Shown: positions 1 through 64,000 of the stretch, one piece after another
Position numbering within the stretch: position 1 is the first letter of the stretch
Layout of the letters: each line of letters opens with the position of its first letter
Source of the DNA: Victivallales bacterium
GTDB lineage: Bacteria > Verrucomicrobiota > Lentisphaeria > Victivallales > G963678815
Length of the DNA: 64,000 bases
Direction of reading: 5' to 3'
Assembly (NCBI GenBank): GCA_963678815.1
Contig: OY787460.1
Coordinates: forward strand, 7,031,503-7,095,502
Position numbers and translations under genes: made by a program
The notes under the pieces: generated by a model
What the model saw: the letters and a program-made list of their open reading frames with translations, nothing else
Databases searched by the model: none
Told to the model about the DNA's origin: nothing

Positions 1-688
1 AACGGTCATTGATTTTAAAAACCGTCTCACCAACGATATACCCCAGATATCCCTTCTCCCCCGATTGGAAAGTCTGGAGATTGGTTGTCTGGGTTTTCCT
101 GACATACCGGGCGGAGTTCACATACTGGTTCATGGTAACGGTCACCCCCCAGTTCCTGGCGGCCGGGGAACACACCTGAGTCACCGCGTTGAGCAGATTC
201 GGCGGCCCGTCCGGACTCAGTTCCGAGGCGTTGCGCATGGCCCCCACAAACACCACCGGTTTATTGGTTTTCAGGGTAATATCCAGGAAAAACGCGCCCT
301 CGGCCATAGTATCAGTGCCGTGAGTGATCACCGCACCGGCTACTTTCGGGTCTTTCAGGATTTCGTCCACTTTTCTACTGAGCTTCGCCCAAATTTCCGG
401 GGTCATCTGGGAGCTGTCGATGTTGCAGAAATTCACCACGCGCAGGTTCGCGATCTTGATTAGTCCGGGCACGGCCTTAATGAGATCGGAACCGGACACC
501 GCCGGAACCGCTGCCTTGGTAGCCGGATCAATCTTTTCGGCGATAGTGCCGCCGGTGGAGATGATTGCAACCGTCGGCAGTTTCTGGTTGCCGCCAATGT
601 TTTCCGGTTTTCCTGCCCCGGCAAATGCACTTGGAACAAACATCAAACCAATCAGCAGGCAAACAAGAAACAATGCGAACCGGTACAT
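1..688 (-). CDS. Periplasmic L-asparaginase (type II), partial; its C-terminus runs off the 5' edge of the window. The ORF track missed it because it is truncated.
   Basis: Reverse-strand translation from the ATG at 686-688 (RBS GGAGG 8 nt upstream) gives MYRFALFLVCLLIGLMFVPSAFAGAG... It carries the asparaginase threonine signature 'TGGTIA' and a second motif 'VITHGTDTM'. An N-terminal signal peptide is present. The plus-strand ORFs 65..463 and 324..743 are shadows of this gene. Confidence 0.8.
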   Translation of the reverse strand, partial: MYRFALFLVCLLIGLMFVPSAFAGAGKPENIGGNQKLPTVAIISTGGTIAEKIDPATKAAVPAVSGSDLIKAVPGLIKIANLRVVNFCNIDSSQMTPEIWAKLSRKVDEILKDPKVAGAVITHGTDTMAEGAFFLDITLKTNKPVVFVGAMRNASELSPDGPPNLLNAVTQVCSPAARNWGVTVTMNQYVNSARYVRKTQTTNLQTFQSGEKGYLGYIVGETVFKINDR

Positions 689-747
689 GAACCAAACCTC
701 CTGTGAAAATTTTTCAGGTGAAACAATAACAGGGGGAAGTTAAAGAA

Positions 748-2013
748 TCAAGAGTAGTTAAGCTGCTGTATCCAGGGAACATTCGGAAATTTCTGCTTGA
801 AGAATGTCGTCATAAGCAGACAAAGAGTTTCAAGGGTAATTTCCCAGTCCAGCGCGTCTTTCCCGAGAGCCTCGACCACGTTGCTGACGTCGAAAATCGC
901 TTCCGAGGAAAAATACGGGAGCAGATCGCCGATAAAATGCATCATGAGTTTTTCGTCGAGAGTCGCATTGGCGATCTTTTCAACCACCGTCACTCCATGG
1001 ACCTTGAGGGTATTGCCCACTGCCATTTCAATGTCCTTCGTGGATACCGGGCTGTTGCCGGTAATATGATAGGTGCGGTTTTCAACGGGCAACGGAAATA
1101 ATTTAGTAATAGCCGACTGAACGAAATCAATCGGGACAAAATAGACGTTGTCTGAAGGAAAAGCTTCGATACGGAGCGGCATATCGGTCCATTCGCTGGG
1201 GTCGAGTTTTTTCTTCGAGCAGAAATGTTTTTTGAATTTGCCGATAAATTCAAGCAGCCGGTAAAACGCCAGCGGCTTGCGGATTTTGCCGTCTGAAAGC
1301 CTGCCGACAATTATCGACGGCCGGTAAATCGTGAACGGGATACCGGATTTCCTTACCAGAGTTTCAGCCTCAAACTTGCTTTTTTCGTAAGAATTGTGGA
1401 AGTCGACGGCCGGGAGTTCATCTTCCATTACCCGGCCCTTGGTAGTCCCTGCCACGTAAGCGGTACTTACATAATGAAAACAATCGACATTATGCTTTTC
1501 CGCGAGTTTGATCATATTCGCCGTGCCGTTGAAATTGATGTCGAAAGTTTTACCGTTCGCATCCTTGCCGAGGTTGACGTCGGCGGCACAGTGGAAGATT
1601 TTGCTGATTCCGGATATACTCTTAAGGTCGATAATCTCAGGATTTGAAACATCACCTTCGATTATCTTGATCCGGTCCATGACTTTCGTGGCAAACTGCG
1701 GAACTCCGTCAAAAACATATTGTTCCCCAAGAATTTCCGCTACGCGCTGATGAGAATTCTGCCGCTCCTGGCGCCTTACCAGGGCATAAATCTCAACCTC
1801 AGGATTGCTTCGCAAAAGATCGGCGGCAAAAGCGCTCCCCACCAGACCGGTTATACCGGTAAGTAAAATTTTCTCCATAAAATATATACAGTCTGTATTT
1901 GAAATTTTAACAGGGACTGATGAATTCCGGCAGATGAATATCGGAACAAGACAGCCTTGAGTAAGTAATACACCAATAATCAAATAAAACAAGGAAAGTA
2001 GATAATTTAACAT
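748..2013 (-). CDS. Extended SDR family protein, NAD-binding-4/thioester-reductase-like (epimerase/dehydratase or fatty acyl reductase-like). The true start may be the internal Met near 1879 (MEKILLTGITGLVG).
   Basis: It has a Rossmann motif 'LLTGITGLVGS' and the catalytic 'YEKSK' (YxxxK). The length and C-terminal extension are typical of NAD_binding_4 proteins. The 45 aa N-terminal extension in the longest ORF is hydrophobic. Confidence 0.55.
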   Translation of the reverse strand: MLNYLLSLFYLIIGVLLTQGCLVPIFICRNSSVPVKISNTDCIYFMEKILLTGITGLVGSAFAADLLRSNPEVEIYALVRRQERQNSHQRVAEILGEQYVFDGVPQFATKVMDRIKIIEGDVSNPEIIDLKSISGISKIFHCAADVNLGKDANGKTFDINFNGTANMIKLAEKHNVDCFHYVSTAYVAGTTKGRVMEDELPAVDFHNSYEKSKFEAETLVRKSGIPFTIYRPSIIVGRLSDGKIRKPLAFYRLLEFIGKFKKHFCSKKKLDPSEWTDMPLRIEAFPSDNVYFVPIDFVQSAITKLFPLPVENRTYHITGNSPVSTKDIEMAVGNTLKVHGVTVVEKIANATLDEKLMMHFIGDLLPYFSSEAIFDVSNVVEALGKDALDWEITLETLCLLMTTFFKQKFPNVPWIQQLNYS

Positions 2014-2156
2014 GGGTTTATCCCAAAAAACCGGAGGAACTGTACCGTAAACCTGAAACCAGATGGAAAATCCGGTGATTTTACCTGAATAATTAGAATT
2101 AGCCGGATTCTGGAATACTTTATTGAAATAGTGAATTTAATCAGGAGATACTTTTC

Positions 2157-2699
2157 ATGAAATGCCCGGCTTGCAAACATCCGTCCATGACCAATGAAGA
2201 AATCGATCTCGGCCTGAAAATCCAGAAATGTCCCCAGTGCGAAGGTATCTGGATCAAGTCAGACAGCTATTTGCACTGGCTTACCCTCCACGGCGAAACC
2301 CTTCCGGAACTGCCGAAAAATATGTCGAAACACCTGCCCGTGGAAGAAAAAAAGGACATCAAAATATGCCCCGACTGCGGACATTTCCTTACCAAGCGCA
2401 AAGTCGGTCACGGAATTGATTTCCATGTCGACCGCTGTGCAACCTGCGGCGGCATCTGGCTCGATAAAAACGAATGGGACATCCTGGAAAGCCGCAATCT
2501 GCACGACGAAATCCATTACATGTTCAGCCGGGAATGGCAGGAAGGCATCGTGAAAACAGAACAGCAGGAATTTTATGATGGTAAAATAGAAGAACTGCTG
2601 GGTACGGAAGACTACAGGAAACTACTGGAATTTTCCGCCTGGATCAAAAGCCATCCCAAAAGCAGCTACATCCTGGCATATATCCGCGACAAACTTTAA
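2157..2699 (+). CDS. Zinc-ribbon (TFIIB-like zinc finger) domain protein
   Basis: Two CxxC...CxxC units are present: CPACK..CPQC and CPDCG..CATCG. It is 180 aa with an RBS-like AGGAGA upstream. Confidence 0.5.
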   Translation: MKCPACKHPSMTNEEIDLGLKIQKCPQCEGIWIKSDSYLHWLTLHGETLPELPKNMSKHLPVEEKKDIKICPDCGHFLTKRKVGHGIDFHVDRCATCGGIWLDKNEWDILESRNLHDEIHYMFSREWQEGIVKTEQQEFYDGKIEELLGTEDYRKLLEFSAWIKSHPKSSYILAYIRDKL

Positions 2700-2728
2700 T
2701 TCAATAATATCCCCCCACCTGTTTATCT

Positions 2729-4750
2729 ATGGAAAGGCCCGTAATGTTACCGCTTGCCGAAAGGAACGAATCCAGCGCCCTGGAAAAAATAACTCTCTCT
2801 GATGCGCTTCCCCGCGAAGGCGTCCTGGCCGAAGAACAATTGCAATTGCCTGAATTTGAACGTTTCAGCTTTTTTGCACCGTTTCAGCCCAATGGTTTTG
2901 CCGTTGCTGATAACAGATGGCCGGACGGCACAAACCGCACTCAGCCGCTGGCAGGTCCGGCTTCGGAAATGGGAAAAATCGAGACCCAGGGTTTGTTTCT
3001 GCTGCTGAAAATCGATTCCGGGAATTACATGGCGCTGCTGCCTTTGCCGGGACCGCAAACAATGTCGTGGCTCGAGCGCCGTGATGAAAATCTATTCGTG
3101 GTATCCGGAAATTTCGGTTCAGGAAAAGTTTCCGGTGAAATTCCGCTACTGGGTTGGGCGTCGGCTTCCGATCCTTACGACGCCTGTTTTAAGCTCTGGC
3201 AGACAATCCTCAAGGACGATTTCTATCGGGCCAACACAACATTCCGCGATAAGAAAACCTATCCCGATATGTTCAAATATCTGGGTTGGTGCAGTTGGGA
3301 ACATTTCCGGCAGGACATTACCGGAGAAAACCTGAAAGAAGCGGTCGATATGCTGAACAAATCGGAAATTCCGGTTCGCTACGCGCTGATCGACGACGGC
3401 CATCTCAAGGAAGCAAACGGTCAGTTGATCGATTCCGCCGCACCAAACGATAAATTTCCCGAAGGCTGGAAACCAGTCTTTGACCAGCGACGGGAAGACC
3501 GGGTAAAATGGTTCGGGCTGTGGCTCAATTTCAATGGCTACTGGAACGCCATCCATCCAGAAAATCAGCTAGGAATAGATGACAATCTGCAGAACCTTAT
3601 CTTTGAAAAAATCTGGGGACGGGAAGCCATTTCAAACGCGAAAGTTCCAAAACCGGGCTTGCTCAGTTCCCTGGCTTTTTACCTGAAAATGATCGGAGAT
3701 GCCGCCCGGTTCGGGTTTGACTTCGTCAAGGTCGACAATCAAGCGAGAAACCTTACCATCAATAAGGCAATGGAACAGCCCGTGACCAAGGCGGCGGGAA
3801 ATTCCCGCGCCCTGGAAACCGCCTGCGCCAGCGAAACCGGAGGACTCATCAACTGTATGGCACACAACAGCATTTGTCTGTTCAACACCCGCCGGAGCGC
3901 CGTTACCAGATGCAGTGAAGATTACCTGATGGGCGACAAATTCCGGGCGAAAGGCCACTTGTATAATTCTTACGTCAATATGTCGTGGCTGGGCTACACC
4001 GTGTGGGGCGATCACGACATGTTTCACTCCAGCGACCCGGAGTCAGGACGAATGATGGCGATATCCAAGGCAATGTCCGGCGGCCCAGTTTACCTTTCCG
4101 ACGTTCCCGACGGCATCAATCCGGACTTCACATTGCCCCTGTGCTACAACGACGGCGAACTGCTGCGTCCGCTGGCGCCAGCGGCGGCCCTGCCGGAAAG
4201 CCTGTTCATCAGTCCGGCACATGAAAACGAGCCTTTCCGGGCAATTGCCCCCCTGACCGGCGGCGCGGCGGCAGTGGCCGTTTACAACCTGACTGAACCC
4301 GACCGGGCTATTCAGGGCTACATTTCAGCCGACGATTACCGGAATGCGGGGATCATGATTCAGCCGCAACCCGAAAAATGGGAAATTCCCCCCGAAGAAT
4401 TGGTTATTTATGACTGGTACTCGGGAAAAGCCAGGAAAATCGGCAGGGAACCCTATACCTTCGGGATGGCGGATTTCACGGACCGGCTGTTTATGCTGTG
4501 TCCGGTTCGCGATGGCTGGGCGGCAATCGGCAGACCGGACAAATATCTCAGTCCCGCCGCAACGGAAATCCTCAGTTCGGATGAAAACTCATTGTTGCTT
4601 AAGGTTGCCGAAGGCGGCGAGATCCTGATCTGGAAGGACTCCGGGGAACCCGTTTCCGAAAACTGCAAGGTTACAAAAATTGACGACAGCTTTTTTAAGG
4701 CGGAAACACCCCGCGGCCGTGATCTGGCAATAAGTTTCAAAGTCAGCTGA
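2729..4750 (+). CDS. GH36-related glycoside hydrolase of the raffinose-synthase/Sip1 family
   Basis: The motif 'LGWCSWEHF' matches the raffinose synthase 'GWCTWDAF' motif. 'ALIDDGH' and 'FVKVDNQ' match the 'GVKVDVQ' motif. The protein is 673 aa. Confidence 0.5.
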   Translation: MERPVMLPLAERNESSALEKITLSDALPREGVLAEEQLQLPEFERFSFFAPFQPNGFAVADNRWPDGTNRTQPLAGPASEMGKIETQGLFLLLKIDSGNYMALLPLPGPQTMSWLERRDENLFVVSGNFGSGKVSGEIPLLGWASASDPYDACFKLWQTILKDDFYRANTTFRDKKTYPDMFKYLGWCSWEHFRQDITGENLKEAVDMLNKSEIPVRYALIDDGHLKEANGQLIDSAAPNDKFPEGWKPVFDQRREDRVKWFGLWLNFNGYWNAIHPENQLGIDDNLQNLIFEKIWGREAISNAKVPKPGLLSSLAFYLKMIGDAARFGFDFVKVDNQARNLTINKAMEQPVTKAAGNSRALETACASETGGLINCMAHNSICLFNTRRSAVTRCSEDYLMGDKFRAKGHLYNSYVNMSWLGYTVWGDHDMFHSSDPESGRMMAISKAMSGGPVYLSDVPDGINPDFTLPLCYNDGELLRPLAPAAALPESLFISPAHENEPFRAIAPLTGGAAAVAVYNLTEPDRAIQGYISADDYRNAGIMIQPQPEKWEIPPEELVIYDWYSGKARKIGREPYTFGMADFTDRLFMLCPVRDGWAAIGRPDKYLSPAATEILSSDENSLLLKVAEGGEILIWKDSGEPVSENCKVTKIDDSFFKAETPRGRDLAISFKVS

Positions 4751-6254
4751 CAAGCTTGCCGGTGAATTTGCCGGGTAATTCCGATGAAGCGATTTCTTTG
4801 CCGCCGGATATTATTCTGAGCCCTTTTCCCTGCCGGTAATGATTTCCGGTGCGGTCATAGAGGATAGTCAATATTTGACCATGATAAGGTATCCTGTCGA
4901 GACAGAAATAATCCCATTCATCCGGTACCAGCGGATTGATTTCCACTGTTTCGTCCGGCCTTGGCCGCAACCCGATCAGGCCATTGATAATCAAGTCGCA
5001 ATAGGTTGAGTGATTGTAATCCTTGCCGCGCTCTTCACCGCCTTTGCCTTCCGACCAGGTTCCGTTTTCCCAGATTTTCAGCCGAGTCCTGGAGATCCAG
5101 TCGCCTGTCTCAGGATTGAGATTTTCGTCAATCCAGGGGACGATTTCTCCATTATCGAGTTTGAGGCGGTGCGAACGGGTATATATTTTTAAAGTTTCAA
5201 AATAGTCTTTTTTATCAACATATTCCTGATGGCGGTTGTTCAGCAAGTTCGCCAGCCCGGTAAGGGTAATTGAGGTGGAAAACGGCCAGCTTGGACCGTT
5301 CCATTTACATTCATGCCCCTGATAAGATATTATGAATTCCGGATGTCGCTGTTCGGCGGTGGTTGGACCAAACGAAGCATAAAATCCCTTGGTATCCATA
5401 AGCTGCCGCCAGGCAACCGACTTATCGGCGCCAGGCAGATTGCAGTACCACGGAGTCAGGCCGTGAAGTTCCCGCACATCCGAAAATTTTCCCTGGTATT
5501 CGCCTTCATGCGGCACAACCTTGAAAAATTCCGCCTCCGGGTCCCACAGCTTTTCCTCGACAAGCCATTTCAGGCTGGCGGCTTTTTCCCGGTATTCGCT
5601 TTCAATATCCTTTTTCCCGGCCATTGCCGCGATTTTCGCAATAGCGGATGCATCGCCAAACTGGTAAGTATTGATTGTTGCGCGATACCCGTTGCCGCTG
5701 ATGGAACACTCCATACCGTCGCGGCTGTCAATCTGCCAGTAAAGACCGTTGGAATCGAGACGTTCCCGCTCCCAGCCTTTGTAGTTTTCAATAAGCCCCG
5801 GCAGGAAACTGATTGTGCTTTCAGCATCCCCGGTCGTACAAAAATATTGCCAGACGGAATCCCCAATCCAGAACGAGTAGTTTCTGGTTGCCCCTTCCCC
5901 GTACAGCCAGAAATTCAGATAGTCTTTCAGGTATTGTCTGTTCCGGAGCCAGCGCCCCTCGCGAACATGGTGTCCGGCGGCGCAACTGATGGTGTTATGA
6001 GGCCCGGCCCATTTTACCGGCGGCAGGAATTCAGTTATTACAAATCCTGACGGAGTTTTTTTGACGTGCTTGCGGAAAGTCCACCACCGGAAATAATAAA
6101 TTTCCTCGATATCTTTGTCCGGACAATTAAAAAGAGGGATATTTTCTTTCAGGAAATTCCACGCCTGCGAGTTCGGGAAAGACTGAACATAAAGCTCCCG
6201 GTCACCTCGGTTGAACTTCTCGATATAGTGTTTGAAAGAGTCAGGATTAAGCAT
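4743..6254 (-). CDS. Six-hairpin (alpha/alpha)6 glycoside hydrolase-like protein (GH63/MGH1-like). The family is uncertain.
   Basis: It is 503 aa, W/Y-rich, and fits the glycosidase context. I did not recognise unambiguous family motifs. Confidence 0.35.
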   Translation of the reverse strand: MLNPDSFKHYIEKFNRGDRELYVQSFPNSQAWNFLKENIPLFNCPDKDIEEIYYFRWWTFRKHVKKTPSGFVITEFLPPVKWAGPHNTISCAAGHHVREGRWLRNRQYLKDYLNFWLYGEGATRNYSFWIGDSVWQYFCTTGDAESTISFLPGLIENYKGWERERLDSNGLYWQIDSRDGMECSISGNGYRATINTYQFGDASAIAKIAAMAGKKDIESEYREKAASLKWLVEEKLWDPEAEFFKVVPHEGEYQGKFSDVRELHGLTPWYCNLPGADKSVAWRQLMDTKGFYASFGPTTAEQRHPEFIISYQGHECKWNGPSWPFSTSITLTGLANLLNNRHQEYVDKKDYFETLKIYTRSHRLKLDNGEIVPWIDENLNPETGDWISRTRLKIWENGTWSEGKGGEERGKDYNHSTYCDLIINGLIGLRPRPDETVEINPLVPDEWDYFCLDRIPYHGQILTILYDRTGNHYRQGKGLRIISGGKEIASSELPGKFTGKLVS

Positions 6255-7374
6255 CTTTTAAAACATCATTATATGGAACTTTCAACAGAAAAAATTCCTT
6301 GATTGAGTCGCAGGCGATATAAAACAACCGTTGCTCGTTGTCGTAGTAGACGTGCGGGTAGCATATATTGTGGAAATCATCGGTTTTATTCCGGATGAGT
6401 TCAATCTTTTTGCTCCAGGTTTCGCAGCCGTCTTTGCTTACCCAGATGGAAAGCGGGTCGCGTTTTTTGGAATTGAAGTTGGAAGTCATTACAATCGCGC
6501 CATCGATCATGGTAATGTCCAGCTTCGTTCCCGGGTTCGGAATATCGGTGGGGTAGGATTTGCTCCAGGTCAAACCATTGTCTTCGCTGTCGGAACGCCA
6601 CAGCGCGCCCCCTCCCGTGCGGATGAACATGGCAAGTTTTCCGGGAGCAATTTCGGCGATATTCGGCTCCCAGAAAGACCGGTCGTATTCAGGATGATGA
6701 ACGTATCCGTGCAGGGAAAAACTTTTTCCCTGGTCGATGGAACGCGCCATACCACAGGCAAATCTTGTTGTCCAGCAACTATTGGCCGCGGGCATTGTCC
6801 GGCCTTCATTATCGACACCGCGCTCATTTTCGTTCCACTCCCAGCCATCGCGAAGTTCAGCCCAGTAAACCGGGAATATCCAAGTACCGTCACTCGCCAC
6901 GAATCCCTTGCGGTAAATATGGTTGGCCACCCCGCCGGGGACACTCACCGGCGTAGTCCAGTTTTCCCCGGAGTCGTCGCCGTAGCTGATAAAAGTCTTG
7001 ATTTCAAAATAATTCGTGTCGAAACAGAACGTATATAGGAACAGCATGGGCCTTGAACCGCCGATAAACAATTCGGTTGACCAAACCGCCCGTTGGCTGT
7101 GGCTGAAAGCTACTTTCGGGGGACTCCAGGTGTTGCCGTCGTCAACGCTGCGGGTCACCAGGACCAAGTTGTCCGGTGACGGCTCCCGTTTGCCGCCGGA
7201 ATAGATGAAACACACCAGCGAACCGTCTTTCATCCGGCGCAGCAGCGGTTCCCTGCCGAAAATCCATTGCTTGTCATCGGCCCTGAAAATGGTTTTCGGT
7301 TCATATGAAAAATGGAAGAATTTCCGTGTCGAGCCGGAAGATTCCTTGAAAAGATCAAATTTTTCAACGTTCAT
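6247..7374 (-). CDS. BNR-repeat sialidase (GH33)-like exo-alpha-sialidase
   Basis: Four Asp-box/BNR repeats are present: SVDDGNTWS, SIDQGKSFS, SDSEDNGLTWS and SKDGCETWS. Confidence 0.6.
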   Translation of the reverse strand: MNVEKFDLFKESSGSTRKFFHFSYEPKTIFRADDKQWIFGREPLLRRMKDGSLVCFIYSGGKREPSPDNLVLVTRSVDDGNTWSPPKVAFSHSQRAVWSTELFIGGSRPMLFLYTFCFDTNYFEIKTFISYGDDSGENWTTPVSVPGGVANHIYRKGFVASDGTWIFPVYWAELRDGWEWNENERGVDNEGRTMPAANSCWTTRFACGMARSIDQGKSFSLHGYVHHPEYDRSFWEPNIAEIAPGKLAMFIRTGGGALWRSDSEDNGLTWSKSYPTDIPNPGTKLDITMIDGAIVMTSNFNSKKRDPLSIWVSKDGCETWSKKIELIRNKTDDFHNICYPHVYYDNEQRLFYIACDSIKEFFLLKVPYNDVLKDA

Positions 7375-7455
7375 TGCAGACTTCTTTCGCGGATTGGATT
7401 AGTTAAACAGAGTTGAAAAATATAACCCGGATTATTGAAATTACGACAAAACTTA

Positions 7456-7510
7456 GGGCATCTCTAAAAAGAACAGCCCGGAGCCGAAAACACTATTATT
7501 AGAGATGTCC
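7456..7510 (-). terminator. Long imperfect inverted repeat (GGCATCTCTAA ... TTAGAGATGtCC) immediately downstream of the DUF1559 gene stop. Putative transcription terminator or processing hairpin.
   Basis: An 11 bp stem with one bulge and a roughly 30 nt loop. It is followed on the minus strand by TAAGTTTTG. Confidence 0.35.
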
Positions 7511-7511
7511 T

Positions 7512-8255
7512 TTATTTATCCGTCCAATCCTGTTCATATACATCGGCGCCGGTCCAGTGGCGGGATTCGACGTGTCCGTCCTTGTACATGAAATTTGCCA
7601 TATTGTTGTGATTCCAGGCGGGAGACCGGAAATGAGTAATCGGCCTGAACGTGTAAAATGCATAAAGCGGGCCTCCAGAATGGTTTATATGTGTGGTAGA
7701 CCAGTAAAAATTAGATTCCCCCATGATCACCGAACCTGGAGCGATCAGGTTGAATTTCCGGTGATAAACCATGTTGCCGCCGCCCACCGGCTGGTATCCC
7801 CATCCGCCGACGCGGATATTTCCATCCTGGAACGAGGTTGCGGTTGGCACGTAATTTGTCGCGTAATAATCCCGCTCCGTTCCACCTCCCCAGCTTGGCG
7901 AATCGCTGGCTCTCATGCTGATGGCCGGACACCAGTATATACCCTCAGGTTGACGCTTTACGTGGTAATACGATCCGGATTTGTCCAACGGCCTCTTCAA
8001 ATATTCATTGATAAAATGTGTATGGATATTATTTAAAGCGTCCGGGGTCCAGTTGTCATTCTCGGACACATAGAAATTCAGTCCTGAATTTATCTGCTTG
8101 AAATTATTGACGCAGGTAATTCTTTTTGCCTGCGCCCGGGCATTTTTCAATGCCGGCAGCAACATTGCCGCAAGTATGGAAATAATAGCTATCACTACCA
8201 GTAACTCAATAAGCGTGAAATCCCTTCTTTCCTGAATTTTTGACTTCCCATTCAT
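7512..8255 (-). CDS. Prepilin-type N-terminal cleavage/methylation domain protein with a DUF1559 (H-X9-DG) domain. A type II secretion pseudopilin-like protein.
   Basis: The N-terminus is '[36 protein letters not shown]'. The C-terminus has 'YKDGHVES' (H-X9-DG). Confidence 0.85.
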
Positions 8256-8280
8256 AAATCACACTCCTTCCAGTTGATTT

Positions 8281-10914
8281 TTATGATCTTTTTACATCAA
8301 ATGAATAAGTTCCCGAACCTGTTTGAAGAACTGTATGGTTTGAATCCCCGCGGACAAACTCAACGCCATCCGCTTCAGATGCCGGATTATTTCTTTCGTA
8401 AATAACAGCATTATCAGCGCATGGAATATGGATTTCGGCGGAAGTTCCCGGCGGAAGTTCTACGTTTAGTTCCAAACAACTGCCGTGATTCAGCCACTGA
8501 CTGCCAATAAAACCAAACGGACTGCCAATGCGAATTGAAACCGACTCGATATCTTCAGGAATAAATGGTTTTATCCTGACTTGTTCGTAACCGGGCTTCA
8601 AAGGTTTTACCCCCGCAAGGTTCCTGTATAACCACGATGCAATACCCCCGATAAGGGCCGGATGATTGCGGGAATCTCCCTGATGGCTGCTCTCGTCCTT
8701 CGGAACCCAGCGTTCGTGGGCGGCCGTGGCATTGTATTCGGTGATCCAGTGCCGCCACGTGCGCGGTTTATCACTCATCGCCAAACTCCAGGCAAGCTCG
8801 TTCCTGCCGGTTTCGCTCAGAAAATCCATAATCGCATAAGTTCCCATAATACCGGTGCGGAAATACAATTCATTTTCCAGTTGGGAACACATTCTTTCAA
8901 TGAAATTATTCTGGTATTGTGCCGGAACGAGATCAAAGTTAAGGGCAATCGCCATCGCACTTTGAGTCCCGTTATCACAACAGCCTTCACGCATGAATTC
9001 AAAGTTGAGGGCGTCCCGGAGAATTTCCGTCCGGGTTTTGTATAATTCCGCATCGGCTTGATTTTCCAGAACTGAAGCTATCCGGGCAACCATGAAAAGC
9101 GAGCGGCAGGCGTAGGCGTTTTCAATGAATTTGCGGGTCGGATGCTCCAGCGCAAGATGATCGCCATAATTACAGTGTCCGGAGGTAAGACCATCATTCC
9201 CCTGGGCGGAAATCAGGAAATCAGCCCAACGTTTGAAATTATCGTAATAACGGACGAGAAAAGATTTGTCGCCATAAGCCATGTAGCACTCCCAGGCAAT
9301 GTGAACAAAACCGTGACTCCAGGGAATATCGCTGCCGATGAGAACCTTGGGCAATGGAGTCAGATAGGGCAGACAGCCATCTGAAAACTGGGTGTCGGCC
9401 ATATCATTAAACCATTTTTCGTAAAATAGCCGCATGTCGAAAAGAGTGCAGAGCGCGTTGGCGCCAAGCTGGGCGTCCCCCGGCCAGCCTTGACGCTCCC
9501 GGCTCGGACAATCCGTCGGCACCGACATTAGATTGGAAAGATATGTGCGTTCACAAAGCTGGTGCAGTTGCATTACGCGTTCATCGGAACATGAAAAACC
9601 ACCGCCGTTCAGAACCGTGCTGTGAACCATGTTCGCACGAATGTTCTCCGGATCGAGTTCACCGTTCCAGCCATTTACCTCAACATAACGGAAACCGTGA
9701 TTCGCAAAGTTAGGGGTGAAGTTTTCAACTTCGTTACTGCGCTTTACATATATGTCTTCATGAATGCTCAAATCCTTCTGGGCGCTGCAGGTGGAAGAAG
9801 CGTTAATCGTCGAATCCGGATTTAATTCTTCAGCAAACCGCAGGGAGATTTTCGTCCCTTCCGGACCTTTTGCATCGATACTTACATGCCCGTTCAGACG
9901 ACTCCCGAAATCAACCGTATAGCGTCCGTCAGGTAACTTGACAATCCGCTCCGGCTTCAGTGTACCGTGAACCTTGACTGACTGCATCTGCGGGGCAAGT
10001 ATTCCGGGAGGAGAACTGAAGTTATTGATCGTTTTCCATGCTGAATCGTCAAAATCCGGCAAGTCCCATCCGGTAAATTCCTTTCCGCCGTCGTAATATT
10101 CCCCTTTCCCGCCGTATTCATAAACGTCATGCCGCCAAAGCCTCAGGTATGGTCCGCGCAATTGATGCTTCCAGCCGGGACCGCTGAAAATGTATTCCAC
10201 ACGCCCGTTGTCAAACTCCAGCATGATTTCAACACTTATCCTCGCCGAAACGAAGATCAATCCAACAGCGTTGCCGCCTTCATTAAGCATAGGCCCGATG
10301 TCATACGCCCGGTAAAGTGCCCGGCCTTTCGCTTCTGAAAGCTGTCCGGGGTTGTATATGTCGTCTCCAACTTTTTCTCCGTTAATGCGGAGCTCATAAA
10401 GATTCATACGGAGAGTGTCGTTGCCGTGGGCTCCCGCGGTGGACGCAACATAGGCACGGGCACGAACCAATGAAGAAACGTTTTTAACTTTGAATTCATT
10501 CCTGGCAAAGCAGGCCGACTGTTTGCCGGGAGCAATATGACACCAAATGTAAGCAAGCCATCCGGCGTTCCAGTCGCGGAGGCTGAAAAAGCCTGTTTCG
10601 AAACGTGCGGGATTGCTCCATCCGCTGCCGCTGCTGCCGGAAGTCCACGCTTGAACCCGCCAGTAATAAGTTGTCTGGATTTTAAGCGGTTCCCCGCCAT
10701 AAAGCACTTCATGTTGTTGCGAAGAAGCAACTATGCCGCTGTCCCAGCAGGTTTTATCAAAGTCTTTGCTAGTGCAAACCTGAATCTGGTACTGTTCCTG
10801 ACGGATATTTCTTCCGTCAGATTCTATTTCCCAGCTGAAACGCGGAAATTCAGAACCGACACCTAACGGTTCATCCAGATGCTCACACCGCATGTTTGAA
10901 ATTTTCAATGCCAT
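8281..10914 (-). CDS. Alpha-L-rhamnosidase (GH78)
   Basis: The N-terminal domain matches Bac_rhamnosid_N: 'PRFSWEIES...QEQYQIQV...WDSGIVASS...VLYGGEPLKIQTTYYWRVQAW'. It is 877 aa, consistent with an (alpha/alpha)6 catalytic domain. Confidence 0.8.
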   Translation of the reverse strand: MALKISNMRCEHLDEPLGVGSEFPRFSWEIESDGRNIRQEQYQIQVCTSKDFDKTCWDSGIVASSQQHEVLYGGEPLKIQTTYYWRVQAWTSGSSGSGWSNPARFETGFFSLRDWNAGWLAYIWCHIAPGKQSACFARNEFKVKNVSSLVRARAYVASTAGAHGNDTLRMNLYELRINGEKVGDDIYNPGQLSEAKGRALYRAYDIGPMLNEGGNAVGLIFVSARISVEIMLEFDNGRVEYIFSGPGWKHQLRGPYLRLWRHDVYEYGGKGEYYDGGKEFTGWDLPDFDDSAWKTINNFSSPPGILAPQMQSVKVHGTLKPERIVKLPDGRYTVDFGSRLNGHVSIDAKGPEGTKISLRFAEELNPDSTINASSTCSAQKDLSIHEDIYVKRSNEVENFTPNFANHGFRYVEVNGWNGELDPENIRANMVHSTVLNGGGFSCSDERVMQLHQLCERTYLSNLMSVPTDCPSRERQGWPGDAQLGANALCTLFDMRLFYEKWFNDMADTQFSDGCLPYLTPLPKVLIGSDIPWSHGFVHIAWECYMAYGDKSFLVRYYDNFKRWADFLISAQGNDGLTSGHCNYGDHLALEHPTRKFIENAYACRSLFMVARIASVLENQADAELYKTRTEILRDALNFEFMREGCCDNGTQSAMAIALNFDLVPAQYQNNFIERMCSQLENELYFRTGIMGTYAIMDFLSETGRNELAWSLAMSDKPRTWRHWITEYNATAAHERWVPKDESSHQGDSRNHPALIGGIASWLYRNLAGVKPLKPGYEQVRIKPFIPEDIESVSIRIGSPFGFIGSQWLNHGSCLELNVELPPGTSAEIHIPCADNAVIYERNNPASEADGVEFVRGDSNHTVLQTGSGTYSFDVKRS

Positions 10915-10932
10915 TTGAATCCTGTGCCTTAT

Positions 10933-11664
10933 TTATTTTTCCGTCCAATCGTTGTTGAACAGAGCCTTGCCTATCCAGTTGTAAGAAGAAACGTGTCCGT
11001 CCTTAAACAGAAAATTAGCGGTTCTGTTATGGATCCAGGAAGGAGCTGACCGATGGTTAATTCTCAGCGTGTTGAATGGATAGAGCATTTTACATGTGTT
11101 CATAACACCACCCGACGGAGCATAATAATTCATCTCACCGAGAATCGGGGTCCCGTTAATAATGTAATTATATTTTCTGTAAGTTAAAGCGCCACTGATA
11201 CCATTATAAAACCATCCCCCCAGCCGGTCATCATTGTCGGTAAGCCCGGTGGTAACATAATTTGAGGCATAATATTCTCCTTCCGGGTCTCCGTTCCATA
11301 CCGGTGAATCACTGGCCTTTGACCCAATTGACGGACACCAGTATAAACCTACCGGAGATGCTCCCAGGGAACTTGAACCGCTATACCTGACCAGTTCCTG
11401 ATTCAAATATTCGTTTACATAATTAACATAACAGCAATTCGCATTAGTCGGGGGCATCCAATTGTTTGAATCGTCCACATAAAAATAGATACCGGAAAAA
11501 ATTTGTTTCATGTTGTTGCCGCAAGTTGATTTTTTTGCCTGTTCCCTGGCCTGTTTCAGCGCCGGCAGCAGCATTGCCGCAAGTATGGAAATGATCGCGA
11601 TCACGACCAACAGCTCGATAAGCGTGAAACTACTTTTCCGGTATTGTCCATGTCGTCGAGTCAT
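10933..11664 (-). CDS. Prepilin-type/DUF1559 (H-X9-DG) pseudopilin-like protein
   Basis: '[36 protein letters not shown]' ... 'FKDGHVSS'. It is a paralog of 7512..8255. Confidence 0.85.
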
Positions 11665-11688
11665 CTCATATCCCTTTTGGATTTTTTA

Positions 11689-14600
11689 CTATTTGAATAT
11701 AACCTTTCCCCAGGTATCCGGACACCTATTGACTCCCTGATCACCATGCCAGACCAAACGTTTTTTAATATTTACATTACCATCACGATCGTTCATGATG
11801 AAAGTAAAACCAATCTGTTTGTCTTTTCCGGGGATGAATGGACAGCGGGTATTAAGGCTCTTCCAAGGAATCGCGCCCTCAATTATGTATCCGTCTTTCA
11901 AATGCTTTGAAATCACATTAGTTCCGCCGTCACCGCCAAGGTATTTCCACCCGATTGCCGCGCTATTGCTTTTCATGGTTTTCGGTACAACAGTTGCATG
12001 GAAATCGTCGTTGCTCATCCGGTATCCCGCCACTTTTTTTGCGGATTTATCATCGGCGAAATCAAAATTGAAAAATAGTTCAATGGCGTCACCGTTCCAC
12101 AGCATTTTCATCCCTTTTGCGGTATTGTCGATTTTATCATCGAATACCCGGATCGCGAAATACAAAAAATTTTTGTCCCAGCCAAGAGCCAATCTGCACG
12201 ATCCGTCCCGAACGCCTTTCCAGTGCCGGTCGCCGCGCGAATCGGTTATCCATGTCGCCGGGGAATTCCGCCACTCGGACAAATTGCCATCGATTTTCAC
12301 CGGTTTTCCAATTCGGTTTTCAGCAACGGCAATGCCGCTTTTATCGAGCATTTCCCTGATTTGCCCGATAGTTTTCACGGAAAGAATCCTGGCGGAAACC
12401 TTTTCCGTTTGATTCTCGGATTTTACGTTTGCAATGATCTCCCCGCCATTTGCCAGCGGAGCAAATTTCAAAGCGCCCAAGGCCACTGTTATGCTCTTTC
12501 CGGCGGCAAGCTGCCTGATTTTCCGCTGTTTATCCGGGCATGACCACTTTGAGGGCAGGGACACGATGGCTAAATCGGCATCCAACGGATTCTTCGTAAG
12601 GTTTTTCACGGTTACAGTCAATTGCGGAGCGTTGCTTTTCCAAGTAAGTCCCGCCGAAGCGTCAAACTGCCTTGCCCCGGGGAAATCAGCTTTCTTCAGA
12701 AGCGCCCTTGCCTTTTCCGGGGAAAGGTCCGGCAGCACCAGATATTTCGGCGCTCCCTCAAGACCAACCTGGAGAATGCCGTTTTTGTCAGGCTGGATAC
12801 TAATTGGTTCACCGAAATAATTGTACAACCTGAACTTAACTCCTTTCAGCGGAATTTCGGCAACGCCTTTGTTTTTCCAGTTCCAGAGGGCCGCCACCGT
12901 GCCGCCGTATGAAGCAAACAGCGAACAACGGTTGAATTCACCCCAGTCAACCACGCCGGCGCCGCGCATATTTGGATCGAGCAGGGAAGTAAAGCCGTTC
13001 ACGGCGATCACTTCCGGACGCGGAGCCATGTCAACTTCAAAATAATTCGGACCGTGCATATAAGTACGGAAAGATATATAACTTATGTATGTTTTATTCG
13101 GCAGTTTGCAATGCCAGAAAAACGGACCGTTGCCAACGCTTGAAGTGATGATGCCTTCGCGAATGAAATATTCCCCTTTATCCTTAAATGCAGGAATTCT
13201 GCGTCCCTGATGATAATGCTGGATGGGAGGCACGTTGAATTTGTGTCCGGAATATCCGCTGGTAACGGAACCGGAATTTTTTTCCGTATTCCACACTTCA
13301 ATTTTCTTTCCGTGTTTGGCGCAGATGTCTTTTATCATATTGTATATCTTATCTTCACCGCCGTGATGGATTTCCGGAGGCTGATCGCCATACAGATGGA
13401 TCGAGACAATATCCAGGTATTTCCAGCCACCAAGTTCCAGCACCTTTTTAGTATATGGAAGCGGTTTTCCGCCCATGTCGGCAGTGGAGCAAATCCCGAT
13501 AACCTTGCAATCAGGATTGGCTTTTTTAGCGGCTATATAAGCAATCTTGAGCAACTCAAAATATTCTTCAGGGACCATTTGGCAGTTGGATTCATTGGTT
13601 ATTTCCCAATAGGTTATTTTTCCTTTGTAACGCAAAACGGTTTCGTAGATGTATTTTTCCCATAATTTAAAATCCGGGAGATAATTTGTTCCGCGTTTAG
13701 CATGCCGCTTCTTCGATATTCTGTCCGATATCCACCAGCACTTTACCTTGCCATACTTCGCAGTGAAGTCTTTCTTCGCGTATCCCATTTCCAGGATCGG
13801 CATCAGGTTGATTCCAGCCTTATCGGCCAGTTCAAGGTATTTATCCGCCAGTTCAAAATCCATTTTTTTCATATCCGGTTTCGGCATCAGGAGTTTGAAA
13901 TACCAGCCGAAGAAACAACGCATCCACCCAAACCCGAGCTGGCGGAACAAAACGTCCTCGCCACAGATTTCATGGGCGCCGAACGGCCAGTGCGGTGATA
14001 CCTTCACCAGCTTCTGCGGCTTGAACACTCCCCAGATGGCCTCTTCTTTTTCGCCCCAGGATGTCGTGAAATGGGCGCGATAGTATCCCCGGGGAAGTTT
14101 CCCGAGATCAAGCTTTTGCGTGCTGTTGCCCTTTGCCGGAATAGCCTTTATGGCGATTTCACCCTTGCGGACAGGCTTTTCCCAGTAATCTTTCACCACA
14201 TATGAAAGTTTTCCGCTTTCCGGCTTGTCGCCGTTGTTCCGGAAATACAAATTCAAAATTGACGGTTCGCCTGCTTTTACCAGGCGGAAATTGTTCGGCA
14301 CTATCGCCCCCAGTTCCATTCTTGCCGCGGGAGCATAGTCAGTCAGCTTGCCTTCTTCGAGCTGAATTCCGTCTATCCAGAAAGACGCGTCGCGCCCTTT
14401 CAGGTTGGTGATACGGATCGGGCAATGCCCCATGAAGGTGAATTTTTTCGGCGCAAAGCTGAATGAATAGCGTTTCCAGTCCTTAGTCAGGAAAAAGTTT
14501 TTCCTAATCTGCTCACCCCTGGACCCGACAATTACGGATACACCCGCTTGGGGTTTTACCGATTTCATCCACACGGACAGCGTATAGGTTTTGCCCAGTT

Positions 14601-15639
14601 CCAGCTTAACCGGATTGAACACTACGCCGGCCCTGGCTGGTATATGCACGTAAAGGCTTTGGTTTCCATCCTTTGCCGTGTCACTTACAATTTCAGGGTC
14701 CGGATACGGTTTAAATCGCTCAAAAGGAGCGCGGTGGCAGTACCGGTTATAAGAACAAAATCCATCGAACGGACCCGTTTCAAAACTTGATCCCTGATTT
14801 ATCAGGTTGCCTTTTTTAACCGGTCTCGTTTTTGGCCTGGATGCCGTAAGAATGTCTTTAACGCTGGGAAGTTTTTCTTCCGGACTGAGTAAAATCGCGA
14901 AATACTTGGCGTCATGGCCTTTCATTGGCGCTCTCAGCTCAAACACGGAATCGATTTTTTTGATTTCCGGCATGTTCCTCTTGCTTTTATACTGGGAAAA
15001 TACCTTATTTTTGAAACCGTCCAGAAAAACCATGCCCAGGTCAATATCGTCCGTAAGCGATATTCTCAGCGTATTTACTGAATTTTTCGGATCTTTCAGA
15101 AAACGTCCGGTTCTGATGGTTTCCGGGAGAGTGAGTGTTTTATTTCCCCAGGTGAGTTTTCTGCCCTTGAGCATGTCGCCATTGAAAAACCATGAGACAT
15201 AAGCTGATTTGGCTTCCCGGTTGAAACAGTCCTGATTAAGTTTTATGTTAATCAGAATTCCGCCCATGGATTCTTTTGCCGTCCTTGAATAACCGATTGC
15301 GGAATTGGGAATTGCCCCCTGGTCGGTAACTGATCCTGCCGCAAGGTCGATGCTTTCCTCTATTCTCATTTCCCTGCCAAGTTTCCCGAGGGAGGGTCGA
15401 AAAACCGGCCCGCAGAATCCCGCCACCCATTTGAGGTTGAATTCCAGCCGGAACCGCTGGGTGTATGCCGCTTTGTTTTGTTTCAGCCAGCGGTAAAAAA
15501 GGATTTTGCCGCTATCGGCGGTAAAATTTCCTTTTCCGGTGAGCTTGAGTTGCAGTTTTTCGTCCGATCCGGCATACGCCAGAACTGAAATAATCGCGGT
15601 TGCGATTACCACACCCAGCATGAAACCTTTTTTTATCAT
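11689..15639 (-). CDS. Large secreted glycoside hydrolase of clan GH-A (TIM barrel) with a C-terminal CBM9-like carbohydrate-binding domain
   Basis: It has a signal peptide (MIKKGFMLGVVIATAIISVLAYAGS). 'ITYWEITNESN' is a clan GH-A acid/base NE motif. The C-terminal 'DGNLSEWRNSPATWITD...LALGWDKNFLYFAIRVFDD' is CBM9/DOMON-like. It is 1316 aa. Confidence 0.5.
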   Translation of the reverse strand: MIKKGFMLGVVIATAIISVLAYAGSDEKLQLKLTGKGNFTADSGKILFYRWLKQNKAAYTQRFRLEFNLKWVAGFCGPVFRPSLGKLGREMRIEESIDLAAGSVTDQGAIPNSAIGYSRTAKESMGGILINIKLNQDCFNREAKSAYVSWFFNGDMLKGRKLTWGNKTLTLPETIRTGRFLKDPKNSVNTLRISLTDDIDLGMVFLDGFKNKVFSQYKSKRNMPEIKKIDSVFELRAPMKGHDAKYFAILLSPEEKLPSVKDILTASRPKTRPVKKGNLINQGSSFETGPFDGFCSYNRYCHRAPFERFKPYPDPEIVSDTAKDGNQSLYVHIPARAGVVFNPVKLELGKTYTLSVWMKSVKPQAGVSVIVGSRGEQIRKNFFLTKDWKRYSFSFAPKKFTFMGHCPIRITNLKGRDASFWIDGIQLEEGKLTDYAPAARMELGAIVPNNFRLVKAGEPSILNLYFRNNGDKPESGKLSYVVKDYWEKPVRKGEIAIKAIPAKGNSTQKLDLGKLPRGYYRAHFTTSWGEKEEAIWGVFKPQKLVKVSPHWPFGAHEICGEDVLFRQLGFGWMRCFFGWYFKLLMPKPDMKKMDFELADKYLELADKAGINLMPILEMGYAKKDFTAKYGKVKCWWISDRISKKRHAKRGTNYLPDFKLWEKYIYETVLRYKGKITYWEITNESNCQMVPEEYFELLKIAYIAAKKANPDCKVIGICSTADMGGKPLPYTKKVLELGGWKYLDIVSIHLYGDQPPEIHHGGEDKIYNMIKDICAKHGKKIEVWNTEKNSGSVTSGYSGHKFNVPPIQHYHQGRRIPAFKDKGEYFIREGIITSSVGNGPFFWHCKLPNKTYISYISFRTYMHGPNYFEVDMAPRPEVIAVNGFTSLLDPNMRGAGVVDWGEFNRCSLFASYGGTVAALWNWKNKGVAEIPLKGVKFRLYNYFGEPISIQPDKNGILQVGLEGAPKYLVLPDLSPEKARALLKKADFPGARQFDASAGLTWKSNAPQLTVTVKNLTKNPLDADLAIVSLPSKWSCPDKQRKIRQLAAGKSITVALGALKFAPLANGGEIIANVKSENQTEKVSARILSVKTIGQIREMLDKSGIAVAENRIGKPVKIDGNLSEWRNSPATWITDSRGDRHWKGVRDGSCRLALGWDKNFLYFAIRVFDDKIDNTAKGMKMLWNGDAIELFFNFDFADDKSAKKVAGYRMSNDDFHATVVPKTMKSNSAAIGWKYLGGDGGTNVISKHLKDGYIIEGAIPWKSLNTRCPFIPGKDKQIGFTFIMNDRDGNVNIKKRLVWHGDQGVNRCPDTWGKVIFK

Positions 15640-15654
15640 ATATTCTCCTATTGT

Positions 15655-16722
15655 TTAGTTTTTTACGAATGTCGGTTTTATATTTTTCCTGAATGTTTTT
15701 TTCACTTTTTTAAGCATTTTTCTCATAATGCCGGAAGCCGCATTCGCGGCAATTTGTTCCCATTTGCAGTCGATAACCGCGACTCCGGGCTTATTCTCAA
15801 TTTCAGACGGATAATTTTTTCGCCGGACAAGCAGATAATCTTCGCCCGGAATCCCCCCGGTCCGTTCGAGTTCCACGTAAACGGAGTCGGCCATTCTGTT
15901 TTCCGCGTATATTCCCCTGAATCCTTTTTTATACAATTCCGGAAGAAACTTCAGGTCGAAAGATTTTGTCGAAAAAAACCGGACGCGCCCATCGGAATCC
16001 AACGAGTGGTCTTTATAAGCCTGCAGTACACCTTTATAGAAGTCTCCTTCCGCACAATGCCTGTTAATAATTATGGTTTTATCAAAGCCTTTATCCAGCA
16101 ATCTGTCCGCGGCAATTCGTCCTTCCTCGAACAGATTGATCACGCAGTAATTAACCCCTTTGGGAATTTCGTTTAAACCCATCTCCAAGGAAATTCCGCC
16201 TTCTCCAACGCTATCTATGATATTACCCGTTACCACGATGGGAACGCCACTTTTTTTCATTTGCGGCAACACGGAAATGAGGGGATTAAGCCATAAAATT
16301 CCGTCAATCTTCAAGTCTTGACATTCATCTTCAAACGATCCGGTAACACCAAATCCGTGCAGAATAATCGAATACATGCCCTGCATGCTGATTTTTTTCA
16401 GCGCTCCCGCAAGAAACATCGACGCATAATAATCCACATGCACCACCCGGTTGTCATACATGGCAATACCAATGACTTTCTGATCTGCACGGGAACCCGG
16501 CACTTCCTGTTTGATAAAGACTCCTACTCCTTTGCGCGATACCAGTACATCAGTGTCAAGCAAATCCTTGATCGCGGCGCGGACGGTTATACGACTGACG
16601 TCAAATTTTTCACAAAGCTGTTTTTCAGAAGGAATTTTGTCTCCGGCCCGTCCTACTTGGACCGTACGGACAAGATAGCGCCTGACGCGCATGTAAAGTG
16701 GGTCCATAATCATTGTCGGCAT
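15655..16722 (-). CDS. Transcriptional regulator with a GntR-family winged-HTH N-terminus and a LacI/periplasmic-binding-protein-type sugar-binding domain
   Basis: The N-terminus is 'IPSEKQLCEKFDVSRITVRAAIKDLLDTDVLVSRKGVGVFIK'. The C-terminal roughly 270 aa resemble a PBP-type I sugar-binding fold. It is a paralog of 53493..54605. Confidence 0.65.
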   Translation of the reverse strand: MPTMIMDPLYMRVRRYLVRTVQVGRAGDKIPSEKQLCEKFDVSRITVRAAIKDLLDTDVLVSRKGVGVFIKQEVPGSRADQKVIGIAMYDNRVVHVDYYASMFLAGALKKISMQGMYSIILHGFGVTGSFEDECQDLKIDGILWLNPLISVLPQMKKSGVPIVVTGNIIDSVGEGGISLEMGLNEIPKGVNYCVINLFEEGRIAADRLLDKGFDKTIIINRHCAEGDFYKGVLQAYKDHSLDSDGRVRFFSTKSFDLKFLPELYKKGFRGIYAENRMADSVYVELERTGGIPGEDYLLVRRKNYPSEIENKPGVAVIDCKWEQIAANAASGIMRKMLKKVKKTFRKNIKPTFVKN

Positions 16723-16731
16723 CCCCTCCAG

Positions 16732-16780
16732 CCTGTTATATCCTGTTATATATAATCAATAATACAGGATATTACAGGAT
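16732..16780. promoter_or_regulatory. Candidate operator. Two direct copies of ATCCTGTTATA are followed by two inverted copies of TACAGGAT, in the divergent promoter region between the GntR/LacI regulator and the sulfotransferase-like gene.
   Basis: Sequence cctgttata-tcctgttata-tataatcaataa-tacaggat-at-tacaggat. The GT..AC palindromic core is typical of GntR-family operators. It sits 10-60 nt upstream of the regulator start codon. Confidence 0.4.
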
Positions 16781-16973
16781 TTGTCAATAGTAATCCCGCT
16801 TTTATGTGCAAAATCTTCATAAATAATTCAGCTATTACCAGCTCCTGAATAGATGAAGCAGAGAGGAATGTATCTTCAGGGAAAGCAAAAACGTTTGCAA
16901 TACACAATATTATGTTTATTTTGGGTCAACAACATTCCTGTATTTTAAAAAATACCGCGTAATGAATTGATCA

Positions 16974-19046
16974 GTGAAAGTCATGAACATGGAACAGCAA
17001 GCCGCAGACAGCCGGATAAAAAATGGTCCCCGCCATCATGTTTTGTTCACCGGGACCGGACGCGCGGGAACAACTTTCCTGATTAAACTCCTTACTGAAC
17101 TGGGACTAGACACCGGTTTTTCCCCGAAAACTAAGGTAGATCCCAATGCCAGGGCCGGGCTTGAACGCTCAATTGATGCTTTTTCCCCATATATTGTCAA
17201 GTCTCCAAGGCTGGCAAAAGAAATTGAAACTATTCTCAATACCCGCAACGTGGTTCTGGATCATGTGTTCGTTCCGGTCCGAGACCTCACTGCGGCGGCA
17301 AAAAGCCGGATTGAAACCACACGAAGTTATTTAAACGATCCCAATACCGCGAAATATGTGCCCGTGGATAAAATTCCCGGCGGATTGACGGGAACAGATG
17401 ATCCCGGCAAACAGGAAACTGTTTTGCTGAAACGGATTTATAACATGATAGAGCAATTGGCTAAAACTGATATCAATGTAACCTTTCTCCATTATCCCAG
17501 GCTGGTTACCGACGTTGATTACCTTTACGCCAAACTTAAACCCATCCTGCAAGATATCTCCCCTGCCGTTTTCAGAAAAACTTTCCATGCGATAGTCGAC
17601 CCGAAGCTGGTTCACTCTTATACCTCGAATGACAACTGGCAGGCGGAAAGTAAAATCGACTTTCCTGTTAACCAAAGCAACAATGAAAGTTGCATTTCCT
17701 CAGAAGAACTTACCGCCACACTGTTTTACGACACCGGCAATGGTTTCAGCGAGGAAGAAAAACTTACATGTAAATATGCGAAAAACGGCTTCCTCCAGTT
17801 TGACTTGTCGAAAATAAAAAATATCAAAAGGCTTCGGCTGGATCCCTGCGAAGCTCCGATGGCCTTGAACTTTATCAGCGCAACCGGAAAATACGGGGAT
17901 AGAATGGAAGACCTCAAAGTATCCGAAATCAACAGTATTAATAATATTAAGGAAAATGATTGGCTGTTTGATAGTTGCGACCCGCAGATACTGTTTGATG
18001 AGCCGGCAGGGGATATTGATGCTCTCACGGTTAAAATGCAAATTATCTGCATCGGGGAACGTATCAGTTCATGGCTGCTGCCGTATAAAATTGAACAACT
18101 GGAATTTCTCCGCCGCAAGTTCGGGCTTAAAGATTTCCAAAATGACTGGAAGGCTTATCAGCAACTGGTAAATAACAATAATACTGATTCTGACGATCAG
18201 GAACAATCAGGAAAACTCAGCAAAATTGTTAAAATGTTTCTGTCTATACTGAAAATGTGTATCAAAAATCCAGGGATTGCGCTGAAGCTTCTTTCGTGGC
18301 GCAGAATGAAATTCGCCGCACTCACACTTGCCGGAAAACATGAGTCTCCGGACAAATTGATTGAGCGATATCAGAATGTCTTCGGCGAATCCCCCCGGGA
18401 TAACAATCATTTAGACAATCTGGCGGCTTCCGCAAGATCACTCAAAGGTGATGTTTTAATATTTCCGGAGAATAACTGGAATTTCAGGATGCGGCGCCCG
18501 CAACATATCGCTTCCGGACTGGGCAAGGCAGGTTTCCGGGTATTTTACTTTTCTCCTGAACCGCTGACGGGAAACGAACAGGGACGTTTCAAAATAACCC
18601 TTCATGCCGATGATCGGGTTTTCGTTTGCAAATTGAATGCCGGGAACGGAATCTTTCAAAACATCACCAGGAAGGAAATGAATCCTGAAATGTTAAAAGA
18701 GTACCAGACATCCATGCAGTCCCTGTTCTGCCGTTTTAATATTCAAAAAACTTTTTCAATCCTGAACCACCCTTTCTGGAAACCCTTGGCCGACGCCTTG
18801 CCGGACAACATTACCGGCTATGACTGCTGCCATATTGGGTCAGAAAACTTTTCGGCTTCGGAGAAACAACTCATCCGCGACGCCGATTTTGCCGTTGCGG
18901 CTTCAGAAAATATCAGGAAGAAAATTTCCGCAATCCGGGACTGCACTCTGATTCCCAATGCATCAAGCAACAACTGGTCTCCCTGCACCCGGCAACTCAT
19001 AAAAGCCATGTCGGTATCATTGTTGATTATCAACAAACGCAAGTGA
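16974..19046 (+). CDS. Multidomain protein with an N-terminal sulfotransferase-like P-loop (5'-PSB-like 'GTGRAGTTFL') and a C-terminal glycosyltransferase-like region. Function uncertain.
   Basis: 'HHVLFTGTGRAGTTFLIKLL' resembles the sulfotransferase 5'-PSB motif. It is 690 aa. Confidence 0.35.
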   Translation: MKVMNMEQQAADSRIKNGPRHHVLFTGTGRAGTTFLIKLLTELGLDTGFSPKTKVDPNARAGLERSIDAFSPYIVKSPRLAKEIETILNTRNVVLDHVFVPVRDLTAAAKSRIETTRSYLNDPNTAKYVPVDKIPGGLTGTDDPGKQETVLLKRIYNMIEQLAKTDINVTFLHYPRLVTDVDYLYAKLKPILQDISPAVFRKTFHAIVDPKLVHSYTSNDNWQAESKIDFPVNQSNNESCISSEELTATLFYDTGNGFSEEEKLTCKYAKNGFLQFDLSKIKNIKRLRLDPCEAPMALNFISATGKYGDRMEDLKVSEINSINNIKENDWLFDSCDPQILFDEPAGDIDALTVKMQIICIGERISSWLLPYKIEQLEFLRRKFGLKDFQNDWKAYQQLVNNNNTDSDDQEQSGKLSKIVKMFLSILKMCIKNPGIALKLLSWRRMKFAALTLAGKHESPDKLIERYQNVFGESPRDNNHLDNLAASARSLKGDVLIFPENNWNFRMRRPQHIASGLGKAGFRVFYFSPEPLTGNEQGRFKITLHADDRVFVCKLNAGNGIFQNITRKEMNPEMLKEYQTSMQSLFCRFNIQKTFSILNHPFWKPLADALPDNITGYDCCHIGSENFSASEKQLIRDADFAVAASENIRKKISAIRDCTLIPNASSNNWSPCTRQLIKAMSVSLLIINKRK

Positions 19047-19394
19047 ATTACGGGAGAATTTCTTTAATCTATTTCGATAGATAGTTTCATATAAATATGA
19101 TTTTAGTTTTAATTTGTAGCGTTGATGAATATTGCCACTCCAGAAGCCCGGGCGCAGTATGGTTTTATAATTCAATAAATTATAAACAACTGCGGCCAGA
19201 TAAAAGGCTATATACTTATGGACAGGACATTTAGGCCAGGCATAAGTTTTATCTTCGGGGGGAATGATATTCGCGGAAAGACATGGAACAATCTCTGTAT
19301 TTTCGCAATTTCCACAGGTAACCGTCTTCCCGGCGAATTCAGCATCTGATTCAAGCATGTATTCACAATTTGAACAATAATACTCTATTTTCAT
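19017..19394 (-). CDS. Small zinc-ribbon protein with a C-terminal hydrophobic segment. It is the last gene of the HD-GYP-like operon.
   Basis: CSNC...CGNC zinc-ribbon motifs. The start ATG lies 1 nt after the upstream gene's stop codon (19395). Confidence 0.4.
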   Translation of the reverse strand: MKIEYYCSNCEYMLESDAEFAGKTVTCGNCENTEIVPCLSANIIPPEDKTYAWPKCPVHKYIAFYLAAVVYNLLNYKTILRPGFWSGNIHQRYKLKLKSYLYETIYRNRLKKFSRNSLAFVDNQQ

Positions 19395-20804
19395 TTATCT
19401 TACCTCACTTAATAAATGGAAGGATAATCCTGTTGCATCTTTAACGGATTGTATTGCGGCGACGGCTTTTTCATCGGGAACAGTTAATAATTTTCCCTCA
19501 TTCAGCGGTAAGCTATCTTGATCGGTGCACACTTTCAGCTCCAGTTTCCCTGACTGCGTCACTGAGGTTGGCTGGACTAAGGCCAGTTCCCCGCCCGTCA
19601 GTTTCACAATGCCGCCGAGGGGATATTTACCGGTCATATTAATAAAGGCATTAACGATTTGCGGTTCCAGGGTGCTGTCAGCGGAAAATTCAGCAAGAAG
19701 TTTTAAAGCGTCATGCGGTTCAATTTCAGGATTGAAAGCGAGAATCCGGTCAAAAGTATCGCAAGTTGATATTATGGAAGTAAATAAATTAATATGTCTA
19801 TTTTCCGCGAATTGAAGATGATGTTCATACGCGCAAACAACAACAAGCTTTTCGATTTGTTTGTCGGAATCGATAATTTGCGCGCTGTTCAAGTGATGCT
19901 GATCGTATATGTCGTCATCAACTTCATCGGAATATTCCTCGTTCATCAACGAACAATCATGAAGGAAGGCCGCTCTGCCCAATTCCTGAAGGCGCACGGA
20001 ATCATCTAACAGTGAAGCCCCAAGATAAATTGCTTGAATACAAACATTTACGGGATGCGTATATCTATATTGGGCAATATAGTGTAAGAAACTCATCATG
20101 AATAAATTATGGGATTTTTTCTTAACATGGTGAATGATCGAGTTAACCAGATAGTCTATTTTCCAAAGCTCAAATGAACAACTGTCCCCGGGGGCTGCCT
20201 GAAGCTCCTTGACAATATCAATTGCTACCATATAAAGCTTTTTCGCGTCAGAAATAAACCTTACTTCAAACTCGCCTTCTTCAACGGTTAAATTATCATC
20301 GTCTTCAATATGTTCCTGCAGGGATACGCATATAAAGCCTTGCGACTTTAAGTGGTCGTTGAGCTGACGCCTTTTTTCAGCTTCCGGGGCGTTACTTATT
20401 AAATCAAGCAAAGCGATAATTTCTTCCGCCGCCACGCCCTCATGGAAATCTATCCTGCTTATCTCTCTCTTTATAAACATTTTGCCAAGATGCACGGAAG
20501 CGGATGAACCATCGTGGTCTATGATAATGTCATCATAAATAAAGTGTTTGCCGTTAAAATCAAGACTGATTATTTTCCGGTCAAGCATTACCTCATGAAA
20601 TCCGTTTACCACGGATTCGGCGGAAGCCAGAACTTTCGGATGTTTGTGATTATAAAGATGTAATTGCCGCTGACACATAAAAATATCAAGCAATACCGGA
20701 GCAAGCTTCCTGCTGAGCTGCAAAGATTCCTTTGATACGGCGTCCAGTTTGTTGTTTTTGTTATTTTCCGGTTCTGGAAGTTCCTGATTAGCTGGCGCAT
20801 TCAT
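19395..20804 (-). CDS. Degenerate HD-GYP-like (HD superfamily) domain protein
   Basis: HD-type motifs are present: 'HHVKKKSH', 'AAFLHDCS' (the HD motif), 'AYEHHLQF', and 'CDTFDRILAFNPEIEPHDALKLLAEF', which matches the HD-GYP 'DvyDAL..R.Y' region. The canonical GYP is absent. It overlaps the upstream gene by 4 nt (ATGA). Confidence 0.45.
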   Translation of the reverse strand: MNAPANQELPEPENNKNNKLDAVSKESLQLSRKLAPVLLDIFMCQRQLHLYNHKHPKVLASAESVVNGFHEVMLDRKIISLDFNGKHFIYDDIIIDHDGSSASVHLGKMFIKREISRIDFHEGVAAEEIIALLDLISNAPEAEKRRQLNDHLKSQGFICVSLQEHIEDDDNLTVEEGEFEVRFISDAKKLYMVAIDIVKELQAAPGDSCSFELWKIDYLVNSIIHHVKKKSHNLFMMSFLHYIAQYRYTHPVNVCIQAIYLGASLLDDSVRLQELGRAAFLHDCSLMNEEYSDEVDDDIYDQHHLNSAQIIDSDKQIEKLVVVCAYEHHLQFAENRHINLFTSIISTCDTFDRILAFNPEIEPHDALKLLAEFSADSTLEPQIVNAFINMTGKYPLGGIVKLTGGELALVQPTSVTQSGKLELKVCTDQDSLPLNEGKLLTVPDEKAVAAIQSVKDATGLSFHLLSEVR

Positions 20805-23407
20805 TTTTTAACTTCCTTTTTTGAGTTCGTCAAATTCGAATTTGGTTTTTGCCGTTTCTTTAATATTCCTGATAAAGTAACAAACGGATATTTCACGGCA
20901 ACCCAAATATTTATGAAAGTATACTTAATTATCTTTGAAAACATCTTTATAATTATCATCGGCAGCTTGCACAATAAAATCAGGATATTTTTAATACCGT
21001 CAATTATTAACCTGAAAAGCTTGATCAGCGGACGAATGACAGGTTTCAATATTCGTTTTACGGTTTTTAAAATTATAGCAGGAACTTTGCATAATGCACT
21101 CCATACGGATTTTACCACATTCAGCACCACCGTAACCATATAGATAAAAGGGCTAATAACAGCCATTATTATCCGTTTCGCCAGCAACAGGTATTTATGA
21201 ATAACGGATTTTATCCGGTCAATAACATATCGCAGAAGCGGGCGCTGCAATTTATCAAAATTCTTTTCTAGCACCAATGCGGCCCTGATCGATTTGTTCA
21301 TCGACAGAACGTATGCCACCCCAAACCGCAATTCATGGTTTTTATTGCGCCGCCATAAGTTGCGTCTGGAAATAAGATGCTCCAGCACTGGAACAGCCGC
21401 CGCTTCGTTTCTGACTCCCATCGCTTCCACGGCCGCAATGCGATATATATTAGCGGACAATCCGTAACGCTCATTTCCTGCAGCGATGCGCGCCAGCACC
21501 GAACCGCTTGACGGCCCTCTGAAGCTGGACAATATTGATATAATAGCAAGTCTGCAAGCCCTGCCGATACTTTTCTTTTGCAGACTTTCCAGCAACATAT
21601 GTTCGGCTTCACGATTATGACGCATTGCGAGTAAATCAAAAGCTGTAAGTTTGTCATCGATATCTTTGCTGTTCAGCAATTCGGAATAAAGCCGGTTTTC
21701 CGTTTCACGAGAATGCAGCAATTGTGAAATAACCTGATACGGCAGCAATGTTTTTTGGCGTATCACTCTTAAAACAAAAGCCGGAATAAATTCTTTCGGA
21801 AGATACTTGTTTAACGCCAGCAGCAATCCGGCTGATTCTTTCTGATTCCTGCTCGAATATTCGAAAAAAAGATTGGATATTGCCGAAACCTGGTCAGGCT
21901 TCAATTTCTTCCAGAATACCTTATTAAATATTTCAACGGAGGAACTGTCTAACTTTGTGAATTGTTTAAATATGGGAATAAGCGTATCATAATCCTTTTT
22001 CCTGAGGTATAGATCCAGCAGGCTTGCCAGCCGGACACAAATATCCATAATTCTTTCTTCCTCCTTTTCGGGAACCAGTAAATTAGTAAGAACATGCAGG
22101 TAGCCAAGTTCAAGATTGGACTGCAAATTCTCAAAGCGGAAATTCAGGAAATCCGAGTTAACTTCGGAAAGTTCCGAAACATGGATTCCCGGAACAGCGG
22201 TATAATTTATCTTCGCCGCCTGAAATAATTTTTCAAGAAAATCATTAATATTAAAGCTTTCCGGTAATCTTTCGTTTATCAGTTGTTTGCGGAAATATTT
22301 AATTAATTCATCGAGTTTTTTCTTAGTCAGCCGCAAAGACGATACATATTTCAGCGTACCATGGTCCCGGTATTCCTTCATTATTACCTGATAGTATTCC
22401 GGGAAATCGAATGAAAAGAGTTTTACGCTGGTAATGATTTTATTTTTCAGGGTCGAATGACAATAATACTTCAGGAGTTTCAACCGTAATTCACTGTCGA
22501 GGAGGCGTGCGGATTTTTCCAGTTGCCGGGCAACATCCTTGCCGTCCTGCGACGAATGCATCAGGATAACGTTCTCCAACCGCTGCATAATGTTAAACAT
22601 TTTCCCCAATGAAATCATTTTAGGATTGTCAGGATCAGCGCTCAGGAAAACCAGTAATTCCGCTACAGCACGCGAATCGGAAAAAACTTGCACCGCAAGC
22701 TGGATTTCACGCTGTATCATGGTATTTTTCGCACCCCGGTGCAACAGGTAATCAATAAACGGGGTTTCTTCAATTCCCGCTTTTTTCAGCCCGGCCAACC
22801 AATTTTTACGGTTCCCGGAGCCTTGCCCCATGAATTCGGTTAAACCGGCCGTTCCGTCTTCTCCGGAAGCGTCAAGATGTGAAGCAAGGTCAATTTCAAT
22901 ACTGCTGATATTTTCCTGGGAAAGAAGGAATTTAGGGCCCCCGGAATTCAGCAGCATCAACGGTTTCATTGCCAGGATGTTGCATAATCCGATAATATCT
23001 TCTTCGCTGATTCCATTCCAGAACCTGAGCTTGCGGACATGGTGCATTTCAAGGACGTTCGCCAGGTCAGCGATCTGCGGATCATCCATGGATATTTGAA
23101 ATTTCGGGGTTATTAGCTTGTCGCCAATCTTTACCACAACCAGACATTGGTGGTATTCAAACAGTTGATTGCAACTGTTGACCAGGCCGGTAACCGAAGT
23201 AGTAACCAGTTTATGGGTCGGCGGATACAGACGAATATTCTTAAATACTTTTTGAACGTTAGCCAAAAAAGAGAAATAAAGCGCCTGCTGATCGCCCTTT
23301 TTTATTTCATCGGAAAATAATTGATATGACTCTTTCAAAGTGTTCCTCGTAAAATAAATTTGTGGTTCCTCGTCAGTAAATATACGTAACGGAAATACCC
23401 GCATCAC
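20801..23407 (-). CDS. Large (868 aa) alpha-helical repeat (HEAT-like) protein with a C-terminal multi-TM segment. Hypothetical.
   Basis: A long ORF with repetitive helical regions and strongly hydrophobic C-terminal helices (IIMAVISPFIYMVTVVLNVV..., ILILLCKLPMIIIKMF). It is first in a three-gene operon. Confidence 0.5.
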   Translation of the reverse strand: MMRVFPLRIFTDEEPQIYFTRNTLKESYQLFSDEIKKGDQQALYFSFLANVQKVFKNIRLYPPTHKLVTTSVTGLVNSCNQLFEYHQCLVVVKIGDKLITPKFQISMDDPQIADLANVLEMHHVRKLRFWNGISEEDIIGLCNILAMKPLMLLNSGGPKFLLSQENISSIEIDLASHLDASGEDGTAGLTEFMGQGSGNRKNWLAGLKKAGIEETPFIDYLLHRGAKNTMIQREIQLAVQVFSDSRAVAELLVFLSADPDNPKMISLGKMFNIMQRLENVILMHSSQDGKDVARQLEKSARLLDSELRLKLLKYYCHSTLKNKIITSVKLFSFDFPEYYQVIMKEYRDHGTLKYVSSLRLTKKKLDELIKYFRKQLINERLPESFNINDFLEKLFQAAKINYTAVPGIHVSELSEVNSDFLNFRFENLQSNLELGYLHVLTNLLVPEKEEERIMDICVRLASLLDLYLRKKDYDTLIPIFKQFTKLDSSSVEIFNKVFWKKLKPDQVSAISNLFFEYSSRNQKESAGLLLALNKYLPKEFIPAFVLRVIRQKTLLPYQVISQLLHSRETENRLYSELLNSKDIDDKLTAFDLLAMRHNREAEHMLLESLQKKSIGRACRLAIISILSSFRGPSSGSVLARIAAGNERYGLSANIYRIAAVEAMGVRNEAAAVPVLEHLISRRNLWRRNKNHELRFGVAYVLSMNKSIRAALVLEKNFDKLQRPLLRYVIDRIKSVIHKYLLLAKRIIMAVISPFIYMVTVVLNVVKSVWSALCKVPAIILKTVKRILKPVIRPLIKLFRLIIDGIKNILILLCKLPMIIIKMFSKIIKYTFINIWVAVKYPFVTLSGILKKRQKPNSNLTNSKKEVKK

Positions 23408-23408
23408 G
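23383..23408 (-). promoter_or_regulatory. Candidate ECF-type promoter, motif copy C: CGTGATG-N15-CGTA. It lies upstream of, and overlaps, the annotated start of 20801..23407.
   Basis: It shares exact architecture with four other sites: 32891-32916, 43666-43691, 47392-47417 and 50752-50777. Confidence 0.45.
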
Positions 23409-23551
23409 CGAAAAACAATAAATTAACCGTAATTAAATAATTCCGGACGGCAACGGCAATGATGAAATTGTATTATTGGGTTTACAGGCTATAGTTTTTG
23501 TGATAAGATTTTCTCAAATAAAAGACAATATTCAATCGAAAAACAAGACAA

Positions 23552-24622
23552 ATGGTTGATACCAGGATTACCTTAATTGAGAAGTTAAAGGATATCGAAA
23601 ATTTCGAATCCTGGCGTGAATTCCATGATTTGTATGCAGGCATAATCATCGGCTGGGCTTGCCGGATGGGATGCCCCCAGACACTTGCCGCAGATGTTTT
23701 GCAGGAAGTAATGGTAACTCTCTTCAGGTCGATGCCTTCGTTTGAATATACTCCCGACAAAGGCTCTTTCAGGTCGTATTTGAAGGTGATTGTCCAGCGG
23801 CGGACGATTGATGCTTTCAGGCGCGAAGGACGCTATCTCACCGTAAACGAAGATGAAAGTAACCTGTTCGATAAAATAGAGATGGAGGAAGCCACCCCAG
23901 GCGAACCTCTGGAAATGGACGGTATCTGGCTCCGGGAAATCCTTGCTCAGGCCCTTAAAGTTTCATACGGCAAGATAGACCAGCAAACTTATAAGGCTTT
24001 TTGCATGTATGTATTGGATGAACTTCCCGCGGAAGAGGTGATCAAGCGTCTCAACATCAAGCGCCTGGGAACACTGTACCAACAGAAAAGCCGGTTTCTG
24101 ATTATTCTCAAAAATTCATTTTTCACGTTGCTTTGTGAATTGTCAAACGGTGAATTCAATGTGGCAAATACGGATAGTATGGACAAGTTGTTCAACTCCG
24201 CGCTTAATGAGTTAATTCAGGGGAAAAGAGAATTGCGGAACACTTTGGTCAAGTCGGATGAATCCATCGCGGCCATTAAAAACGCACAGACAACCATGAA
24301 CCTGATCAAGAAAAATGTCCCCCCCGAAAAAGACGCTTCATACCTGTTCCTGCTGAAAAAAAACGAGCCTGGAACGTGGATCAAACTTCAGAACAAGCTG
24401 ACAATTGGCTCTTCGGATAAATGTGACGTTGTGCTTGATTATGAAGGCGTTTCAGGACTGCACTGTACCGTTGAAAAGACGGAAAAAGGTTTCATCCTCA
24501 ATGACGAAAACAGCACCAACGGAACCTTTGTCAATAAGAGGAAAATTACCGGCCCCATGATCCTGAAAGACGGTGACACCGTCCAAATAGCGCTCTGCCA
24601 CCTGGTCTTTATTACACCGTAA
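23552..24622 (+). CDS. ECF-family sigma factor (regions 2 and 4) fused to a C-terminal FHA (forkhead-associated, phosphothreonine-binding) domain
   Basis: Region 2 reads 'FHDLYAGIIIGWACRMGCPQTLAADVLQEVMVTLFRSMPSFEYTPDKGSFRSYLKVIVQRRTIDAFRREGR'. The region-4-like HTH reads 'YVLDELPAEEVIKRLNIKRLGTLYQQKSRF'. The FHA domain reads 'LTIGSSDKCDVVLDYEGVSGLHCTVEKTEKGFILNDENSTNGTFVNKRKI...DGDTVQI'. Confidence 0.7.
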   Translation: MVDTRITLIEKLKDIENFESWREFHDLYAGIIIGWACRMGCPQTLAADVLQEVMVTLFRSMPSFEYTPDKGSFRSYLKVIVQRRTIDAFRREGRYLTVNEDESNLFDKIEMEEATPGEPLEMDGIWLREILAQALKVSYGKIDQQTYKAFCMYVLDELPAEEVIKRLNIKRLGTLYQQKSRFLIILKNSFFTLLCELSNGEFNVANTDSMDKLFNSALNELIQGKRELRNTLVKSDESIAAIKNAQTTMNLIKKNVPPEKDASYLFLLKKNEPGTWIKLQNKLTIGSSDKCDVVLDYEGVSGLHCTVEKTEKGFILNDENSTNGTFVNKRKITGPMILKDGDTVQIALCHLVFITP

Positions 24623-25834
24623 TTAAAACGGCAACGGCTTCACGGACTTGCCGTCCTTGTTCCTGCGGCATTTTGAAACATCTATAAAGATCAGCCATTT
24701 ACCTTTTTTCAGACAGCTCGCTACGATGGCGTTGCCTTCTAACACCGCCCGTTTGAACATACCCCTTTCGCCGTCATTGGTCACGGTTGTGGAATTCATA
24801 ATCAGCAGGTCATGGGCGGAAACAGGGGCCATCACTTTTTTGGCGCTTCCGGCATTTTGAATAACATTGATCCCAGCCGGATAATTTTTCCTTTTCAGCC
24901 AGCAGGCCACGAATGCGTGTCCCGGAATAATGATTATTACCGGATGCAAACCGGCGTTTTCCCATATCGCGGCCTCGAGCACGGCCAGGTCAAGACAAGT
25001 TCCCTGCTTATATTTCAGCACGTCGTCATGGGAACGGATCTTCTGTCCTTTCTCGAAGGAGGCCGGAACGGTGATGTAACCGATGTCCAGATCTTTGTTC
25101 ATGGTCCGGTGAATCGCCGTCAACATGGCAAGCACACGCATTGGATCACCCGCCTGGTAATCCTCGAAGGAATCAATCCCCGATACTTCCTTGAGCCTCT
25201 TTCTGGACATGCTGACGATTTTCTTTACCGCCGCGGAGTTCGGCCTTACGAACGCACAGAGATTTTCAATGTTTTCCGGGTCCAGGAACCATTCGTTGAA
25301 GGCCAGAATGTCAACCTTCGAGGTCGATGCGTAAAGGGTTTCCTTTGAATCCTTAATGGTCACCACCAGGGCGGCCGAAAGCCGCTCTTCGACCTCCTTG
25401 AACGCCTTGTGCCGGATCGGGATATGAATGTTCCTGAGAGTTACGGATTTTCCCGCGCCGATTGACGGTATGGTCTGGGTCCATTCCCCGGCATAGTCGT
25501 CCGGACTCAACTTTACGGTCACCAGCAGGTTCGGGGTCGCGGTATTGCCGTTATTGGTAACGGTAATGCTCTTTACAAGCTGGTCGCCGAGGTGGACCAG
25601 GAAATAGTTGAACATCGGCTCATAGACAATTTTTACCTTCAGGTCTTTAGCCTTCACGGTTTCTTTCGGGGCCGGAACCGGAGCTTTTTTTACCGGAATC
25701 GGATACTTTCTCACCTTCCCCATCGGTTTAGGGTTCTTGTACATGCTGTTAAGCGCGTCCTCATAATCGTCCGCAACCGCGCCGATCACCATTGACGCCA
25801 CCGCCATCAAACCCAATACAATCTTTCTCTTCAT
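24623..25834 (-). CDS. Secreted transglutaminase-like (Cys-His-Asp papain-fold) domain protein
   Basis: It has a signal peptide. 'QGTCLDLAVLEAAIW' supplies the catalytic Cys and 'IPGHAFVACWL' the His. Its N-terminal roughly 55 aa are near-identical to the neighbouring gene 25831..28269. It overlaps the upstream gene by 4 nt. Confidence 0.5.
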   Translation of the reverse strand: MKRKIVLGLMAVASMVIGAVADDYEDALNSMYKNPKPMGKVRKYPIPVKKAPVPAPKETVKAKDLKVKIVYEPMFNYFLVHLGDQLVKSITVTNNGNTATPNLLVTVKLSPDDYAGEWTQTIPSIGAGKSVTLRNIHIPIRHKAFKEVEERLSAALVVTIKDSKETLYASTSKVDILAFNEWFLDPENIENLCAFVRPNSAAVKKIVSMSRKRLKEVSGIDSFEDYQAGDPMRVLAMLTAIHRTMNKDLDIGYITVPASFEKGQKIRSHDDVLKYKQGTCLDLAVLEAAIWENAGLHPVIIIIPGHAFVACWLKRKNYPAGINVIQNAGSAKKVMAPVSAHDLLIMNSTTVTNDGERGMFKRAVLEGNAIVASCLKKGKWLIFIDVSKCRRNKDGKSVKPLPF

Positions 25835-28269
25835 TTTTTATCCTTTATTTTATTTAACATTTCCAAAGCTGATTTTTTCCAGTATTCATCATCAGTACTA
25901 TCATAGCATTTCTGGTACCAGAATCTTGCTTTTTCATTGTTTTTTGCTATACCGTAACCGCCTTCGTAATAGATATATCCAAAATCATACATTGCATGTT
26001 CAAGTCCTTTGTTGGCGGCCTTTTCATACCATTCAACGGCCTTGACATAATTTTTTGCCACCCCCGAACCTGAATAATACATCGCACCAATAAAAAACGC
26101 AGCGCTCACGTGACCTTTGTCAGCGGCTTTTCTGTACCACTCTAATGCTTTTTCATAGTCCGAACTCAATAATCCGATGCAATACGTAGCCAAGATATTA
26201 CCATTGTCATAAGACTTTTGAAACCAGAGCATTGCCTTGACGCCGTCCTCTTTACAGCCAACGCCGGTAGTATATGCTCTTCCGGTTATATATTGAGCGG
26301 TTGCATCGCCATTTTCCGCCAAACTTAAAACACCGGGAAATGATTCCTTGCAGATTTTTTCAGTTTTTTCTTTTTTTTCTTTCTTATAATTTAAAAATCC
26401 ATACATCTTGTAATACGCTTTTAAATATATTGCGGGAGGATAATCCGCCGCAGCTGATTGCTCCAGATATTTTTTCTCGAGTTTTTTATCATATTTTTCA
26501 GCCGTTCCGTATCGATAAGCCAATGCCATTTGTCCCTGACCTGAAATAGAACTTTTTGATACATCCGGCTTAGAATATCTGGATTTACTCAAAACGGGAG
26601 CAAGGGCAACGCGGAAGCCCAGATCGAGGTGCTGGCCCGACGGCGTGCGCCAGAGACTATAAGTTGACCGGCAGCGCCTGACGATGCAGGACCAGCTGCC
26701 GCCGGAAATCACACGGTCCGAGCCAGTACTGGGCCCTACAGGATCGGTCCGGGAATTGTTGTCGAGTTTGCCAAACCAGTCATTACACCACTCCCAAACG
26801 TTCCCACTCATATCATGAATACCAAGTTCATTACCACTCTTAGACCCCACCGCGTGCGTTTTTTTACCGCTGTTGTCTTTATACCAGCCAACACGATCAA
26901 GATCATTGCTGCCGCTGTACTTATAACCTTTGCCTTTATTCCCTCCTCGCGCCGCATATTCCCATTCCGCTTCCGTAGGAAGACGATAAACATAGCCTTC
27001 CAGTAGACGGCCAGCGGCACGCTCGCGTTCCGTAAGCTTCTCGCAGAACTTTACCGCGTCATTCCAGCTTACTTGTTCTACAGGATTGCTGTTTCCTTTG
27101 AAATGACTCGGATTTGTTCCTATAAGTGTCTGGTATTCTTTTTGCGTTACTTCATACTTCCCGATCCAAAAGCCCTTGCTGATGGTTACACGATCCACCG
27201 GCCCTGTTTCAGCTGTCCCCATCATGAAGCTGCCGGAAGCCACGTAGACTAATTTCATTCTGAGTTCCGGCACCGAAAATGACTTATCCTTGGCTGACTT
27301 TTTTTTCGTTTTATTGATTTTCGTGATACCCGCCTGATCCATCCAGTCTTTACCATAAAAGCGTTTAATATGCTCATCCGTGTAGAAAACAACGCCAAAA
27401 TTTTTGAAATTACGGGGTCTGCTCCAGGCGATAGGAACAATATCGCCCTTTCCGCTTAAACCGCCTCTATAGACGTAATCAAGCGTTTTTTCAGTAAGTG
27501 TTTCACCGGGTTTTATGGGCTTTGTGCCAGTGCTTGGACTTGTAAATATTTTCAAATCTTCCACATAACCCTCTTTTATCAAGAGATTCAGTCCGGCGGC
27601 GCCGTCAGGCGTTGGGAATTTATCATTATGGTCAAGAGCATATTGCATCAAAATAAGGCCAATACAAAGCAAATCGCTGGAAGCATTACTTCTCGTTGTT
27701 TCAAGTTTGTGCTGGGCCTGATGGATCTTGGCGATGCCTGCTTTTCCCAGCCAGTCTTTACCGGTGAAACTTTTAACATTTCCGTCCGTGTAGAGGACAT
27801 TTCCGTAATCCTCGAATTTATCAGAATTGTCCCAGGCGATAGCCGCAATACCGTCACTTTTTTTCAATCCGCCTCTATAGATATAACTATATAAATTTAT
27901 GTCCGAAGCTTTTTCTTTCAGATATTTTTCCTTTTTCAATAATTCCAGTCCTTCATAGTCATTGAGAAAAGGATATTTACCGTCATGGTCCGCGGCATAA
28001 TTATTCAGGGCCGAACCGATTTGTTTCAGGTTACGGATACTTATTTTTTTTATTTTGTCCAAATATGATCTGATATTGTCATTGTCGGCAGATTTTTTCG
28101 GAGTTGCCTCCGGGAGCGTTTTTTTAACGGGAACCGGATGCTTCCTGACTTTACCTATTGGCTTGGAATTCTTGTACATGCCATTAAGCGCGTCCTCGTA
28201 ATCGTCCGCAATTACGCCAGCCGCAACCGACGCCACCACCAGCAAACTCAAGACGATTTTTCTATTCAT
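25831..28269 (-). CDS. Secreted protein with two leaderless DUF1559-like (H-X9-DG) domains, an FGE-sulfatase (SUMF1-like) domain that retains both active-site-position cysteines, and C-terminal Sel1 repeats
   Basis: It has a signal peptide. 'LKQIGSALNNY...YTDGNVKSF' and '...FYTDEHIKRF' are DUF1559-like. The FGE domain reads 'WIGKYEVTQKEYQ...LPTEAEWEYAARGG...GNVWEWCND...GGSWSCIVRRCRS'. Sel1 repeats read 'AMYYSGSGVAKNYVKAVEWYEKAANKG'. Confidence 0.7.
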   Translation of the reverse strand: MNRKIVLSLLVVASVAAGVIADDYEDALNGMYKNSKPIGKVRKHPVPVKKTLPEATPKKSADNDNIRSYLDKIKKISIRNLKQIGSALNNYAADHDGKYPFLNDYEGLELLKKEKYLKEKASDINLYSYIYRGGLKKSDGIAAIAWDNSDKFEDYGNVLYTDGNVKSFTGKDWLGKAGIAKIHQAQHKLETTRSNASSDLLCIGLILMQYALDHNDKFPTPDGAAGLNLLIKEGYVEDLKIFTSPSTGTKPIKPGETLTEKTLDYVYRGGLSGKGDIVPIAWSRPRNFKNFGVVFYTDEHIKRFYGKDWMDQAGITKINKTKKKSAKDKSFSVPELRMKLVYVASGSFMMGTAETGPVDRVTISKGFWIGKYEVTQKEYQTLIGTNPSHFKGNSNPVEQVSWNDAVKFCEKLTERERAAGRLLEGYVYRLPTEAEWEYAARGGNKGKGYKYSGSNDLDRVGWYKDNSGKKTHAVGSKSGNELGIHDMSGNVWEWCNDWFGKLDNNSRTDPVGPSTGSDRVISGGSWSCIVRRCRSTYSLWRTPSGQHLDLGFRVALAPVLSKSRYSKPDVSKSSISGQGQMALAYRYGTAEKYDKKLEKKYLEQSAAADYPPAIYLKAYYKMYGFLNYKKEKKEKTEKICKESFPGVLSLAENGDATAQYITGRAYTTGVGCKEDGVKAMLWFQKSYDNGNILATYCIGLLSSDYEKALEWYRKAADKGHVSAAFFIGAMYYSGSGVAKNYVKAVEWYEKAANKGLEHAMYDFGYIYYEGGYGIAKNNEKARFWYQKCYDSTDDEYWKKSALEMLNKIKDKK

Positions 28270-28522
28270 TTTCCGCCTTTATCTTATTTAACATTCTCAA
28301 GGCATTTTCATATCCATTATCATAAGCCTTCTGAAACCAGTATTTTGTTTTCAAATGATCTTTTGCTATGCCCAGCCCATCATAAAATAACACTCCAATG
28401 CTATACATCGCGGTTTTACTACCTTTCCCGATGGCCTTTTTATACCATTTATTGCTTTGGTATAGTCCTTTGCAACTCCCTAAACACCATCGTAGTATAA
28501 ACATAATACTTTGCGGATGCAT
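28262..28522 (-). other. Out-of-frame continuation of the kinase 28449..31118 C-terminus. These are the terminal Sel1 repeats, displaced by a frameshift that may be authentic or a sequencing error.
   Basis: The alternative-frame peptide 'KWYKKAIGKGSKTAMYSIGVLFYDGLGIAKDHLKTKYWFQKAYDNGYENALRMLNKIKAENE' matches the canonical C-termini of paralogs (…WFQKSYDN…MLNKL / …WYQKAYDNGDKNAKEKLDKLK). The in-frame ending '...KYYVYTTMVFRELQRTIPKQ' does not match them. Confidence 0.6.
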
Positions 28523-31118
28523 CGCCTTTATCGGCTGCTTTTTTATACCATTTCATCGCTTTAGTATAATTTTTCCCCACGCCATAACCGCAACGGTAAA
28601 AATTTCCTATCTTACACATTGCATGAGTATCACCTTTGTCCGCGGCTTTTCTATAAAACTCTAATGCTTTTACATAGTCCTTTTTATTGAACCATATATT
28701 TCCGGTATCATTCAAGGATGAGATTTCTATTTCCATTATAACCTGCTTGGGGATGCCAGCTTTCTCCATCCAATCTTTACCGGTAAAGCTTTTTATTCTT
28801 CCGTCAGAATAGAAAACGCTACCGAAATTCTTAAAATTGCCGGGTTTGTCCCAGGCAACAGGTTTGCCTTCAGAATCTTTTGCCATCAAACCATTCCGAT
28901 AAACATAATCCACGGTTGTTTCTGTCCATGCTTCACCTTTTTTTGCCGGTTTGGTATTAGTATTGGGGCAAGTTAAAATCCTGGGATCTTTTATGTAGTA
29001 TTCTTTCCTCAATACATCCAGACCGGCCGCACCGTTGGTGGCTGGAAAGTGCTGAGCAAAGTCATCAGAATACATTTTCAGAGCGAGTCCAATCTTTTTT
29101 AAATTTATTCTCGCAGCCTCCAACTTACGTGTTGTTTTAATGTCGTTATCAGTTTTTTCTACCGCTTTGGCAATGAGGGTTACGGCTTTCCTGTAGGATG
29201 ACAGGGCTTTATCCCAGTCTTCGGAGGATACGGCGTTGTCGGCGCTGGATACTGCAAGCCGGGCTTCGGCCCAGTCCGCGCCGCCGAATTTGTCGATATC
29301 GGCGCGTTTCACTTTAGCGAGTTGGGCTTCATATTGTTTTTTGATAATAGCCAGTGCGGAAGTTCCAATAGCATAGTTCTTTGCGTGTTTGTATTCCTTT
29401 TCAGACGCCGTGAAGCTTTTCTTAGCTCCCGAAAAATCACCTTTTGCAAGCTTGGCCTTGCCATCATCTTCAAGGCTCTTTGCGCTGTTCCAGATACTTT
29501 TCGCCAGACTCGAAGCGTTGCTCTTTTCCGCGCTTTGTTTCTCCTGTTCCGATCTTTTTGAGGATACCATTGCCGAATTTCGTTCCGAATCGAGCTTTAC
29601 AAGCTTTCTGCATCCGGTTATTACTTCCTGGTATTTACCTAAAGCATTGCCGTAAGATTTGGCGCCAAACAAGGTTTTTGCGGTATTGAGTTTCAGTTTC
29701 AGAGTATCTTTTTTCTTTTGAAATCCGTGTTCGGGAGAAATGCGGCTTAACCTTTCGAACACCATTTCCGCGCGGCTCTTGACCGGAGCGGTTTCGGCGA
29801 GTCCGGCTTTTTCCTTGATCCTGTCCTGCATCGTCCGGGCGTAGGAGTTTTGAGGGTCGATCGACAGTATTTCCGAGGCCGCCGCCGAAGCCGCCGACAA
29901 GTCCCCTTTTCTGAATGAAGACTTCAGTTTCTTTTTAAGGGAATTGAGTTTTTCCTGCGTCTCTTTCGCGAGCTGTTCCTGACGCTGGCGTTCTTCCTCT
30001 GCCGCTTTTTCCCTGGCCAATTGTTCGGCTTTGGACTTCTGGACTTCCCGGTATTTGGTGTAGCCGAAATATCCGCCAGCGCCTATAAGGACAAGAATAA
30101 TCAGCAGAACCGCAATTATTTTGCCGCCGCCGGAGGATTTAGAGGCGCGTTTTACTTTGACTTTTCCCCTCATAGCATTGATAAACTCGTCACAGGAAGC
30201 GTAGCGGTCTGAGCCTTTTTTGGCTAACGCCTTCATCAAAAGCGCGTTTTGTTTTTTATTCAATTGGGGCAAAGGTTCCGGCATCCGGTTTTCCACCAGG
30301 TTCAACATCAAACCGGCGTCGCCCGATTCGAAAACCGACTGGAACGGTACGCCGCCGCTGATCAACTCATAAAGCATACAGGCCAGCGCGTACTGATCGG
30401 TTTCGGGTCCCTGGTTTTTACCCGCCCACTGCTCGGGGGCCATGTAGGGGCGCGTACCGGAGGTGTCGAACTGTTCCCGGGAGACCCGGCCCATCGAACT
30501 GCGGATTTCGGCGGCAAGCCCGAAGTCGAGAACCTTAACTTCTCCATCCGGGGAAATCATGATATTCGACGGTTTTACGTCGCGATGGATGATCTTTTTC
30601 GAATGCGCGAAGTCCAACGCCTGGGCGACTTTTCCGCAGATGTCCAGAGCTTTGTCCAGCGGTACTTTTTTATCCGGGAACTGTTTGCGCCAGTTGGACA
30701 GTGTCGAGCCATTGACATACTCCATCACCACCAGATAACTGTCGGGAAAAACCCGTAAATGTTCCTGGGCGGCGGCGTCAACCTTTTCCACCTTGTGGAG
30801 ATGTTCCAGCGAGGCTATGTATTGGTGTTTCAGCTTGGAGACCATTGCAAAGTTGGACCGGACGTTTTCCAGCTCTTCCGGAACCGCCGAGATCATCGGC
30901 GGCAATACTTTCAATGCGACATTGATCCCTGCCACGGTATCATGCGCCCGGTATACCGCGCCGAACCCGCCAGCTCCCAGTTGCTCGACAAGTTCATAAC
31001 GGTCAATGCGCCCTAACGATCCGGGAGAATTCCCGTTTTCGGTAAGCATGTTGCCAATGGATAAATCCAGATTTTCGCCACTTTCCGTTTTAAAATCGCC
31101 AATATTACTATTATCCAT
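28449..31118 (-). CDS. Hanks-type Ser/Thr protein kinase (receptor-like) with one TM helix, a coiled-coil/TPR-like ectodomain, a leaderless DUF1559-like domain and Sel1 repeats. The 3' end is frameshifted and the true C-terminus is probably at 28262.
   Basis: Kinase motifs GAGGFGAVYRA, VALKVL, IIHRDVKPSNIM, DFGLA and GTRPYMAPEQ are all present. The TM helix is IIAVLLIILVLIGAGGYFGY. The DUF1559-like segment reads 'LKKIGLALKMY...FYSDGRIKSF'. The N-terminal roughly 650 aa are identical to gene 47603..50713. Confidence 0.8.
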   Translation of the reverse strand: MDNSNIGDFKTESGENLDLSIGNMLTENGNSPGSLGRIDRYELVEQLGAGGFGAVYRAHDTVAGINVALKVLPPMISAVPEELENVRSNFAMVSKLKHQYIASLEHLHKVEKVDAAAQEHLRVFPDSYLVVMEYVNGSTLSNWRKQFPDKKVPLDKALDICGKVAQALDFAHSKKIIHRDVKPSNIMISPDGEVKVLDFGLAAEIRSSMGRVSREQFDTSGTRPYMAPEQWAGKNQGPETDQYALACMLYELISGGVPFQSVFESGDAGLMLNLVENRMPEPLPQLNKKQNALLMKALAKKGSDRYASCDEFINAMRGKVKVKRASKSSGGGKIIAVLLIILVLIGAGGYFGYTKYREVQKSKAEQLAREKAAEEERQRQEQLAKETQEKLNSLKKKLKSSFRKGDLSAASAAASEILSIDPQNSYARTMQDRIKEKAGLAETAPVKSRAEMVFERLSRISPEHGFQKKKDTLKLKLNTAKTLFGAKSYGNALGKYQEVITGCRKLVKLDSERNSAMVSSKRSEQEKQSAEKSNASSLAKSIWNSAKSLEDDGKAKLAKGDFSGAKKSFTASEKEYKHAKNYAIGTSALAIIKKQYEAQLAKVKRADIDKFGGADWAEARLAVSSADNAVSSEDWDKALSSYRKAVTLIAKAVEKTDNDIKTTRKLEAARINLKKIGLALKMYSDDFAQHFPATNGAAGLDVLRKEYYIKDPRILTCPNTNTKPAKKGEAWTETTVDYVYRNGLMAKDSEGKPVAWDKPGNFKNFGSVFYSDGRIKSFTGKDWMEKAGIPKQVIMEIEISSLNDTGNIWFNKKDYVKALEFYRKAADKGDTHAMCKIGNFYRCGYGVGKNYTKAMKWYKKAADKGDASAKYYVYTTMVFRELQRTIPKQ

Positions 31119-31143
31119 ATATTTATTCCATCCTGAATTATAA
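29160..31143. repeat. Copy 1 of a roughly 2 kb direct repeat (copy 2 at 48755-50738). About 1.8 kb is identical and a junction of about 180 nt is about 88% identical.
   Basis: Identical six-frame ORFs recur at a constant offset of 19595 nt (for example 29322..29561 and 48917..49156). I compared the junctions directly. Confidence 0.85.
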
Positions 31144-31148
31144 AAAAA

Positions 31149-32852
31149 TCAGCTCTGGTTGGTGGAAGTGTTTTTATTTCCTGAACCCGCGGCGGCGCTT
31201 CTGGCATTGGCGTCGAGCGACTTGTCCAGGACCTGTTCTAAGCGGTCAGCGTTTTTCTCCATTAACTCGACTTTTTCATTTACCATATCTGCCTTAATCT
31301 TGCTGGCATTGGCTTCAGCGTTGGCTTTGGCAATATCGGCCACGGATTTAGCCAGTTCAGCGTTGTCACCGGCCTGTATTGCAAGCATCTGCTCGGGGGC
31401 CATGTTGGCCATCATTTCTTTGAGCTTCATATCATTGCCGGTCTTGATCGCTTCCTGATACTGCTTGAATTCTTCCGGGGAAAGAACCGAGGCCAGTGCT
31501 TCAACGGACTGTCCGGTGCGGTTAGCAATTTTTGTTTTCTCCTCTTCAGCATCGAGCGCTGAACGCTGGGCGCGAAGGTCCAGGCCCATTTCAGCCTTTT
31601 TGATTTTATCTTCGTGCGTAGCCATGTCCTGACTGCGCATTTGGGCGAAATCCTTGTCCTTTTCGGCGCGATCGAAATCGTTTAATTTCGCCTCTTTGCC
31701 CATGTTGTGGTCAAGTTCGATATTTTCGTTTTCCCTGCGGAAATCATCGGCGTCACGCTTAAGTTCCTGGGCTTGTTTCTGTTTTTTCTGTTCGAGCTCA
31801 TGGTTGAGGTCCGCGAGAATTTTCTTGAATTCCACGTCCAACTGTTCTTTGTTCAGATCGTATTCGTAAGCGAGCTGATCGAGCTGTGCCTGAAGGTCTT
31901 TTTCGGTTTTGACGGTATCAAGCTTATCGTCAGAGACGATCCGCCTGGCGCGTTTTTCCAGAACTGCTTTCCGGGCGTCCGCTTCGATATTACCGGCTTT
32001 CTCGCACAACTCCTCATAGGTTTTGCCGAAGAAGGTGACGGCGGCGCAACGGACAAGGACCATGCCGTACCTTTCGGCGGCCCTGGACATAGTCAAGGCA
32101 AGGCGGTTTTCGAAAGCCTCGCGGACATGTGCCGATTTCACCAGGTCGTCGATACTGGCTTCAAGGCACATGCTTCTCACGGCTTCGGTAACTTCATGCT
32201 CCAGGCATTTCCACAAGTTATCATAGCGGACTTCGTTTGATTCCGCGTTTTTTTCCTGGTCTGATTCCGTGTGAACGATCTGGCGTTTGTCCTTCAGGAC
32301 GTTTTCGATCAATGCAAGGGCTTTTTCCGGGTTGAAACGGAAAATAGCCTCGGTGTAAAAGTTAAGCTTCATATCCTCCTTGGAGCGAAGCCCGAGGACG
32401 TTGAAAGGAAGGGCCACATCGCCTGCGTCAACCAAAAAGAAAGACTTATATGCCGGTTCGGAAAAAACACGTTTAAGCAGATTTCCGTCCACGTTGTATG
32501 CGCCGGGTTTCAGAACATCGGTGATCTTGCCGTTTTCCATCACGATGGCTTTGGTGCCTTCCTCAATAATAAGTTTGCCGTCGAGACGCCGCTTAATGGC
32601 GGGAAGGTCAACCCGCTGAAGAAACACTCCGGCCACACGGCGGATCGATCCGTTTACCACCAGGTCGCGCTCTTCCGGGTACAAGGCAGCCCGGCAGCTG
32701 TGACAGAATTCCGCTTCGACGCCTACCCATGAATTGCAGTTGTGACATCTAGTCCATCCGCCGGGAGCGCCGGTGCCGCATTTATTACAGAATCTTGCCT
32801 GTTTGGGAACCCGGTTGCCGCATTTCTCACATTTGTCCGCGAATATACCCAT
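31149..32852 (-). CDS. Double zinc-ribbon plus SPFH/band-7 (flotillin-like) domain protein with a long C-terminal coiled coil. It is the first gene of the kinase operon.
   Basis: The N-terminus has 'CEKCGNRVPKQARFCNKCG' and 'CHNCNSWVGVEAEFCHSCR'. An SPFH-like segment follows. The last roughly 250 aa are a charged E/K/A-rich coiled coil. Confidence 0.5.
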   Translation of the reverse strand: MGIFADKCEKCGNRVPKQARFCNKCGTGAPGGWTRCHNCNSWVGVEAEFCHSCRAALYPEERDLVVNGSIRRVAGVFLQRVDLPAIKRRLDGKLIIEEGTKAIVMENGKITDVLKPGAYNVDGNLLKRVFSEPAYKSFFLVDAGDVALPFNVLGLRSKEDMKLNFYTEAIFRFNPEKALALIENVLKDKRQIVHTESDQEKNAESNEVRYDNLWKCLEHEVTEAVRSMCLEASIDDLVKSAHVREAFENRLALTMSRAAERYGMVLVRCAAVTFFGKTYEELCEKAGNIEADARKAVLEKRARRIVSDDKLDTVKTEKDLQAQLDQLAYEYDLNKEQLDVEFKKILADLNHELEQKKQKQAQELKRDADDFRRENENIELDHNMGKEAKLNDFDRAEKDKDFAQMRSQDMATHEDKIKKAEMGLDLRAQRSALDAEEEKTKIANRTGQSVEALASVLSPEEFKQYQEAIKTGNDMKLKEMMANMAPEQMLAIQAGDNAELAKSVADIAKANAEANASKIKADMVNEKVELMEKNADRLEQVLDKSLDANARSAAAGSGNKNTSTNQS

Positions 32853-32890
32853 TTCACACCTCCTGCCTTATAAATAATTTTCACATATTT

Positions 32891-32916
32891 TACGTAACAA
32901 AAACATCCACCTCACG
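32891..32916 (-). promoter_or_regulatory. Candidate ECF-type promoter, motif copy A (CGTGAGG-N15-CGTA), 39 nt upstream of the 31149..32852 start
   Basis: An RBS (AGGAGGTG) lies between the motif and the start codon. Confidence 0.5.
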
Positions 32917-32962
32917 CGAAATAATGAATTTACCGCGATAACATAAAAAACGTTTTGCAAAC

Positions 32963-35900
32963 CTATTTAAGCTTATCTAACTTTTCCTTGGCATTTTTAT
33001 CACCGTTGTCATATGCCTTCTGATACCAGCGCTTTGCCTCGGTGAGGTCTTTTGTGACTCCCCAGCCATTCTTGTACATATCCGCGATATAATTCATTGC
33101 GTCCGTATTGCCCATGCCGGCGGCTTTCTTATACAACTCCATGGCTTTTTCGTAGTCTTTTTCAACCCCATTCCCCCAATAATACATATTCCCGACGCTT
33201 CTTATCCCGTTCGGATCTTCTTTGTCAGCGGATTTTCTGTACCATTTCAGAGCTTCGACGTAGTCTTTTTTTACTCCATATCCCCAATAATACATATTCC
33301 CGACATAAACCATTGCTTTCGTATCACCGTTATCCGCGGCTTTTTTATACCACTTAATAGCTTCCAGGTCATCTTTTTTGACCCCTTCTCTGCCATTATA
33401 ATATATCAGCGCGATATAATTCATTGCTTTGGTATTACCTTTATCCGCGGCTTTTTTATACCACTTAACAGCTTCGTGACCGTCCTCTTTAACCCCATAA
33501 CCGTTAAGATACATATTCCCGATATAAATCATGGCTTTGATATTGCCATTTGCCGCGGCTTTTTTATACCACTTCAGGGCTTCGGGATTATCTTCTTTAA
33601 CGCCGCGTCCATTATAATACATGTGTCCAATGCCAGCCATCGCATCAGGATTACCTTTATCGGCGGCTTTCCGGTAGTATTCCAAAGCTTTTGAATACTC
33701 TTTTTTGTCATAATGCTTTTTCCCGGTTTCATACCAGGCGTCGGCGTTTTTCTTATCGATCAGTTTACTTACGCCTGCTTTTTCCATCCAGTCTTTGCCG
33801 GAAAAGCCTGAAACATGGCCATCAGCATAAAGGACGTTTCCGAAGTCCTTGAAGTTTCCGTGCTTATCCCAGGCGACAGGGGTATCGCCGCCTTTGCCGT
33901 AAACCGCGCCTCCCCGGTAAACATAATCCACAGTGGCTTCGGTTAATTTTTCTCCGGGTTTCGCGGGTTTGGTGTCCGTAGCCGGACATATGAATATTTT
34001 CGGTTCGGTGAGATATTCCTCTTTTCTCAACAATTCAAACCCGGCGGCTCCATCGGGAGCCGGAAACTTGTTTTTATAGTCCATTGCGTACATGCACAGC
34101 GCCAAGCCGATCTGTTTCAGATTGTTCGCATCGCTTATCTTTTTAGCTTTCAACCGGGCGTGTGCAAGCGCTGACTCTATGGCTTGCCGCATTTCCGCGC
34201 TGATTTCTACAGACGCGGATACCTCCATGCCCTGATTGATAAATTTTACGGTTTCAGTCCCGCCCGGCAGCCTGCAGATTTGATTCAGAACCGCATTCAC
34301 CTGATTCAGATGCGAACTCAACATTCTCAGACTGTCGCTTGAAGCGCAAACGGCGTTCAGGCGCAAAATGTAACCGTTTTGGTTATTTTTCACCGACAGC
34401 AAGACATGTTTCGTCAGCGGAATCTTGTTCTTTTCCGCCAACGGTTCCGGTATTTTCGCGGCGACGCTGACAAATTCCGGTTTGCCCCCGGCAAGTTTTT
34501 TCAGTTCGCTTGAACCGTCAGCGGTTCTTTGATAGAGGGATTTGATCAGCAACTCTTTCGTGCCGAATGAAAGAATATTATCCGGGAGCTGGGCAATATA
34601 CAGTTTTACATTATTATCATCATAGAACAGATAAATATCCCTGGAATTATATTTTTCTCTGGTTTCGGCAACGTCTCCCATATCGCTGACGGCTCTTTTC
34701 AAGTCGAACGGACGGTTGAATTGAGCGTTGACGATAAATGGGATTGACGGCTTTTCCGGATTGATAATTCCGGGCAGGACAACGCCAACGGAAACACTTT
34801 CAATATTTTCAGGATTAATCCCATATTCATTAAGCTTATTTTTAAATTTGGGATTAACCTGTAAGAACTCCTGGTATTTTGAAAATATTTCTTTAATCGA
34901 GAGTAATTTCCGCACATCAATAGACGCAACAACATTGCAGTTGACGGGCAGCATGTCGGTTAGAGTAATTTTTTTAGGGGGAGCAGGCTCTTTCTTTTGA
35001 ACGCGTTTTTGTTTTGCGGCTTCCGGCTTTTTCTGAATTTCCTTTTTCTGAGGAATAACGATTTTTTCCTGTTGAACGTAATTTTGTTCTTCCGCGACCG
35101 GCGGTTTTTTCAGACTCCCGGTATTTACTGTATCGGATTTACTGGTAAGCATGGCGATAAATATTCCGGCAAATACCGCAACTACTCCCGCCAGACATAA
35201 TCCGCCCCATATCAGCAGGCTTTTCTTTCCGGAACCATTCCCGGTTTTATTCATCGATTCAGCTTTTTTACGGCCAACGTTTGAAACACCCGGCGCTTTT
35301 ACCGCTTTTATGTCGTTGGTCAGGGCGGCGACGGAATCGTAACGGTCTGCGGCTTCCGGCTCCAGGCACTTGAGGATGATGCTGTCCCATTGTTTGTTAT
35401 GGCCGAGTTCGGACGGCAGTTTAAAGCGTCCTTTCGCCTTTTTGCCGGTCAGCATGCGATAGATTATCAAACCTAAAGCATAGATGTCGCTTCTGGCGGT
35501 TGCCTCCCCGCCTTCCTGCTGTTCCGGGGCCATGTATTCGTAAGTTCCCAAAAGGGAACCCGTGGTGGTCCTGGACGACTGCCCTGAGCCTTTCATAGTG
35601 GCCATGCCGCCGATCGACAAGTCCGCAGATTGCGCCCCACCCATGGTCAGGCGGATCGACTGGTCGATCATATTGCGCAGGTAATCGGACCCGACCACTT
35701 TCGCCAGTCCGAAATCGGCGATCTTGACATTATTTCTGGAATCCATCAGAATATTGGATGGTTTCAGGTCGCGGTGAACCACGCCTTCCTGGAAGTTGTG
35801 GGCATAATTCAGGGCGTCGCAGATTTGCAGCGATAATTCCCTGACGTCTTTATCGCTGAAACTTCCTTTCTCCCGGATTTCATCTTCAAGGGTTTTCGGC

Positions 35901-36232
35901 TTGCCCTCGTCGCTTTCCACATAATCCATAACCAGATAGTAAAGCCCATCATTTGCGCCGATGAAATTGACATGGACAATATTGGGGTGGCTCAAATCAG
36001 CCATGACCCTTGCTTCGATTTTGAACCTGTCGATGAAACTGCCGTTAGCCGAAAGATCCGGAGGAAGAACTTTGAGCGCATAGCGTTTGTGCATCTGAAT
36101 ATTTTCCACCATGTACACTTCGCCCATGCCGCCTTTGCCCAGCAAAGCCAATACCCGGTATTCGCCAATAACTGATCCTGTTTTTAAAATTGTTCCGACC
36201 TCTTCCGACATTTTCGGTAAAATCCTTATCAT
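32963..36232 (-). CDS. Hanks-type Ser/Thr receptor kinase with a TM helix, a leaderless DUF1559-like domain and Sel1 repeats
   Basis: Kinase motifs GKGGMGEVY, ALKVL, VVHRDLKPSNILMD, DFGLAKV and GTYEYMAPEQ. The TM helix is LLIWGGLCLAGVVAVFAGIFIAML. The DUF1559-like segment reads 'LKQIGLALCMYAMDY...LYADGHVSGF'. About 8 Sel1 repeats follow. Confidence 0.8.
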   Translation of the reverse strand: MIRILPKMSEEVGTILKTGSVIGEYRVLALLGKGGMGEVYMVENIQMHKRYALKVLPPDLSANGSFIDRFKIEARVMADLSHPNIVHVNFIGANDGLYYLVMDYVESDEGKPKTLEDEIREKGSFSDKDVRELSLQICDALNYAHNFQEGVVHRDLKPSNILMDSRNNVKIADFGLAKVVGSDYLRNMIDQSIRLTMGGAQSADLSIGGMATMKGSGQSSRTTTGSLLGTYEYMAPEQQEGGEATARSDIYALGLIIYRMLTGKKAKGRFKLPSELGHNKQWDSIILKCLEPEAADRYDSVAALTNDIKAVKAPGVSNVGRKKAESMNKTGNGSGKKSLLIWGGLCLAGVVAVFAGIFIAMLTSKSDTVNTGSLKKPPVAEEQNYVQQEKIVIPQKKEIQKKPEAAKQKRVQKKEPAPPKKITLTDMLPVNCNVVASIDVRKLLSIKEIFSKYQEFLQVNPKFKNKLNEYGINPENIESVSVGVVLPGIINPEKPSIPFIVNAQFNRPFDLKRAVSDMGDVAETREKYNSRDIYLFYDDNNVKLYIAQLPDNILSFGTKELLIKSLYQRTADGSSELKKLAGGKPEFVSVAAKIPEPLAEKNKIPLTKHVLLSVKNNQNGYILRLNAVCASSDSLRMLSSHLNQVNAVLNQICRLPGGTETVKFINQGMEVSASVEISAEMRQAIESALAHARLKAKKISDANNLKQIGLALCMYAMDYKNKFPAPDGAAGFELLRKEEYLTEPKIFICPATDTKPAKPGEKLTEATVDYVYRGGAVYGKGGDTPVAWDKHGNFKDFGNVLYADGHVSGFSGKDWMEKAGVSKLIDKKNADAWYETGKKHYDKKEYSKALEYYRKAADKGNPDAMAGIGHMYYNGRGVKEDNPEALKWYKKAAANGNIKAMIYIGNMYLNGYGVKEDGHEAVKWYKKAADKGNTKAMNYIALIYYNGREGVKKDDLEAIKWYKKAADNGDTKAMVYVGNMYYWGYGVKKDYVEALKWYRKSADKEDPNGIRSVGNMYYWGNGVEKDYEKAMELYKKAAGMGNTDAMNYIADMYKNGWGVTKDLTEAKRWYQKAYDNGDKNAKEKLDKLK

Positions 36233-36237
36233 TAAAT

Positions 36238-39200
36238 TTAAAGCTTATTCAACATGTCTTGGGCGCGCTTTTTCTGGTAACTGAACGTGCTGTTGTCATA
36301 AGATTTCTGAAACCAGAGCCTTGCCTGAATACTGTTTTTCTTTATTCCGTAACCGCCTTGGAGATAGAGGATGCCGATGGAATACATGGCGTTCGAGTTT
36401 TTCTTTTTGGACGCCTTCAAAAACCAGCTCATGGCATCCATATAATTTTTTGCGACGCCGTGGCCGTTCTGGTACATGAGCCCGATTGAAGTCATTGCCG
36501 GCGCACTGCCTTTATCGGCGGCCTTTTTATACCATTCCATGGCTTTGTCATAATTTTTAGTTATGCCATATCCCCCTTGGGTGTATGTAAAACCGAGGTT
36601 GTTCATTGCGAGGGTATTGCCTCTTTTGGCGGCTTTCTTGTACCATTCCACCGCGGTTGTATAATCTTTGTCTACACCTTGACCGTATTTATAAAACTGA
36701 GCAATACTATTCATGGCTCTGGTGTCACCTTTATCGGCGGCCTTTGTATACCATTCCATGGCTTTTGAATAGTCTTTGGTAACACCTAATCCATATTTGT
36801 ACACATTTGCGATATTTTTCATGGCCGTGGTATTGCCTTTGCCGGCGCCTTTTTTATACCACAGTAACGCCATATGGGAGCTTTTGCTTACCCCATAGCC
36901 ATTCTGGTACATATAACCAATATTGCCTAATGCGGAAGTATTGCCATTATCGGCGGCCTTTTTGTACCATTCCATGGCCTTTGAGTAATTTTTAGCAAAA
37001 CCTTTACCATTCAGGTACAATTGTCCGATCATGTTCATGGAATATGAATTACCTGCATCAGCCGCTTTTTTGAACCAGTCAAACGCTTTGAAATAATTTT
37101 TCGGCAAGCCCTCTCCGCCGATGTAATACAGCATGGCAATGGAATGCATTGCCACGGAGTCACCTTTGTCCGCCAACTTTTCATACCATTCCAAAGCCTT
37201 GGAATAGTCTTTTTGCACTCCGTTCCCAAGTTTATACATAAACGCAATATTGTTGATTGAAAGCTTGTCGCCTTTGGCGGCGGCTTTTTTGTACCATTCC
37301 ATGGCTTTGGTGTAATCTTTTTTAAGACCGCCGATCCCCCATGAATAGAATCTTCCGAGAGTGTTCATGGCCTTTACTTCGCCATTTTCGGCGGCTTTTT
37401 TATACCATTCCAAAGCTTTGGTATAGTCCTTTTTGACGCCATAGCCGTAATTGTAGAATCTCCCGATATCGTACATTGCGGTTGCAAGTCCTTTATCGGC
37501 GGCTTTTTTATACCATTCCAAGGCTTTGGCGTAATCTTTATCAACGCCGTTAGTTCCCAGGTAATAGATGTAACCGATCATGTACATCGACATTCTGTTG
37601 CCTTTACCGGCGGCCTTTTTAAACCATTCCAATGCCTTAACATAATTTTTATCAACGCCGTTACCGCCGTAGAAATAGATGTCGCCGATATCGGACAACG
37701 CCCTGTCATTCCCTTTTTCCGCCGCTTGTTTTAACCATTTCAAGGCTTCCGCGAAATTTTTTTCAACTCCTTCGCCTTTATAAAATTTCTTGCCGACATT
37801 ATACAGGCCCGTGGTGTTGCCTTTTTTCGCGGCTTTTTCATACCACTCAATGGCTTTCACATCATCTTTGGTGATGCCGTCAGCACCGTAATAATAATAA
37901 TTCCCGATTTTGATCATCGAGGAAGTATTGCCTTTTTCGGCGGCTTTTTTGTACCATTTTATCGCTTCGGAGGTATCTTTTTTGACACCATAACCATGCT
38001 GATACATATACCCTATGTTACTGATCGCGGCAATATTGTAATTCGCGGCGGCTTTTTTATACCATTCCATGGCCTTGGCATAGTTTTGATCTATTCCATA
38101 GCCACCTTTATAATACAAGTTCGCAATACCGTTCATTGCGTAAGCGCTGCCTTTACCGGCGGCTTTTTTATACCATTCCAAAGCTTTAGAATAATCCTTT
38201 TTTACCCCGTATCCCATTTTGTACATACGCGCGATATTCATCATTCCGCATACACCACCATTGTCGGCGGCTTTGGTAAACCATTTCAAGGCTTTGGAAT
38301 AATCCTTGTCTACTCCATAACCGCCTTTGCTGTAAATGAATCCTATACAGGTTATGGCATCTATATAGTCTTTTTCGGCGGCTTTTTTGTACCAGCGCAA
38401 TGCTTTTACATAATCTTTTTTAACGCCAACTCCGCCATCATAAATACTTCCCAGATTATGTATTGCTACAACATGACCTTTTTCCGCGGCTTTATGAGAC
38501 CATTCCCTTGTTTTTGCATAATCCAATTTTATGCCTTCTACGCCTTTGAGTCCCCCGTATAACATTGCAATTTGATTCATTGCATCAGCATTATCTTTTT
38601 CGGCGGCTTTTTTATACCAATACATGGCTTTGCTGGCAGTCTGTTTATAATCAGCGCCTTCTTCATGTGGAAAACAACAGGTTTCATATGCAATGCCAAC
38701 GGCCAACTGAGCTATCGGATCTCCTGATTCAGCCAGCTTCAAGGCAGCAGGGAAACACTTTTTCGCGATTTCATTTGCTTTTTGCGGGAGTTCCTCGAAT
38801 CCCAACCGTCCATACAGGTAACAGTATGCTTCGTATAACTGTGCGGAGGGATAGCCCGTTCCGGCAGCCTGTTTATATAGTTTTGCTGCGAGTTTTTTGT
38901 CAACTTTTCCTGCCAAGCCATATTCGTAACAGGTTGCCTGGTCCATAAGTTTTTGGCTTTTGACGGTTCCCGTCAATCCGTCTTTCAGCTTCTTCAATAT
39001 TAAAGCTATTTTCCGGTTTGATTCATAACCTTTTACCGCTTTTGCTTTTTCATACAGTCTTTCCGCCTGCCACAACAATTGGTTTTTCTCCGCTTTTTCG
39101 GCTTTGGCAACTAATGCGTTGAATTCCGTAATGTGCCCTTGGGCGGTTTTTATTCCTTCCAAAGCAACCTTGCTGTCCCGGTAGCCGGGAATTTTCAATG

Positions 39201-41316
39201 CTTCCTTGAATTTCACAACCGCTTGTTCCCACTGGTGGTTTTTCATCGACTTATCAGCTACCGTCATGGCTTGCTCGAAACGGTTGCGCCGCATTTTCAA
39301 GATGCCGGCCTTAGCGGTTTCCACCGCCTTGGGAATAAGTTTCGTGGCTGTCTGGTATTCAGCCATGGCTTGTTCCCACTGCTCGGACGCGGCGGCTTTG
39401 TCAGCGCGCAACAGCGCCAGCCGCGCATCAGCCCAGTAAGAGCCGCCGAACTTGTCCAGTTCGGCGCGTTCAATATTACGTGAAAGCAGACTTTTATTAA
39501 ACGTTTCTTTACTTAATGATAAATTGTAAGTTCCCCTGGCATATTGTGTTGCGTGTCTGTATTCCTTGTTCGCCGCGGCAAAGCTTTTAACAGCGCCGGA
39601 AAAATCACCTTTGGAAAATTTATTTTTTCCAGAATCTTTCAGTTTTTCGGCGTTGTTCCAAACTTTTTTAGCCAACTTCACGGAATCGTTTTTTTCCGCG
39701 ACCTTACGGTTTGTTTCAAGCTTTTTAGTGGCGGCAACCGCGGAATTCCGTTCCGAGTCGAGTTTCTTGAGATTGCGGCAGCCGGTTATGAGGTCCTGAT
39801 ATTTTCCCAGGGCGTCACCGTAAGATTTGGCTTCGTATAAATTATCCGCGGTTTTAAGCATCAGCCTGAGATTGGTTTTCCTTTGGCCGAATCCATGTTC
39901 CGATGATATGGGACTTATGCTTTCGAAAGCTATTTCCGCACGGCTTTTTATCGGGGCGGTTTCGGAAAGTCCGGCTTTTTCCTTGATCCTTGCCTGCATC
40001 TGCCGGGCATAAGCGTTTTGAGAGTCGATCGCCAGGATGTCTGCCGCCGCCGAAGACGCGATTGAAAAGTTACCCGACCTGAACGCCGAATCCAGCTTTA
40101 CTTTGAGCGTGTTCAGCTTTTCCCGGGTTTCCCGGGCCAGCTGTTCCTGACGCTGACGTTCCTCCTCGGCGGCCTTTTCCTTTGCCAACTGTTCGGCCTT
40201 GGCCTTCTGGATTTCCATGTATTTGGAATAACCGATGTATCCGCCGAATCCCAATCCCACAATTACAATCAGGAAAATAACCACCGCAATAACCGACCTG
40301 GACGATTTTTTGCCGCCAGTTGAATTTCTTCTGGTTATCTTTACCTTGTCTCCGCCGAGAGCGCCGATGAACTCCGTACAACTCGCAAAACGTTCTTCGG
40401 GAGTTTTAGCCAGCGCTTTTTTGAGAATCAGGTTCTGTTTTTTGGTAAGCTCGGAAAGCGGTTCCACTGATTCGCTTTTGATAACATTCATCATCAACAT
40501 TGTGTCGCCGGTATCGAAAACCGACTGGAACGGAACCTTGCCGGATATGAGCTCGTAGAACATGCAGGCAAGGGCGTACTGATCGGTTTCCGGACCCTGG
40601 TGTTTTCCTGCCCACTGCTCAGGGGCCATGTACGGGCGTGTGCCGGAAGTGTCGAACTGCTCCTGGGAAACCCGTCCCATTGAACTGCGGATCTCGGCGG
40701 CAAGCCCGAAATCAAGAACCTTAACATCCCCCTCGGGGGAAATCATTATGTTGGAAGGTTTCACATCGCGGTGAATAATCTTTTTTGAGTGCGCGAAATC
40801 CAGGGCCTGCGCGACTTGCGCACAGATGTTCACGGCCCTGTCCGGCGGCACTTTTCTGTCGGAAAACTGCTTGCGCCAGTTGGAGAGAGTCGATCCGGTA
40901 ACATACTCCATCACCACCAGGTAACTGTCGGGGAAAACCCGCAGGCGCTCCTGTGCCGCCGCATCAGCCTTTTGTACTTTGTGAAGATGTTCAAGCGATG
41001 CAATGTTCGGATGTTTGAGCTTGGAAACCAGCGCAAAATTCGAGCGCACGTTTTCCAGCTCTTCCGGAATGGCCGAAATCATCGGCGGCAGTACCTTTAC
41101 CGCAACATCGATTTGGGCGATGGTATCGCGCGCACGGTAAACGGCGCCGAAACCTCCGGCGCCCAGTTTTTCAGTAAGTTCGTAGCGGTCTATGCGGCCT
41201 AATGAATCAGTTGAAGGTTCATCCATGGTTGGCATGTTGCCAATTGATAAATCAAGGTTCTTTTCCTGCCCGTCACCTCCGACAGTGTTATAATCGCCTA
41301 TACTGTTTTCGTCCAT
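36238..41316 (-). CDS. Giant (1692 aa) Hanks-type Ser/Thr receptor kinase with a TM helix, a TPR/coiled-coil ectodomain and about 25 Sel1 repeats
   Basis: Kinase motifs GAGGFGAVYRARD, VAVKVL, IIHRDVKPSNIM and DFGLA. The TM helix is VIAVVIFLIVIVGLGFGGYIGY. Sel1 units of the type '(A/G)xxxxGxGVxKDxxKAxxWYKKAAxxG' recur many times. Confidence 0.8.
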   Translation of the reverse strand: MDENSIGDYNTVGGDGQEKNLDLSIGNMPTMDEPSTDSLGRIDRYELTEKLGAGGFGAVYRARDTIAQIDVAVKVLPPMISAIPEELENVRSNFALVSKLKHPNIASLEHLHKVQKADAAAQERLRVFPDSYLVVMEYVTGSTLSNWRKQFSDRKVPPDRAVNICAQVAQALDFAHSKKIIHRDVKPSNIMISPEGDVKVLDFGLAAEIRSSMGRVSQEQFDTSGTRPYMAPEQWAGKHQGPETDQYALACMFYELISGKVPFQSVFDTGDTMLMMNVIKSESVEPLSELTKKQNLILKKALAKTPEERFASCTEFIGALGGDKVKITRRNSTGGKKSSRSVIAVVIFLIVIVGLGFGGYIGYSKYMEIQKAKAEQLAKEKAAEEERQRQEQLARETREKLNTLKVKLDSAFRSGNFSIASSAAADILAIDSQNAYARQMQARIKEKAGLSETAPIKSRAEIAFESISPISSEHGFGQRKTNLRLMLKTADNLYEAKSYGDALGKYQDLITGCRNLKKLDSERNSAVAATKKLETNRKVAEKNDSVKLAKKVWNNAEKLKDSGKNKFSKGDFSGAVKSFAAANKEYRHATQYARGTYNLSLSKETFNKSLLSRNIERAELDKFGGSYWADARLALLRADKAAASEQWEQAMAEYQTATKLIPKAVETAKAGILKMRRNRFEQAMTVADKSMKNHQWEQAVVKFKEALKIPGYRDSKVALEGIKTAQGHITEFNALVAKAEKAEKNQLLWQAERLYEKAKAVKGYESNRKIALILKKLKDGLTGTVKSQKLMDQATCYEYGLAGKVDKKLAAKLYKQAAGTGYPSAQLYEAYCYLYGRLGFEELPQKANEIAKKCFPAALKLAESGDPIAQLAVGIAYETCCFPHEEGADYKQTASKAMYWYKKAAEKDNADAMNQIAMLYGGLKGVEGIKLDYAKTREWSHKAAEKGHVVAIHNLGSIYDGGVGVKKDYVKALRWYKKAAEKDYIDAITCIGFIYSKGGYGVDKDYSKALKWFTKAADNGGVCGMMNIARMYKMGYGVKKDYSKALEWYKKAAGKGSAYAMNGIANLYYKGGYGIDQNYAKAMEWYKKAAANYNIAAISNIGYMYQHGYGVKKDTSEAIKWYKKAAEKGNTSSMIKIGNYYYYGADGITKDDVKAIEWYEKAAKKGNTTGLYNVGKKFYKGEGVEKNFAEALKWLKQAAEKGNDRALSDIGDIYFYGGNGVDKNYVKALEWFKKAAGKGNRMSMYMIGYIYYLGTNGVDKDYAKALEWYKKAADKGLATAMYDIGRFYNYGYGVKKDYTKALEWYKKAAENGEVKAMNTLGRFYSWGIGGLKKDYTKAMEWYKKAAAKGDKLSINNIAFMYKLGNGVQKDYSKALEWYEKLADKGDSVAMHSIAMLYYIGGEGLPKNYFKAFDWFKKAADAGNSYSMNMIGQLYLNGKGFAKNYSKAMEWYKKAADNGNTSALGNIGYMYQNGYGVSKSSHMALLWYKKGAGKGNTTAMKNIANVYKYGLGVTKDYSKAMEWYTKAADKGDTRAMNSIAQFYKYGQGVDKDYTTAVEWYKKAAKRGNTLAMNNLGFTYTQGGYGITKNYDKAMEWYKKAADKGSAPAMTSIGLMYQNGHGVAKNYMDAMSWFLKASKKKNSNAMYSIGILYLQGGYGIKKNSIQARLWFQKSYDNSTFSYQKKRAQDMLNKL

Positions 41317-41337
41317 TGTGCTTCTTTTTATGTTAAG

Positions 41338-41371
41338 TCAGGAGTCAACCACCATTCCGGTCAACTCCTGA
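41338..41371 (-). other. Imperfect inverted repeat (TCAGGAGTCAACC ... GGTCAACTCCTGA) in the 82 nt gap between the lipoprotein gene and the giant kinase gene. Possible attenuator, processing site or protein-binding site.
   Basis: The stem is 8 plus 3 bp with 2 mismatches. No U-run follows on the transcript strand. A direct repeat GATATCAGGATATCAGGA lies adjacent on the transcript strand. Confidence 0.3.
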
Positions 41372-41398
41372 TATCCTGATATCGCCCGAATCCGTTTA

Positions 41399-42373
41399 TT
41401 ATTTTCTGAACAGATAGGAAATCAGTTCATTGACTCTGCCGTTAAGAGACCGCTGGTGGTATTCCTGGATTTCCGTCATTCCCTTGTTGACCAGGCCGTG
41501 GGGATAATCCTTCTTCCGGTAAACGAATTCCACGGTCAAAGTTTTCCGGGTGCGCTTGGTTTCCACGCAGGAAAGTACGCCCGGAAACTTTGCCACTTTT
41601 TTCAGCATCAGATTGATCCCTATCTGTTCTCTCGGCTGATTTCGCTCAAGGGTATCATAGAAAACGCCCCTGTCGAGGTCCGCGAATGCGGTCCTGAAAA
41701 TGTTCATGTCGAATTTGACGATAACGGCGGAAAGCCCGGCCATTTCCCGTTTTGAAACTTTAGCTACCCATTTTGCGCTTTTCTCAGCCAGTTTGTCGGC
41801 AAGGCTGTCAATGGCGTCGTCTTTATCGAATTTCCGGTCGCCTTTTGCGGTAATTTTGGTCCTGGCCAGCAGAGTATTTATTCCCCGGGCGTTTTTCAAA
41901 TACTCGCAAATAGTGCGGTTGATGGTAATTTCGGTTTTGCCTTTGTAAATAATGGATTTCCCGAGTTTGTCGAGTTTCCCGAGTGAATTCCTTATCGAAA
42001 CAACCAAATATGGATTTTTCGAGGAAACTTCAAATCCGGAATTCGCGATTGCTCCCGTAACGGACCTGCCAACGGCGTCAAAATCACTGGTTTTGGTTTC
42101 ATTTATCACACTCACGACAATTCTGGAAGGTGATACGTCGGTGAAATACCTTAATGGTTTAACATGTTTTGTAACCGAAGGTTTTTTCTTCTCAGGTGGA
42201 GCTGGCGGTTTCGGTCTTGGTTTCGGCGGCAATGGTTTTTTCTGATCCTGAATGCTTCCTGATACCGGCAGCACTTCATCATGTATGATCGGCTTGGTTG
42301 ACGGGCATCCGGTCATGAGTAAGGTTACTCCCAGGACCGCCACCGCTATTTTTATTTTTGTGATGGTTTTCAT
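41399..42373 (-). CDS. Lipoprotein (lipobox LLMTGC) with a Pro/Lys-rich linker. Hypothetical.
   Basis: The signal peptide plus Cys is 'AVLGVTLLMTGC'. A PPKPRPKPPAPPEKKKP linker follows. Confidence 0.5.
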   Translation of the reverse strand: MKTITKIKIAVAVLGVTLLMTGCPSTKPIIHDEVLPVSGSIQDQKKPLPPKPRPKPPAPPEKKKPSVTKHVKPLRYFTDVSPSRIVVSVINETKTSDFDAVGRSVTGAIANSGFEVSSKNPYLVVSIRNSLGKLDKLGKSIIYKGKTEITINRTICEYLKNARGINTLLARTKITAKGDRKFDKDDAIDSLADKLAEKSAKWVAKVSKREMAGLSAVIVKFDMNIFRTAFADLDRGVFYDTLERNQPREQIGINLMLKKVAKFPGVLSCVETKRTRKTLTVEFVYRKKDYPHGLVNKGMTEIQEYHQRSLNGRVNELISYLFRK

Positions 42374-42420
42374 TTTTATACTCTCCTGTAATAGGTTTGT
42401 TGATTATGATCTATCCGGCT

Positions 42421-43632
42421 TTACCGGGCACGGGTCATTAATCTGAACCCGGAAAAGACAAACACCAGCACCAGGATAATGGCAATAAGCACAACCGCAC
42501 CGCCGCCGATACCAATTATCAGATAGGTATTTTCTTCCCAGAACGTTTTTAGTTTTGTGTTTGATGATTGTTCTTCTTCAAATTTGCCGTCGAAAGTCCC
42601 GCCCCAGAGGATTTTATTGTTCTTGAAATCCCTGAGCTTTACGTCAACCATCAAACTTGCTTCGTTCTCATCGCCTTTGGCGTTGATAACTCTGGCGATC
42701 AGGTAGGTATTGGTGCGCGAACCGTATTTTCCCTTGCTTACCGCATTCGGATTGACATTGTACATTTTCTCCAACTTCTTCATGATTTCAGAAAGCTTTT
42801 TCGCCGAATACGTTGGGGAATTCGCTTCAAGGTCAATCGCAATATCTCTAATCTCCAGAGGGTCTACGGAAGAAGGATTGGCGTAAATTGCCATATTTTT
42901 GTCACCGGCGGAAACGAACTGTGAAATCAGGACATCCGAAACGGCACTCGCTTTTTTTCCTATAACCGGCAATACGAAAACATTGCATTCCGGCAATTTA
43001 TTCTGCTCAACGGCAAGCTTTTCCTTGATCTGTCTGCCGGCATCCCTTACGGCTTTCATCAGGGTGTCCGGAACTTCTTCCCTTTTGATGGCGCCCCGGT
43101 AACGGCCGGTAACGTTTCCTTCCCAGATCTGTTCGCCGGTTTCAATTCTGGACAAGGTCAATGTTGCCCGGAAAACCGCGGTCCCGTCGGAATCAGTATT
43201 AGCTTCCCTGATTACGCCGTACAGATATGCCTGAACGCCTTTGAAATCTCCGAATTTCTGCAACGTTTTGGCATCCATGATGTCGCCGCGCTTATGCGCC
43301 AGTTCAATTTCCTTGGTCAGGAGGCCCCATTCAACCTCTTTGCGGGTATAAAACTTGAAGCGGCTTTTCAGGTTGTGAAGGGCGGCCCGGAATGTCGTAT
43401 TGTATCCTTTCCGGTCACCGGCAAGGCCGATAAACGCAATTGAGTCAACTCCCCTGACTTTGCTTGCCGCAGCCATTTTCGAGACAGCTTCTTCCGCGGC
43501 TTTTTCAACCGCGTAATCCATGTCCCGTTCGCCATCCGCCCAAGCCAGCAGCGACAACACGCATAAGATGCAAACCGCAAGACCCGACTTCAGGAACTTT
43601 ACCTTTCTCAATTTCATCCTAAACCTCCTCAA
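42421..43632 (-). CDS. Secreted two-domain protein with a C-terminal TM anchor. Hypothetical, possibly LpoB/TolB-N-like folds.
   Basis: It has a signal peptide and a C-terminal TM helix 'YLIIGIGGGAVVLIAIILVLVFVF'. Confidence 0.45.
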   Translation of the reverse strand: MRRFRMKLRKVKFLKSGLAVCILCVLSLLAWADGERDMDYAVEKAAEEAVSKMAAASKVRGVDSIAFIGLAGDRKGYNTTFRAALHNLKSRFKFYTRKEVEWGLLTKEIELAHKRGDIMDAKTLQKFGDFKGVQAYLYGVIREANTDSDGTAVFRATLTLSRIETGEQIWEGNVTGRYRGAIKREEVPDTLMKAVRDAGRQIKEKLAVEQNKLPECNVFVLPVIGKKASAVSDVLISQFVSAGDKNMAIYANPSSVDPLEIRDIAIDLEANSPTYSAKKLSEIMKKLEKMYNVNPNAVSKGKYGSRTNTYLIARVINAKGDENEASLMVDVKLRDFKNNKILWGGTFDGKFEEEQSSNTKLKTFWEENTYLIIGIGGGAVVLIAIILVLVFVFSGFRLMTRAR

Positions 43633-43665
43633 TTTGTTTTTTAAACAGTTTTGTTATAATTATTG

Positions 43666-43691
43666 TACGTAAGCAAAAAAACCGCCTCACG
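43666..43691 (-). promoter_or_regulatory. Candidate ECF-type promoter, motif copy B (CGTGAGG-N15-CGTA), 34 nt upstream of the 42421..43632 start
   Basis: An RBS (GGAGGTTT) follows. Confidence 0.5.
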
Positions 43692-43739
43692 CCTAGACCG
43701 TTATTATTTATCCATAAAATTTTCCCGGAAAATATCGCC

Positions 43740-45338
43740 TTAATCATTCAGGAAATACTGTTTAAACGTAGTAACTTCGGCAATTCCCGACTCAGGGGGT
43801 AATTTTGTTTCAGGCTCGAGCCAATACCATTTCTCATTTTCTTCAACCAGGGCAAACGAATCATGCTTATACCGGATGGCCCATTTTTTCGAGGTATTTA
43901 CCTCTACCGCGGTCAAGGGAAGCCATTTATTGATGATGATGTATGATTCGGGAATACTGTCATATCTGGAAACGGCAATTCCGGAAATAGCGTCTTTAAC
44001 CTGATTTTTTGTCAAGTCATGTACCGAGTCAAATGACGAACTGCCCCGTTCAATATCATTCAGATAGGTTTTGTAAACCCTTAATTTCAAAACAATGTTA
44101 TTGTTGACGGCAATACCGCCCAAGACAAGATCGATTTCCGATTGTACGGGAATGGACTGTTTTTTTGCCCCGATCCGCTGATTGTCGATAAATGAGCCGT
44201 TGGAAGAAGTGTCCGTAACCCAGGCCATATCATCGTCCACCCCTATTTTGCAGTGCAGTCCGCTGATCCGGCAGTTTTCGTAAATCATTCTCTGCCGGTC
44301 CCACGGCGGACTTTCATCCGGGCCGGGAAGTTTTCTGATAATAACGTCGGCGTCCCGGGAGCGTCCGAAAGTAATTTCTCCGTTCAGCAGATGGATTCGC
44401 CGTCCTGAATTCGTGAACAGCGTCAAACTGCTGTATTTTTTGCTCGGGGCGGGAGGAATCGTCAATTTGGGCCTTTGCTGATATCCTATCCCGGATAGCG
44501 GAATAGCGGAAAAGAGGATAAGTTCCGTCCACAGGTCGGTTTTTTTCAGACTGTCGAGCAGGTCGTTCAGCGAACCGCCGGAATCCTGGGCGTTTCGCAG
44601 AATGTCCAGGGCCAAATTCGGATCGCCGCCATAGCCTTCCTGCTTGATGTCGCCGATAGAGATTGTTAAATTGTCCAGAATTTTGTCCTTTGACGTATGC
44701 TGGGAATACACATCTATGGTGATCTGCTGATCAAAGCACATCAATTGTCCGTTCATTTCGTAGGAAAAATAAAAATCAACGGCCTGGGCCGTACCGATAT
44801 TGGCAAGTTTAGGTTTGTAGTTTACATAAACTTCCCTCGGCGCTGAAAGCCGGGCAAAACGCAGCGGCTGTTCCTTGAAGGATGCTTCATAGGGAAATTT
44901 CAGGAACAATCGAAAATTAGCTGCGTTCCGCGATTCCCTGGAAACCGGGGTAAACCTGAAGGATATCGATGAAGTGGTTTCCGCGATAAAAATAGCCGAT
45001 CCCTTGTTCCATTCACACTGGAAATGGGGACAATCCGAGCTGAATCCGCCGTATACCGGTTCAACTTTCGGTGCGGGTCCAGGCTGCCGGACGTCATTGC
45101 CGGTCAGGGGATTATCACTGTCAACCAGGGTCTTCTGCATTGACACGATCTTTTCCCCAACGGTATCATCGGTTTTTGCAGTTTGATTCCGTGCGCTTTC
45201 ATTTACAGTATCAGGTTTTCCTTCAACTGTTTCTGAAAGTTTTTGTTCAGCTCCTGCCGATGTCAGCTTTGTTCCGCAGCTCATACAAACGACATCCGAG
45301 GCGCCAACTGAACTTTCACATTCAGGGCAGACAGGCAT
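43740..45338 (-). CDS. N-terminal zinc-ribbon plus C-terminal FHA domain protein
   Basis: The zinc ribbon is 'CPECESSVGASDVVCMSCG'. The FHA domain reads 'GEITFGRSRDADVIIRK...ISGLHCKIGVDDDMAWVTDTSSNGSFIDNQRI'. Confidence 0.7.
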   Translation of the reverse strand: MPVCPECESSVGASDVVCMSCGTKLTSAGAEQKLSETVEGKPDTVNESARNQTAKTDDTVGEKIVSMQKTLVDSDNPLTGNDVRQPGPAPKVEPVYGGFSSDCPHFQCEWNKGSAIFIAETTSSISFRFTPVSRESRNAANFRLFLKFPYEASFKEQPLRFARLSAPREVYVNYKPKLANIGTAQAVDFYFSYEMNGQLMCFDQQITIDVYSQHTSKDKILDNLTISIGDIKQEGYGGDPNLALDILRNAQDSGGSLNDLLDSLKKTDLWTELILFSAIPLSGIGYQQRPKLTIPPAPSKKYSSLTLFTNSGRRIHLLNGEITFGRSRDADVIIRKLPGPDESPPWDRQRMIYENCRISGLHCKIGVDDDMAWVTDTSSNGSFIDNQRIGAKKQSIPVQSEIDLVLGGIAVNNNIVLKLRVYKTYLNDIERGSSSFDSVHDLTKNQVKDAISGIAVSRYDSIPESYIIINKWLPLTAVEVNTSKKWAIRYKHDSFALVEENEKWYWLEPETKLPPESGIAEVTTFKQYFLND

Positions 45339-45475
45339 TAAATTTTCCCCTTATAAACAAAGTAATGATTTTAAATATCCCCATAATCATTAAAAATTCA
45401 AACAGTTAAAACATTTTCCGTCAGGCTGTTTCACAAAATGATTACGTAAATCACCCTAACGAAAAAGAGTATAAC

Positions 45476-47338
45476 TCAATCGCATGGCTTTGCCAAGACA
45501 ATTCTGAACCCAAGATTACGGTTTTTGTACGATTTATTGTGCTCAATCCGATTTGCGCTGCGGCATGAACCCGCCGGACTGTCCCAGGCTCCCCCCCGGG
45601 CAATCCTTGTATATGCGGATGCCTTGCCGACAGGATCGGTACTTGCCGAGTCCGCATAATTGCTTTTTGAATCATTGCACCATTCCCACACGTTGCCGTG
45701 CATGTCATGGATACCCCACGCGTTAGGCTGACGTGAACCCGCTTTCTCCGGAACGTCATCTTTTGAGCCGAAATTAGCGAATTCGCCAAGTTCATCGATC
45801 ATGCTGCCGCAGGAATAATCGGTTTTGGTTCCGGCCCGGCAGCAGTATTCCCATTCCGCTTCGGTCGGGAGCCGGAATACATATCCGGCGGGAATGCTGG
45901 ATTTCACATACTTGTTTAACTTCCGGCAGAACCGTTCCGCGTCAGTCCATGAAATATCCCTGACAGGTTTGTCTCCCGTATCAATTTTTTTGTCGCTCTC
46001 TTTGCTGCTGTCATCGCTCCCGGAGAAACTCAGAAGCGGTTTATTGCCGGTTTCCTTCTTTTTTTCTTCCGTAAGTGCCTTCATATCGCCAGACATCACG
46101 GCGTTATATTCCGCTTCCGTGATTTCTTTTTTGGATATCCAGAATTTATTTGAGATTTTCACTGTCCTTACCGGTTTTTCGTCGGAATTTCCTTTTTCCG
46201 ATCCCATCTGGAATTTCCCGGGGGATATTTCAACAAATTCTATCCCTATCAGCTTTTTCTCGGGATTTTTCACCGGACTGGCCACCGGGACCGGAGGTTG
46301 CGGTTTAACTCCTTTTTCTTCACTGCCGCCGCCAGACATGCCGATCCTTATCGCCTCAAAACAAATTATAAACGCAATGATTACAGCAGCAGCTATAGCC
46401 ATTACCCGATACCACGAGCGGCGTTCACCCGCATTCATGGCTTCTTTCAATTCCGCGGCGAACCCTCCGGCAGTGGGACGGTTGTTGGGATTCTTGTCCA
46501 GCGCCGCCATAACCACCGAGGCTATCCGTTTGTTAAGGCGCGGAGCGGCCTTGCTCAAAGGTTCAGGTTCTTCCGTTCTCAGCACTTCCAGGGTTTCGTG
46601 TACGGTCAATCCTTCCACCTGGAATGGAAATTTCCCGGAAAAAGCCTCGTAAGCCATGATCCCGAGCGCATAGACATCTCCGGACGGAGCATTCGGGACA
46701 TCAGTATTTCTGGAGGTTTTCTCCGGCGGAATATATGCGGGAGTACCGGAAATATATCCTGTTTGAGTATGGTATATCAGGCTGTCCGCTTCCATGGGCT
46801 TCATTAATCCAAAGTCCAGGAGCTTGATTTCGTCATGACTGTCAAGCATTATGTTGTTCGGTTTTATGTCGCGATGGGTCAACCCCTTATCATGCAGTTT
46901 GGCGAGAATTTCCGCGACTCTGGCAATGATGGCAATCTTCCTTTTCAGTGTCAGGTCTTTTCTGAATACTTCACATAATGTCTGTCCTTCCACGAACTCC
47001 ATGGCGAAATACAGCCAGCCGTCATCATTCCCGCAGTCGAACACCTTTACGCAGCCGGGAATATCCAGCCCCGCCTGAATATGGATTTCCCGCTGAAAAC
47101 GTTCCTGCTCTTCCGAAGTTTGATTTACGTCACGCTTCAGTATTTTCAAGGCAACCTTGCGCTTGAGCTTGGTGTCGTGAGCGCGAAATACGGTTGCCAT
47201 GCCCCCTTCGCCAACGCGTTCCAGATCCTCATATTTCCCCAGCTTCGCGCCGTCAGGCGGACATATACAGGTAGTGGTCTCTGATTTGTCCTCTAAAGCG
47301 GCCAGTTTTACCGTCTTCTTTTCTGGGTCATTGTTCAT
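45476..47338 (-). CDS. Hanks-type Ser/Thr receptor kinase with a TM helix and a C-terminal FGE-sulfatase-like domain. The FGE domain lacks the Cys pair, so it is probably a non-catalytic sensor.
   Basis: Kinase motifs GEGGMATVFRAHD, VALKILK, LTHRDIKPNNIMLD, DFGLMK and GTPAYIPPEK. The TM helix is WYRVMAIAAAVIIAFIICF. The FGE domain reads 'WISKKEITEAEYNAV...LPTEAEWEYCCRAG...GNVWEWCND...GGAWDSPAGSCRS'. Confidence 0.8.
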   Translation of the reverse strand: MNNDPEKKTVKLAALEDKSETTTCICPPDGAKLGKYEDLERVGEGGMATVFRAHDTKLKRKVALKILKRDVNQTSEEQERFQREIHIQAGLDIPGCVKVFDCGNDDGWLYFAMEFVEGQTLCEVFRKDLTLKRKIAIIARVAEILAKLHDKGLTHRDIKPNNIMLDSHDEIKLLDFGLMKPMEADSLIYHTQTGYISGTPAYIPPEKTSRNTDVPNAPSGDVYALGIMAYEAFSGKFPFQVEGLTVHETLEVLRTEEPEPLSKAAPRLNKRIASVVMAALDKNPNNRPTAGGFAAELKEAMNAGERRSWYRVMAIAAAVIIAFIICFEAIRIGMSGGGSEEKGVKPQPPVPVASPVKNPEKKLIGIEFVEISPGKFQMGSEKGNSDEKPVRTVKISNKFWISKKEITEAEYNAVMSGDMKALTEEKKKETGNKPLLSFSGSDDSSKESDKKIDTGDKPVRDISWTDAERFCRKLNKYVKSSIPAGYVFRLPTEAEWEYCCRAGTKTDYSCGSMIDELGEFANFGSKDDVPEKAGSRQPNAWGIHDMHGNVWEWCNDSKSNYADSASTDPVGKASAYTRIARGGAWDSPAGSCRSANRIEHNKSYKNRNLGFRIVLAKPCD

Positions 47339-47391
47339 TATATCTGTTTACGCTTCATTTTGTATTTCATTTTGCCCCATGTAACATATAT

Positions 47392-47417
47392 TACGGCTGA
47401 ATTATATCAACATCACG
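47392..47417 (-). promoter_or_regulatory. Candidate ECF-type promoter, motif copy D (CGTGATG-N15-CGTA), 54 nt upstream of the kinase start at 47338
   Basis: The surrounding 40 nt (TGTAACATATATTACGG..ATTATATCAACATCACGG) are about 90% identical to copy E at 50740-50780. Confidence 0.5.
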
Positions 47418-47472
47418 GTTTTTATAAAAAAATCTGCACATATTTCCCTCTGGGCGAGGTTTCACCGGGCCG

Positions 47473-47489
47473 CCAAGGATAATCCTTGG
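47473..47489. promoter_or_regulatory. Perfect 17 nt palindrome CCAAGGATAATCCTTGG in the kinase intergenic region. It is flanked by two copies of the direct repeat GAGGTTTCACCGRGCCG at 47456-47472 and 47570-47586.
   Basis: Observed directly in the sequence. It lies between the stop of 47603..50713 and promoter motif copy D. Confidence 0.4.
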
Positions 47490-47602
47490 ATTATAACGGC
47501 ATTGCTCCGTTGCGCTGACAATGCATCCCTCCATAAGCCCCTCTGTTCGCGGCATTTTTTTGGGAGGACGAGGTTTCACCGAGCCGTATTGAAATTTACC
47601 AT

Positions 47603-50600
47603 TCATTTTTTTATTATTGGGCCAAGCACGACGCGGAAACCCAGGTCGCAGGGCGTGTACCCAGGCGAATTGCCGCCCCGAATCGCCGACCGGCAGCGCC
47701 TGGCGCGGCTGCCCCAACTGCCGCCGCGATTCACGCGGGCCGAGCCTGTACCAGGCCCTGCAGGATCGCTTTGTGTACCGCTGCCATATTCCCCATACCA
47801 GTCATTACACCACTCCCACACATTGCCACTCATATCGTATAGCCCAAGTTCATTACCACTCTTAGTCCTAACTTCATGCGTTTTCTTTCCACTGTTGCCA
47901 TCGTACCAGCCCACACGGTCAAGATCATCACTCCCGCTGTATTTGTAACCACGGCTCTTAGCCCCCCCACGCGCTGCGTATTCCCACTCAGCCTCCGTGG
48001 GTAAACGGTATGCATAACCTTCCGGCAAACGGCCAGCAGCACGTTCACGTTGCGTAAGCCTTTCACAGAATTTTACTGCGTCATTCCAACTAACTTGTTC
48101 CACCGGATTGTTGCTGCCTTTGAAATGACTCGGATTCGTTCCCATAAGATCCTGGTACTCGCTTTGCGTTACCTCGTACTTTCCGATCCAGTAGCCACGG
48201 CTGATCGTTACGCGATGCACCGGCTTCTCATCACTGTTGCCGTCATTCGAGCCCATATTAAAGCTACCTGGGGAAACATACGCAAACTTCATATCCAGTC
48301 CGGGTACCGTCCAGGAATTATCTTTAACGGGACCATCCCACAAGCTTTTCGTGAAATTCTCGATTTCCACCGAAAGTTTGGACAAGCTATTTTTCGCGGT
48401 AGCGTCAAGATACGTGGTTGAAACACTGCGTAATTCCTTCAACGCCGCATCGCAGAACTTACGGGCGGACGGAACATTACTCTTTGACAGCGCCTTGGCA
48501 TAATATACCCGCGCGGTTTTCATAGACTTTTTATAATCGGCTTTCGCGGCAACTCGCTTACGCGCAAACTCAGCTCCGCTTCGAGCATCGTTATTATTCT
48601 CGTATCCGGGGATCTGCATTGCTTCTTTATATTTTGCTTCAGCATCATCCCACTGTTTATTATTCAGCAGTTTTTTCGCTTCAGCCATGAGCCTATCATA
48701 TTTGGCCTTGCGCTGGGCGCGGAGTATTGCCGCAATATCGTTTTGGGTTTTTGGCACCGCTTTGGCAATGAGGGTTACGGCTTTCCGGTAGGATGACAGG
48801 GCTTTATCCCAGTCTTCGGAGGAAACCGCGTTGTCGGCGCTGGATACTGCAAGACGCGCTTCGGCCCAGTCCGCGCCGCCGAATTTGTTTAGGTCAGCGC
48901 GTTTCACCTTGGCTAATTGGGCTTCATATTGTTTTTTGATAATAGCCAGTGCGGAAGTTCCAATAGCATAGTTCTTTGCGTGTTTGTATTCCTTTTCAGA
49001 CGCCGTGAAGCTTTTCTTAGCTCCCGAAAAATCACCTTTTGCAAGCTTGGCCTTGCCATCATCTTCAAGGCTCTTTGCGCTGTTCCAGATACTTTTCGCC
49101 AGACTCGAAGCGTTGCTCTTTTCCGCGCTTTGTTTCTCCTGTTCCGATCTTTTTGAGGATACCATTGCCGAATTTCGTTCCGAATCGAGCTTTACAAGCT
49201 TTCTGCATCCGGTTATTACTTCCTGGTATTTACCTAAAGCATTGCCGTAAGATTTGGCGCCAAACAAGGTTTTTGCGGTATTGAGTTTCAGTTTCAGAGT
49301 ATCTTTTTTCTTTTGAAATCCGTGTTCGGGAGAAATGCGGCTTAACCTTTCGAACACCATTTCCGCGCGGCTCTTGACCGGAGCGGTTTCGGCGAGTCCG
49401 GCTTTTTCCTTGATCCTGTCCTGCATCGTCCGGGCGTAGGAGTTTTGAGGGTCGATCGACAGTATTTCCGAGGCCGCCGCCGAAGCCGCCGACAAGTCCC
49501 CTTTTCTGAATGAAGACTTCAGTTTCTTTTTAAGGGAATTGAGTTTTTCCTGCGTCTCTTTCGCGAGCTGTTCCTGACGCTGGCGTTCTTCCTCTGCCGC
49601 TTTTTCCCTGGCCAATTGTTCGGCTTTGGACTTCTGGACTTCCCGGTATTTGGTGTAGCCGAAATATCCGCCAGCGCCTATAAGGACAAGAATAATCAGC
49701 AGAACCGCAATTATTTTGCCGCCGCCGGAGGATTTAGAGGCGCGTTTTACTTTGACTTTTCCCCTCATAGCATTGATAAACTCGTCACAGGAAGCGTAGC
49801 GGTCTGAGCCTTTTTTGGCTAACGCCTTCATCAAAAGCGCGTTTTGTTTTTTATTCAATTGGGGCAAAGGTTCCGGCATCCGGTTTTCCACCAGGTTCAA
49901 CATCAAACCGGCGTCGCCCGATTCGAAAACCGACTGGAACGGTACGCCGCCGCTGATCAACTCATAAAGCATACAGGCCAGCGCGTACTGATCGGTTTCG
50001 GGTCCCTGGTTTTTACCCGCCCACTGCTCGGGGGCCATGTAGGGGCGCGTACCGGAGGTGTCGAACTGTTCCCGGGAGACCCGGCCCATCGAACTGCGGA
50101 TTTCGGCGGCAAGCCCGAAGTCGAGAACCTTAACTTCTCCATCCGGGGAAATCATGATATTCGACGGTTTCACGTCGCGATGGATGATCTTTTTCGAATG
50201 CGCGAAGTCCAACGCCTGGGCGACTTTTCCGCAGATGTCCAGAGCTTTGTCCAGCGGTACTTTTTTATCCGGGAACTGTTTGCGCCAGTTGGACAGTGTC
50301 GAGCCATTGACATACTCCATCACCACCAGATAACTGTCGGGAAAAACCCGTAAATGTTCCTGGGCGGCGGCGTCAACCTTTTCCACCTTGTGGAGATGTT
50401 CCAGCGAGGCTATGTATTGGTGTTTCAGCTTGGAGACCATTGCAAAGTTGGACCGGACGTTTTCCAGCTCTTCCGGAACCGCCGAGATCATCGGCGGCAA
50501 TACTTTCAATGCGACATTGATCCCTGCCACGGTATCATGCGCCCGGTATACCGCGCCGAACCCGCCAGCTCCCAGTTGCTCGACAAGTTCATAACGGTCA

Positions 50601-50713
50601 ATGCGCCCTAACGATCCGGGAGAATTCCCGTTTTCGGTAAGCATGTTGCCAATGGATAAATCCAGATTTTCGCCACTTTCCGTTTTAAAATCGCCAATAT
50701 TACTATTATCCAT
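47603..50713 (-). CDS. Hanks-type Ser/Thr receptor kinase with a TM helix, a coiled-coil/TPR-like ectodomain and a C-terminal FGE-sulfatase-like domain. The first active-site Cys position is Ser.
   Basis: The N-terminal roughly 650 aa are identical to 28449..31118. The C-terminal FGE domain reads 'WIGKYEVTQSEYQ...LPTEAEWEYAARGG...GNVWEWCND...GGSWGSRARRCRS'. Confidence 0.8.
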   Translation of the reverse strand: MDNSNIGDFKTESGENLDLSIGNMLTENGNSPGSLGRIDRYELVEQLGAGGFGAVYRAHDTVAGINVALKVLPPMISAVPEELENVRSNFAMVSKLKHQYIASLEHLHKVEKVDAAAQEHLRVFPDSYLVVMEYVNGSTLSNWRKQFPDKKVPLDKALDICGKVAQALDFAHSKKIIHRDVKPSNIMISPDGEVKVLDFGLAAEIRSSMGRVSREQFDTSGTRPYMAPEQWAGKNQGPETDQYALACMLYELISGGVPFQSVFESGDAGLMLNLVENRMPEPLPQLNKKQNALLMKALAKKGSDRYASCDEFINAMRGKVKVKRASKSSGGGKIIAVLLIILVLIGAGGYFGYTKYREVQKSKAEQLAREKAAEEERQRQEQLAKETQEKLNSLKKKLKSSFRKGDLSAASAAASEILSIDPQNSYARTMQDRIKEKAGLAETAPVKSRAEMVFERLSRISPEHGFQKKKDTLKLKLNTAKTLFGAKSYGNALGKYQEVITGCRKLVKLDSERNSAMVSSKRSEQEKQSAEKSNASSLAKSIWNSAKSLEDDGKAKLAKGDFSGAKKSFTASEKEYKHAKNYAIGTSALAIIKKQYEAQLAKVKRADLNKFGGADWAEARLAVSSADNAVSSEDWDKALSSYRKAVTLIAKAVPKTQNDIAAILRAQRKAKYDRLMAEAKKLLNNKQWDDAEAKYKEAMQIPGYENNNDARSGAEFARKRVAAKADYKKSMKTARVYYAKALSKSNVPSARKFCDAALKELRSVSTTYLDATAKNSLSKLSVEIENFTKSLWDGPVKDNSWTVPGLDMKFAYVSPGSFNMGSNDGNSDEKPVHRVTISRGYWIGKYEVTQSEYQDLMGTNPSHFKGSNNPVEQVSWNDAVKFCERLTQRERAAGRLPEGYAYRLPTEAEWEYAARGGAKSRGYKYSGSDDLDRVGWYDGNSGKKTHEVRTKSGNELGLYDMSGNVWEWCNDWYGEYGSGTQSDPAGPGTGSARVNRGGSWGSRARRCRSAIRGGNSPGYTPCDLGFRVVLGPIIKK

Positions 50714-50738
50714 ATACTTATTCCATCTTGAATTATCT
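48755..50738. repeat. Copy 2 of the roughly 2 kb direct repeat (copy 1 at 29160-31143)
   Basis: See copy 1. Confidence 0.85.
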
Positions 50739-50751
50739 TTGTAACATATAT

Positions 50752-50777
50752 TACGGAGGGATTATATCAACATCACG
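50752..50777 (-). promoter_or_regulatory. Candidate ECF-type promoter, motif copy E (CGTGATG-N15-CGTA), 39 nt upstream of the kinase start at 50713
   Basis: Same architecture as copies A-D. Confidence 0.5.
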
Positions 50778-51058
50778 GATGAAAAACTAAGAGGACGCAT
50801 TTCAGATGCCGGTATTCAAGCGGTCCACGGCAACACATCGTGACCGCCTTGCCTTTGAATCGCCGGTTTGCGGACGGACATGCAAGTGACCATAATCAAA
50901 GTCTTTCCATCACCCGTGTTTTACGAAAAATCCGATTATATAAACCTTGCCTGAAATATCCCATTAATTTACATGTTTATAGCTGATTATTATATATAAC
51001 CGGATATCAAAATATCACTTTACTGGATATATAATTATATACACACTAAGGAGGCAAT

Positions 51059-52036
51059 ATGGATTTTTCATATAATGATTTCGACCGGGAATTCTGGGAA
51101 GACAATCTTTCCGGCTTTGTTCCGGAAAAGCTTTATGACATACATGCCCATTTGTGGACTCTGGAAGGCCAGGATCAGCTTCCGGCGGAAAAAAGCTCCA
51201 TTCATCCTGAAATCGATTTTGACGGATTGAGAGAGTGGGGTTGCAAACTGTTTCCGGAACGCGAAGTTCATTTCCTGATTCTCGGTACTCCGCTTCCAGG
51301 CATGGATGTCGAGAACCATAATTCCTGGTTGGCGGAGCAGGTCAAAAGCGATCCGGATTCTGTTGGCGGAATGCTCATTACCCCCGGAACAACTCAGGAG
51401 GAGCTTGAATATGGTTTCGGGAAATTGGGATTCGATGCGGTCAAACCTTACCGGCTGTTCGCGAAGGATCCCAAAAACGCGGATATTACTGATTTTCTCC
51501 CCGAATCACTTCTCGAAGTAATAAATTCGCATGGCAAAGCGGTGATGCTTCATTTGTCGAAACCGGAAGGCGCGGACAATCAAAAGAATCTTGATGATTT
51601 GCGTTATTTTACCCGGAAATATCCTGAAATCAAATGGATATTGGCGCACTGCGCCAGGGCATTCAATCCGTTGTTCCTGGAGAAATCAATTCACAATTTG
51701 AAATATATCCCTAATCTCTGGTATGGCACATCCGCGGTAAATAACCTTTATTCACATTATTTACTTCTGAAACATGAGTGCATCAACCGGATCATGTTCG
51801 GATCGGACAACGTGCTCGCGGGATGTTCGCGCGGCAAATACATCAGTTACGCCCGGGCCTGGCAATACTACCGGGGACAGGAAAACCTGGAACACTGCGA
51901 TTCCCGCGCAACTTTGGTAATTTACGAGCAGCTGCTCCAACAAAAACGCGCCGCCGAAATGCTCGAATTATCCAGTTCCGATATCGATAAATTATTTTTT
52001 GAAAATGCACAAAATTTGATCCGGAATCTAAAATGA
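51059..52036 (+). CDS. Amidohydrolase-2 family metal-dependent TIM-barrel hydrolase
   Basis: 'LYDIHAHLW' is the His-x-His metal motif. The RBS AAGGAGG lies 6 nt upstream. It overlaps the downstream gene by 4 nt. Confidence 0.55.
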   Translation: MDFSYNDFDREFWEDNLSGFVPEKLYDIHAHLWTLEGQDQLPAEKSSIHPEIDFDGLREWGCKLFPEREVHFLILGTPLPGMDVENHNSWLAEQVKSDPDSVGGMLITPGTTQEELEYGFGKLGFDAVKPYRLFAKDPKNADITDFLPESLLEVINSHGKAVMLHLSKPEGADNQKNLDDLRYFTRKYPEIKWILAHCARAFNPLFLEKSIHNLKYIPNLWYGTSAVNNLYSHYLLLKHECINRIMFGSDNVLAGCSRGKYISYARAWQYYRGQENLEHCDSRATLVIYEQLLQQKRAAEMLELSSSDIDKLFFENAQNLIRNLK

Positions 52037-53355
52037 AAACATCAAAAACTCAACAACTTTATTGTCGCGCCAAAGAAATAATACCTGGCGGAAGCCAGTT
52101 ATTGAGCAAGCGTCCGGAAATTTTTGCTCCCGGACAATGGCCCGGTTATTTTTCCAGGGCTTCCGGTTGCGAAGTATGGGATCTGGACGGTAATCATTAC
52201 TATGACTTTTCCACGAATAATGTCGGTGCGACTCTGCTTGGATACGCAAACCCGGAGGTGAATCGCGCAGTACAAGCAGTCATTGATTCTGGAACTATGT
52301 CAAGTCTGAATCCTCCGGAAGAAGTCGATCTGGCGGAACGGCTGCTGGCGATCCACCCCTGGGCGGAACAGGCCAGGTTCGCAAGAACCGGTGGAGAAGC
52401 TATGGCCGTAGCCGTCAGGATCGCTCGCGCAACCACCGGACTCTCCAAGGTCGCCGTTGCCGGATATCACGGTTGGCATGACTGGTATCTCGCCGCTAAT
52501 CTTGGCGACAGCAACGCATTAAAAGGACAACTGTTGCCGGGACTTGCCCCTGAAGGAGTCCCCGAAGAACTTCGCGGAACAACCGTTCCTTTTGTGCACA
52601 ATGATATTGATGCCTTTGACAAAGTCATTGCCGGCCACGGCAACGAACTTGCGGCAATCGTCATGGAAACCTGCCGTCACAATGCTCCGCGGACAGGATA
52701 TCTTGAATATGTCAAGTCCCAGGCGGAAAAGCATGGCATCCTCCTGATCTTCGATGAAATCACGATTGGCTGGCGGTTGATTTTCGGCGGTGCACATTTG
52801 CTGTACGGGGTAAATCCGGATATCGCGGTTTTTTCAAAATCTCTCGGAAACGGCTTCCCGATTGCCGCGATTGTCGGAACCCGAAACGCCATGACTGCCG
52901 CCAATAGCACCTTTGTCAGCAGCTCTTACTGGACCGACCGCACCGGTCCAGCCGCCGCTCTGTCTACACTGGAGGAAATGCGGAAACACAACGTCTCAGG
53001 GCATGTTGCGGGAATTGGGAAAAGCGTCATGGAAATTCTTCGCCGGGAGATTGCGGAAAATGCTTTTCCCGCCAGTGTTTCCGATGGTTTTCCGTGCTTT
53101 GTCCGGCTGGTATTTTCAGGAGAAAAGGGGAACGTCATGCGGACGCTTTACACGCAGTTGATGCTGAAAGAAGGCTTCCTGGCGGGAAGCGCGTTTTACC
53201 CCACCTTGGCCCATACCCCGGAGTTGGCTGCAAAGTTTGCCGAAGCCTGTAGAAAGGTTTTTCCCGAACTCAAGCGAATGCTGAAAACCGGAAGACCGGA
53301 GGATTTCCTTAACGGTCCCGAAGCCCATACCGGTTTCAAGCGCCTGGTTGATTGA
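52033..53355 (+). CDS. Class III pyridoxal-phosphate aminotransferase (glutamate-1-semialdehyde aminomutase-like)
   Basis: 'FDEITIGWR' and 'FSKSLGNGFPIAAIVG' carry the PLP-lysine region. The protein is 440 aa. Confidence 0.75.
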   Translation: MKTSKTQQLYCRAKEIIPGGSQLLSKRPEIFAPGQWPGYFSRASGCEVWDLDGNHYYDFSTNNVGATLLGYANPEVNRAVQAVIDSGTMSSLNPPEEVDLAERLLAIHPWAEQARFARTGGEAMAVAVRIARATTGLSKVAVAGYHGWHDWYLAANLGDSNALKGQLLPGLAPEGVPEELRGTTVPFVHNDIDAFDKVIAGHGNELAAIVMETCRHNAPRTGYLEYVKSQAEKHGILLIFDEITIGWRLIFGGAHLLYGVNPDIAVFSKSLGNGFPIAAIVGTRNAMTAANSTFVSSSYWTDRTGPAAALSTLEEMRKHNVSGHVAGIGKSVMEILRREIAENAFPASVSDGFPCFVRLVFSGEKGNVMRTLYTQLMLKEGFLAGSAFYPTLAHTPELAAKFAEACRKVFPELKRMLKTGRPEDFLNGPEAHTGFKRLVD

Positions 53356-53382
53356 ACATTCTGGTCACAATGATCCCAGGCT

Positions 53383-53416
53383 GCGGATTCCATTTTCCGG
53401 AAATCCCCGCTTTTTT
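53383..53416 (+). terminator. Rho-independent terminator after the aminotransferase gene
   Basis: GCGGATTCCATTTTCCGGAAATCCCCGC followed by TTTTTT. The core palindrome is TTTCCGGAAA. Confidence 0.5.
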
Positions 53417-53426
53417 GCAAATCCTG

Positions 53427-53455
53427 TTGACATTTATAGAAACTGCCTGTATAAT
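53427..53455 (+). promoter_or_regulatory. Consensus sigma70-type promoter TTGACA-N17-TATAAT upstream of the GntR/LacI regulator 53493..54605. CCTGT motifs overlap both hexamers.
   Basis: The sequence ccTGTTGACAtttatagaaactgcCTGTATAATtg was read directly. Confidence 0.5.
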
Positions 53456-53492
53456 TGATATATAACCGAATATAACCAAGATAAAGAAAAAC

Positions 53493-54605
53493 ATGCTTGA
53501 AAGCAAGAAAAGTTTAGTTTATAAGGGGTTGAAGAAGAAACTCTTAAGCAACAAATACCCGCCAATGTTCAAATTACCCAAGGAAATTGAACTGGCTAAA
53601 GAGTTCAATGTGTCAAGAATAACTATCCGCCCGGCGCTGGAAAAACTGGAGAAGGAAGGGCTTATTATTCGCAGACCCTCAAAAGGAACATTCGTCAAAG
53701 GTTCCCGGCCAAGTAATAAATTTCTTATTATCCACAGCAAAATAGACGACTATTCAAACACATCCGTATATATTCTGCAAGGAATAATACAAAAAACTTT
53801 AGAAGAAAACATTACAACAATTTCCTGTGAGAAAGATTTTATTGAGGGGCTTTCGGCCGAAAAGTTTGCCTCTTTTGTCAACGAGAACGGATTTTCCGGC
53901 ATAATTACCATCGACCGTAATTTCACGGGCCGGGAACCTTACCTGGAATCATTGCAAAACTTATCGATACCGGTTGTACTGCCACACGCGTTTCCTCAGG
54001 ACAGCAAAGTTACCGGTTTCAGCGTAACCCGAGTTGATGAGCAGGCGGCGCGAACAAAAGCCATAGATTATCTGACGCAAAAAGGACATCGCCGGATAGC
54101 CTCGATTTTTCCCAAAAACGCTCCTTCGCTCCGCGGTTTTACATTGGCGGAATACAGAAGTATGCTTACTGAGCATAATGCAGACAATGATGCACAGTTA
54201 ATTGTTAATGTTCCTTTGGCAAAAATCCAAGTGGAACGGATTGTAAGAAAATTGATGGCAATGCCTGAACCGCCGTCGGCAATAATATGCTATTCGGATT
54301 TCTTCGCCACCTATGTTTATCAGGCATTGCGGCAAATGCACCTGCGGGTTCCGGAAGACATCGCGGTAATGGGAACCTGTGGTTATCCGGGCGCGGCGCT
54401 TCTTGATCCGCCATTATCTACGATTGACTACCAGTATCATAAACAAGGCAGGATGTGCGTTGAACTGCTGTTAAAAGAATCGGAGGAAAAAAATCAAGGT
54501 GAAAGGATTCCGGAAACGTTTATCGATTCAATACTTGTCGAACGGAAAAGTACAGACTCAAAAGCAAAAAAAAGGAGTGTGGCTTATGTACAAAAAGTTC
54601 AATAA
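53493..54605 (+). CDS. Transcriptional regulator with a GntR-type HTH N-terminus and a LacI/PBP-type sugar-binding domain. A paralog of 15655..16722.
   Basis: The N-terminus is '[42 protein letters not shown]'. Confidence 0.65.
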
Positions 54606-55359
54606 TTTCATCATAATGGGATTAACCGGTTTCCGGTTAATGCGGAAGCATCGTTTTTTTACCCTTATAGAACTCCTGGTTGTAATTGCTATTATTTCTA
54701 TATTAGCTTCAATGCTGTTGCCGGCGCTCTCGAAAGCTCGTATGACGGCACGGAGAATCAGCTGTTTAAACAAAATGAAGCAAGTAGCAACCGCGACATT
54801 TCTATATGCCGACGACAATAATGGCGAAGCGCCCTGGTTCTACTCATCCAACGGCTCATGGCCCTGGTTCCTTTACAACTGGAATTCGGGAGGCTGTCTT
54901 GGATCGTATCTGGCCGTATCGGAAGACTATCTATTGACCGGCGGTAAAAGCAAGGAAATCTGTCCGCCCGCCCAGTGTCCTTGCGGCGGAACCGATGGCA
55001 CGCAGAGCCCGATCTATTACAAAACCTCGACAAACCTCATGCCAAATATCAGTTATTCTTTTAATTACAACCTGATAACCCGTTCCACCACTAGTTTTCA
55101 GAAATTGAACCGGGTATCAACCCCGTCACACCGGATGCTGCTCATTGGCGCCGGAAAAGACGATTGGAACAATACCACCGCCATTGTCAGCGCGATACAA
55201 GTATATTACCGGCCCTATGTATCGTTTCGGCACGAATCAATGACGAATGTATCTTTTGTCGACGGTCACTGCGCCTCCTGTTCATATTCCCAGGTTCCGG
55301 CCAGTTACGGTATATCGAGTGTTGATCCTTATAAATTCTGGCGGGAATGGAACCCGTAA
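54586..55359 (+). CDS. Prepilin-type/DUF1559 (H-X9-DG) pseudopilin-like protein. The start is probably the internal Met MYKKF.
   Basis: '[36 protein letters not shown]' ... 'FVDGHCAS'. The longer ORF beginning at 54499 would overlap the regulator gene. Confidence 0.8.
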
Positions 55360-55420
55360 TGAGAATAGTGTTTTTGAGGCGGAAGCAACTCCATTTAACA
55401 ATTAAAGGAATTTTTTTAAG

Positions 55421-56962
55421 ATGGCATCAATGACAGAACTTTTTTTGGACAACGAATTTCTTGAATGGACCCCCGGAGTGACCAGGGAGCTTCATCGCCC
55501 CGTAAAATATAACCTCAATCCTGTATTGCGTCCTGAAAAATGGTGGGAGACCCACTGCATCCTCCCCAATGCCGTACTCTATGATAAAGAGGAAAAGCTC
55601 TTCAAGATGTGGTATCGGACCGGACCGGCGGGAAAATTGACGGAGGCAATTGACGGACACGTTAGCTATACCGGCTACGCGATAAGCGCGGACGGCATCA
55701 ACTGGGAACGTCCGGAATTGGGTATTTTTGAAATTGGCGGCAGGCGGGACCACAATATTGTTTTGAAAAGCGAAGTGAATGCCAGGCATGGCAATGTTTC
55801 AGCCGAGCAGGGAAAAAAAGCGTTTATTCTCTCGGTGGTGCCGAATCCGCATCCCGCGGATGAAAATGAAAAGTACGTTTGCATGTTCGCCGACATGGGA
55901 CGGCGAGGCTGTTACTTGGGCTATTCAAAGGATGGTATTCACTGGCGGCGCGAGCCGGAACCATTTTGGCAGACACCGGTAGACGTTACACGGTGGGGAG
56001 ATGACACGCTGAAAAGCATGATCTATGACCATCTGCGGCAAAAATGGGTCATTTACCGGCGGGTGATCCCGCAGGAAAGCGAACGCCTGGTTGCCCGGCC
56101 CGGCGATGAAAACTGGCGGCAGCCCGAACGCATAACCCGGATTATGGCATATGCTGACAGCCGCGATCTGAAGAAATGGGAAAATCACCGGGTTATCATG
56201 ATTCCCGACGCCGATGATCCGGGGGATACTGAATTTTATGGTTTCTCGTGTTACAACTACGCAAATGCATATGTGGGATATTTGTGGATCTATCATACCG
56301 CACCGGATAATGAAACCATCGACATTCAACTGGTCACCAGCCGGAACGGTATTGATTTTACGCGCTGCGCCGGCCGGTCAGTATACCTTCCGGCCAGTCC
56401 CCAAGGCAGTTTCGACCGCATGATTTGCACAAGTTATATGGCTGAACCGATGATTGTTGACGATACCGTTTATATATTTTACGGCGGTACGAATATTGAC
56501 CACGGCGGATCCGCTATGGGACAGGGAAAATTACAGCAGGCGGCGGGTATGGCAACTTTCAAACGTGACCGGTTTGTAAATCTGTATTCCAGCGGCAACA
56601 TGCCGTCATATATAGTAACCAAACCCTTTATCGTCAAACATTCGGATATTTATGTCAATGCCGGCACTTGGGGCGGCGGTTCAGTAAAAGCAAGCGTCTT
56701 GACGCGCGACTGGCGGCAAGTCAGCGGTTATGAATGTGAAAACTTTATTCCCGTCAGCGGCAACGCGCTGGATCATCCGTTAATCTGGAAAAACAAGAAC
56801 GGAATCGCGGAACTGAAAGACCGCGAAGTCAGGCTCAGGCTCCATCTGGACCAGGCACGAGTTCATGCCCTGACTTTTGACAATGCCGCCAGGCCTTTGG
56901 GAAAACTTCCCGATCTGCCTGACTATGGCGGCCCCCGGGATTGCAGGCCGGTCGACGTATAG
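55421..56962 (+). CDS. Putative beta-propeller glycoside hydrolase (GH43/GH130-like fold). Family uncertain.
   Basis: It is 513 aa with a W/Y/G-rich, propeller-like composition and sits between a DUF1559 gene and secreted CAZyme-like genes. Confidence 0.3.
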   Translation: MASMTELFLDNEFLEWTPGVTRELHRPVKYNLNPVLRPEKWWETHCILPNAVLYDKEEKLFKMWYRTGPAGKLTEAIDGHVSYTGYAISADGINWERPELGIFEIGGRRDHNIVLKSEVNARHGNVSAEQGKKAFILSVVPNPHPADENEKYVCMFADMGRRGCYLGYSKDGIHWRREPEPFWQTPVDVTRWGDDTLKSMIYDHLRQKWVIYRRVIPQESERLVARPGDENWRQPERITRIMAYADSRDLKKWENHRVIMIPDADDPGDTEFYGFSCYNYANAYVGYLWIYHTAPDNETIDIQLVTSRNGIDFTRCAGRSVYLPASPQGSFDRMICTSYMAEPMIVDDTVYIFYGGTNIDHGGSAMGQGKLQQAAGMATFKRDRFVNLYSSGNMPSYIVTKPFIVKHSDIYVNAGTWGGGSVKASVLTRDWRQVSGYECENFIPVSGNALDHPLIWKNKNGIAELKDREVRLRLHLDQARVHALTFDNAARPLGKLPDLPDYGGPRDCRPVDV

Positions 56963-57020
56963 TTTTAAACAAAAAAATGTCTTTCAAGTGAGGTAATTAA
57001 AAAATCTGAAAAGATTTAAT

Positions 57021-57070
57021 GATGTGGGGAAGGGCAATCCTTTTGAGGAAAGGTTTTTCTTTTTCCCCAA
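57021..57070 (+). terminator. Weak hairpin plus T-tract (CCTTTtgaggAAAGG followed by TTTTTCTTTTT) after 55421..56962. Possible terminator.
   Basis: A short 5 bp stem followed by a T-rich run. Confidence 0.25.
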
Positions 57071-57129
57071 TTTCCCAAGACTTTTTAAATTGGCTCAAAT
57101 ATCCGATAAATAGCTACGGTTAAGGAGAA

Positions 57130-60084
57130 ATGATTATGCGGAAAAAAATGTTAACTGCCTTCCTGACAGTTGCGGCATTGAATCTATTGGCAAATCCCAA
57201 CGCAAAAGTCCTGGTGAACTACAAGGACGAATTAGTATCTGGCAAACAGAAGAATATTCGTCTCAGCGCCAAACATAACTATATCAGAAGAACTCAAAAA
57301 TATTATATCAATAAGCCGGGAGCGTTGCTGTTTACCAATAAAGGCTGCAAAGCAAAACATGTCGGAATTAATATCGCCATTCCAAGAGACATACTGGAGA
57401 AAGTAAAAGGCAAGCCGCTGCGTTTTTCCGCCAAAGTAAAAAAAATAACCGGCAACGGTGATTTCAAAACCAAACTACGGACCTGGCATCGCGACAAAAA
57501 AAACAAATGGACGCTAAAAATGGCTTCTCCCCGGGCCTGGGCCGACACCAAGCCGGGTGCGTGGAACCGCCTGGAACTCAACTGCGTCATCCCGAATGAC
57601 CCGGAAATAAATTTCGCCGGTTTCCAGACCGGATTCTGGGTAACACCCGATGAAACGGTATTTGTGCTGGATGAACCTGTGCTTGAATTGCTGACCGGAT
57701 CACGGGCAACATCATACTCTTCCGACATGCTCTGGTACGCCGCGGAAAATGAGGGCAAAATCGATATAGTGAAGGACGGACGCCCGAACGCCGCCATAGT
57801 CACGGAGAAAAATCCTACAAAATGTGTGGCTTACGCGGTCAGGGAACTTAATGACCATCTTGAAATGTGTACCGGCGCGCGGCTTCCGGTGATTACCGAC
57901 GATAAAAACTTCAAGGGGCCTGAAATCCATATCGGCAAAACCCGCTTGTCCGAACAATTCTGTATCACTCCGCAATCTCTGCCGCCAAGCAGTTGGATAA
58001 TCAGACGGGCCGGCAAAGCCATTATCATAAGCGGCGGCGACAAAGACAAGGGGCTCAGTCCATTACATAAAGCATGCAGGCCGCTGGGAACGCTCTTCGC
58101 CGTCTATGAATTTCTGGAAAGATTTCTGGGCGTTCGCTGGTACTGGCCCGGCAAGATCGGCATTGTCGCACCCAAACGCGAAAATTTGTCATTTACGAAA
58201 TTAAACCTCAGCGGCGCCCCAAGCTATGATATTCGCTATTTCGCTTACTGTCAGCCGGTTGGGGGCAATGTACGTGAAGTCAGGAAATGGTGGCTGCGCA
58301 TGCGCCGCGGCAATCCGGGCGACGGTCAGCAGAAAGGCAACCACTCTTACGAGGACTGGCCGACGCGTTTCGGCAAAACCCATCCGGAATATTTCGCAAT
58401 CCAGAAAGACGGCAAACCAAAAACCAGCGGCAAGCCCGGGGGCGGACATGTATGCATGAGCAATCCGAAAGTTTTCGAGCAGAAGCTGGCCGATGTGCTG
58501 CGGGAATTTAAAAAAACCAATTACAGCAAGGTGATGCCAGGGGACGCCAATGCCCTGTTATACTGTCAGTGTCCGCAATGCCTGAAAAAAATTAACGTAA
58601 CAGCGCCGCGAAGCGGCAGATACAGCAATGCGGTATGGGGCTTTGCCAACAAAGTCGCTGAAGCGGTGGCCAGAAAAGTTCCGGGCAAATATATCACTTG
58701 CTGCGCCTATGCCGGTTATCAGGACCCGCCGGACTTTACACTCATGCCGAATATTGTCGTCACATTGTGTCTGATTCGTAAAGCCCCGCCGTTCGCCGTA
58801 TACATGCCGGACGGCAAAAAAGATTACGTCGAAATAATCAAAAGGTGGGAAAAAACCGGCGCTCAATTCCTGATCTGGGATTACTGGGACATCACGCGGC
58901 GGAAAAAAAACCTGACATTCGCCGCGCCGTCTATTTTTCCGCACGCAATAAAAGAATTCTTTTTGCTTGATTGCGGAATCGCCAGGGGGCATCATATCGA
59001 ACTGCCCTTCAACCGTTCCTCGGACGGAAAAAGAATGAATCAATGGACGGACTGGATTTACGACGCATTAAACACTTATGTCGCCATGCGCTTGATGTGG
59101 GACATGAGTACCGATGTGGATAAACTGCTGGATGAATTCTATGTTTCGTTTTACGGACCGGATGCAGGACCGTGGATAAAAAAATTCTATACGGAAATGG
59201 AAAAAGCCTTCTCCGATCCGAATACCAAAAACGGCCCTTCTTTCAATTGGGGCTGGGAAACTGTTTGGGTGAAGACCTATCCGCCGAAGTTTGTCAAACG
59301 GGTCATGGGATATCTCAGGCTAGCCGTGAAATCGGCTAGGGGTCAAGAACCTTATGCAACCCGGGCCCAAAAAACTCTCGAAGGCTTCCTGCCGTTCGAA
59401 AATGGCAGCAAAAGATTTTCGGTTAAAGCCGGGGCGGAGATCAAGCCGCCAAAACTGAAAATAGCCAAAATTAAATCGGCGCCCCGAATTGACGGCAGGG
59501 GAAATGACGAATGTTGGAATAAAGCCGCGGCCACCGGATTTTTCAAGGAAAACTTTAACGTCGCGGCCACCAGAGCAAAAACTCAAGCGTGGGTCGCGTA
59601 TGACGATAACTATCTCTATTTGCTGATAAAGGCGTTTTTCCCGAAAGGGGCTCCGCTCAACATTTCCGCCAACGCCAGCCGGGACAGCAATCTTTGGCTG
59701 AATGAAAGCTGTGAATTCTTTATCTCGGATGGAAAGAAAAGATATCAGTTTATTGTCAGCGCAAATAACGCCCTGCTTGACTCCTTCGACCAAAACGTGA
59801 AACAGCTCGCGATTCTCGACGAAAGGCTGAAGTGGCAGTGCGAAGGAGTAAAATATGCCGCCAAGATTAATCAAGGATATTGGATGGCGGAACTGGCAAT
59901 ACCTTTAAAAGAAATTGATTTTAATCCCGCGAACGGACCGTGGAAAATCAATTTCATGCGTAATTTCTATTACAAAGACGGAAAAAAGGGGAAATGGAAT
60001 CATAATATTACCTGCTGGAGTCCAAATTATGGTGGTTTTATCGACATGTCCCGTTATGGAGATTTATCAGTTGTGAAAAAATAA
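57130..60084 (+). CDS. Large secreted protein. It is a putative glycoside hydrolase-like (DUF4838-type) protein with a C-terminal CBM9-like domain.
   Basis: It has a signal peptide (MIMRKKMLTAFLTVAALNLLANP). The C-terminal 'RIDGRGNDECWNKAAATGFF...AWVAYDDNYLYLLIKAF' is CBM9-like. Confidence 0.4.
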   Translation: MIMRKKMLTAFLTVAALNLLANPNAKVLVNYKDELVSGKQKNIRLSAKHNYIRRTQKYYINKPGALLFTNKGCKAKHVGINIAIPRDILEKVKGKPLRFSAKVKKITGNGDFKTKLRTWHRDKKNKWTLKMASPRAWADTKPGAWNRLELNCVIPNDPEINFAGFQTGFWVTPDETVFVLDEPVLELLTGSRATSYSSDMLWYAAENEGKIDIVKDGRPNAAIVTEKNPTKCVAYAVRELNDHLEMCTGARLPVITDDKNFKGPEIHIGKTRLSEQFCITPQSLPPSSWIIRRAGKAIIISGGDKDKGLSPLHKACRPLGTLFAVYEFLERFLGVRWYWPGKIGIVAPKRENLSFTKLNLSGAPSYDIRYFAYCQPVGGNVREVRKWWLRMRRGNPGDGQQKGNHSYEDWPTRFGKTHPEYFAIQKDGKPKTSGKPGGGHVCMSNPKVFEQKLADVLREFKKTNYSKVMPGDANALLYCQCPQCLKKINVTAPRSGRYSNAVWGFANKVAEAVARKVPGKYITCCAYAGYQDPPDFTLMPNIVVTLCLIRKAPPFAVYMPDGKKDYVEIIKRWEKTGAQFLIWDYWDITRRKKNLTFAAPSIFPHAIKEFFLLDCGIARGHHIELPFNRSSDGKRMNQWTDWIYDALNTYVAMRLMWDMSTDVDKLLDEFYVSFYGPDAGPWIKKFYTEMEKAFSDPNTKNGPSFNWGWETVWVKTYPPKFVKRVMGYLRLAVKSARGQEPYATRAQKTLEGFLPFENGSKRFSVKAGAEIKPPKLKIAKIKSAPRIDGRGNDECWNKAAATGFFKENFNVAATRAKTQAWVAYDDNYLYLLIKAFFPKGAPLNISANASRDSNLWLNESCEFFISDGKKRYQFIVSANNALLDSFDQNVKQLAILDERLKWQCEGVKYAAKINQGYWMAELAIPLKEIDFNPANGPWKINFMRNFYYKDGKKGKWNHNITCWSPNYGGFIDMSRYGDLSVVKK

Positions 60085-60273
60085 ATAGAACCATATTAAC
60101 TCGAACTTACCAGCAGACATGATGGCCTTTTCCCGTTTTACTGGCTCGATCCGCTTGATGCTGATACGGTGGGGCCTGACCACTGTGATTTCTCGGAACC
60201 GTTACAAGAAAATCAGCCTAATTTGCACCTGTTTTTGTGTTGATTTATTCCAGATAGCAATATTTTAAGTTGT

Positions 60274-62346
60274 CTACTTCGGATCAGGCAGTTTCTTGGG
60301 ATCGAGATTTTTAAGATTTTTAAGATTCTTTTTGAATTCTTTCAATATTCGGGGGATATGGGTTTTTCTGATTCCGATTCCTCCGGCGCGAGGTTCTACG
60401 GGCTTAGTCAGTTCGTAGAGTTTTTTCCAGTCTTTTTCAAGAATGCGGCTTTGTTCCACGATCTTCCGCAACGCTGTTTTCCGGGCTGAAATATCTTTCT
60501 TTTCATTAATAATGAAAGCGAAGCGCTCAAAAATTTTCATCCAGTTTGTCAGTATTTTCGCATCGAGAATGAATTTTTCAGGAAACTTGTTGTTTTCAGC
60601 CAGTTCCTCGGCCTTTTTACAATTTTCTACAAGTATTTTCAGTTCCAAAGGAGTTTTATATTCAAATCCGGCGAGGGCTTTCTCTTCAAGGCTTTCGCTT
60701 TTTTTGCCGGACAGGACTTTACACATGTATTTAATTGCGCGGCGGGAAAACGCCCTGGAGTCGGCGGATATTGCAATAGCGAGTTCCGGATACTCTTGCA
60801 TAATTATAATGTCCGCCGCCAAATCAGGATCAGAAAAACCGTGCCTTTGCGCCCATGAAGCCGCAAATTCATGCGGGGTCCGTCCAGACACGTTCCATGC
60901 GTATTCCGCCGCCGCCTGGATATTGAAAGCGTCAAACTGCCAGCAGGACCACATAATTGCCCTTTGCAAGCCCACATTTACTATCTCGCTTACTCTTTCT
61001 TTGATAAACAGAGGGGTTTTAAACGGCATGGTATATGCAACCTCGGGCATAATCAGCATTATCAGAGGCATTACTCCGACGTTGTATCCCTTTCTTTTCA
61101 GCTCTCTTATGGACGGAGGGATGATAAACTCCGGATTCAGGCGATAAGTTTTTGAGCCATTGTAATAATCAATTTCCACATTTCGGGGAACATTCTTGAA
61201 TATTTCCAGGTTATATGGATAGCTTCCCTGGGACAGCAGAAGATTAAGTGCCGGCTTCGAATTGCCCTTGATGGCTTTTTTATAAGCTTTTAACAGGCAA
61301 TTCACTTCGCTCATGTACTGTTTTTCAATATTTCCTTTGTTCTTGAAACTTTCCGTAAGCCAAATTGAGAATCTGCCTATTTGCGAAGGAGAACCCGCCT
61401 GACTTATTATTTGGCTGAAAATCTCATCAACAAGCTGCCTGGTTTTAGGATGGGAATAGCATAAATACTTGTCTTTCCCGGTTGTCTCGCTGGCATCGAT
61501 TATTTCCGGAAGCGCCTTTTCAAATTTACCGGCAAGAAAAGAGCCGATGTGAATAAGGTGCGGAATCATTGAGATATTGTAATTTTTTGCGATGGTGATC
61601 GCCTTTAAAGGTAATTTCAGACTGGGCTTTCCACCTTTTTCCTGCAATCTTATCTGCGTATAGTGAATATTGCCTTTCATGGCCGCATACTTGTATAAAA
61701 GATCTTCATAAAAATCTTTTCCCCGCACGGATAAAACCTGTCTTGGCGAAAAATCCGCCATACTTTGAGCCCGTTCCCGCAAGTCAGGCCAATCGACTAT
61801 TCTGACAAACGGCATGGCAATCTTCCGGGAAGCTGAAGGTCCGTTCAACAATTGTTCGAGGGTGACAATCGAGTAGAAAATTCCGGGAGAATCATTTGCA
61901 ACAAGCCGGATTGTCAACCCCTGTTCATTTTTTTCGCATAAAATCGCATAAGCCTGTTCTTTGTTGGGGCGGTATTTTAAATGTTCTTCCAGCAGGCCGC
62001 GGGATTTTTCCCCGTTTGACAATTTGTCGATGATTATATTCATTTTCGCATTTTTCGCCGTACTTGAAAGCTCGGAGCCAAAACGTTTCAGCCAGCGTTT
62101 CTGAAAATTTTTGAGAAATTGCTTTTCCAAAGGCGAAGCACCTTTATAAAGTTTTATCGAACAGTCATCAGAACTGAATACATACGCTTTGCCGCTGAAA
62201 GCCAGTTCCTGAGGCAGCGGATGCAAGTTCCGTTCGATTTTAACTATCCCCTTTCTCGATAAAACGATTTCCTGTTGCGCCAGGCAACTGAAACAAGCCG
62301 TGAACAAAAGCGGGAAAATGACGGTTTTGATTCTCATGTAATTCAT
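60274..62346 (-). CDS. Secreted hypothetical protein, possibly a glycoside hydrolase
   Basis: It has a signal peptide (MNYMRIKTVIFPLLFTACFSCLAQQ), is 690 aa, and is adjacent to a DUF1559 gene. Confidence 0.35.
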   Translation of the reverse strand: MNYMRIKTVIFPLLFTACFSCLAQQEIVLSRKGIVKIERNLHPLPQELAFSGKAYVFSSDDCSIKLYKGASPLEKQFLKNFQKRWLKRFGSELSSTAKNAKMNIIIDKLSNGEKSRGLLEEHLKYRPNKEQAYAILCEKNEQGLTIRLVANDSPGIFYSIVTLEQLLNGPSASRKIAMPFVRIVDWPDLRERAQSMADFSPRQVLSVRGKDFYEDLLYKYAAMKGNIHYTQIRLQEKGGKPSLKLPLKAITIAKNYNISMIPHLIHIGSFLAGKFEKALPEIIDASETTGKDKYLCYSHPKTRQLVDEIFSQIISQAGSPSQIGRFSIWLTESFKNKGNIEKQYMSEVNCLLKAYKKAIKGNSKPALNLLLSQGSYPYNLEIFKNVPRNVEIDYYNGSKTYRLNPEFIIPPSIRELKRKGYNVGVMPLIMLIMPEVAYTMPFKTPLFIKERVSEIVNVGLQRAIMWSCWQFDAFNIQAAAEYAWNVSGRTPHEFAASWAQRHGFSDPDLAADIIIMQEYPELAIAISADSRAFSRRAIKYMCKVLSGKKSESLEEKALAGFEYKTPLELKILVENCKKAEELAENNKFPEKFILDAKILTNWMKIFERFAFIINEKKDISARKTALRKIVEQSRILEKDWKKLYELTKPVEPRAGGIGIRKTHIPRILKEFKKNLKNLKNLDPKKLPDPK

Positions 62347-62361
62347 CCTTATTACGCTAAA

Positions 62362-63051
62362 TTATTCTTTTACTCCAAGCCATGACAGCTTGCAGGAATC
62401 GTTCCCCCAGGCGCTGTTTTCAGAGTGGGGATAATCATTGGTTCCGACTGTAGCTGCATGCATATCCATATACAATATGTTGATTCTTCCATTATGCGGC
62501 CTTGTATGCTTGCTGACATTCCAGTCCAGATATTCTGATTGTGCCGAAGTGTCTCCCGCAAGTATGGTTTCGGAAGGATACTTATATTTTACCACGGGAA
62601 GGAAATCTTCCGGAGAATTCGTGTCCGTTATTCTGTAATTGAGTCCGTAATCGACATAGAATCTGTATTTCGTTTGGTTATCGTCAATATACGCCCCAAT
62701 CTGTTTACCTGCTACTACTCCAACGGCGGGACAAATATAAAGCGATTCGTCAACGACATTGCCCATACCGCTGACCCTTCTATGCGGAGGCGCATATATG
62801 CCGGCCCTGTACAGGTCGCCGAACCAGTAGTAGCTGCTTGACCAATCCTGTTTCCATGAAGGAAAAAATTTGAAATCACCGGAATAAACAGCCAGCGACT
62901 GTCCCAATTGTTTTTGATTTGACACGCATTGTATGCACAGTGCCGTCTCTCTCGCCTTTTTCAATGCTGGTAGCAGCATTGCCGCTAAGATGGAAATTAT
63001 GGCGATAACAACAAGCAACTCAATGAGCGTGAAATAGACTGACTTCTTCAT
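62362..63051 (-). CDS. Prepilin-type/DUF1559 pseudopilin-like protein
   Basis: The N-terminus is '[36 protein letters not shown]'. Confidence 0.85.
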
Positions 63052-64000
63052 ACTATTCTCCTTTCCTTGTTTTTCCCTTTTACATATTGCTCAAGAGGAA
63101 TGAGTTCGTGATATAATTTTTCAGGATGAAGGCCTTCTCTCGCAATGATTTCGCTACGCAGGGGACCGGGGAAATCGTCATTAAAATCATTAGGCATTTT
63201 TATCCTTTTTTTCTGAATGCAGCTTTCGTAGATTCCCATGATTATGTTAACTCCTTTTAATGAATTCTCAAGATTGTTCAGATGAGGCTTGCCAATCAAA
63301 CTCATTGCCGCCGCCCTGGTGAATTCCCGCTGCCCTGCCCTGTCGTCTTTAAAAAAATCGGTGGGATATTTTTCAGGCTTGCTCATTCCTTCCGTCTGCC
63401 ATCCGCAATCGCCCCTTATCTTCCACCAGGCACGGCCTTTTTCTCCCCATATGTCAAACTCGAAATTCATCCAGAAATTGTTCTCGCCCGGTACGCCGAT
63501 GGAATCCTTCGAGCACTCGATAAGAAATTGAATACCCCCGGGAAACGTCAGATTCGCCATTATGCTTGCGGGACATTGTGAATGACAACAGTAATCTTCC
63601 GCCCCGTAAGCCGCCGCCCAAATGGTTTCGGGATACCTGTCTCCAAGCCAGTAAAGCAACATGTCTATGGCGTGCGTGCCAATATCCATTATATTAGCCT
63701 TGACCACGCACCTTATAAAGCTTATCCGGCCTATCCTCTCCGAATCAATGATATCCTTTATCCAATTGACGCAGGCATAATACCTTCTTTGCATATTGAC
63801 GACAATTTTCATGCCGCTCGCTTTTTCTATACGCTTCAGTTCCATGCCTTCAGCAGGCGTATTGACAAAAGGTTTTTCCAGGATGACAAGCTTGACTCCG
63901 TATCTTGCGGCCGTCCGGACAGGTTCCAGCCTGACTGTAGGCTTTGTCACGATATGCAAAATGTCCGGCTTCTCATGCTTAAGCATCTCCTCAAGATTAA
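63048..64000 (-). CDS. Gfo/Idh/MocA family NAD(P)-dependent oxidoreductase, partial. Its N-terminus lies beyond the window end.
   Basis: '[35 protein letters not shown]' matches the 'DAVYIATPNxxH...GKHVLCEKP' region. The reading frame is open through position 64000. Confidence 0.65.

What the first reader, a model, noticed from the sequence alone, without database searches (positions are those of the whole stretch)
23383..50777. A conserved CGTGAKG-N15-CGTA promoter-like motif precedes five minus-strand transcription units in the signalling island
There are five copies, all reading toward the downstream gene. Their coordinates are 23383-23408, 32891-32916, 43666-43691, 47392-47417 and 50752-50777. 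Each has CGTGA(G/T)G, exactly 15 nt, then CGTA. Each lies 34-54 nt upstream of the first start codon of an operon. These operons are the HEAT/HD-GYP operon, the SPFH-kinase operon, the lipoprotein-giant-kinase operon, the kinase-FGE gene, and the duplicated kinase-FGE gene. Copy C overlaps its annotated start instead. A roughly 11-position fixed motif should occur about 0.06 times by chance in 2x64 kb, so five co-oriented copies are not chance. A -10 core of CGTA and this spacer length are hallmarks of ECF sigma promoters, such as the SigW/SigX/SigM type TGAAAC-N16-CGTA. The obvious candidate cognate factor is the ECF::FHA protein encoded inside the island. That would make a self-contained kinase to sigma to kinase-operon feedback regulon.
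Basis: partly seen in the sequence, partly recalled or inferred. Interest (0 to 1): 0.8.

Follow-up and report, generated by a model that had tools for sequence, protein, structure and literature searches.

The report
ECF-type promoters of a kinase island
Five copies of a two-block DNA motif sit in front of every transcription unit of a 32-kb Ser/Thr-kinase gene island, and related genomes show the same motif next to the same unusual sigma-factor gene (an ECF sigma fused to a phosphothreonine-binding FHA domain). They are therefore most likely the promoters that this sigma factor reads.

Summary
CGTGAKG-N15-CGTA occurs exactly five times (0.04 expected). All copies are on the minus strand, all are intergenic, and each ends 33-53 nt before a start codon. 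Together they cover the whole minus-strand block 19017-50713.

The adjacent gene 23552-24622 encodes a genuine ECF sigma (sigma2 and sigma4) with a C-terminal FHA domain. This family was found only in Lentisphaerota/Victivallales.

The key new evidence is comparative. In 34 non-redundant loci with an ECF::FHA gene, the generalised motif GTGAK-N16-CGWA occurs 14 times within 1 kb of that gene, in 12 loci, against about 1.3-1.7 expected. The spacing is strictly fixed. The bases before GTGA (GC) were not part of the search pattern, yet they are also conserved. The genes downstream are again Ser/Thr kinases, FGE-domain proteins and LpoB-like lipoproteins.

The relatives use CGAA at the -10 block. 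That rules out a sigma70 TAnnnT reading.

The sigma gene itself has a sigma70-like promoter, so it is not autoregulated in the window.

Verdict: these are very probably ECF::FHA-dependent promoters with a group-specific -35 (GCGTGAK, no AAC). They are a new variant of a known kind. The kinase-to-sigma feedback loop remains inference, and there are no transcription start or binding data.

The parts
23383..23408 (-). Site A: CGTGATG-N15-CGTA. Putative promoter of the HEAT-like operon (20801-23338, 19395-20804, 19017-19394). It is divergent from the ECF::FHA gene, whose start lies 144 nt away.
   Evidence: The same divergent position next to the ECF::FHA gene is seen in L003, L026, L009, L015 and L019.
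32891..32916 (-). Site B: CGTGAGG-N15-CGTA, ending 38 nt before ATG 32852. Putative promoter of the zinc-ribbon/SPFH gene and the kinase 28449-31118, and possibly also 25831-28269 and 24623-25834.
43666..43691 (-). Site C: CGTGAGG-N15-CGTA. Putative promoter of the LpoB-like lipoprotein (42421-43617), the lipoprotein 41399-42373, the giant Sel1 kinase 36238-41316 and the Sel1 kinase 32963-36232.
   Evidence: LpoB-like genes also follow the motif in L009 and L017, and a one-mismatch variant in L027.
47392..47417 (-). Site D: CGTGATG-N15-CGTA, ending 53 nt before ATG 47338 of the kinase-FGE gene 45476-47338. Its spacer contains a perfect extended -10 element, TGATATAAT.
50752..50777 (-). Site E: CGTGATG-N15-CGTA, ending 38 nt before ATG 50713 of the kinase-FGE gene 47603-50713. 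It is a paralogue of site D: they share a 42-nt block with unrelated flanks.
   Evidence: In L026 an orthologue of this kinase's N-terminus is transcribed divergently from an ECF::FHA gene, with the motif between them.
23552..24622 (+). ECF::FHA sigma factor (356 aa): sigma2 at about residues 8-92, a disordered linker at 96-119, sigma4 at about 119-197, a helical linker at 207-252 and an FHA domain at 264-354. It is the candidate cognate sigma.
   Evidence: Pfam Sigma70_r2 and FHA. TIGR02937 sigma70-ECF scores 50.2 against a 42.9-bit cut-off over residues 21-187. The AF2 model has pLDDT 81 and pTM 0.75. FHA and EmbR fold hits. The family has 28 clusters, all Lentisphaerota.
23481..23509 (+). 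Sigma70-like promoter candidate of the ECF::FHA gene itself: TTTACA-N17-TAAGAT with a TG extension. There is no CGTGA motif on this strand.
   Evidence: Relatives have a conserved CTTGAAAT-N17-TATGATA in front of their ECF::FHA genes.
19017..23338 (-). Transcription unit A (inferred): HEAT-like 845-aa protein, a 469-aa protein of unknown family, and a 125-aa zinc-ribbon-like protein.
24623..32852 (-). Transcription unit B (inferred): ZnR/SPFH protein, Ser/Thr kinase with TPR/Sel1, FGE+Sel1 protein and a transglutaminase-like lipoprotein. The 179-nt gap at 28270-28448 has no motif.
32963..43617 (-). Transcription unit C (inferred): LpoB-like lipoprotein, a second lipoprotein, a 1692-aa kinase with 21 Sel1 repeats and a 1089-aa kinase with Sel1 repeats.
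43740..47338 (-). Transcription unit D (inferred): kinase-FGE gene. The ZnR-FHA gene 43740-45338 may be included, but it also has its own sigma70-like candidate promoter at 45496-45468.
47603..50713 (-). Transcription unit E (inferred): 1036-aa kinase-FGE gene.

Best explanation
The five sites are promoters read by RNA polymerase carrying the neighbouring ECF::FHA sigma factor.

**Promoter anatomy.** The -35 block is (G)CGTGAK, which is specific to this sigma family and has no AAC. A spacer of 16 nt follows if the -35 is taken as the hexamer CGTGAK. The -10 block is CGTA here and CGAA, CGTA or CGGA in relatives. Transcription would start a few bases downstream, giving leaders of about 25-45 nt.

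**Coverage.** Together the five promoters drive the entire minus-strand signalling island of about 32 kb. It encodes six Hanks-type kinases, FGE/Sel1/TPR sensor proteins, LpoB-like lipoproteins, an SPFH protein and a HEAT-like operon.

**The sigma gene.** It is made from a housekeeping-type promoter, so control is post-translational.

**Regulatory model (inferred).** There is no anti-sigma factor. The most likely regulatory input is the C-terminal FHA domain, which would couple sigma activity to threonine phosphorylation by the island's own kinases. It could do so either by docking on an autophosphorylated kinase or by binding a phosphothreonine in the sigma's own linker, which contains an invariant Thr231.

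**Shown versus inferred.** Shown: the motif's statistics, position and orientation; its conservation and strict spacing; its co-localisation with ECF::FHA genes across genomes; the recurrence of the target gene classes; and the domain architecture of the sigma. Inferred: that it is a promoter, that ECF::FHA is the factor that reads it, and the phospho-dependent control and feedback.
For: 1. There are five exact sites against 0.04 expected. All are intergenic and co-oriented with the downstream gene, ending 33-53 nt before the start codon. There is no halo of near-matches. It is the only G+C-containing five-region motif found by unbiased two-block enumeration.
2. The conserved block shared by D and E runs only from the -35 to about 16 nt past the -10, with unrelated flanks. 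Its four differences lie in the spacer. A 100%-identical gene duplication stops before the motif, so site E is not a passenger of that duplication.
3. In 34 non-redundant ECF::FHA loci, GTGAK-N16-CGWA gives 14 hits within 1 kb of the sigma gene, in 12 loci. Expectation is 1.3 from the far-region rate or 1.7 from base composition (Poisson P about 2e-10). Far regions show no enrichment: 7 hits against 9 expected.
4. The 287 control patterns with permuted blocks average 1.0 near hits. Spacings of 12-15 and 17-20 nt give 0-2 hits, against 14 at 16 nt.
5. Columns that were not in the search pattern are conserved: G at position -2 in 14 of 18 sites, C at -1 in 15 of 18, and T two bases after K in 15 of 18. 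In alignments of orthologous intergenic regions only the two blocks stay conserved while the spacers diverge.
6. Downstream genes in other genomes include a divergent kinase 56% identical to the N-terminus of the site-E kinase (L026), a divergent kinase-FGE gene (L009), an LpoB-like gene (L009), an LpoB-like+FGE gene (L017) whose homologue in L043 also follows a site, and a variant site before an LpoB-like gene in L027. These are the same classes as in the window. Some targets have no match in the island, such as a recurrent secreted protein of about 200 aa (L001/L002, L017, L031, L043). Most sites end 25-73 nt before a start codon.
7. Back-to-back divergent site pairs, each facing its own gene (L017, L031, L043), fit promoters and not a single operator.
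8. The sigma passes TIGR02937 over sigma2 and sigma4 and keeps D48, Q51 and E52 of the core-binding sigma2.2 motif.
9. There is precedent. ECF41 sigmas also have a C-terminal regulatory extension, a group-specific -35 without AAC (TGTCACA-N16-CGTC) and an adjacent target gene (PMC3426412).
Against: - There are no transcription start, expression or binding data of any kind.
- The -35 block lacks the AAC hallmark. The third base of the -10 block is not fixed across the family (T, A or G), so only C, G and A are conserved there.
- Only 12 of 34 related loci show a site within 1 kb. Several loci that contain kinase genes show only a variant or no site (L027/L028).
- The related loci are not phylogenetically independent. 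One control pattern reached 8 near hits purely through conserved coding sequence. The true number of independent events is closer to five arrangement classes than to 12.
- The search pattern was generalised from CGTA to CGWA after the L003 sites had been seen.
- Sites D and E also contain a perfect extended -10 (TGATATAAT), and all five window sites can be read as GTGAKG-N17-TAnnnT. A housekeeping promoter therefore overlaps or competes with this reading in this genome.
- A whole-genome scan could not be done, because the source genome is not in the searchable collections.
- The FHA domain lacks the canonical phosphate-binding Arg (Ser in the window protein, non-Arg in 23 of 28 family members). 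This weakens the kinase link.
Confidence: 0.7

Rival explanations
1. The sites are real regulatory elements, but something other than ECF::FHA reads them. Candidates are another alternative sigma factor encoded elsewhere in the 8.6-Mb genome, or a DNA-binding transcription factor that recognises two CG-containing half-sites about two helical turns apart (CGTGA...CGTA, 22 nt start to start). ECF::FHA would then be just another member of the regulon's neighbourhood.
For: No binding data tie the motif to ECF::FHA. The -35 block lacks AAC. In sites A-C the blocks form an imperfect inverted repeat, CGTGA...TTACG. Twenty-two of 34 ECF::FHA loci have no site within 1 kb. The rest of the genome could not be inspected.
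Against: - ECF::FHA is the one gene common to all loci in which the motif clusters, and enrichment is confined to its vicinity.
- The inverted repeat is absent from D and E and from all sites in relatives.
- Strict single-value spacing, fixed orientation towards the gene and a distance of 25-73 nt to the start codon are promoter-like. Back-to-back pairs have one site per gene.
- No other regulator is encoded in the island. The GntR genes in the window belong to the flanking sugar-utilisation loci.
Confidence: 0.15
2. The sites are housekeeping (sigma70/RpoD-type) promoters. GTGAKG would be a weak -35 (TTGACA-like xTGAxx). Exactly 17 nt downstream lies TAnnnT, formed by the TA of CGTA plus the next four bases: TATATT, TAAAAT, TACAAT and TAATAT twice. 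The extra conserved C and G bases would be local idiosyncrasies. D and E additionally carry the extended -10 TGATATAAT.
For: All five window sites fit GTGAKG-N17-TAnnnT. D and E contain a perfect TGnTATAAT, and the scan flags TTGATA-N16-TATGTT. This lineage does use sigma70-like promoters, for example in front of the ECF::FHA genes.
Against: - In relatives the -10 block is CGAA followed by C or T (AAcaac, AActtt, AAtgat and so on), which is not TAnnnT. The two blocks and their spacing are nevertheless conserved.
- A housekeeping promoter would not be expected to conserve C-G before both blocks or to cluster specifically beside ECF::FHA genes.
- The -35 matches TTGACA at only 3 of 6 positions, so the generic scan did not call sites A-C.
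- No other operon in the window carries the motif.
Confidence: 0.08
3. The five matches have no function. They would be relics of segmental duplication within a highly repetitive, paralogue-rich island, or chance matches.
For: The island is full of paralogues and repeats, including a 100%-identical duplication of about 2 kb. D and E are clearly copies of one another.
Against: - The similarity between sites is confined to the motif, and the flanks are unrelated.
- The large duplication stops before site E.
- Expectation by chance is 0.04.
- The motif recurs in distant genomes whose ECF::FHA proteins are only 36-57% identical, with completely diverged spacers.
Confidence: 0.02

Closest known systems
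ECF41 sigma factors and their promoters (TGTCACA-N16-CGTC; B. licheniformis Ecf41, R. sphaeroides; PMC3426412)
   Same: Both are ECF sigmas with a fused C-terminal regulatory extension in place of an anti-sigma factor. Both have a group-specific -35 without the AAC signature, a spacer of about 16 nt and a CG-containing -10. In both, the target genes lie directly beside the sigma gene, so the promoter can be predicted from conserved genomic context.
   Different: The extension here is an FHA domain, not a SnoaL-like domain. The -35 is GCGTGAK. The regulon in this genome is large: five units, about 32 kb, mostly Ser/Thr kinases. ECF41 controls a single COE gene. No experiments exist for this family.
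ECF43 sigma factors activated by Hanks-type kinases (V. parahaemolyticus EcfP/PknT, X. citri EcfK/PknS; PMC13147305, PMC8999054)
   Same: In both, an ECF sigma lacks an anti-sigma factor and is genomically linked to Ser/Thr kinases. The proposed logic, kinase signalling directly controlling sigma activity, is the same.
   Different: ECF43 sigmas lack the acidic sigma2.2 DAED motif and are switched on by phosphorylation of a Thr placed there. The ECF::FHA family keeps D48, Q51 and E52 and has no Thr at that position. Instead it carries a phosphothreonine-reader domain. In ECF43 the kinase is a co-encoded regulator, whereas here the kinases are also the predicted targets.
EmbR of M. tuberculosis (SARP-type transcription activator with a C-terminal FHA domain, partner of kinase PknH; PDB 2FEZ/2FF4)
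   Same: Both proteins have an N-terminal DNA-recognising, transcription-activating part and a C-terminal FHA domain that links them to a Hanks kinase. EmbR is the top whole-chain PDB hit of the ECF::FHA model (E 1.9e-9), although only the FHA part superposes (TM 0.25). EmbR's functional description is from my own knowledge.
   Different: EmbR is a winged-helix activator that helps RNA polymerase. ECF::FHA would itself be the promoter-specificity subunit. The two proteins share no homology outside the FHA domain.
   Same: Both are bipartite with a spacer of about 16 nt and a CGTA -10 in this genome. Both share 'TGA' in the -35.
   Different: The AAC of the -35 is absent: the block is GTGAKG, not TGAAAC. 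Across the ECF::FHA family the -10 is mostly CGAA, so the CGTA identity is specific to this genome. There is no autoregulation and no anti-sigma factor.

Membership tests
ECF (group 4) sigma factor - the candidate cognate protein 23552-24622 | Contains sigma2 and sigma4 only, matches the ECF family model, and has a sigma2-sigma4 linker shorter than 50 residues | tested here: met
   TIGR02937 sigma70-ECF scores 50.2 bits against a 42.9-bit cut-off over residues 21-187. Pfam Sigma70_r2 matches. The AF2 model shows two helical domains separated by a disordered stretch at residues 96-119. There are weak PDB sequence hits to ECF SigE.
ECF (group 4) sigma factor - the candidate cognate protein 23552-24622 | [quoted passage not shown] | tested here: not met
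   No anti-sigma domain is found in any neighbouring gene. The gene appears monocistronic, with a convergent lipoprotein gene downstream. This feature is not universal: ECF41 and ECF43 also lack it.
ECF (group 4) sigma factor - the candidate cognate protein 23552-24622 | Positive autoregulation (its own gene preceded by its target promoter) | tested here: not met
   There is no motif on the plus strand upstream of 23552. A sigma70-like TTTACA-N17-TGnTAAGAT is present instead. Relatives have a conserved CTTGAAAT-N17-TATGATA. One possible exception is L022/L039, where a site lies upstream on the same strand as the sigma gene.
Canonical ECF-type promoter | -35 block containing AAC (PMC8103513, PMC3426412) | tested here: not met
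   The -35 is (G)CGTGAK in all 5 window sites and in the sites of relatives. Group-specific -35 blocks without AAC are known, for example TGTCACA in ECF41.
Canonical ECF-type promoter | -10 block containing CGT | tested here: met
   All 5 window sites have CGTA. Across the family the block is CGAA, CGTA or CGGA, so only C, G and the final A are conserved.
Canonical ECF-type promoter | Fixed spacer of about 16-17 nt between the blocks | tested here: met
   All sites have the same spacing. CGTGAK-N16-CGTA is equivalent to GTGAK-N16-CGWA. Other spacings give 0-2 near-gene hits against 14.
Canonical ECF-type promoter | Transcription starts a few nt downstream of the -10 and depends on the sigma | not testable with these tools
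   This needs 5'-end mapping and genetics or in vitro transcription.
ECF43-type phospho-activated sigma | Loss of the acidic DAED/DxxDxxQE motif in sigma2.2, with a phosphorylatable Thr in its place | tested here: not met
   The family consensus is ..KADDVFQET.., with D48, Q51 and E52 invariant or nearly so. The criterion is taken from PMC13147305 and PMC8999054.
FHA domain (phosphothreonine reader) | FHA fold plus the conserved GR, SxxH and NG phosphopeptide-binding residues | tested here: inconclusive
   Pfam FHA E-value 5.9e-19. The fold matches GarA/OdhI FHA structures with TMt 0.8-0.9. G286, S301, H304, N323 and G324 are invariant. The Arg after G286 is Ser in the window protein and is Arg in only 5 of 28 members. 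The residue roles are from my own knowledge of FHA domains.
Housekeeping sigma70 promoter | TTGACA-like -35, a 17-nt spacer and TAnnnT -10, conserved as such in orthologous sites | tested here: not met
   The window sites can be read this way. The orthologous sites in relatives have CGAA followed by C or T, which gives no TAnnnT. The -35 matches at only 3 of 6 positions.

The most novel reading that the evidence does not exclude
ECF::FHA may define a previously undescribed ECF group confined to Lentisphaerota. In it the sigma factor would itself carry a phosphothreonine reader and so act as a one-protein relay from Hanks-type kinases to RNA polymerase.

The FHA domain would dock either on an autophosphorylated kinase or on the invariant Thr231 in the sigma's own linker, switching the sigma on or off without any anti-sigma factor. 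The regulon is read through a new -35 (GCGTGAK-N16-CGnA) and consists largely of the kinases and their envelope sensor partners. That would give a self-amplifying kinase-sigma-kinase circuit.
Probability: 0.4. Interest if true: 0.8.

Novelty: new variant of a known kind. Interest (0 to 1): 0.65.

Why it matters
ECF sigma factors and Hanks-type Ser/Thr kinases are two of the main bacterial signalling systems. The only characterised link between them is direct phosphorylation of ECF43 sigmas.

A sigma factor with a built-in phosphothreonine-binding domain, a defined group-specific promoter and a regulon made of kinases would be a different way of wiring the two systems together. I found no mention of an FHA-fused ECF in the main text of the ECF re-classification, in two ECF reviews or in full-text searches.

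The motif makes the idea directly testable. There are five promoters of known sequence next to the candidate sigma, in a phylum (Lentisphaerota) where almost nothing is known about transcription. It also offers a new, probably orthogonal sigma/promoter pair for synthetic circuits.

Tried and rejected
1. **Sigma70 reading (GTGAKG-N17-TAnnnT).** I noticed it myself in all five sites. I rejected it as the general explanation because orthologous sites have CGAA with no TAnnnT. It is kept as a minor rival and as a possible overlapping basal promoter at D and E.
2. **Passenger of duplication.** Rejected. The 100% duplication ends about 26 nt upstream of the ATG, before the motif, and D and E share only 42 nt.
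3. **Palindromic operator (CGTGA...TTACG).** Present only in A-C and absent from D, E and the relatives.
4. **RNA element.** There are no Rfam matches in the window. Folding energies of the five leader regions are unremarkable, with z-scores from -2.3 to +1.0 and no shared structure.
5. **Whole-genome scan of the source genome.** Not possible. The first genome-contig scan, with the single protein, found nothing. The profile scan found only relatives of 32-43% identity.
6. **Exact window pattern in related loci.** No hits. The motif appeared only after the -10 block was relaxed to CGWA. This is a post-hoc step, so I controlled for it with permuted patterns and spacing controls.
7. **HD-GYP label for 19395-20804.** Not supported even at Pfam E-values up to 5.
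8. **ECF group assignment via the literature.** The supplements of the ECF re-classification are not held, so I could not check whether these proteins already have an ECF group number.

Full report
**1. Observation**

The pattern CGTGAKG-N15-CGTA occurs five times in the 64-kb window, at exactly the coordinates given. All five are on the minus strand. Dinucleotide-preserving shuffles give 0.04 expected, and none of 100 reaches five.

All five lie in intergenic gaps, which make up 5.5% of the window. Each points at the next minus-strand gene. The distances from the last base of CGTA to the likely start codon are:

| Site | Distance (nt) | Start codon |
|---|---|---|
| A | 44 | TTG 23338, preceded by GAGGA |
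| B | 38 | ATG 32852 |
| C | 33 or 48 | TTG 43632, or ATG 43617 preceded by GAGGAGG |
| D | 53 | ATG 47338 |
| E | 38 | ATG 50713 |

Allowing one mismatch in a looser version of the pattern adds only two hits, both in coding sequence on the other strand, against about 10 expected. An unbiased count of all two-block motifs over the 17 intergenic regions returns CGTGA-N17-CGTA as the only G+C-containing motif present in five regions.

Three details in the finding are off:
- The copy that overlaps the longest-ORF start (GTG 23407) is A, not C.
- The 'HD-GYP' label of 19395-20804 has no HMM support.
- The HEAT hit is marginal.

**2. Gene context**

Pfam and NCBIfam scans show a continuous minus-strand block from 19017 to 50713:

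| Coordinates | Product |
|---|---|
| 19017-23338 | HEAT-like protein plus two proteins of unknown family |
| 24623-25834 | Transglutaminase-like lipoprotein |
| 25831-28269 | FGE+Sel1 protein |
| 28449-31118 | Hanks kinase with TPR/Sel1 |
| 31149-32852 | Zinc-ribbon/SPFH protein |
| 32963-36232 | Kinase with Sel1 repeats |
| 36238-41316 | 1692-aa kinase with 21 Sel1 repeats |
| 41399-42373 and 42421-43617 | Two lipoproteins, the second LpoB-like |
| 43740-45338 | Zinc-ribbon/FHA protein |
| 45476-47338 and 47603-50713 | Two kinase-FGE fusions |

The five sites sit at the head of five plausible transcription units that together cover this whole block.

The only plus-strand gene inside it, 23552-24622, is divergent from site A. 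It encodes a 356-aa protein with:
- Sigma70_r2;
- a full-length match to the ECF model TIGR02937 (50.2 against a 42.9-bit cut-off, residues 21-187);
- a C-terminal FHA domain (E 5.9e-19).

An AlphaFold model built on 28 family members (pLDDT 81, pTM 0.75) shows sigma2, a disordered linker, sigma4, a helical linker and an FHA beta-sandwich. The FHA part matches GarA/OdhI structures. The best whole-chain PDB hit is EmbR, a transcription activator with a C-terminal FHA domain.

The rest of the window holds sugar-utilisation genes with GntR regulators and no other sigma factor.

**3. Is it only duplication?**

No. The island is rich in repeats, and two kinase genes share a 100%-identical stretch of about 2 kb (29139-31118 and 48734-50713). 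That identity ends about 26 nt upstream of the ATG, before site E. The other copy has no motif, because it lies behind the SPFH gene.

Sites D and E share a discrete 42-nt block, CCGTGATGTTGATATAAT......CCGTAATATATGTTAC. Their flanks are unrelated, and their four differences lie in the spacer. Sites A-C share the two blocks and a T-rich spacer but nothing else.

**4. Comparative test**

The ECF::FHA protein has 27 relatives with the same architecture in a database of 5.8 billion proteins. All those with names are Lentisphaerota/Victivallales (alignment A1). I collected 43 loci, 34 of them non-redundant, around such genes.

The exact window pattern is absent from the first loci fetched. However, the locus of a 54%-identical orthologue (L003) has two copies of CGTGAK-N16-CGAA against 0.06 expected. 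One of them lies in the divergent intergenic region next to the sigma gene, which is the same position as site A.

Using GTGAK-N16-CGWA over all 34 loci gave the following:
- There are 14 hits within 1 kb of the sigma gene, in 12 loci. Expectation is 1.3 from the far-region rate or 1.7 from base composition (Poisson P about 2e-10).
- The remaining 316 kb has 7 hits against 9 expected.

Controls:
- The 287 patterns with permuted blocks give on average 1.0 near hits.
- Spacings of 12-15 and 17-20 nt give 0-2 hits, against 14 at 16 nt.
- Columns not used in the search are conserved: G and C directly before GTGA in 14 and 15 of 18 sites, and T two bases after K in 15 of 18. This extends the -35 block to about GCGTGAKaTT.
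- Alignments of orthologous intergenic regions keep only the two blocks while the spacers diverge.

A caution applies. Related loci are not independent, and one control pattern reached 8 hits merely through conserved fucosidase coding sequence. The real sites, however, are non-coding and have diverged spacers. They occur in at least five different arrangements:
- divergent upstream of the sigma gene (window, L003, L026, L009, L015, L019);
- upstream on the same strand (L022);
- immediately downstream (L033);
- downstream and convergent (L001, L002);
- downstream as a back-to-back pair (L017, L031, L043).

**5. Target genes recur**

Genes behind the sites in other genomes include:
- L026: a kinase whose N-terminus is 56% identical to that of the site-E kinase.
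- L009: a 1081-aa kinase-FGE protein and an LpoB-like protein.
- L017, with a homologue in L043: an LpoB-like+FGE protein.
- L001/L002, L017, L031, L043: a conserved secreted protein of about 200 aa, which has no match among the island's proteins.
- L027: a one-mismatch variant (GCGTTAGA-N..-CGAA) in front of an LpoB-like gene.

Most sites end 25-73 nt before the start codon. Kinase, FGE-domain and LpoB-like genes therefore follow the motif both in the window and in relatives. Not every target elsewhere belongs to these classes.

**6. What kind of element is it?**

Several features are those of a promoter rather than an operator:
- two short blocks at one fixed distance;
- fixed orientation towards the gene;
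- short leaders;
- one site per gene in divergent pairs.

With the -35 taken as CGTGAK, the spacer is 16 nt and the -10 is CGTA. That is the ECF layout: AAC/-35, CGT/-10 and about 16 nt, according to PMC3426412 and PMC8103513. The AAC signature is missing, but group-specific -35 blocks are known, such as TGTCACA in ECF41.

I also noticed that all five window sites can be read as GTGAKG-N17-TAnnnT, a weak housekeeping promoter. D and E contain a perfect extended -10, TGATATAAT. The sites in relatives end in CGAA followed by C or T, which destroys TAnnnT while keeping the blocks and the spacing. The sigma70 reading therefore cannot be the conserved function. At D and E a basal housekeeping promoter may overlap the ECF-type one.

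There is no Rfam family and no shared RNA structure.

**7. Regulation of the sigma**

The sigma gene has no copy of the motif. It has a sigma70-like TTTACA-N17-TGnTAAGAT, and relatives have a conserved CTTGAAAT-N17-TATGATA. So there is no autoregulation in the window, and no anti-sigma factor is encoded nearby.

Unlike ECF43, the acidic sigma2.2 residues are kept: D48, Q51 and E52 (criterion). Control therefore probably acts through the FHA extension.

The FHA domain keeps SxxH and NG. It lacks the phosphate-contacting Arg in most members, including this one, where it is Ser. An invariant Thr (T231) lies in the otherwise variable sigma4-FHA linker.

The kinase-to-sigma-to-kinase feedback loop is thus a reasonable inference. 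It is not shown.

**8. Comparison with known systems, and novelty**

- **ECF41** is the closest in logic: a fused C-terminal regulator, a private -35 and an adjacent target.
- **ECF43 (EcfP/PknT, EcfK/PknS)** is the closest in signalling partners. The defining sigma2.2 feature of ECF43 is not met here.
- **EmbR** is the closest architectural analogue: a transcription-activating part plus an FHA domain. It is not homologous outside the FHA domain.

Full-text searches, the main text of the ECF re-classification and two ECF reviews contain no FHA-fused ECF and nothing on Lentisphaerota ECFs. The supplements of the classification are not held, so an existing group number cannot be excluded.

I rate this a new variant of a known kind: an ECF regulon predicted from genomic context, with an unusual -35, an unusual fused domain and an unusual regulon made of kinases.

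**9. Limits**

- There are no expression, transcription start or binding data.
- The source genome could not be scanned as a whole.
- The generalised pattern was chosen after the first related sites had been seen.
- Only about a third of related loci show a site within 1 kb.

Confidence that these are ECF::FHA-dependent promoters is 0.7.

Noticed in passing
window 47401-47409 and 50761-50769 (minus strand): The spacers of sites D and E contain a perfect extended -10 element, TGATATAAT. The scan also flags TTGATA-N16-TATGTT. The two kinase-FGE genes may therefore have a basal housekeeping promoter overlapping the ECF-type one, which would give the sensors constitutive low expression.
   Followed up: partly
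window 29139-31118 and 48734-50713: The 5' halves (kinase domain and following region) of two kinase genes share a 100%-identical duplication of about 2 kb. Their C-terminal sensor parts differ: TPR/Sel1 in one and FGE in the other. This points to recent gene conversion or domain shuffling. The identity ends about 26 nt upstream of the ATG.
   Followed up: partly
window 23552-24622 (protein residues 231 and 286-324): In the ECF::FHA family the FHA 'GR' arginine is Ser in this protein and is Arg in only 5 of 28 members, whereas SxxH and NG are invariant. An invariant Thr231 lies in the variable linker between sigma4 and the FHA domain and is a candidate phospho-acceptor.
   Followed up: no
window 23481-23509 (+); L005, L012-L016 upstream of the ECF::FHA genes: The ECF::FHA genes have sigma70-like promoters: TTTACA-N17-TGnTAAGAT here, and a conserved CTTGAAAT-N17-TATGATAGTAT in relatives. 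This gives a first view of what housekeeping promoters look like in Victivallales.
   Followed up: partly
window 47452-47466 and 47566-47580 (minus strand): A 15-nt direct repeat, GGTGAAACCTCGYCC, occurs twice, 114 nt apart, in the 264-nt gap between the site-E kinase gene and site D. Expectation is 0.2. A 7-bp hairpin (CCAAGGATTATCCTTGG) lies between the copies. Its function is unknown, and the region's folding energy is not unusual.
   Followed up: partly
window 36238-41316 and 32963-36232: One kinase is 1692 aa long with 21 Sel1 repeats, and a second has 6. At the DNA level the repeats form arrays of 108/111-nt units, with 31 copies at 60-84% identity to the reference copy across the island.
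   Followed up: no
window 24623-25834 and 25831-28269: Two adjacent genes begin with paralogous N-termini (MxRKIVLxL..VAS...ADDYEDALNxMYKN.KP.GKVRK). At the DNA level this is a 153-nt repeat at 78% identity (25685-25837 and 28120-28272). They look like lipoprotein-type leaders attached to different C-terminal domains, one transglutaminase-like and the other FGE+Sel1.
   Followed up: no
The sequence contains only isolated HD dipeptides and a 'GKYP'. If it is an HD-type domain at all, it is highly degenerate.
   Followed up: partly
L017 3985-4082, L031 3711-3802, L043 1261-1342: In one Victivallales clade, about 0.7-0.9 kb downstream of the ECF::FHA gene, two copies of the motif lie back to back with their -35 blocks about 50 nt apart. 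In L017 and L043 one copy drives a conserved secreted protein of about 200 aa and the other an LpoB-like protein (with an FGE domain in the full-length L017 copy). In L031 the contig ends just past the second copy. The 11-nt block CGCGTGAGATT is identical across the three genomes in the copy facing the 200-aa gene.
   Followed up: partly
L027 about 4090-4120 and 12950-12990 (minus strand): A lineage whose ECF::FHA is 42% identical has GCGTTAGA in place of GCGTGAGA in front of an LpoB-like gene and a kinase-FGE gene. This may be a lineage-specific change in -35 specificity that could be compared with sigma4 sequence changes.
   Followed up: no

What the first reader, a model, noticed from the sequence alone, without database searches (positions are those of the whole stretch)
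23552..24622. ECF sigma factor fused to an FHA domain sits among five receptor Ser/Thr kinases
The 356 aa protein has recognisable ECF sigma region 2 (…DVLQEVMVTLFRSMPSFEYTPDKGSFRSYLKVIVQRRTIDAFRRE…) and a region-4-like HTH. It ends in a canonical FHA domain (…SGLHCTV…NGTFVN…DGDTVQI), which is a phosphothreonine reader. It lies immediately beside operons encoding five Hanks-type kinases and a separate FHA protein. The simplest reading is a sigma factor whose activity, localisation or sequestration is gated directly by kinase autophosphorylation, with no separate anti-sigma factor. I do not know of a characterised ECF::FHA architecture. ECF factors with genomic association to Ser/Thr kinases in Planctomycetes are established, but this fusion would be a more direct mechanism.
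Basis: partly seen in the sequence, partly recalled or inferred. Interest (0 to 1): 0.85.

Follow-up and report, generated by a model that had tools for sequence, protein, structure and literature searches.

The report
ECF sigma factor fused to FHA domain
This gene encodes a real alternative sigma factor with a phosphothreonine-reader-type (FHA) domain on its tail; the fusion defines a conserved, apparently undescribed family that usually sits beside receptor Ser/Thr kinases, but this copy has lost the arginine that normally grips the phosphate.

Summary
The ORF (23552..24622, +, 356 aa) is real. HMMs and an AlphaFold model confirm an ECF sigma factor (sigma2 and sigma4), a helical linker and a C-terminal FHA fold. 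Five active-looking receptor Ser/Thr kinases and a separate FHA protein lie on the opposite strand (24623..50713).

The fusion is not a one-off. I collected 99 distinct full-length relatives at 24-57% identity; every named one is from Lentisphaerota. Orthologues of the kinase module recur beside the sigma gene in at least eight genomes. Two distant members have a kinase as the immediate same-strand neighbour.

The FHA domain is not fully canonical. Gly286, Ser301, His304 and Asn323 are invariant or nearly so, but the phosphate-binding Arg of the GR motif is Ser287. Only 48 of 99 relatives keep that Arg.

A single linker threonine, T231, is conserved in 90 of 99. The gene has a housekeeping-type promoter, so control is probably post-translational.

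My best reading is a kinase-coupled sigma factor that uses T231 and the FHA domain as a phospho-switch. The mechanism is inferred, not shown. I found no published description. Verdict: a new variant of known kinds, with interest about 0.6.

The parts
23481..23509 (+). Sigma-70-type promoter-like site (TTTACA, 17-nt spacer, TAAGAT, with TG before the second hexamer), 43 nt upstream of the start codon
   Evidence: The same type of site (TTGAAA or TTGCAA, 16-17 nt, TATATT or GATAGT) lies upstream of homologues in L001, L004, L006, L007, L010, L012, L013-L015, L017 and L025 (read from the sequences). Consensus match only; function is not shown.
23552..24622 (+). ECF sigma::FHA fusion gene (356 aa plus stop)
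   Evidence: 99 distinct full-length relatives were aligned.
23603..23833 (+). Sigma region 2 (residues 18-94), with the core-binding motif LAAD48-VL-Q51-E52 in region 2.2
   Evidence: Pfam PF04542. It aligns with M. tuberculosis SigE DAEDLTQE. D48 is kept in 95/99 relatives, Q51 in 98/99 and E52 in 80/99.
23834..23908 (+). Variable, low-confidence sigma2-sigma4 linker (residues 95-119)
   Evidence: pLDDT below 50 for residues 96-119. This is the least conserved stretch of the N-terminal half and second lowest in the whole alignment, after residues 201-210.
23909..24142 (+). Sigma region 4 (residues 120-197), with the recognition helix G-T-L-Y176-Q177-Q-K-S-R181
24143..24337 (+). Helical linker between sigma4 and FHA (residues 198-262), otherwise poorly conserved
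   Evidence: Helices 207-222, 226-230 and 236-252 in the model, with pLDDT about 58-61 for residues 221-240. Conservation profile.
24242..24244 (+). Codon of Thr231 in the motif [Y/L/F]-R-x-T-[M/I/L]-[I/V/L]; candidate phospho-acceptor
   Evidence: Thr in 90 of 99 relatives (Ser 3, Ala 3, gap 3). It is the only conserved Ser/Thr column between residues 195 and 262. Codon checked. Phosphorylation is inferred, not shown.
24338..24619 (+). FHA-fold domain (residues 263-356)
24410..24412 (+). Codon of Ser287, at the position of the phosphate-binding Arg of the FHA GR motif
   Evidence: Alignments to Rv1747 (IGR), Ki-67 (FGR) and GarA (AGR). Arg is present in only 48 of 99 relatives. The window protein is one of 14 of 99 with no basic residue at positions 287, 288, 302 or 322.
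24623..25834 (-). Transglutaminase-like secreted protein (403 aa), convergent with the sigma gene with no gap
   Evidence: weak DUF553 match. An orthologue lies next to the sigma gene in L006 at 40% identity.
25831..28269 (-). FGE-sulfatase-like plus Sel1-repeat protein (812 aa, N-terminal signal or TM segment)
   Evidence: The FGE domain has an orthologue in L006.
28449..31118 (-). Receptor Ser/Thr kinase 1 (889 aa; kinase, TM, TPR/Sel1)
   Evidence: 42% identity to a Lentisphaera profundi kinase next to that genome's ECF::FHA gene (L003).
31149..32852 (-). Double-zinc-ribbon plus SPFH/Band-7 protein (567 aa), a conserved module member
   Evidence: Orthologues in L005 (61%), L007 (37%), L006 (36%) and L003 (25%).
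32963..36232 (-). Receptor Ser/Thr kinase 2 (1089 aa; kinase, TM, Sel1 repeats)
   Evidence: Orthologue in L007 at 47%.
36238..41316 (-). Receptor Ser/Thr kinase 3 (1692 aa; kinase, TM, about 20 Sel1 repeats)
41399..42373 (-). Conserved 324-aa protein of unknown function with an N-terminal hydrophobic segment
   Evidence: No Pfam hit. Orthologues in L007 (34%) and L006 (31%).
42421..43632 (-). LpoB-like protein (403 aa), a conserved module member
   Evidence: Orthologues in L005 (61%), L007 (43%), L025 (43%) and L006 (34%).
43740..45338 (-). Separate zinc-ribbon plus FHA protein (532 aa) with a canonical GR motif (FGRSRDADVII, ISGLH, SSNGS)
   Evidence: sequence. Orthologues in L005 (46%), L012 (34%), L006 (33%) and L025 (30%).
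45476..47338 (-). Receptor Ser/Thr kinase 4 (620 aa; kinase, TM, FGE-sulfatase-like sensor); the kinase most consistently found with the sigma gene
   Evidence: Orthologues in L005 (46%), L006 (36%), L010 (35%), L003 (34%), L007 (33%) and L025 (33%).
47603..50713 (-). Receptor Ser/Thr kinase 5 (1036 aa; kinase, TM, FGE-sulfatase-like sensor). Its first 420 residues are identical to those of kinase 1.

Best explanation
The gene encodes a functional group-4 (ECF) sigma factor carrying a C-terminal regulatory extension made of a helical linker and an FHA-fold domain. It belongs to a conserved family in Lentisphaerota and related PVC bacteria that is functionally coupled to membrane-spanning Hanks-type Ser/Thr kinases.

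Proposed mechanism (inferred). The sigma gene is transcribed constitutively from a housekeeping-type promoter, and its activity is set post-translationally. A receptor kinase of the adjacent module senses an extracytoplasmic signal through FGE-sulfatase-like or Sel1/TPR domains. It then phosphorylates the conserved linker threonine T231. The FHA domain reads a phosphothreonine, either first on the activated kinase to recruit the sigma as a substrate (as in EmbR/PknH and GarA/PknB), or on pT231 in cis (as in GarA/OdhI), or both. That changes how the extension packs against sigma2 and sigma4, and so whether the sigma can bind core RNA polymerase.

In this copy the phosphate-binding Arg is replaced by Ser287. 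Phosphate binding is therefore probably weak or atypical, which a tethered cis ligand would tolerate better than a ligand in trans.

Shown: the architecture, the fold, family conservation, conserved synteny with the kinases, the residue pattern and the promoter type. Inferred: phosphorylation of T231, what the FHA domain binds, and whether phosphorylation activates or inhibits.
For: Architecture and fold. The core-binding residues D48, Q51 and E52 and the sigma4 recognition helix are strongly conserved, as expected of a working sigma.

Family: 28, then about 34, full-length clusters by word-indexed search. An exhaustive HMMER search lists about 65 representatives (at 50% identity) of 336-477 aa that match end to end. 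99 distinct sequences were aligned.

Kinase coupling. Orthologues of the kinase-FGE protein, the zinc-ribbon FHA protein, the DZR-SPFH protein, the LpoB-like protein and the 324-aa protein lie next to the sigma gene in L005, L006, L007 and L025, and partly in L003, L010 and L012. Sigma identity in these loci is only 32-54%. The distant members P0129 and P0124 (listed at 227 and 244 bits) have a kinase as the immediate same-strand neighbour. The sigma-only relative P0059 lies head-to-head with a kinase-TPR gene.

FHA surface under selection: G286, S301 and H304 are kept in 99/99 and N323 in 98/99. 85 of 99 retain a basic residue at one of positions 287, 288, 302 or 322.

T231: Thr in 90/99, almost never Ser, inside an otherwise variable linker. 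FHA domains are pThr-specific (established knowledge).

A housekeeping-type promoter is present here and upstream of homologues. No ECF-type motif is shared among the module's intergenic regions.

No conserved anti-sigma-like neighbour: the upstream genes at 16974..23407 have no homologue at any family locus.
Against: Ser287 replaces the GR arginine, and Gly302 replaces the basic residue that follows the Ser in GarA, Rv1747 and Ki-67. The whole window clade lacks any basic residue in the phosphate-proximal loops. GR, SxxH and NG are the motifs held to be crucial for pThr binding (PMC3162421).

The +3 position after T231 is not conserved, whereas many FHA domains select at +3. Retention of T231 does not correlate with retention of a basic residue at 287 (Fisher p = 0.29). 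The model is only moderately confident around T231 (pLDDT about 58-61), and I could not inspect coordinates or PAE, so no cis docking is shown.

Nine or so family loci, mostly one Victivallales clade that has an alpha-L-fucosidase upstream, have no kinase within 10 kb. The window contains no PP2C phosphatase. No regulon or target promoter was identified.
Confidence: 0.4

Rival explanations
1. One reading: the FHA domain docks the sigma in trans onto phosphothreonines of autophosphorylated receptor kinases. The kinase then acts as a membrane-bound anti-sigma or sequestering partner (or as a recruiter), and no cis switch is involved.
For: Kinase neighbourhoods are conserved. All five kinases look catalytically competent, with cytoplasmic kinase domains and Thr-rich activation loops and N-terminal tails. 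FHA-mediated docking on kinases is the established route for EmbR, GarA and Rv1747 (PMC6213207). About half of the family keeps the canonical GR.
Against: Trans docking needs high affinity, yet this protein and its clade lack the phosphate-binding Arg and any substitute basic residue. The model does not explain the near-invariant T231. The juxtamembrane segments are short, about 20-25 residues. The module already encodes a separate, fully canonical FHA protein that could occupy such sites.
Confidence: 0.2
2. The FHA fold here is a phospho-independent regulatory C-terminal extension. It would act like the extensions of ECF41/ECF42-type sigmas or the FHA-like domains of T3SS and T7SS proteins, folding onto sigma2 and sigma4 or binding another protein. 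Kinases, if involved at all, act elsewhere.
For: The GR arginine is lost in 51 of 99 members, and all basic pocket residues are lost in 14, including this protein. FHA-fold domains lacking canonical residues are known to work without pThr, for example MxiG and Cpn0172 FHA-2 (PMC3162421). There is a Pfam hit to Yop-YscD_cpl. pTM of 0.75 suggests a defined packing between domains. ECF sigmas with regulatory C-terminal extensions are an established class (PMC8999054).
Against: S301, H304 and N323, the remaining pThr-site residues, are invariant or nearly so across 99 sequences down to 24% identity. These residues are lost in truly degenerate FHA-like domains such as MxiG. Conserved linkage to Ser/Thr kinases and a second FHA protein points to phospho-signalling.
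Confidence: 0.25
3. The protein is not a working sigma factor but a sigma mimic. It would be a PhyR-like anti-anti-sigma whose sigma-like domain is released when the attached phospho-sensing domain is engaged, and it would titrate an anti-sigma of one of the closely related sigma-only paralogues.
For: The architecture of a sigma-like domain plus a C-terminal phospho-responsive domain parallels PhyR (PMC8999054). Many sigma-only proteins of about 200 aa are very similar to the sigma part (L026).
Against: The core-binding motif (D48, Q51, E52), the region 2.3/2.4 residues and the region 4.2 recognition helix are strongly conserved. No NepR-like or other small anti-sigma gene is conserved nearby. 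No receiver domain is present.
Confidence: 0.05
4. The sigma gene and the kinase cluster are merely neighbours in a kinase-rich genome, and the FHA domain reads some unrelated phosphoprotein.
For: The sigma gene is on the opposite strand with its own promoter, 3.8 kb from the nearest kinase. About a third of family loci have no kinase within 10 kb.
Against: Orthologous module genes, not just any kinase, recur next to the sigma gene in at least seven other loci at 32-54% sigma identity. Kinases are immediate same-strand neighbours of distant members.
Confidence: 0.05

Closest known systems
Ser/Thr-kinase-associated ECF sigma factors (ECF43: EcfP/PknT of Vibrio parahaemolyticus, EcfK/PknS of Xanthomonas citri; also ECF59-62, ECF217, ECF267, ECF283)
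   Same: An ECF sigma encoded next to a transmembrane Hanks-type kinase without a cognate anti-sigma gene, and proposed to be controlled by direct Thr phosphorylation (PMC7826278; PMC8999054; PMC13147305). The closest sigma-only relative examined (P0059) lies head-to-head with a kinase.
   Different: ECF43 sigmas lack the acidic DAED/DxxD motif in region 2.2 and carry the phospho-acceptor Thr there (STTA or QTTA). This family keeps D48, Q51 and E52 and has no Thr at that site. None of the described kinase-associated groups is reported to carry an FHA domain. Here the candidate acceptor lies in a post-sigma4 linker.
[quoted passage not shown]
   Same: A sigma2-sigma4 core followed by a fused C-terminal domain that replaces a separate anti-sigma factor as the regulatory element (PMC8999054).
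   Different: The described extensions are SnoaL-like, TPR, or Cys-rich metal-binding. An FHA-fold extension is not among those found in the papers I could search.
EmbR of Mycobacterium tuberculosis (SARP-family transcription regulator with a C-terminal FHA domain, substrate of PknH)
   Different: EmbR is an OmpR/SARP winged-helix DNA-binding activator, not an RNA polymerase subunit. The whole-chain superposition is poor (TM 0.25). EmbR keeps the GR arginine R312.
GarA / OdhI (FHA proteins with a phosphorylatable Thr in a flexible extension that binds its own FHA domain)
   Same: An FHA domain plus a conserved Thr in an adjoining, poorly ordered segment. They are the best sequence and structure matches for the FHA part. 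They provide the precedent for a cis pThr-FHA switch.
   Different: In GarA and OdhI the acceptor is an N-terminal ETTS motif and the output is enzyme inhibition. Both keep GR and SR. Cis binding is not shown here.
FHA-domain sigma-54 enhancer-binding proteins of Myxococcota, and FHA-GGDEF DgcB of Bdellovibrio
   Different: The output domain (AAA+ activator or diguanylate cyclase) and the domain order (N-terminal FHA) are different.

Membership tests
ECF (group 4) sigma-70 family sigma factor | Sigma region 2 domain | tested here: met
ECF (group 4) sigma-70 family sigma factor | Sigma region 4 (HTH) domain | tested here: met
ECF (group 4) sigma-70 family sigma factor | Only regions 2 and 4, joined by a short linker (no regions 1.1 or 3) | tested here: met
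   The model shows helices 18-92 and 119-197 joined by a disordered segment of about 25 residues.
ECF (group 4) sigma-70 family sigma factor | Acidic/polar core-binding motif DxxDxxQE in region 2.2 | tested here: inconclusive
   The window has LAAD48VLQ51E52. The second Asp, the Gln and the Glu are conserved (95, 98 and 80 of 99). The first Asp is L45 in the window, and none of the seven commonest residues at that column is acidic.
ECF (group 4) sigma-70 family sigma factor | Binds core RNA polymerase and directs transcription from a group-specific promoter | not testable with these tools
   No shared ECF-type promoter dyad was found in the module's intergenic regions above shuffled controls. 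This needs experiment.
ECF Hub group assignment (Casas-Pastor et al. 2021) | Score against the group and subgroup HMMs | not testable with these tools
   The ECF Hub HMMs are not available here, and the paper's supplements are not held. The main text mentions neither FHA nor Lentisphaerae.
Canonical phosphothreonine-binding FHA domain | FHA beta-sandwich fold | tested here: met
Canonical phosphothreonine-binding FHA domain | [quoted passage not shown] | tested here: not met
   Gly286 is present but the Arg is Ser287, by alignment to Rv1747 IGR, Ki-67 FGR and GarA AGR. Arg is kept in 48/99 relatives and Lys in 6/99. Motif definition from PMC3162421.
Canonical phosphothreonine-binding FHA domain | SxxH motif before strand 5 | tested here: met
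   S301-G-L-H304. Ser and His are kept in 99/99 relatives.
Canonical phosphothreonine-binding FHA domain | NG motif before strand 7 | tested here: met
   S321-T-N323-G324-T. Asn is kept in 98/99 and Gly in 97/99.
Canonical phosphothreonine-binding FHA domain | Binds pThr peptides | not testable with these tools
   Needs ITC or NMR with phosphopeptides.
ECF43-type phosphorylation-activated sigma (EcfP, EcfK) | Uncharged region 2.2 motif (STTA or QTTA) with a phospho-acceptor Thr in place of DAED | tested here: not met
   LAAD in the window, and xAxD in the family, with no Thr. Definition from PMC8999054 and PMC13147305.
ECF43-type phosphorylation-activated sigma (EcfP, EcfK) | Encoded next to a transmembrane Ser/Thr kinase, with no anti-sigma gene | tested here: met
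   No conserved anti-sigma-like neighbour was found.
ECF sigma with a regulatory C-terminal extension | A conserved domain fused after sigma4, with no cognate anti-sigma gene nearby | tested here: met
   A 160-residue extension is conserved in 99 sequences. The upstream genes are not conserved at other loci.
GarA/OdhI-like cis pThr-FHA switch | A conserved Thr in a flexible segment adjoining the FHA domain | tested here: met
   T231 is kept in 90/99 relatives, in a segment with pLDDT about 58-61.
GarA/OdhI-like cis pThr-FHA switch | The phosphorylated Thr binds the protein's own FHA domain | not testable with these tools
   No model coordinates or PAE were available and no phospho-modelling was possible. 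There is no covariation between T231 and a basic residue at 287 (p = 0.29).
PhyR-like sigma mimic | A degenerate sigma-like domain, a receiver domain and a NepR-type partner | tested here: not met
   The sigma motifs are well conserved. There is no receiver domain and no small conserved neighbour.

The most novel reading that the evidence does not exclude
This is a self-contained phosphothreonine-switch sigma factor. A receptor Hanks kinase phosphorylates the near-invariant linker T231, and the sigma's own FHA domain captures pT231 in cis. That releases or imposes an autoinhibitory fold on sigma2 and sigma4. It would be a GarA-type switch built into an RNA polymerase subunit, and the first sigma factor known to carry its own phospho-reader. 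Repeated loss of the FHA arginine would then be explained by the high effective concentration of a tethered ligand.
Probability: 0.25. Interest if true: 0.8.

Novelty: new variant of a known kind. Interest (0 to 1): 0.62.

Why it matters
Two known routes control ECF sigma factors without an anti-sigma factor. One is a fused C-terminal regulatory extension. The other is direct phosphorylation by Hanks-type kinases, which has been characterised experimentally only for ECF43. This family appears to combine the two, because the fused extension is itself a phosphothreonine-reader fold and the genes are conserved next to receptor kinases.

If the mechanism holds, it gives a compact and testable link between eukaryote-like Ser/Thr signalling and promoter selection in PVC bacteria, whose large kinase and ECF repertoires are mostly unexplained. 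It would also add a new extension type to the ECF classification.

The family also offers a natural experiment on FHA function. The Ser, His and Asn of the pThr site are invariant or nearly so, while the phosphate-binding Arg is dispensable in half of the members.

Tried and rejected
1. ECF43-like activation by phosphorylation in region 2.2. Rejected because the motif is LAAD..QE with conserved D48, Q51 and E52 and no Thr.

2. Autoregulation from an ECF-type promoter. The upstream region carries a sigma-70-type site, as do homologues. A dyad search (5-mer, 15-19 nt, 4-mer) over 72 intergenic regions of eight module loci found nothing above shuffled controls. The regulon therefore remains unknown.

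3. A known anti-phage defence system. PADLOC gave only generic kinase-domain matches, to PD-T4-6 and the like.

4. A covariation test of the cis-binding idea, comparing T231 with a basic residue at 287. Not significant (p = 0.29). An apparent swap between linker R229 and FHA R287 involves too few independent lineages to count.

5. An anti-sigma candidate among the neighbours. The divergent 868-aa HEAT-like/TM protein and the 469-aa and 690-aa proteins have no homologues at any family locus.

6. A partner phosphatase. There is no PP2C in the window.

7. ECF Hub classification. The HMMs and the paper's supplements are unavailable.

8. Context of the same-genome paralogue P0081. It is not on record.

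9. Residue-level inspection of the AlphaFold model. Coordinates and PAE are not exposed, so only pLDDT, pTM and fold matches could be used.

10. Literature searches for an ECF-FHA fusion. Seven searches found no description. Subscription-only papers were not searched.
Full report
OBSERVATION

The ORF at 23552..24622 (+ strand) starts with ATG and encodes 356 aa. Pfam finds Sigma70_r2 at residues 28-94 (E 7e-11) and FHA at residues 284-346 (E 6e-19), plus the related Yop-YscD_cpl model. Pfam reports no Sigma70_r4 hit at E<=1. However, the NCBIfam superfamily model TIGR02937 (sigma70-ECF) aligns residues 21-187 to 3-162 of its 165 positions, above its cut-off (50.2 against 42.9 bits). That span includes region 4.

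THE FHA DOMAIN IS NOT FULLY CANONICAL

FHA domains are defined by three motifs: a GR dipeptide after strand 3, SxxH before strand 5 and NG before strand 7. The Arg and the Ser contact the phosphate (PMC3162421). In pairwise HMMER alignments to solved FHA domains, the window's 'tIGSsdkcDvvL' aligns with Rv1747 'rIGRandnDIVI', Ki-67 'FGRgieCDI' and GarA 'aGRhpdsDIfL'. The window's 'vSGLH' aligns with 'aSRHH', 'vSKQH' and 'vSRRH'.

The protein therefore keeps Gly286, Ser301, His304, Asn323 and Gly324. It has Ser287 in place of the phosphate-binding Arg, and Gly302 in place of the second basic residue found in those FHAs.

NEIGHBOURHOOD

All genes from 24623 to 50713 lie on the minus strand. In order they are:
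- a transglutaminase-like protein (24623..25834; it abuts the sigma gene tail to tail with no gap);
- an FGE-sulfatase-like/Sel1 protein;
- kinase 1 (28449..31118);
- a double-zinc-ribbon/SPFH protein;
- kinase 2 (32963..36232);
- kinase 3 (36238..41316, about 20 Sel1 repeats);
- a 324-aa protein of unknown function;
- an LpoB-like protein;
- a zinc-ribbon/FHA protein (43740..45338);
- kinase 4 (45476..47338);
- kinase 5 (47603..50713).

All five kinases have HRD and DFG motifs and a single TM helix directly after the kinase domain, which is a receptor topology. Their extracytoplasmic parts are FGE-sulfatase-like or TPR/Sel1. The count of five kinases plus a separate FHA protein is correct. 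But the sigma gene sits at the edge of the cluster, on the other strand, 3.8 kb from the nearest kinase. The separate FHA protein has a canonical GR motif. The window contains no PP2C phosphatase.

THE FUSION DEFINES A FAMILY

A word-indexed search of 5.8 billion proteins returned 28 full-length relatives with the same Pfam architecture, at 32-57% identity. The named ones are Victivallales or Victivallaceae MAGs and Lentisphaera profundi (WP_274150715.1). A profile search raised this to about 34, followed by a sharp score drop from 386 to 110 bits to sigma-only or FHA-only proteins.

An exhaustive HMMER search of 1.84 billion representatives at 50% identity showed that the family is considerably larger. 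About 65 representatives of 336-477 aa match the profile end to end, at 165-569 bits. There are also many sigma-only proteins of about 200 aa that are very similar to the sigma part. Seventeen loci in GTDB representative genomes are all Lentisphaerota, and some MAGs carry two copies.

One relative, P0081 (367 aa, with GR), is recorded on a contig of 8,611,128 nt. That is the same length as the contig carrying the window protein, so the genome probably has a paralogue (inference).

I aligned 99 distinct full-length sequences, down to 24% identity to the window protein.

CONSERVATION PATTERN

The sigma2 and sigma4 regions are the best-conserved parts. This includes D48, Q51 and E52 of the region 2.2 core-binding motif (95, 98 and 80 of 99) and the region 4.2 recognition helix G-T-x-Y-Q-Q-K-S-R. 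That argues for a working sigma factor.

In the FHA domain, G286, S301 and H304 are kept in 99/99 and N323 in 98/99. Position 287 is Arg in only 48, Lys in 6, and otherwise Ser, Ala, Asn or Thr. Counting positions 287, 288, 302 and 322 together, 85 of 99 keep some basic residue near the phosphate site. The remaining 14, including the window protein and all six members of its clade, have none.

On a neighbour-joining tree, GR occurs in several deep branches, including the sister clades of the window clade. So the Arg is probably ancestral and was lost repeatedly.

In the otherwise variable linker between sigma4 and the FHA domain, one column stands out. T231 is Thr in 90 of 99 (Ser 3, Ala 3, gap 3) within the motif [Y/L/F]-R-x-T-[M/I/L]-[I/V/L]. 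It is the only conserved Ser/Thr column between residues 195 and 262. The +3 position is not conserved, and retention of T231 does not correlate with a basic residue at 287 (p = 0.29).

CONSERVED SYNTENY WITH KINASES

tblastn of the window's module proteins against the fetched loci shows orthologues next to the sigma gene in several places.
- L005: kinase-FGE 46%, zinc-ribbon/FHA 46%, DZR-SPFH 61%, LpoB-like 61%.
- L006: kinase-FGE 36% (overlapping the sigma gene's 3' end), FHA 33%, DZR-SPFH 36%, LpoB-like 34%, 324-aa protein 31%, transglutaminase-like 40%.
- L007: kinase-FGE 33%, kinase-Sel1 47%, DZR-SPFH 37%, LpoB-like 43%, 324-aa protein 34%.
- L025: kinase-FGE, FHA and LpoB-like.
- L003 (L. 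profundi), L010 and L012: partial sets.

Two distant members have a kinase as the immediate same-strand neighbour: L027, 328 nt downstream, and L028, 56 nt upstream. A sigma-only relative from a Planctomycetota-like genome lies head-to-head with a kinase-TPR gene.

In contrast, one Victivallales clade with an alpha-L-fucosidase upstream, and a few other loci, have no kinase within 10 kb. The link to kinases is therefore strong but not universal.

EXPRESSION SIGNAL

A sigma-70-type site (TTTACA, 17 nt, TAAGAT, preceded by TG) lies at 23481..23509. Sites of the same kind precede most homologues. A search for a shared ECF-type dyad in 72 intergenic regions of eight module loci found nothing above shuffled controls. 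This suggests, weakly, that the gene is read by the housekeeping sigma and that control is post-translational. The regulon is unknown.

MECHANISM

The best-supported reading is a genuine ECF sigma factor whose fused linker-FHA extension couples it to the co-conserved receptor kinases. By analogy with EmbR/PknH, GarA/PknB and Rv1747/PknF (PMC6213207), the FHA domain would recruit the protein to an activated kinase. The near-invariant T231 would be the phospho-acceptor. By analogy with GarA/OdhI, pT231 could then be bound in cis and change how the extension packs against sigma2 and sigma4.

The residue pattern fits this reading in two ways. The acceptor is Thr and almost never Ser. And the Ser, His and Asn of the pThr site are invariant or nearly so, while the affinity-giving Arg is dispensable, which a tethered, high-local-concentration ligand could explain.

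None of these steps is shown. Against the reading stand several points:
- the window copy lacks every basic pocket residue;
- there is no +3 preference after T231;
- there is no covariation between T231 and position 287;
- the model is only moderately confident around T231;
- I could not inspect coordinates or PAE.

They are weighed in the rival-explanations section.

COMPARISON WITH KNOWN SYSTEMS

It is an ECF sigma factor; the defining domains were tested and met. It is not ECF43-like. ECF43 sigmas replace DAED with STTA or QTTA and are phosphorylated there (PMC8999054, PMC13147305), whereas this family keeps the acidic and polar residues and has no Thr at that site.

It fits the broader classes of kinase-associated ECFs without an anti-sigma factor (PMC7826278) and of ECFs with a regulatory C-terminal extension. 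An FHA extension is not among those described in the papers I could search.

As an FHA domain it meets the fold, SxxH and NG criteria, but not the Arg of the GR motif.

NOVELTY AND SCORE

This is a new variant of known kinds: a conserved ECF::FHA family, apparently undescribed and annotated only as 'sigma-70 family RNA polymerase sigma factor'. It is a plausible new way of wiring Ser/Thr kinases to promoter selection in PVC bacteria.

It would interest ECF and bacterial-kinase specialists, and it is directly testable. The mechanism is inferred, and the window copy is a derived, Arg-less form. Interest is 0.62.

Noticed in passing
window 28449..31118 and 47603..50713 (also 36238..41316): Two receptor kinases share a 100% identical 420-aa N-terminal module (kinase plus TM helix). 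The DNA is identical over at least 29555-30600 versus 49150-50195. Yet they carry different extracytoplasmic sensors, TPR/Sel1 versus FGE-sulfatase-like. A third kinase is 73% identical in the same module. This looks like recent duplication or recombination that shuffles sensor domains onto one kinase cassette.
   Followed up: partly
window 24623..50713; L005, L006, L007, L025 (partly L003, L010, L012): A conserved multi-gene module of unknown function recurs across Lentisphaerota. It contains a kinase-FGE protein, a zinc-ribbon FHA protein, a double-zinc-ribbon/SPFH protein, an LpoB-like protein and a 324-aa protein. Transglutaminase-like, FGE-trypsin or ExbB/ExbD-like genes are often present too. 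No PADLOC system matches beyond generic kinase hits.
   Followed up: partly
family-wide; window 24410..24412: The phosphate-binding Arg of the FHA GR motif has been lost repeatedly (present in 48 of 99), while the Ser, His and Asn of the same site stay invariant or nearly so. In one Victivallales clade a Lys appears one position later (G-[S/N]-K). This is an unusual pattern for FHA domains.
   Followed up: yes
same genome, outside the window (protein P0081): A second ECF::FHA protein (367 aa, with canonical GR) is recorded on a contig of the same length (8,611,128 nt) as the one carrying the window protein, so the genome probably has at least two paralogues. Its context could not be retrieved. 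Two GTDB MAGs also carry two copies each.
   Followed up: partly
window 20801..23407 (-): The divergent upstream gene encodes an 868-aa protein with a weak HEAT-repeat match. Its C-terminal tail of about 130 residues is very hydrophobic and lysine-rich, with repetitive amphipathic segments (two predicted TM-like stretches). It has no homologue at any other family locus.
   Followed up: no
window 7512..8255, 10933..11664, 54499..55359, 62362..63051: Several small proteins carry the N-terminal methylation motif with or without DUF1559, a hallmark of PVC bacteria. They lie among many glycoside hydrolase and carbohydrate-binding genes: rhamnosidase, GH20-like, raffinose-synthase-like, BNR sialidase-like and CBM9. 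This fits a polysaccharide-degrading member of the Lentisphaerota.
   Followed up: no
L003 11265..13095 (Lentisphaera profundi CP117811.1): An IS66-family element (TnpB plus a DDE transposase) is inserted between the ECF::FHA gene and the two convergent kinase-FGE genes.
   Followed up: no
L027 and L028: In distant family members the sigma-kinase pair lies beside a two-partner secretion set (POTRA/ShlB, TPS) and a CHAT-TPR protein in L027, and beside a caspase-FGE protein and a reverse transcriptase in L028. This hints that some members may serve conflict or surface systems.
   Followed up: no

What the first reader, a model, noticed from the sequence alone, without database searches (positions are those of the whole stretch)
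25831..36232. DUF1559 (H-X9-DG) pseudopilin domains lacking their prepilin leader are embedded in kinase ectodomains and in a secreted FGE-Sel1 protein
DUF1559 normally follows an N-terminal prepilin cleavage/methylation helix. The window has four such canonical genes, at 7512, 10933, 54586 and 62362. Here complete DUF1559-like modules ('LKQIGLAL.MY...PAKPGE..TE.TVDYVYRGG...VAWDK.GNFK.FG.V.Y.DG.V..F.GKDWMEKAGI') occur without the leader in three places. One is inside the periplasmic part of Ser/Thr kinases (28449..31118 and 32963..36232). The other is in tandem in the Sec-secreted protein 25831..28269. This suggests the fold has been repurposed as a ligand-binding sensor module, possibly binding the same glycan or protein ligands as the pseudopilin paralogs.
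Basis: partly seen in the sequence, partly recalled or inferred. Interest (0 to 1): 0.7.

Follow-up and report, generated by a model that had tools for sequence, protein, structure and literature searches.

The report
Leaderless pilin-head domains in kinase sensors
Four copies of a small pilin-like head domain that has lost the pilin's membrane leader sit in the outward-facing parts of two signalling kinases and one exported protein, and database searches show this leaderless form is a widespread, apparently undescribed family centred on Lentisphaerae bacteria.

Summary
There are exactly four copies of a 107-124 aa module, 48-59% identical to each other. Two lie in the exported protein at 25831-28269. 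One lies outside the single membrane helix of each Ser/Thr kinase (28449-31118 and 32963-36232). None has a prepilin leader.

"Complete DUF1559" is overstated:
- Only profile positions 2-41 of 268 match, mostly below threshold.
- The signature His is Phe in all four copies.
- The window's own pseudopilins are only remote relatives.

The leaderless state is not local. Only 1 of the 147 closest relatives has a prepilin motif. The rest carry ordinary membrane anchors, polytopic proteins, kinases (apparently at least three separate fusions) or sigma/anti-sigma parts. Most named relatives are from Lentisphaerae.

My best reading is a non-polymerising pilin head reused as an extracytoplasmic recognition domain. 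The ligand is unknown, and glycan binding is unsupported.

The two kinases at 28449 and 47603 share a near-identical 2-kb 5' part that ends 9 codons before the module.

The parts
25831..28269 (-). 812-aa exported mosaic protein: N-terminal hydrophobic signal segment, two pilin-head modules, FGE-sulfatase domain, Sel1 repeats
   Evidence: ORF. Pfam FGE-sulfatase 2e-46 and Sel1 2e-25. One hydrophobic segment at aa 5-23. Each part is paralogous to another protein of the island.
27718..28038 (-). Module copy 1 of the 812-aa protein (aa 78-184). Shorter than the others, lacking 17 residues of the alpha-beta loop; motif F-X9-DG.
   Evidence: domain E 1e-44.
27310..27681 (-). Module copy 2 of the 812-aa protein (aa 197-320); motif F-X9-DE.
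   Evidence: domain E 5e-65.
26605..27252 (-). FGE-sulfatase domain of the 812-aa protein (aa 340-555)
   Evidence: Pfam PF03781, 2e-46. 68% identical to the FGE domain of the kinase at 47603-50713.
25846..26517 (-). Sel1-repeat region of the 812-aa protein (about aa 585-808)
   Evidence: Pfam Sel1, 4 stretches. 41-46% identical to Sel1 repeats of the 1692-aa kinase.
28449..31118 (-). 889-aa Hanks-type Ser/Thr kinase: kinase domain, one membrane helix, helical stalk, pilin-head module, TPR/Sel1
   Evidence: Pkinase 2.7e-44, Sel1 and TPR hits. Membrane helix at aa 334-352.
28740..29111 (-). Module of the 889-aa kinase (aa 670-793); motif F-X9-DG
   Evidence: domain E 4e-66.
29139..31141 (-). 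2.0-kb repeat shared with 48734-50736. It covers the kinase domain, membrane helix and stalk and ends about 9 codons upstream of the module.
   Evidence: 656 of 660 aa identical, then unrelated. One mismatch in 29322-31121, about 90% identity in 29139-29321, no similarity outside.
32963..36232 (-). 1089-aa Ser/Thr kinase: kinase domain, one membrane helix, unknown domain, pilin-head module, seven Sel1 repeats. The database copy starts 7 codons later.
   Evidence: Pkinase 1.3e-44, Sel1 7e-61. Membrane helix at aa 344-362. P0024.
34130..34558 (-). Region upstream of the module (aa 559-701), related to the N-terminal domain of a roughly 600-aa family. It ends in an amphipathic helix that replaces the hydrophobic pilin helix.
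   Evidence: 35% identity over 271 aa to P0073; 'AIESALAHARLKAKKISD' aligns with '[23 protein letters not shown]'. A continuous helix of about 40 residues runs into the module.
33761..34129 (-). Module of the 1089-aa kinase (aa 702-824); motif F-X9-DG. This is the copy that was modelled.
32993..33748 (-). Sel1 repeats of the 1089-aa kinase (about aa 829-1080)
   Evidence: Pfam Sel1, 7 stretches, 7e-61.
47603..50713 (-). 1036-aa paralogous kinase. Its first 660 aa match the 889-aa kinase, but it carries TPR plus FGE-sulfatase instead of module plus Sel1.
36238..41316 (-). 1692-aa paralogous kinase, 66% identical to the 889-aa kinase over aa 1-665. It has 22 Sel1 repeats and no module.

Best explanation
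Each of the four segments is a compact type IV pilin / T2SS pseudopilin head domain. It has the C-terminal half of the pilin alpha-1 helix ('NLKQIGLAL.MY'), an alpha-beta loop and a four-stranded sheet that ends in the '..G.V.Y.DG.V..F' strand. The segments belong to a short subfamily of the DUF1559 / H-X9-DG pseudopilin-like proteins. Most named relatives are from Lentisphaerae, and as a group the subfamily has given up the prepilin leader.

The modules lack the hydrophobic alpha-1 N-terminal half, Phe1 and Glu5. I infer from this that they cannot be processed by prepilin peptidase or polymerised into a filament. Instead the head is held on the extracytoplasmic side by whatever precedes it.

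In this genome it has become a fully soluble internal domain. It is grafted through its alpha-1 helix onto the helical stalk of Hanks-type Ser/Thr kinase ectodomains and is followed by Sel1 repeats. It is also duplicated in an exported protein built from the same ectodomain types as the kinases (module, FGE-sulfatase, Sel1).

The most likely role is an extracytoplasmic recognition (input) domain that, together with the Sel1 repeats, controls kinase activity. Phospho-signalling to the FHA-domain proteins encoded in the same island, including a sigma-70-like FHA protein, is a possible downstream route.

Shown here: domain identity, predicted fold, loss of the leader, predicted topology, recurrence of the architecture, and cassette-like exchange of the C-terminal sensor part between paralogous kinases.

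Inferred: the input-domain function, the inability to polymerise, and the downstream route. The ligand is unknown.
For: - Four copies and no others, 48-59% identical.
- AF2 model with pLDDT 95.3 and pTM 0.88.
- A profile search of 1.84 billion representatives finds 1244 relatives at E<=1e-3 and 367 at E<=1e-10.
- Of the 147 best, 111 hit PF07596, only 1 hits N_methyl, 21 carry DUF4190, 8 GYF_2, 6 Pkinase and 5 Sel1.
- Only 1 of the 147 has a G-F-T-L-I-E motif; the rest have generic anchors of 1-5 membrane helices, polytopic proteins of 14-16 helices, kinases, sigma or anti-sigma parts, or a 600-aa family that keeps 'AGMLLPALNSAREKARRISC'.
- The kinase-linked modules do not group together, which suggests at least three separate fusions: the window copies; P0058/P0053, with P0059 at 49% identity; and P0115, which groups with the 600-aa family.
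- The named genomes holding the closest relatives are all Lentisphaerae/Victivallales. One is an 842-aa kinase-Sel1-module protein next to a protein with 19 Sel1 repeats.
- There is one membrane helix per kinase, N-terminal to the module.
- The 889-aa and 1036-aa kinases are 99% identical for 660 aa and diverge 9 codons before the module.
- The remnant pilin helix is recognisable but amphipathic in the 1089-aa kinase.
Against: - No experiment or ligand evidence exists. Function is inferred from architecture only.
- Pfam support is thin: only positions 2-41 of 268, below the cut-off in the full proteins.
- His is present in 133 of 148 related modules but is Phe in all four window copies. The first Cys of the family's Cys pair is also lost. 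These copies may therefore have lost whatever the motif does.
- No orthologue of the exact window architectures was found in any collection searched, so long-term conservation of these particular fusions is not shown.
Confidence: 0.6

Rival explanations
1. The module is a ligand-binding sensor that recognises the same glycan or protein ligands as the genome's leader-bearing DUF1559 pseudopilins.
For: - In the window, the leader-bearing pseudopilin genes at 7512, 10933 and 54586 lie next to glycoside hydrolase, CBM9 or GntR-type regulator genes, so that family is associated with polysaccharide use.
- The module sits in kinase ectodomains.
Against: - The module profile does not detect the window's pseudopilins at all.
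- Profile-profile comparison gives only 56% probability over the first 50 columns.
- The heads differ in size: about 120 aa against about 200 aa.
- Nothing shows that either group binds glycans.
- The window modules have lost the conserved His and the first Cys.
Confidence: 0.12
2. A pilin mimic that docks onto the pseudopilus or its assembly platform. The head contacts other pseudopilin heads or T2SS / type IV filament parts in the periplasm. This would couple kinase signalling to the state of secretion or pilus assembly, or cap or anchor filaments.
For: - The predicted fold is that of GspG/PilA-type subunits.
- Many relatives keep the C-terminal half of the membrane helix, 'AGMLLPAL..AREKARRISC'.
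- The genome encodes many pseudopilin-like proteins.
Against: - The window copies have no hydrophobic helix at all.
- No T2SS or pilus assembly gene lies in the island or next to the leaderless relatives examined.
- Filament contacts depend mainly on the missing alpha-1 N-terminal half (established knowledge of type IV filaments).
Confidence: 0.13
3. A structural spacer or oligomerisation element. The pilin head is a rigid cap on the helical stalk that positions or dimerises the Sel1 repeats, which do the recognition. The module itself has no ligand.
For: - Loss of the family's conserved His and Cys in all four window copies.
- In the window proteins the module is always followed by Sel1 or TPR repeats.
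- Its alpha-1 helix is continuous with the preceding helix.
Against: - In most relatives the module is the only extracytoplasmic domain and ends the protein. This argues for a function of its own.
- A paralogous kinase manages with Sel1 repeats alone.
Confidence: 0.13
4. An artefact: chance similarity, decayed pseudopilin pseudogenes read through by mistake, or an assembly chimera.
For: - Pfam scores are low.
- A near-identical 2-kb repeat could in principle mislead an assembler.
Against: - The ORFs of 812, 889 and 1089 aa are intact.
- Four mutually conserved copies.
- A very confident fold prediction.
- Hundreds of relatives with the same leaderless layout in independent assemblies.
- Identity declines gradually at the repeat boundary. 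I read this as pointing to recombination rather than mis-assembly.
Confidence: 0.02

Closest known systems
DUF1559 (Pfam PF07596, SBP_bac_10) / H-X9-DG (TIGR04294) pseudopilin-like proteins of Planctomycetes, Lentisphaerae and Verrucomicrobia
   Same: They share the 'AREKARRISC.NNLKQIGLAL.NY...FP' helix and the C-terminal 'G.NV.F.DGHV' strand. 111 of the 147 nearest relatives hit PF07596.
   Different: - The module has no prepilin leader.
- The head is about 120 aa against a 268-position model, and only positions 2-41 align.
- His is replaced by Phe.
- The module is embedded inside multidomain proteins.
- The function of DUF1559 itself is unknown. It is the largest paralog family in Planctopirus limnophila, with 68 copies, 2 of them essential (PMC10632474).
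Major T2SS pseudopilin GspG (EpsG 4lw9, PulG 5wda) and type IV pilins (PilA4 6xxd)
   Different: - No class III signal peptide and no alpha-1 N-terminal half, so filament assembly is not expected.
- No hit to TIGR01710.
- The module is fused to kinases.
- Whether the calcium site of GspG is retained was not examined.
CpaL of the Caulobacter Tad pilus (pilin-like domain plus vWA domain)
   Same: It is a pilin-like domain joined to a non-pilin domain in one protein (PMC13170226). One relative here, P0035, also carries vWA domains.
   Different: [quoted passage not shown] The window modules lack the hydrophobic helix and sit in kinases.
Bacterial Hanks-type receptor kinases with extracytoplasmic sensor domains (for example PknB with PASTA repeats; FGE-sulfatase-domain kinases)
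   Same: The layout is the same: kinase domain, one membrane helix, extracytoplasmic domain(s). Two kinases of the same island carry FGE-sulfatase ectodomains.
   Different: The sensor here is a pilin head plus Sel1 repeats. I found no such combination described in the library searched.
ExoR-ExoS type control: a periplasmic Sel1-repeat protein that regulates a membrane sensor kinase (from my own knowledge)
   Same: The exported 812-aa protein carries Sel1 repeats and the same ectodomain types as the neighbouring kinases. It could act as a soluble partner.
   Different: - ExoS is a histidine kinase.
- The ExoR hits here are weak generic Sel1 matches (30.9 bits against a cut-off of 450).
- No interaction has been tested.

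Membership tests
Pfam PF07596 DUF1559 (SBP_bac_10) | Score at or above the gathering threshold of 23.3 bits | tested here: inconclusive
   In the full proteins: 13.8 bits (889-aa kinase), 21.4 bits (1089-aa kinase), no hit (812-aa protein). As isolated modules: 26.7, 17.8, 15.3 bits and no hit. 111 of the 147 nearest relatives hit at E<=1e-3, best 8e-16.
Pfam PF07596 DUF1559 (SBP_bac_10) | Alignment across the 268-position domain model | tested here: not met
   Only positions 2-41 align in the window modules, and about 2-45 in the relatives. The module is about 120 aa.
TIGR04294 H-X9-DG domain | His, nine residues, then Asp-Gly, and an HMM score of at least 19 bits | tested here: not met
   The motif is F-X9-DG in three copies and F-X9-DE in one. 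The best HMM score is 13.9 bits. His is present in 133 of 148 related modules.
Type IV pilin / pseudopilin (class III signal peptide proteins; TIGR02532, PF07963) | N-terminal prepilin cleavage/methylation motif (G|FTLIE) and a hydrophobic alpha-1 N-terminal half | tested here: not met
   None of the three proteins has an N_methyl or TIGR02532 hit. No hydrophobic segment precedes any module.
Type IV pilin / pseudopilin (class III signal peptide proteins; TIGR02532, PF07963) | Pilin head fold (alpha-1 C-terminal helix on an antiparallel sheet) | tested here: met
GspG major pseudopilin (TIGR01710) | HMM score of at least 88.85 bits | tested here: not met
   The modules give no hit. The leader-bearing window pseudopilins reach 25-33 bits, through the leader region only.
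Hanks-type Ser/Thr protein kinase (PF00069) | Pkinase domain above threshold, with one membrane helix between it and the sensor part | tested here: met
   Scores of 152 and 153 bits against a cut-off of 31.7. Single membrane helices at aa 334-352 and 344-362.
Sel1 repeat proteins (PF08238) | Sel1 repeats above threshold, C-terminal to the module | tested here: met
   88.7, 46.5 and 200.9 bits against a cut-off of 30.7.
FGE-sulfatase domain (PF03781) | Domain above threshold in the 812-aa protein | tested here: met
   159.1 bits against a cut-off of 23.3, at aa 340-555. Catalytic residues were not examined.

The most novel reading that the evidence does not exclude
Lentisphaerae have turned the pseudopilin head into a general, non-polymerising extracytoplasmic receptor domain. 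This would be a new class of sensor input domain derived from type IV filament subunits.

In this island the exported 812-aa protein is built from the same three ectodomain types as the kinases. It would act as a soluble co-receptor or antagonist that binds the kinase ectodomains through module-module or Sel1 contacts. The output would go through the FHA-bearing sigma-like protein at 23552-24622.

Recombination that swaps the C-terminal sensor cassette between otherwise identical kinases would diversify what the cell can sense.
Probability: 0.15. Interest if true: 0.75.

Novelty: new variant of a known kind. Interest (0 to 1): 0.55.

Why it matters
Pilins and pseudopilins are defined by their class III leader and their assembly into filaments. 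A large family in which the head domain survives without that leader would show that the pilin fold has a second life outside filaments. In this family the head is displayed by ordinary membrane anchors and wired to kinases and sigma/anti-sigma proteins.

It also gives a foothold on DUF1559 / H-X9-DG, one of the largest protein families of unknown function in the PVC bacteria. A small, soluble, confidently modelled version attached to a kinase output is far easier to test for ligands than a membrane-embedded pilin.

The near-identical kinases with swapped sensor cassettes are a clear example of how receptor repertoires diversify.

Tried and rejected
- A PDB sequence search with a family profile gave no hit at E<=10.
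- Exact look-ups of the window proteins in the assembly index failed. The source organism is therefore inferred only from relatives, plus an 8.6-Mb source contig.
- A genome-contig scan with the four window modules found nothing. The 26-sequence alignment was too divergent to search with. A five-sequence family alignment worked.
- A metagenome scan for the Phe variant found only two loci. The one examined (L080) encodes a small anchored His-type protein, so no orthologues of the window fusions were found.
- AF2 of the 1089-aa kinase ectodomain (aa 415-830) resolved only the helix and module. The upstream domain had pLDDT below 50, so I ran no fold search on it.
- I looked for T2SS or pilus genes beside leaderless relatives in three loci and found none.
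- I rejected three readings: chance similarity, decayed pseudogenes and an assembly chimera (see the rival explanations).
- I rejected treating all eight 'DUF1559' copies in the window as one alignable set. The module profile does not detect the four leader-bearing genes.
Full report
**What is in the sequence**

The three ORFs named in the finding exist on the minus strand:
- 25831-28269 (812 aa)
- 28449-31118 (889 aa)
- 32963-36232 (1089 aa)

Pfam gives the following architectures:
- The 812-aa protein has an FGE-sulfatase domain (aa 340-555) and four Sel1 repeats.
- The other two proteins have N-terminal Hanks-type kinase domains (152 and 153 bits) and C-terminal Sel1/TPR repeats.

A hydropathy scan finds one membrane helix in each kinase, just after the kinase domain (aa 334-352 and 344-362). 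It finds a single N-terminal hydrophobic segment in the 812-aa protein. Everything C-terminal of these segments is therefore predicted to lie outside the cytoplasm. I did not run a signal-peptide predictor, so Sec export of the 812-aa protein is an inference from the n-h-c pattern and a V-I-A|D site.

**The modules**

A profile of that alignment, run against all six-frame ORFs of the window, finds exactly these four copies (domain E 1e-44 to 4e-66) and nothing else.

Window coordinates:
- 27718-28038 and 27310-27681 in the 812-aa protein (aa 78-184 and 197-320)
- 28740-29111 in the 889-aa kinase (aa 670-793)
- 33761-34129 in the 1089-aa kinase (aa 702-824)

None of the three proteins has an N_methyl or TIGR02532 hit.

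**Is it DUF1559 / H-X9-DG?**

Only in part.
- PF07596 matches profile positions 2-41 of 268, the 'NLKQIGLAL.MY...FP' helix.
- The match is below the 23.3-bit cut-off in the full proteins (13.8 bits, 21.4 bits, no hit). It reaches 26.7 bits only for the isolated module of the 1089-aa kinase.
- TIGR04294 reaches 13.9 bits against a cut-off of 19.
- By alignment, the motif residue that is His in 133 of 148 related modules is Phe in all four window copies. One copy also has DE in place of DG.
- The first Cys of the family's Cys pair (RRISC ... CPS) is lost as well.

The four leader-bearing pseudopilin genes at 7512, 10933, 54586 and 62362 pass the N_methyl/TIGR02532 cut-offs. They show H-X9-DG by eye (H-X9-DM in the fourth). 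They too are below the PF07596 cut-off. The module profile does not detect them. Profile-profile comparison gives 56% probability, E 1e-4, over the first 50 columns only. So the modules are not recent offshoots of the window's pseudopilins.

**Fold**

An AlphaFold2 model of the 1089-aa kinase module, built with 26 homologues, has mean pLDDT 95.3 and pTM 0.88. It shows a 16-residue N-terminal helix, two short helices and four strands.

- PilE, PilV, PAK pilin, ComP, PilX

No solved structure is related by sequence.

A second model, of aa 415-830 of the 1089-aa kinase, was confident only for the module and for a continuous helix of about 40 residues leading into it.

**Relatives**

A word-indexed search found 22 small proteins of 106-215 aa. 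Most had PF07596 precomputed. Five had a typical GFTLIELL leader and the rest had ordinary hydrophobic N-termini.

An exhaustive HMMER search of 1.84 billion representatives found 1244 relatives at E<=1e-3 and 367 at E<=1e-10. The three window proteins were at the top, from an 8.6-Mb contig held by NCBI/ENA.

Among the best 147 relatives:
- 111 hit PF07596 and only 1 hits N_methyl.
- 21 carry DUF4190, 8 GYF_2, 6 Pkinase and 5 Sel1.
- Only 1 has the prepilin motif upstream of the module.
- The others have 1-5 generic membrane helices, polytopic proteins of 14-16 helices, kinases, an ECF-sigma-membrane-helix fusion, an anti-sigma-like vWA protein, or zinc-ribbon proteins.
- There is also a family of about 600 aa: a signal peptide, an unknown 440-aa domain, then 'AGMLLPALNSAREKARRISC', which is the C-terminal half of the pilin membrane helix, followed by the module.

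The ectodomain of the 1089-aa kinase aligns with that 600-aa family at 35% identity over 271 aa. Where the family has the hydrophobic '[23 protein letters not shown]', the kinase has the amphipathic 'AIESALAHARLKAKKISD'. I read this as a visible remnant of descent from a true pseudopilin.

Nearest-neighbour identities show that the kinase-linked modules do not group together:
- The window copies group with each other and with small anchored proteins.
- P0058 and P0053 are 86% identical to each other. P0059 is closest to P0074 (62%) and is 49% identical to P0058.
- P0115 groups with the 600-aa family.

This is consistent with at least three separate kinase fusions, but it rests on pairwise identities rather than a tree.

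**Taxonomy and context**

In a scan of species-representative genomes, every relative at 44% identity or more is from Lentisphaerae, Lentisphaeria, Victivallales or Victivallis MAGs. More distant, leader-bearing relatives come from Brocadiales and other Planctomycetota, Verrucomicrobia and others.
- The leaderless ORFs score best. Leader-bearing ones have longer heads of 140-160 aa.
- One Victivallales locus holds six anchored leaderless modules in tandem.
- Another locus has an 842-aa kinase-Sel1-module protein followed by a protein with 19 Sel1 repeats.
- I saw no T2SS genes beside the leaderless relatives I examined.
- Neither the genome scan nor the metagenome scan with the window's Phe-type patterns found an orthologue of the window fusions.

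**The island**

Between about 23.5 and 50.7 kb the window encodes:
- a sigma70_r2 + FHA protein
- a transglutaminase-like exported protein
- the 812-aa protein
- the 889-aa kinase
- an SPFH / zinc-ribbon protein
- the 1089-aa kinase
- a 1692-aa kinase with 22 Sel1 repeats
- an LpoB-like protein
- an FHA protein
- two kinases with FGE-sulfatase ectodomains

The 889-aa kinase and the 1036-aa kinase at 47603-50713 are identical at 656 of 660 residues and then unrelated. One carries module+Sel1 and the other TPR+FGE.

At the DNA level, 29139-31141 equals 48734-50736. There is one mismatch across 1.8 kb and a margin of about 90% identity at the module-proximal end. The boundary falls about 9 codons before the module. 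This looks like recent recombination or gene conversion that leaves the C-terminal sensor cassettes distinct.

The 812-aa protein is a mosaic of parts paralogous to its neighbours:
- aa 1-67 match the transglutaminase-like protein at 58% identity.
- The modules match those of the kinases at 37-51%.
- The FGE domain matches that of the 1036-aa kinase at 68%.
- The Sel1 part matches the 1692-aa kinase at 41-46%.

**Interpretation**

*Shown:* a compact domain with a predicted pilin-head fold, related to DUF1559 / H-X9-DG, without the class III leader, on the predicted extracytoplasmic side of two kinases and in an exported protein. It belongs to a large subfamily that is leaderless as a rule.

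*Inferred:* the module lacks the alpha-1 N-terminal half, Phe1 and Glu5, so it should not be processed or polymerised. It recurs as the outermost domain on varied membrane anchors and is joined repeatedly to signalling outputs (kinases, sigma and anti-sigma parts). It is therefore most likely an extracytoplasmic recognition domain.

*Confidence:* about 0.9 for the identity of the domain and about 0.5 for the input-domain role.

The ligand is unknown. Glycan binding shared with the pseudopilins, docking to pseudopili, and a purely structural role all remain possible. The loss of His and Cys in the window copies is a warning that these copies may work differently from the rest of the family.

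**Literature**

In the searchable library, DUF1559 appears in four papers and 'H-X9-DG' in one unrelated paper. DUF1559 is described only as a large paralog family of unknown function in Planctomycetes (PMC10632474; PMC2754498). Searches combining pseudopilin or prepilin with Lentisphaerae or Victivallales, and 'pilin-like domain' with kinase, found no description of leaderless fusions. The nearest published analogue I found is the pilin-like plus vWA protein CpaL of the Tad pilus (PMC13170226).

**Verdict**

I rate this a new variant of a known kind, of moderate interest.

Noticed in passing
window 29139-31141 and 48734-50736: This is a 2.0-kb direct repeat, 19.6 kb apart, with one mismatch across 1.8 kb. 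It covers the kinase domain, membrane helix and stalk of two kinases whose C-terminal sensor parts are unrelated (module+Sel1 against TPR+FGE-sulfatase). Identity falls to about 90% over the last 180 nt before the breakpoint, which suggests gene conversion.
   Followed up: yes
window 7512-8255, 10933-11664, 54586-55359, 62362-63051; loci L001-L079: None of the window's four leader-bearing pseudopilins has the usual Gly at position -1 before FTLIELL; they have Asp, Ser, Phe and Tyr. In the fetched loci, those labelled Lentisphaerae show 16 Gly against 20 non-Gly (Lys most often), while other phyla show 27 Gly of 29. Prepilin-peptidase processing may be relaxed or lost in this lineage.
   Followed up: partly
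window 23552-24622 (+): This 356-aa protein has a sigma-70 region 2 at its N-terminus and an FHA domain at its C-terminus. It sits at the edge of the kinase island and is a candidate phospho-threonine-controlled sigma factor.
   Followed up: no
window 24623-25834 (-) and 25831-28269 (-): A transglutaminase-like exported protein shares its first 67 residues (58% identity, 78% at DNA level) with the 812-aa protein. Its start overlaps that gene's stop by 4 nt, so the two are probably co-transcribed.
   Followed up: partly
window 6247-16722 and 53493-60084: The leader-bearing pseudopilin genes at 7512, 10933 and 54586 lie beside GntR-type regulators, glycoside hydrolases (rhamnosidase, BNR sialidase-like, GH65-like) or CBM9/DUF4838 proteins. 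This resembles polysaccharide-utilisation clusters. The ORF next to the fourth gene (62362) was not scanned.
   Followed up: partly
window 31149-32852 (-): A 567-aa protein with a double zinc ribbon, an SPFH/Band 7 domain and a long charged coiled-coil tail lies between the two module-bearing kinases.
   Followed up: no
window 36238-41316 (-): This 1692-aa kinase has 22 Sel1 repeats in its ectodomain. It is 66% identical to the 889-aa kinase up to the point where the module starts in that protein.
   Followed up: partly
proteins P0067, P0073, P0075, P0078 and about ten more; loci L005, L013, L021: A family of about 600 aa has a signal peptide, an unknown 440-aa domain (no Pfam hit, and poorly modelled for the related kinase region), the C-terminal half of a pilin membrane helix, the module and a 40-70-aa tail. 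How a half membrane helix sits between two presumably periplasmic domains is unexplained.
   Followed up: partly
locus L004 1389-5833 (Victivallales MAG): Six consecutive genes each encode a protein of about 220-250 aa with generic membrane helices followed by one leaderless module.
   Followed up: partly
loci L060 and L079 (Tepidisphaerales, Planctomycetota): Proteins of 721-742 aa carry a C-terminal module preceded by 'MLPSLN.ARE.ANRVKCASNLKQIG' and no prepilin motif. The leaderless layout is therefore not confined to Lentisphaerae.
   Followed up: no
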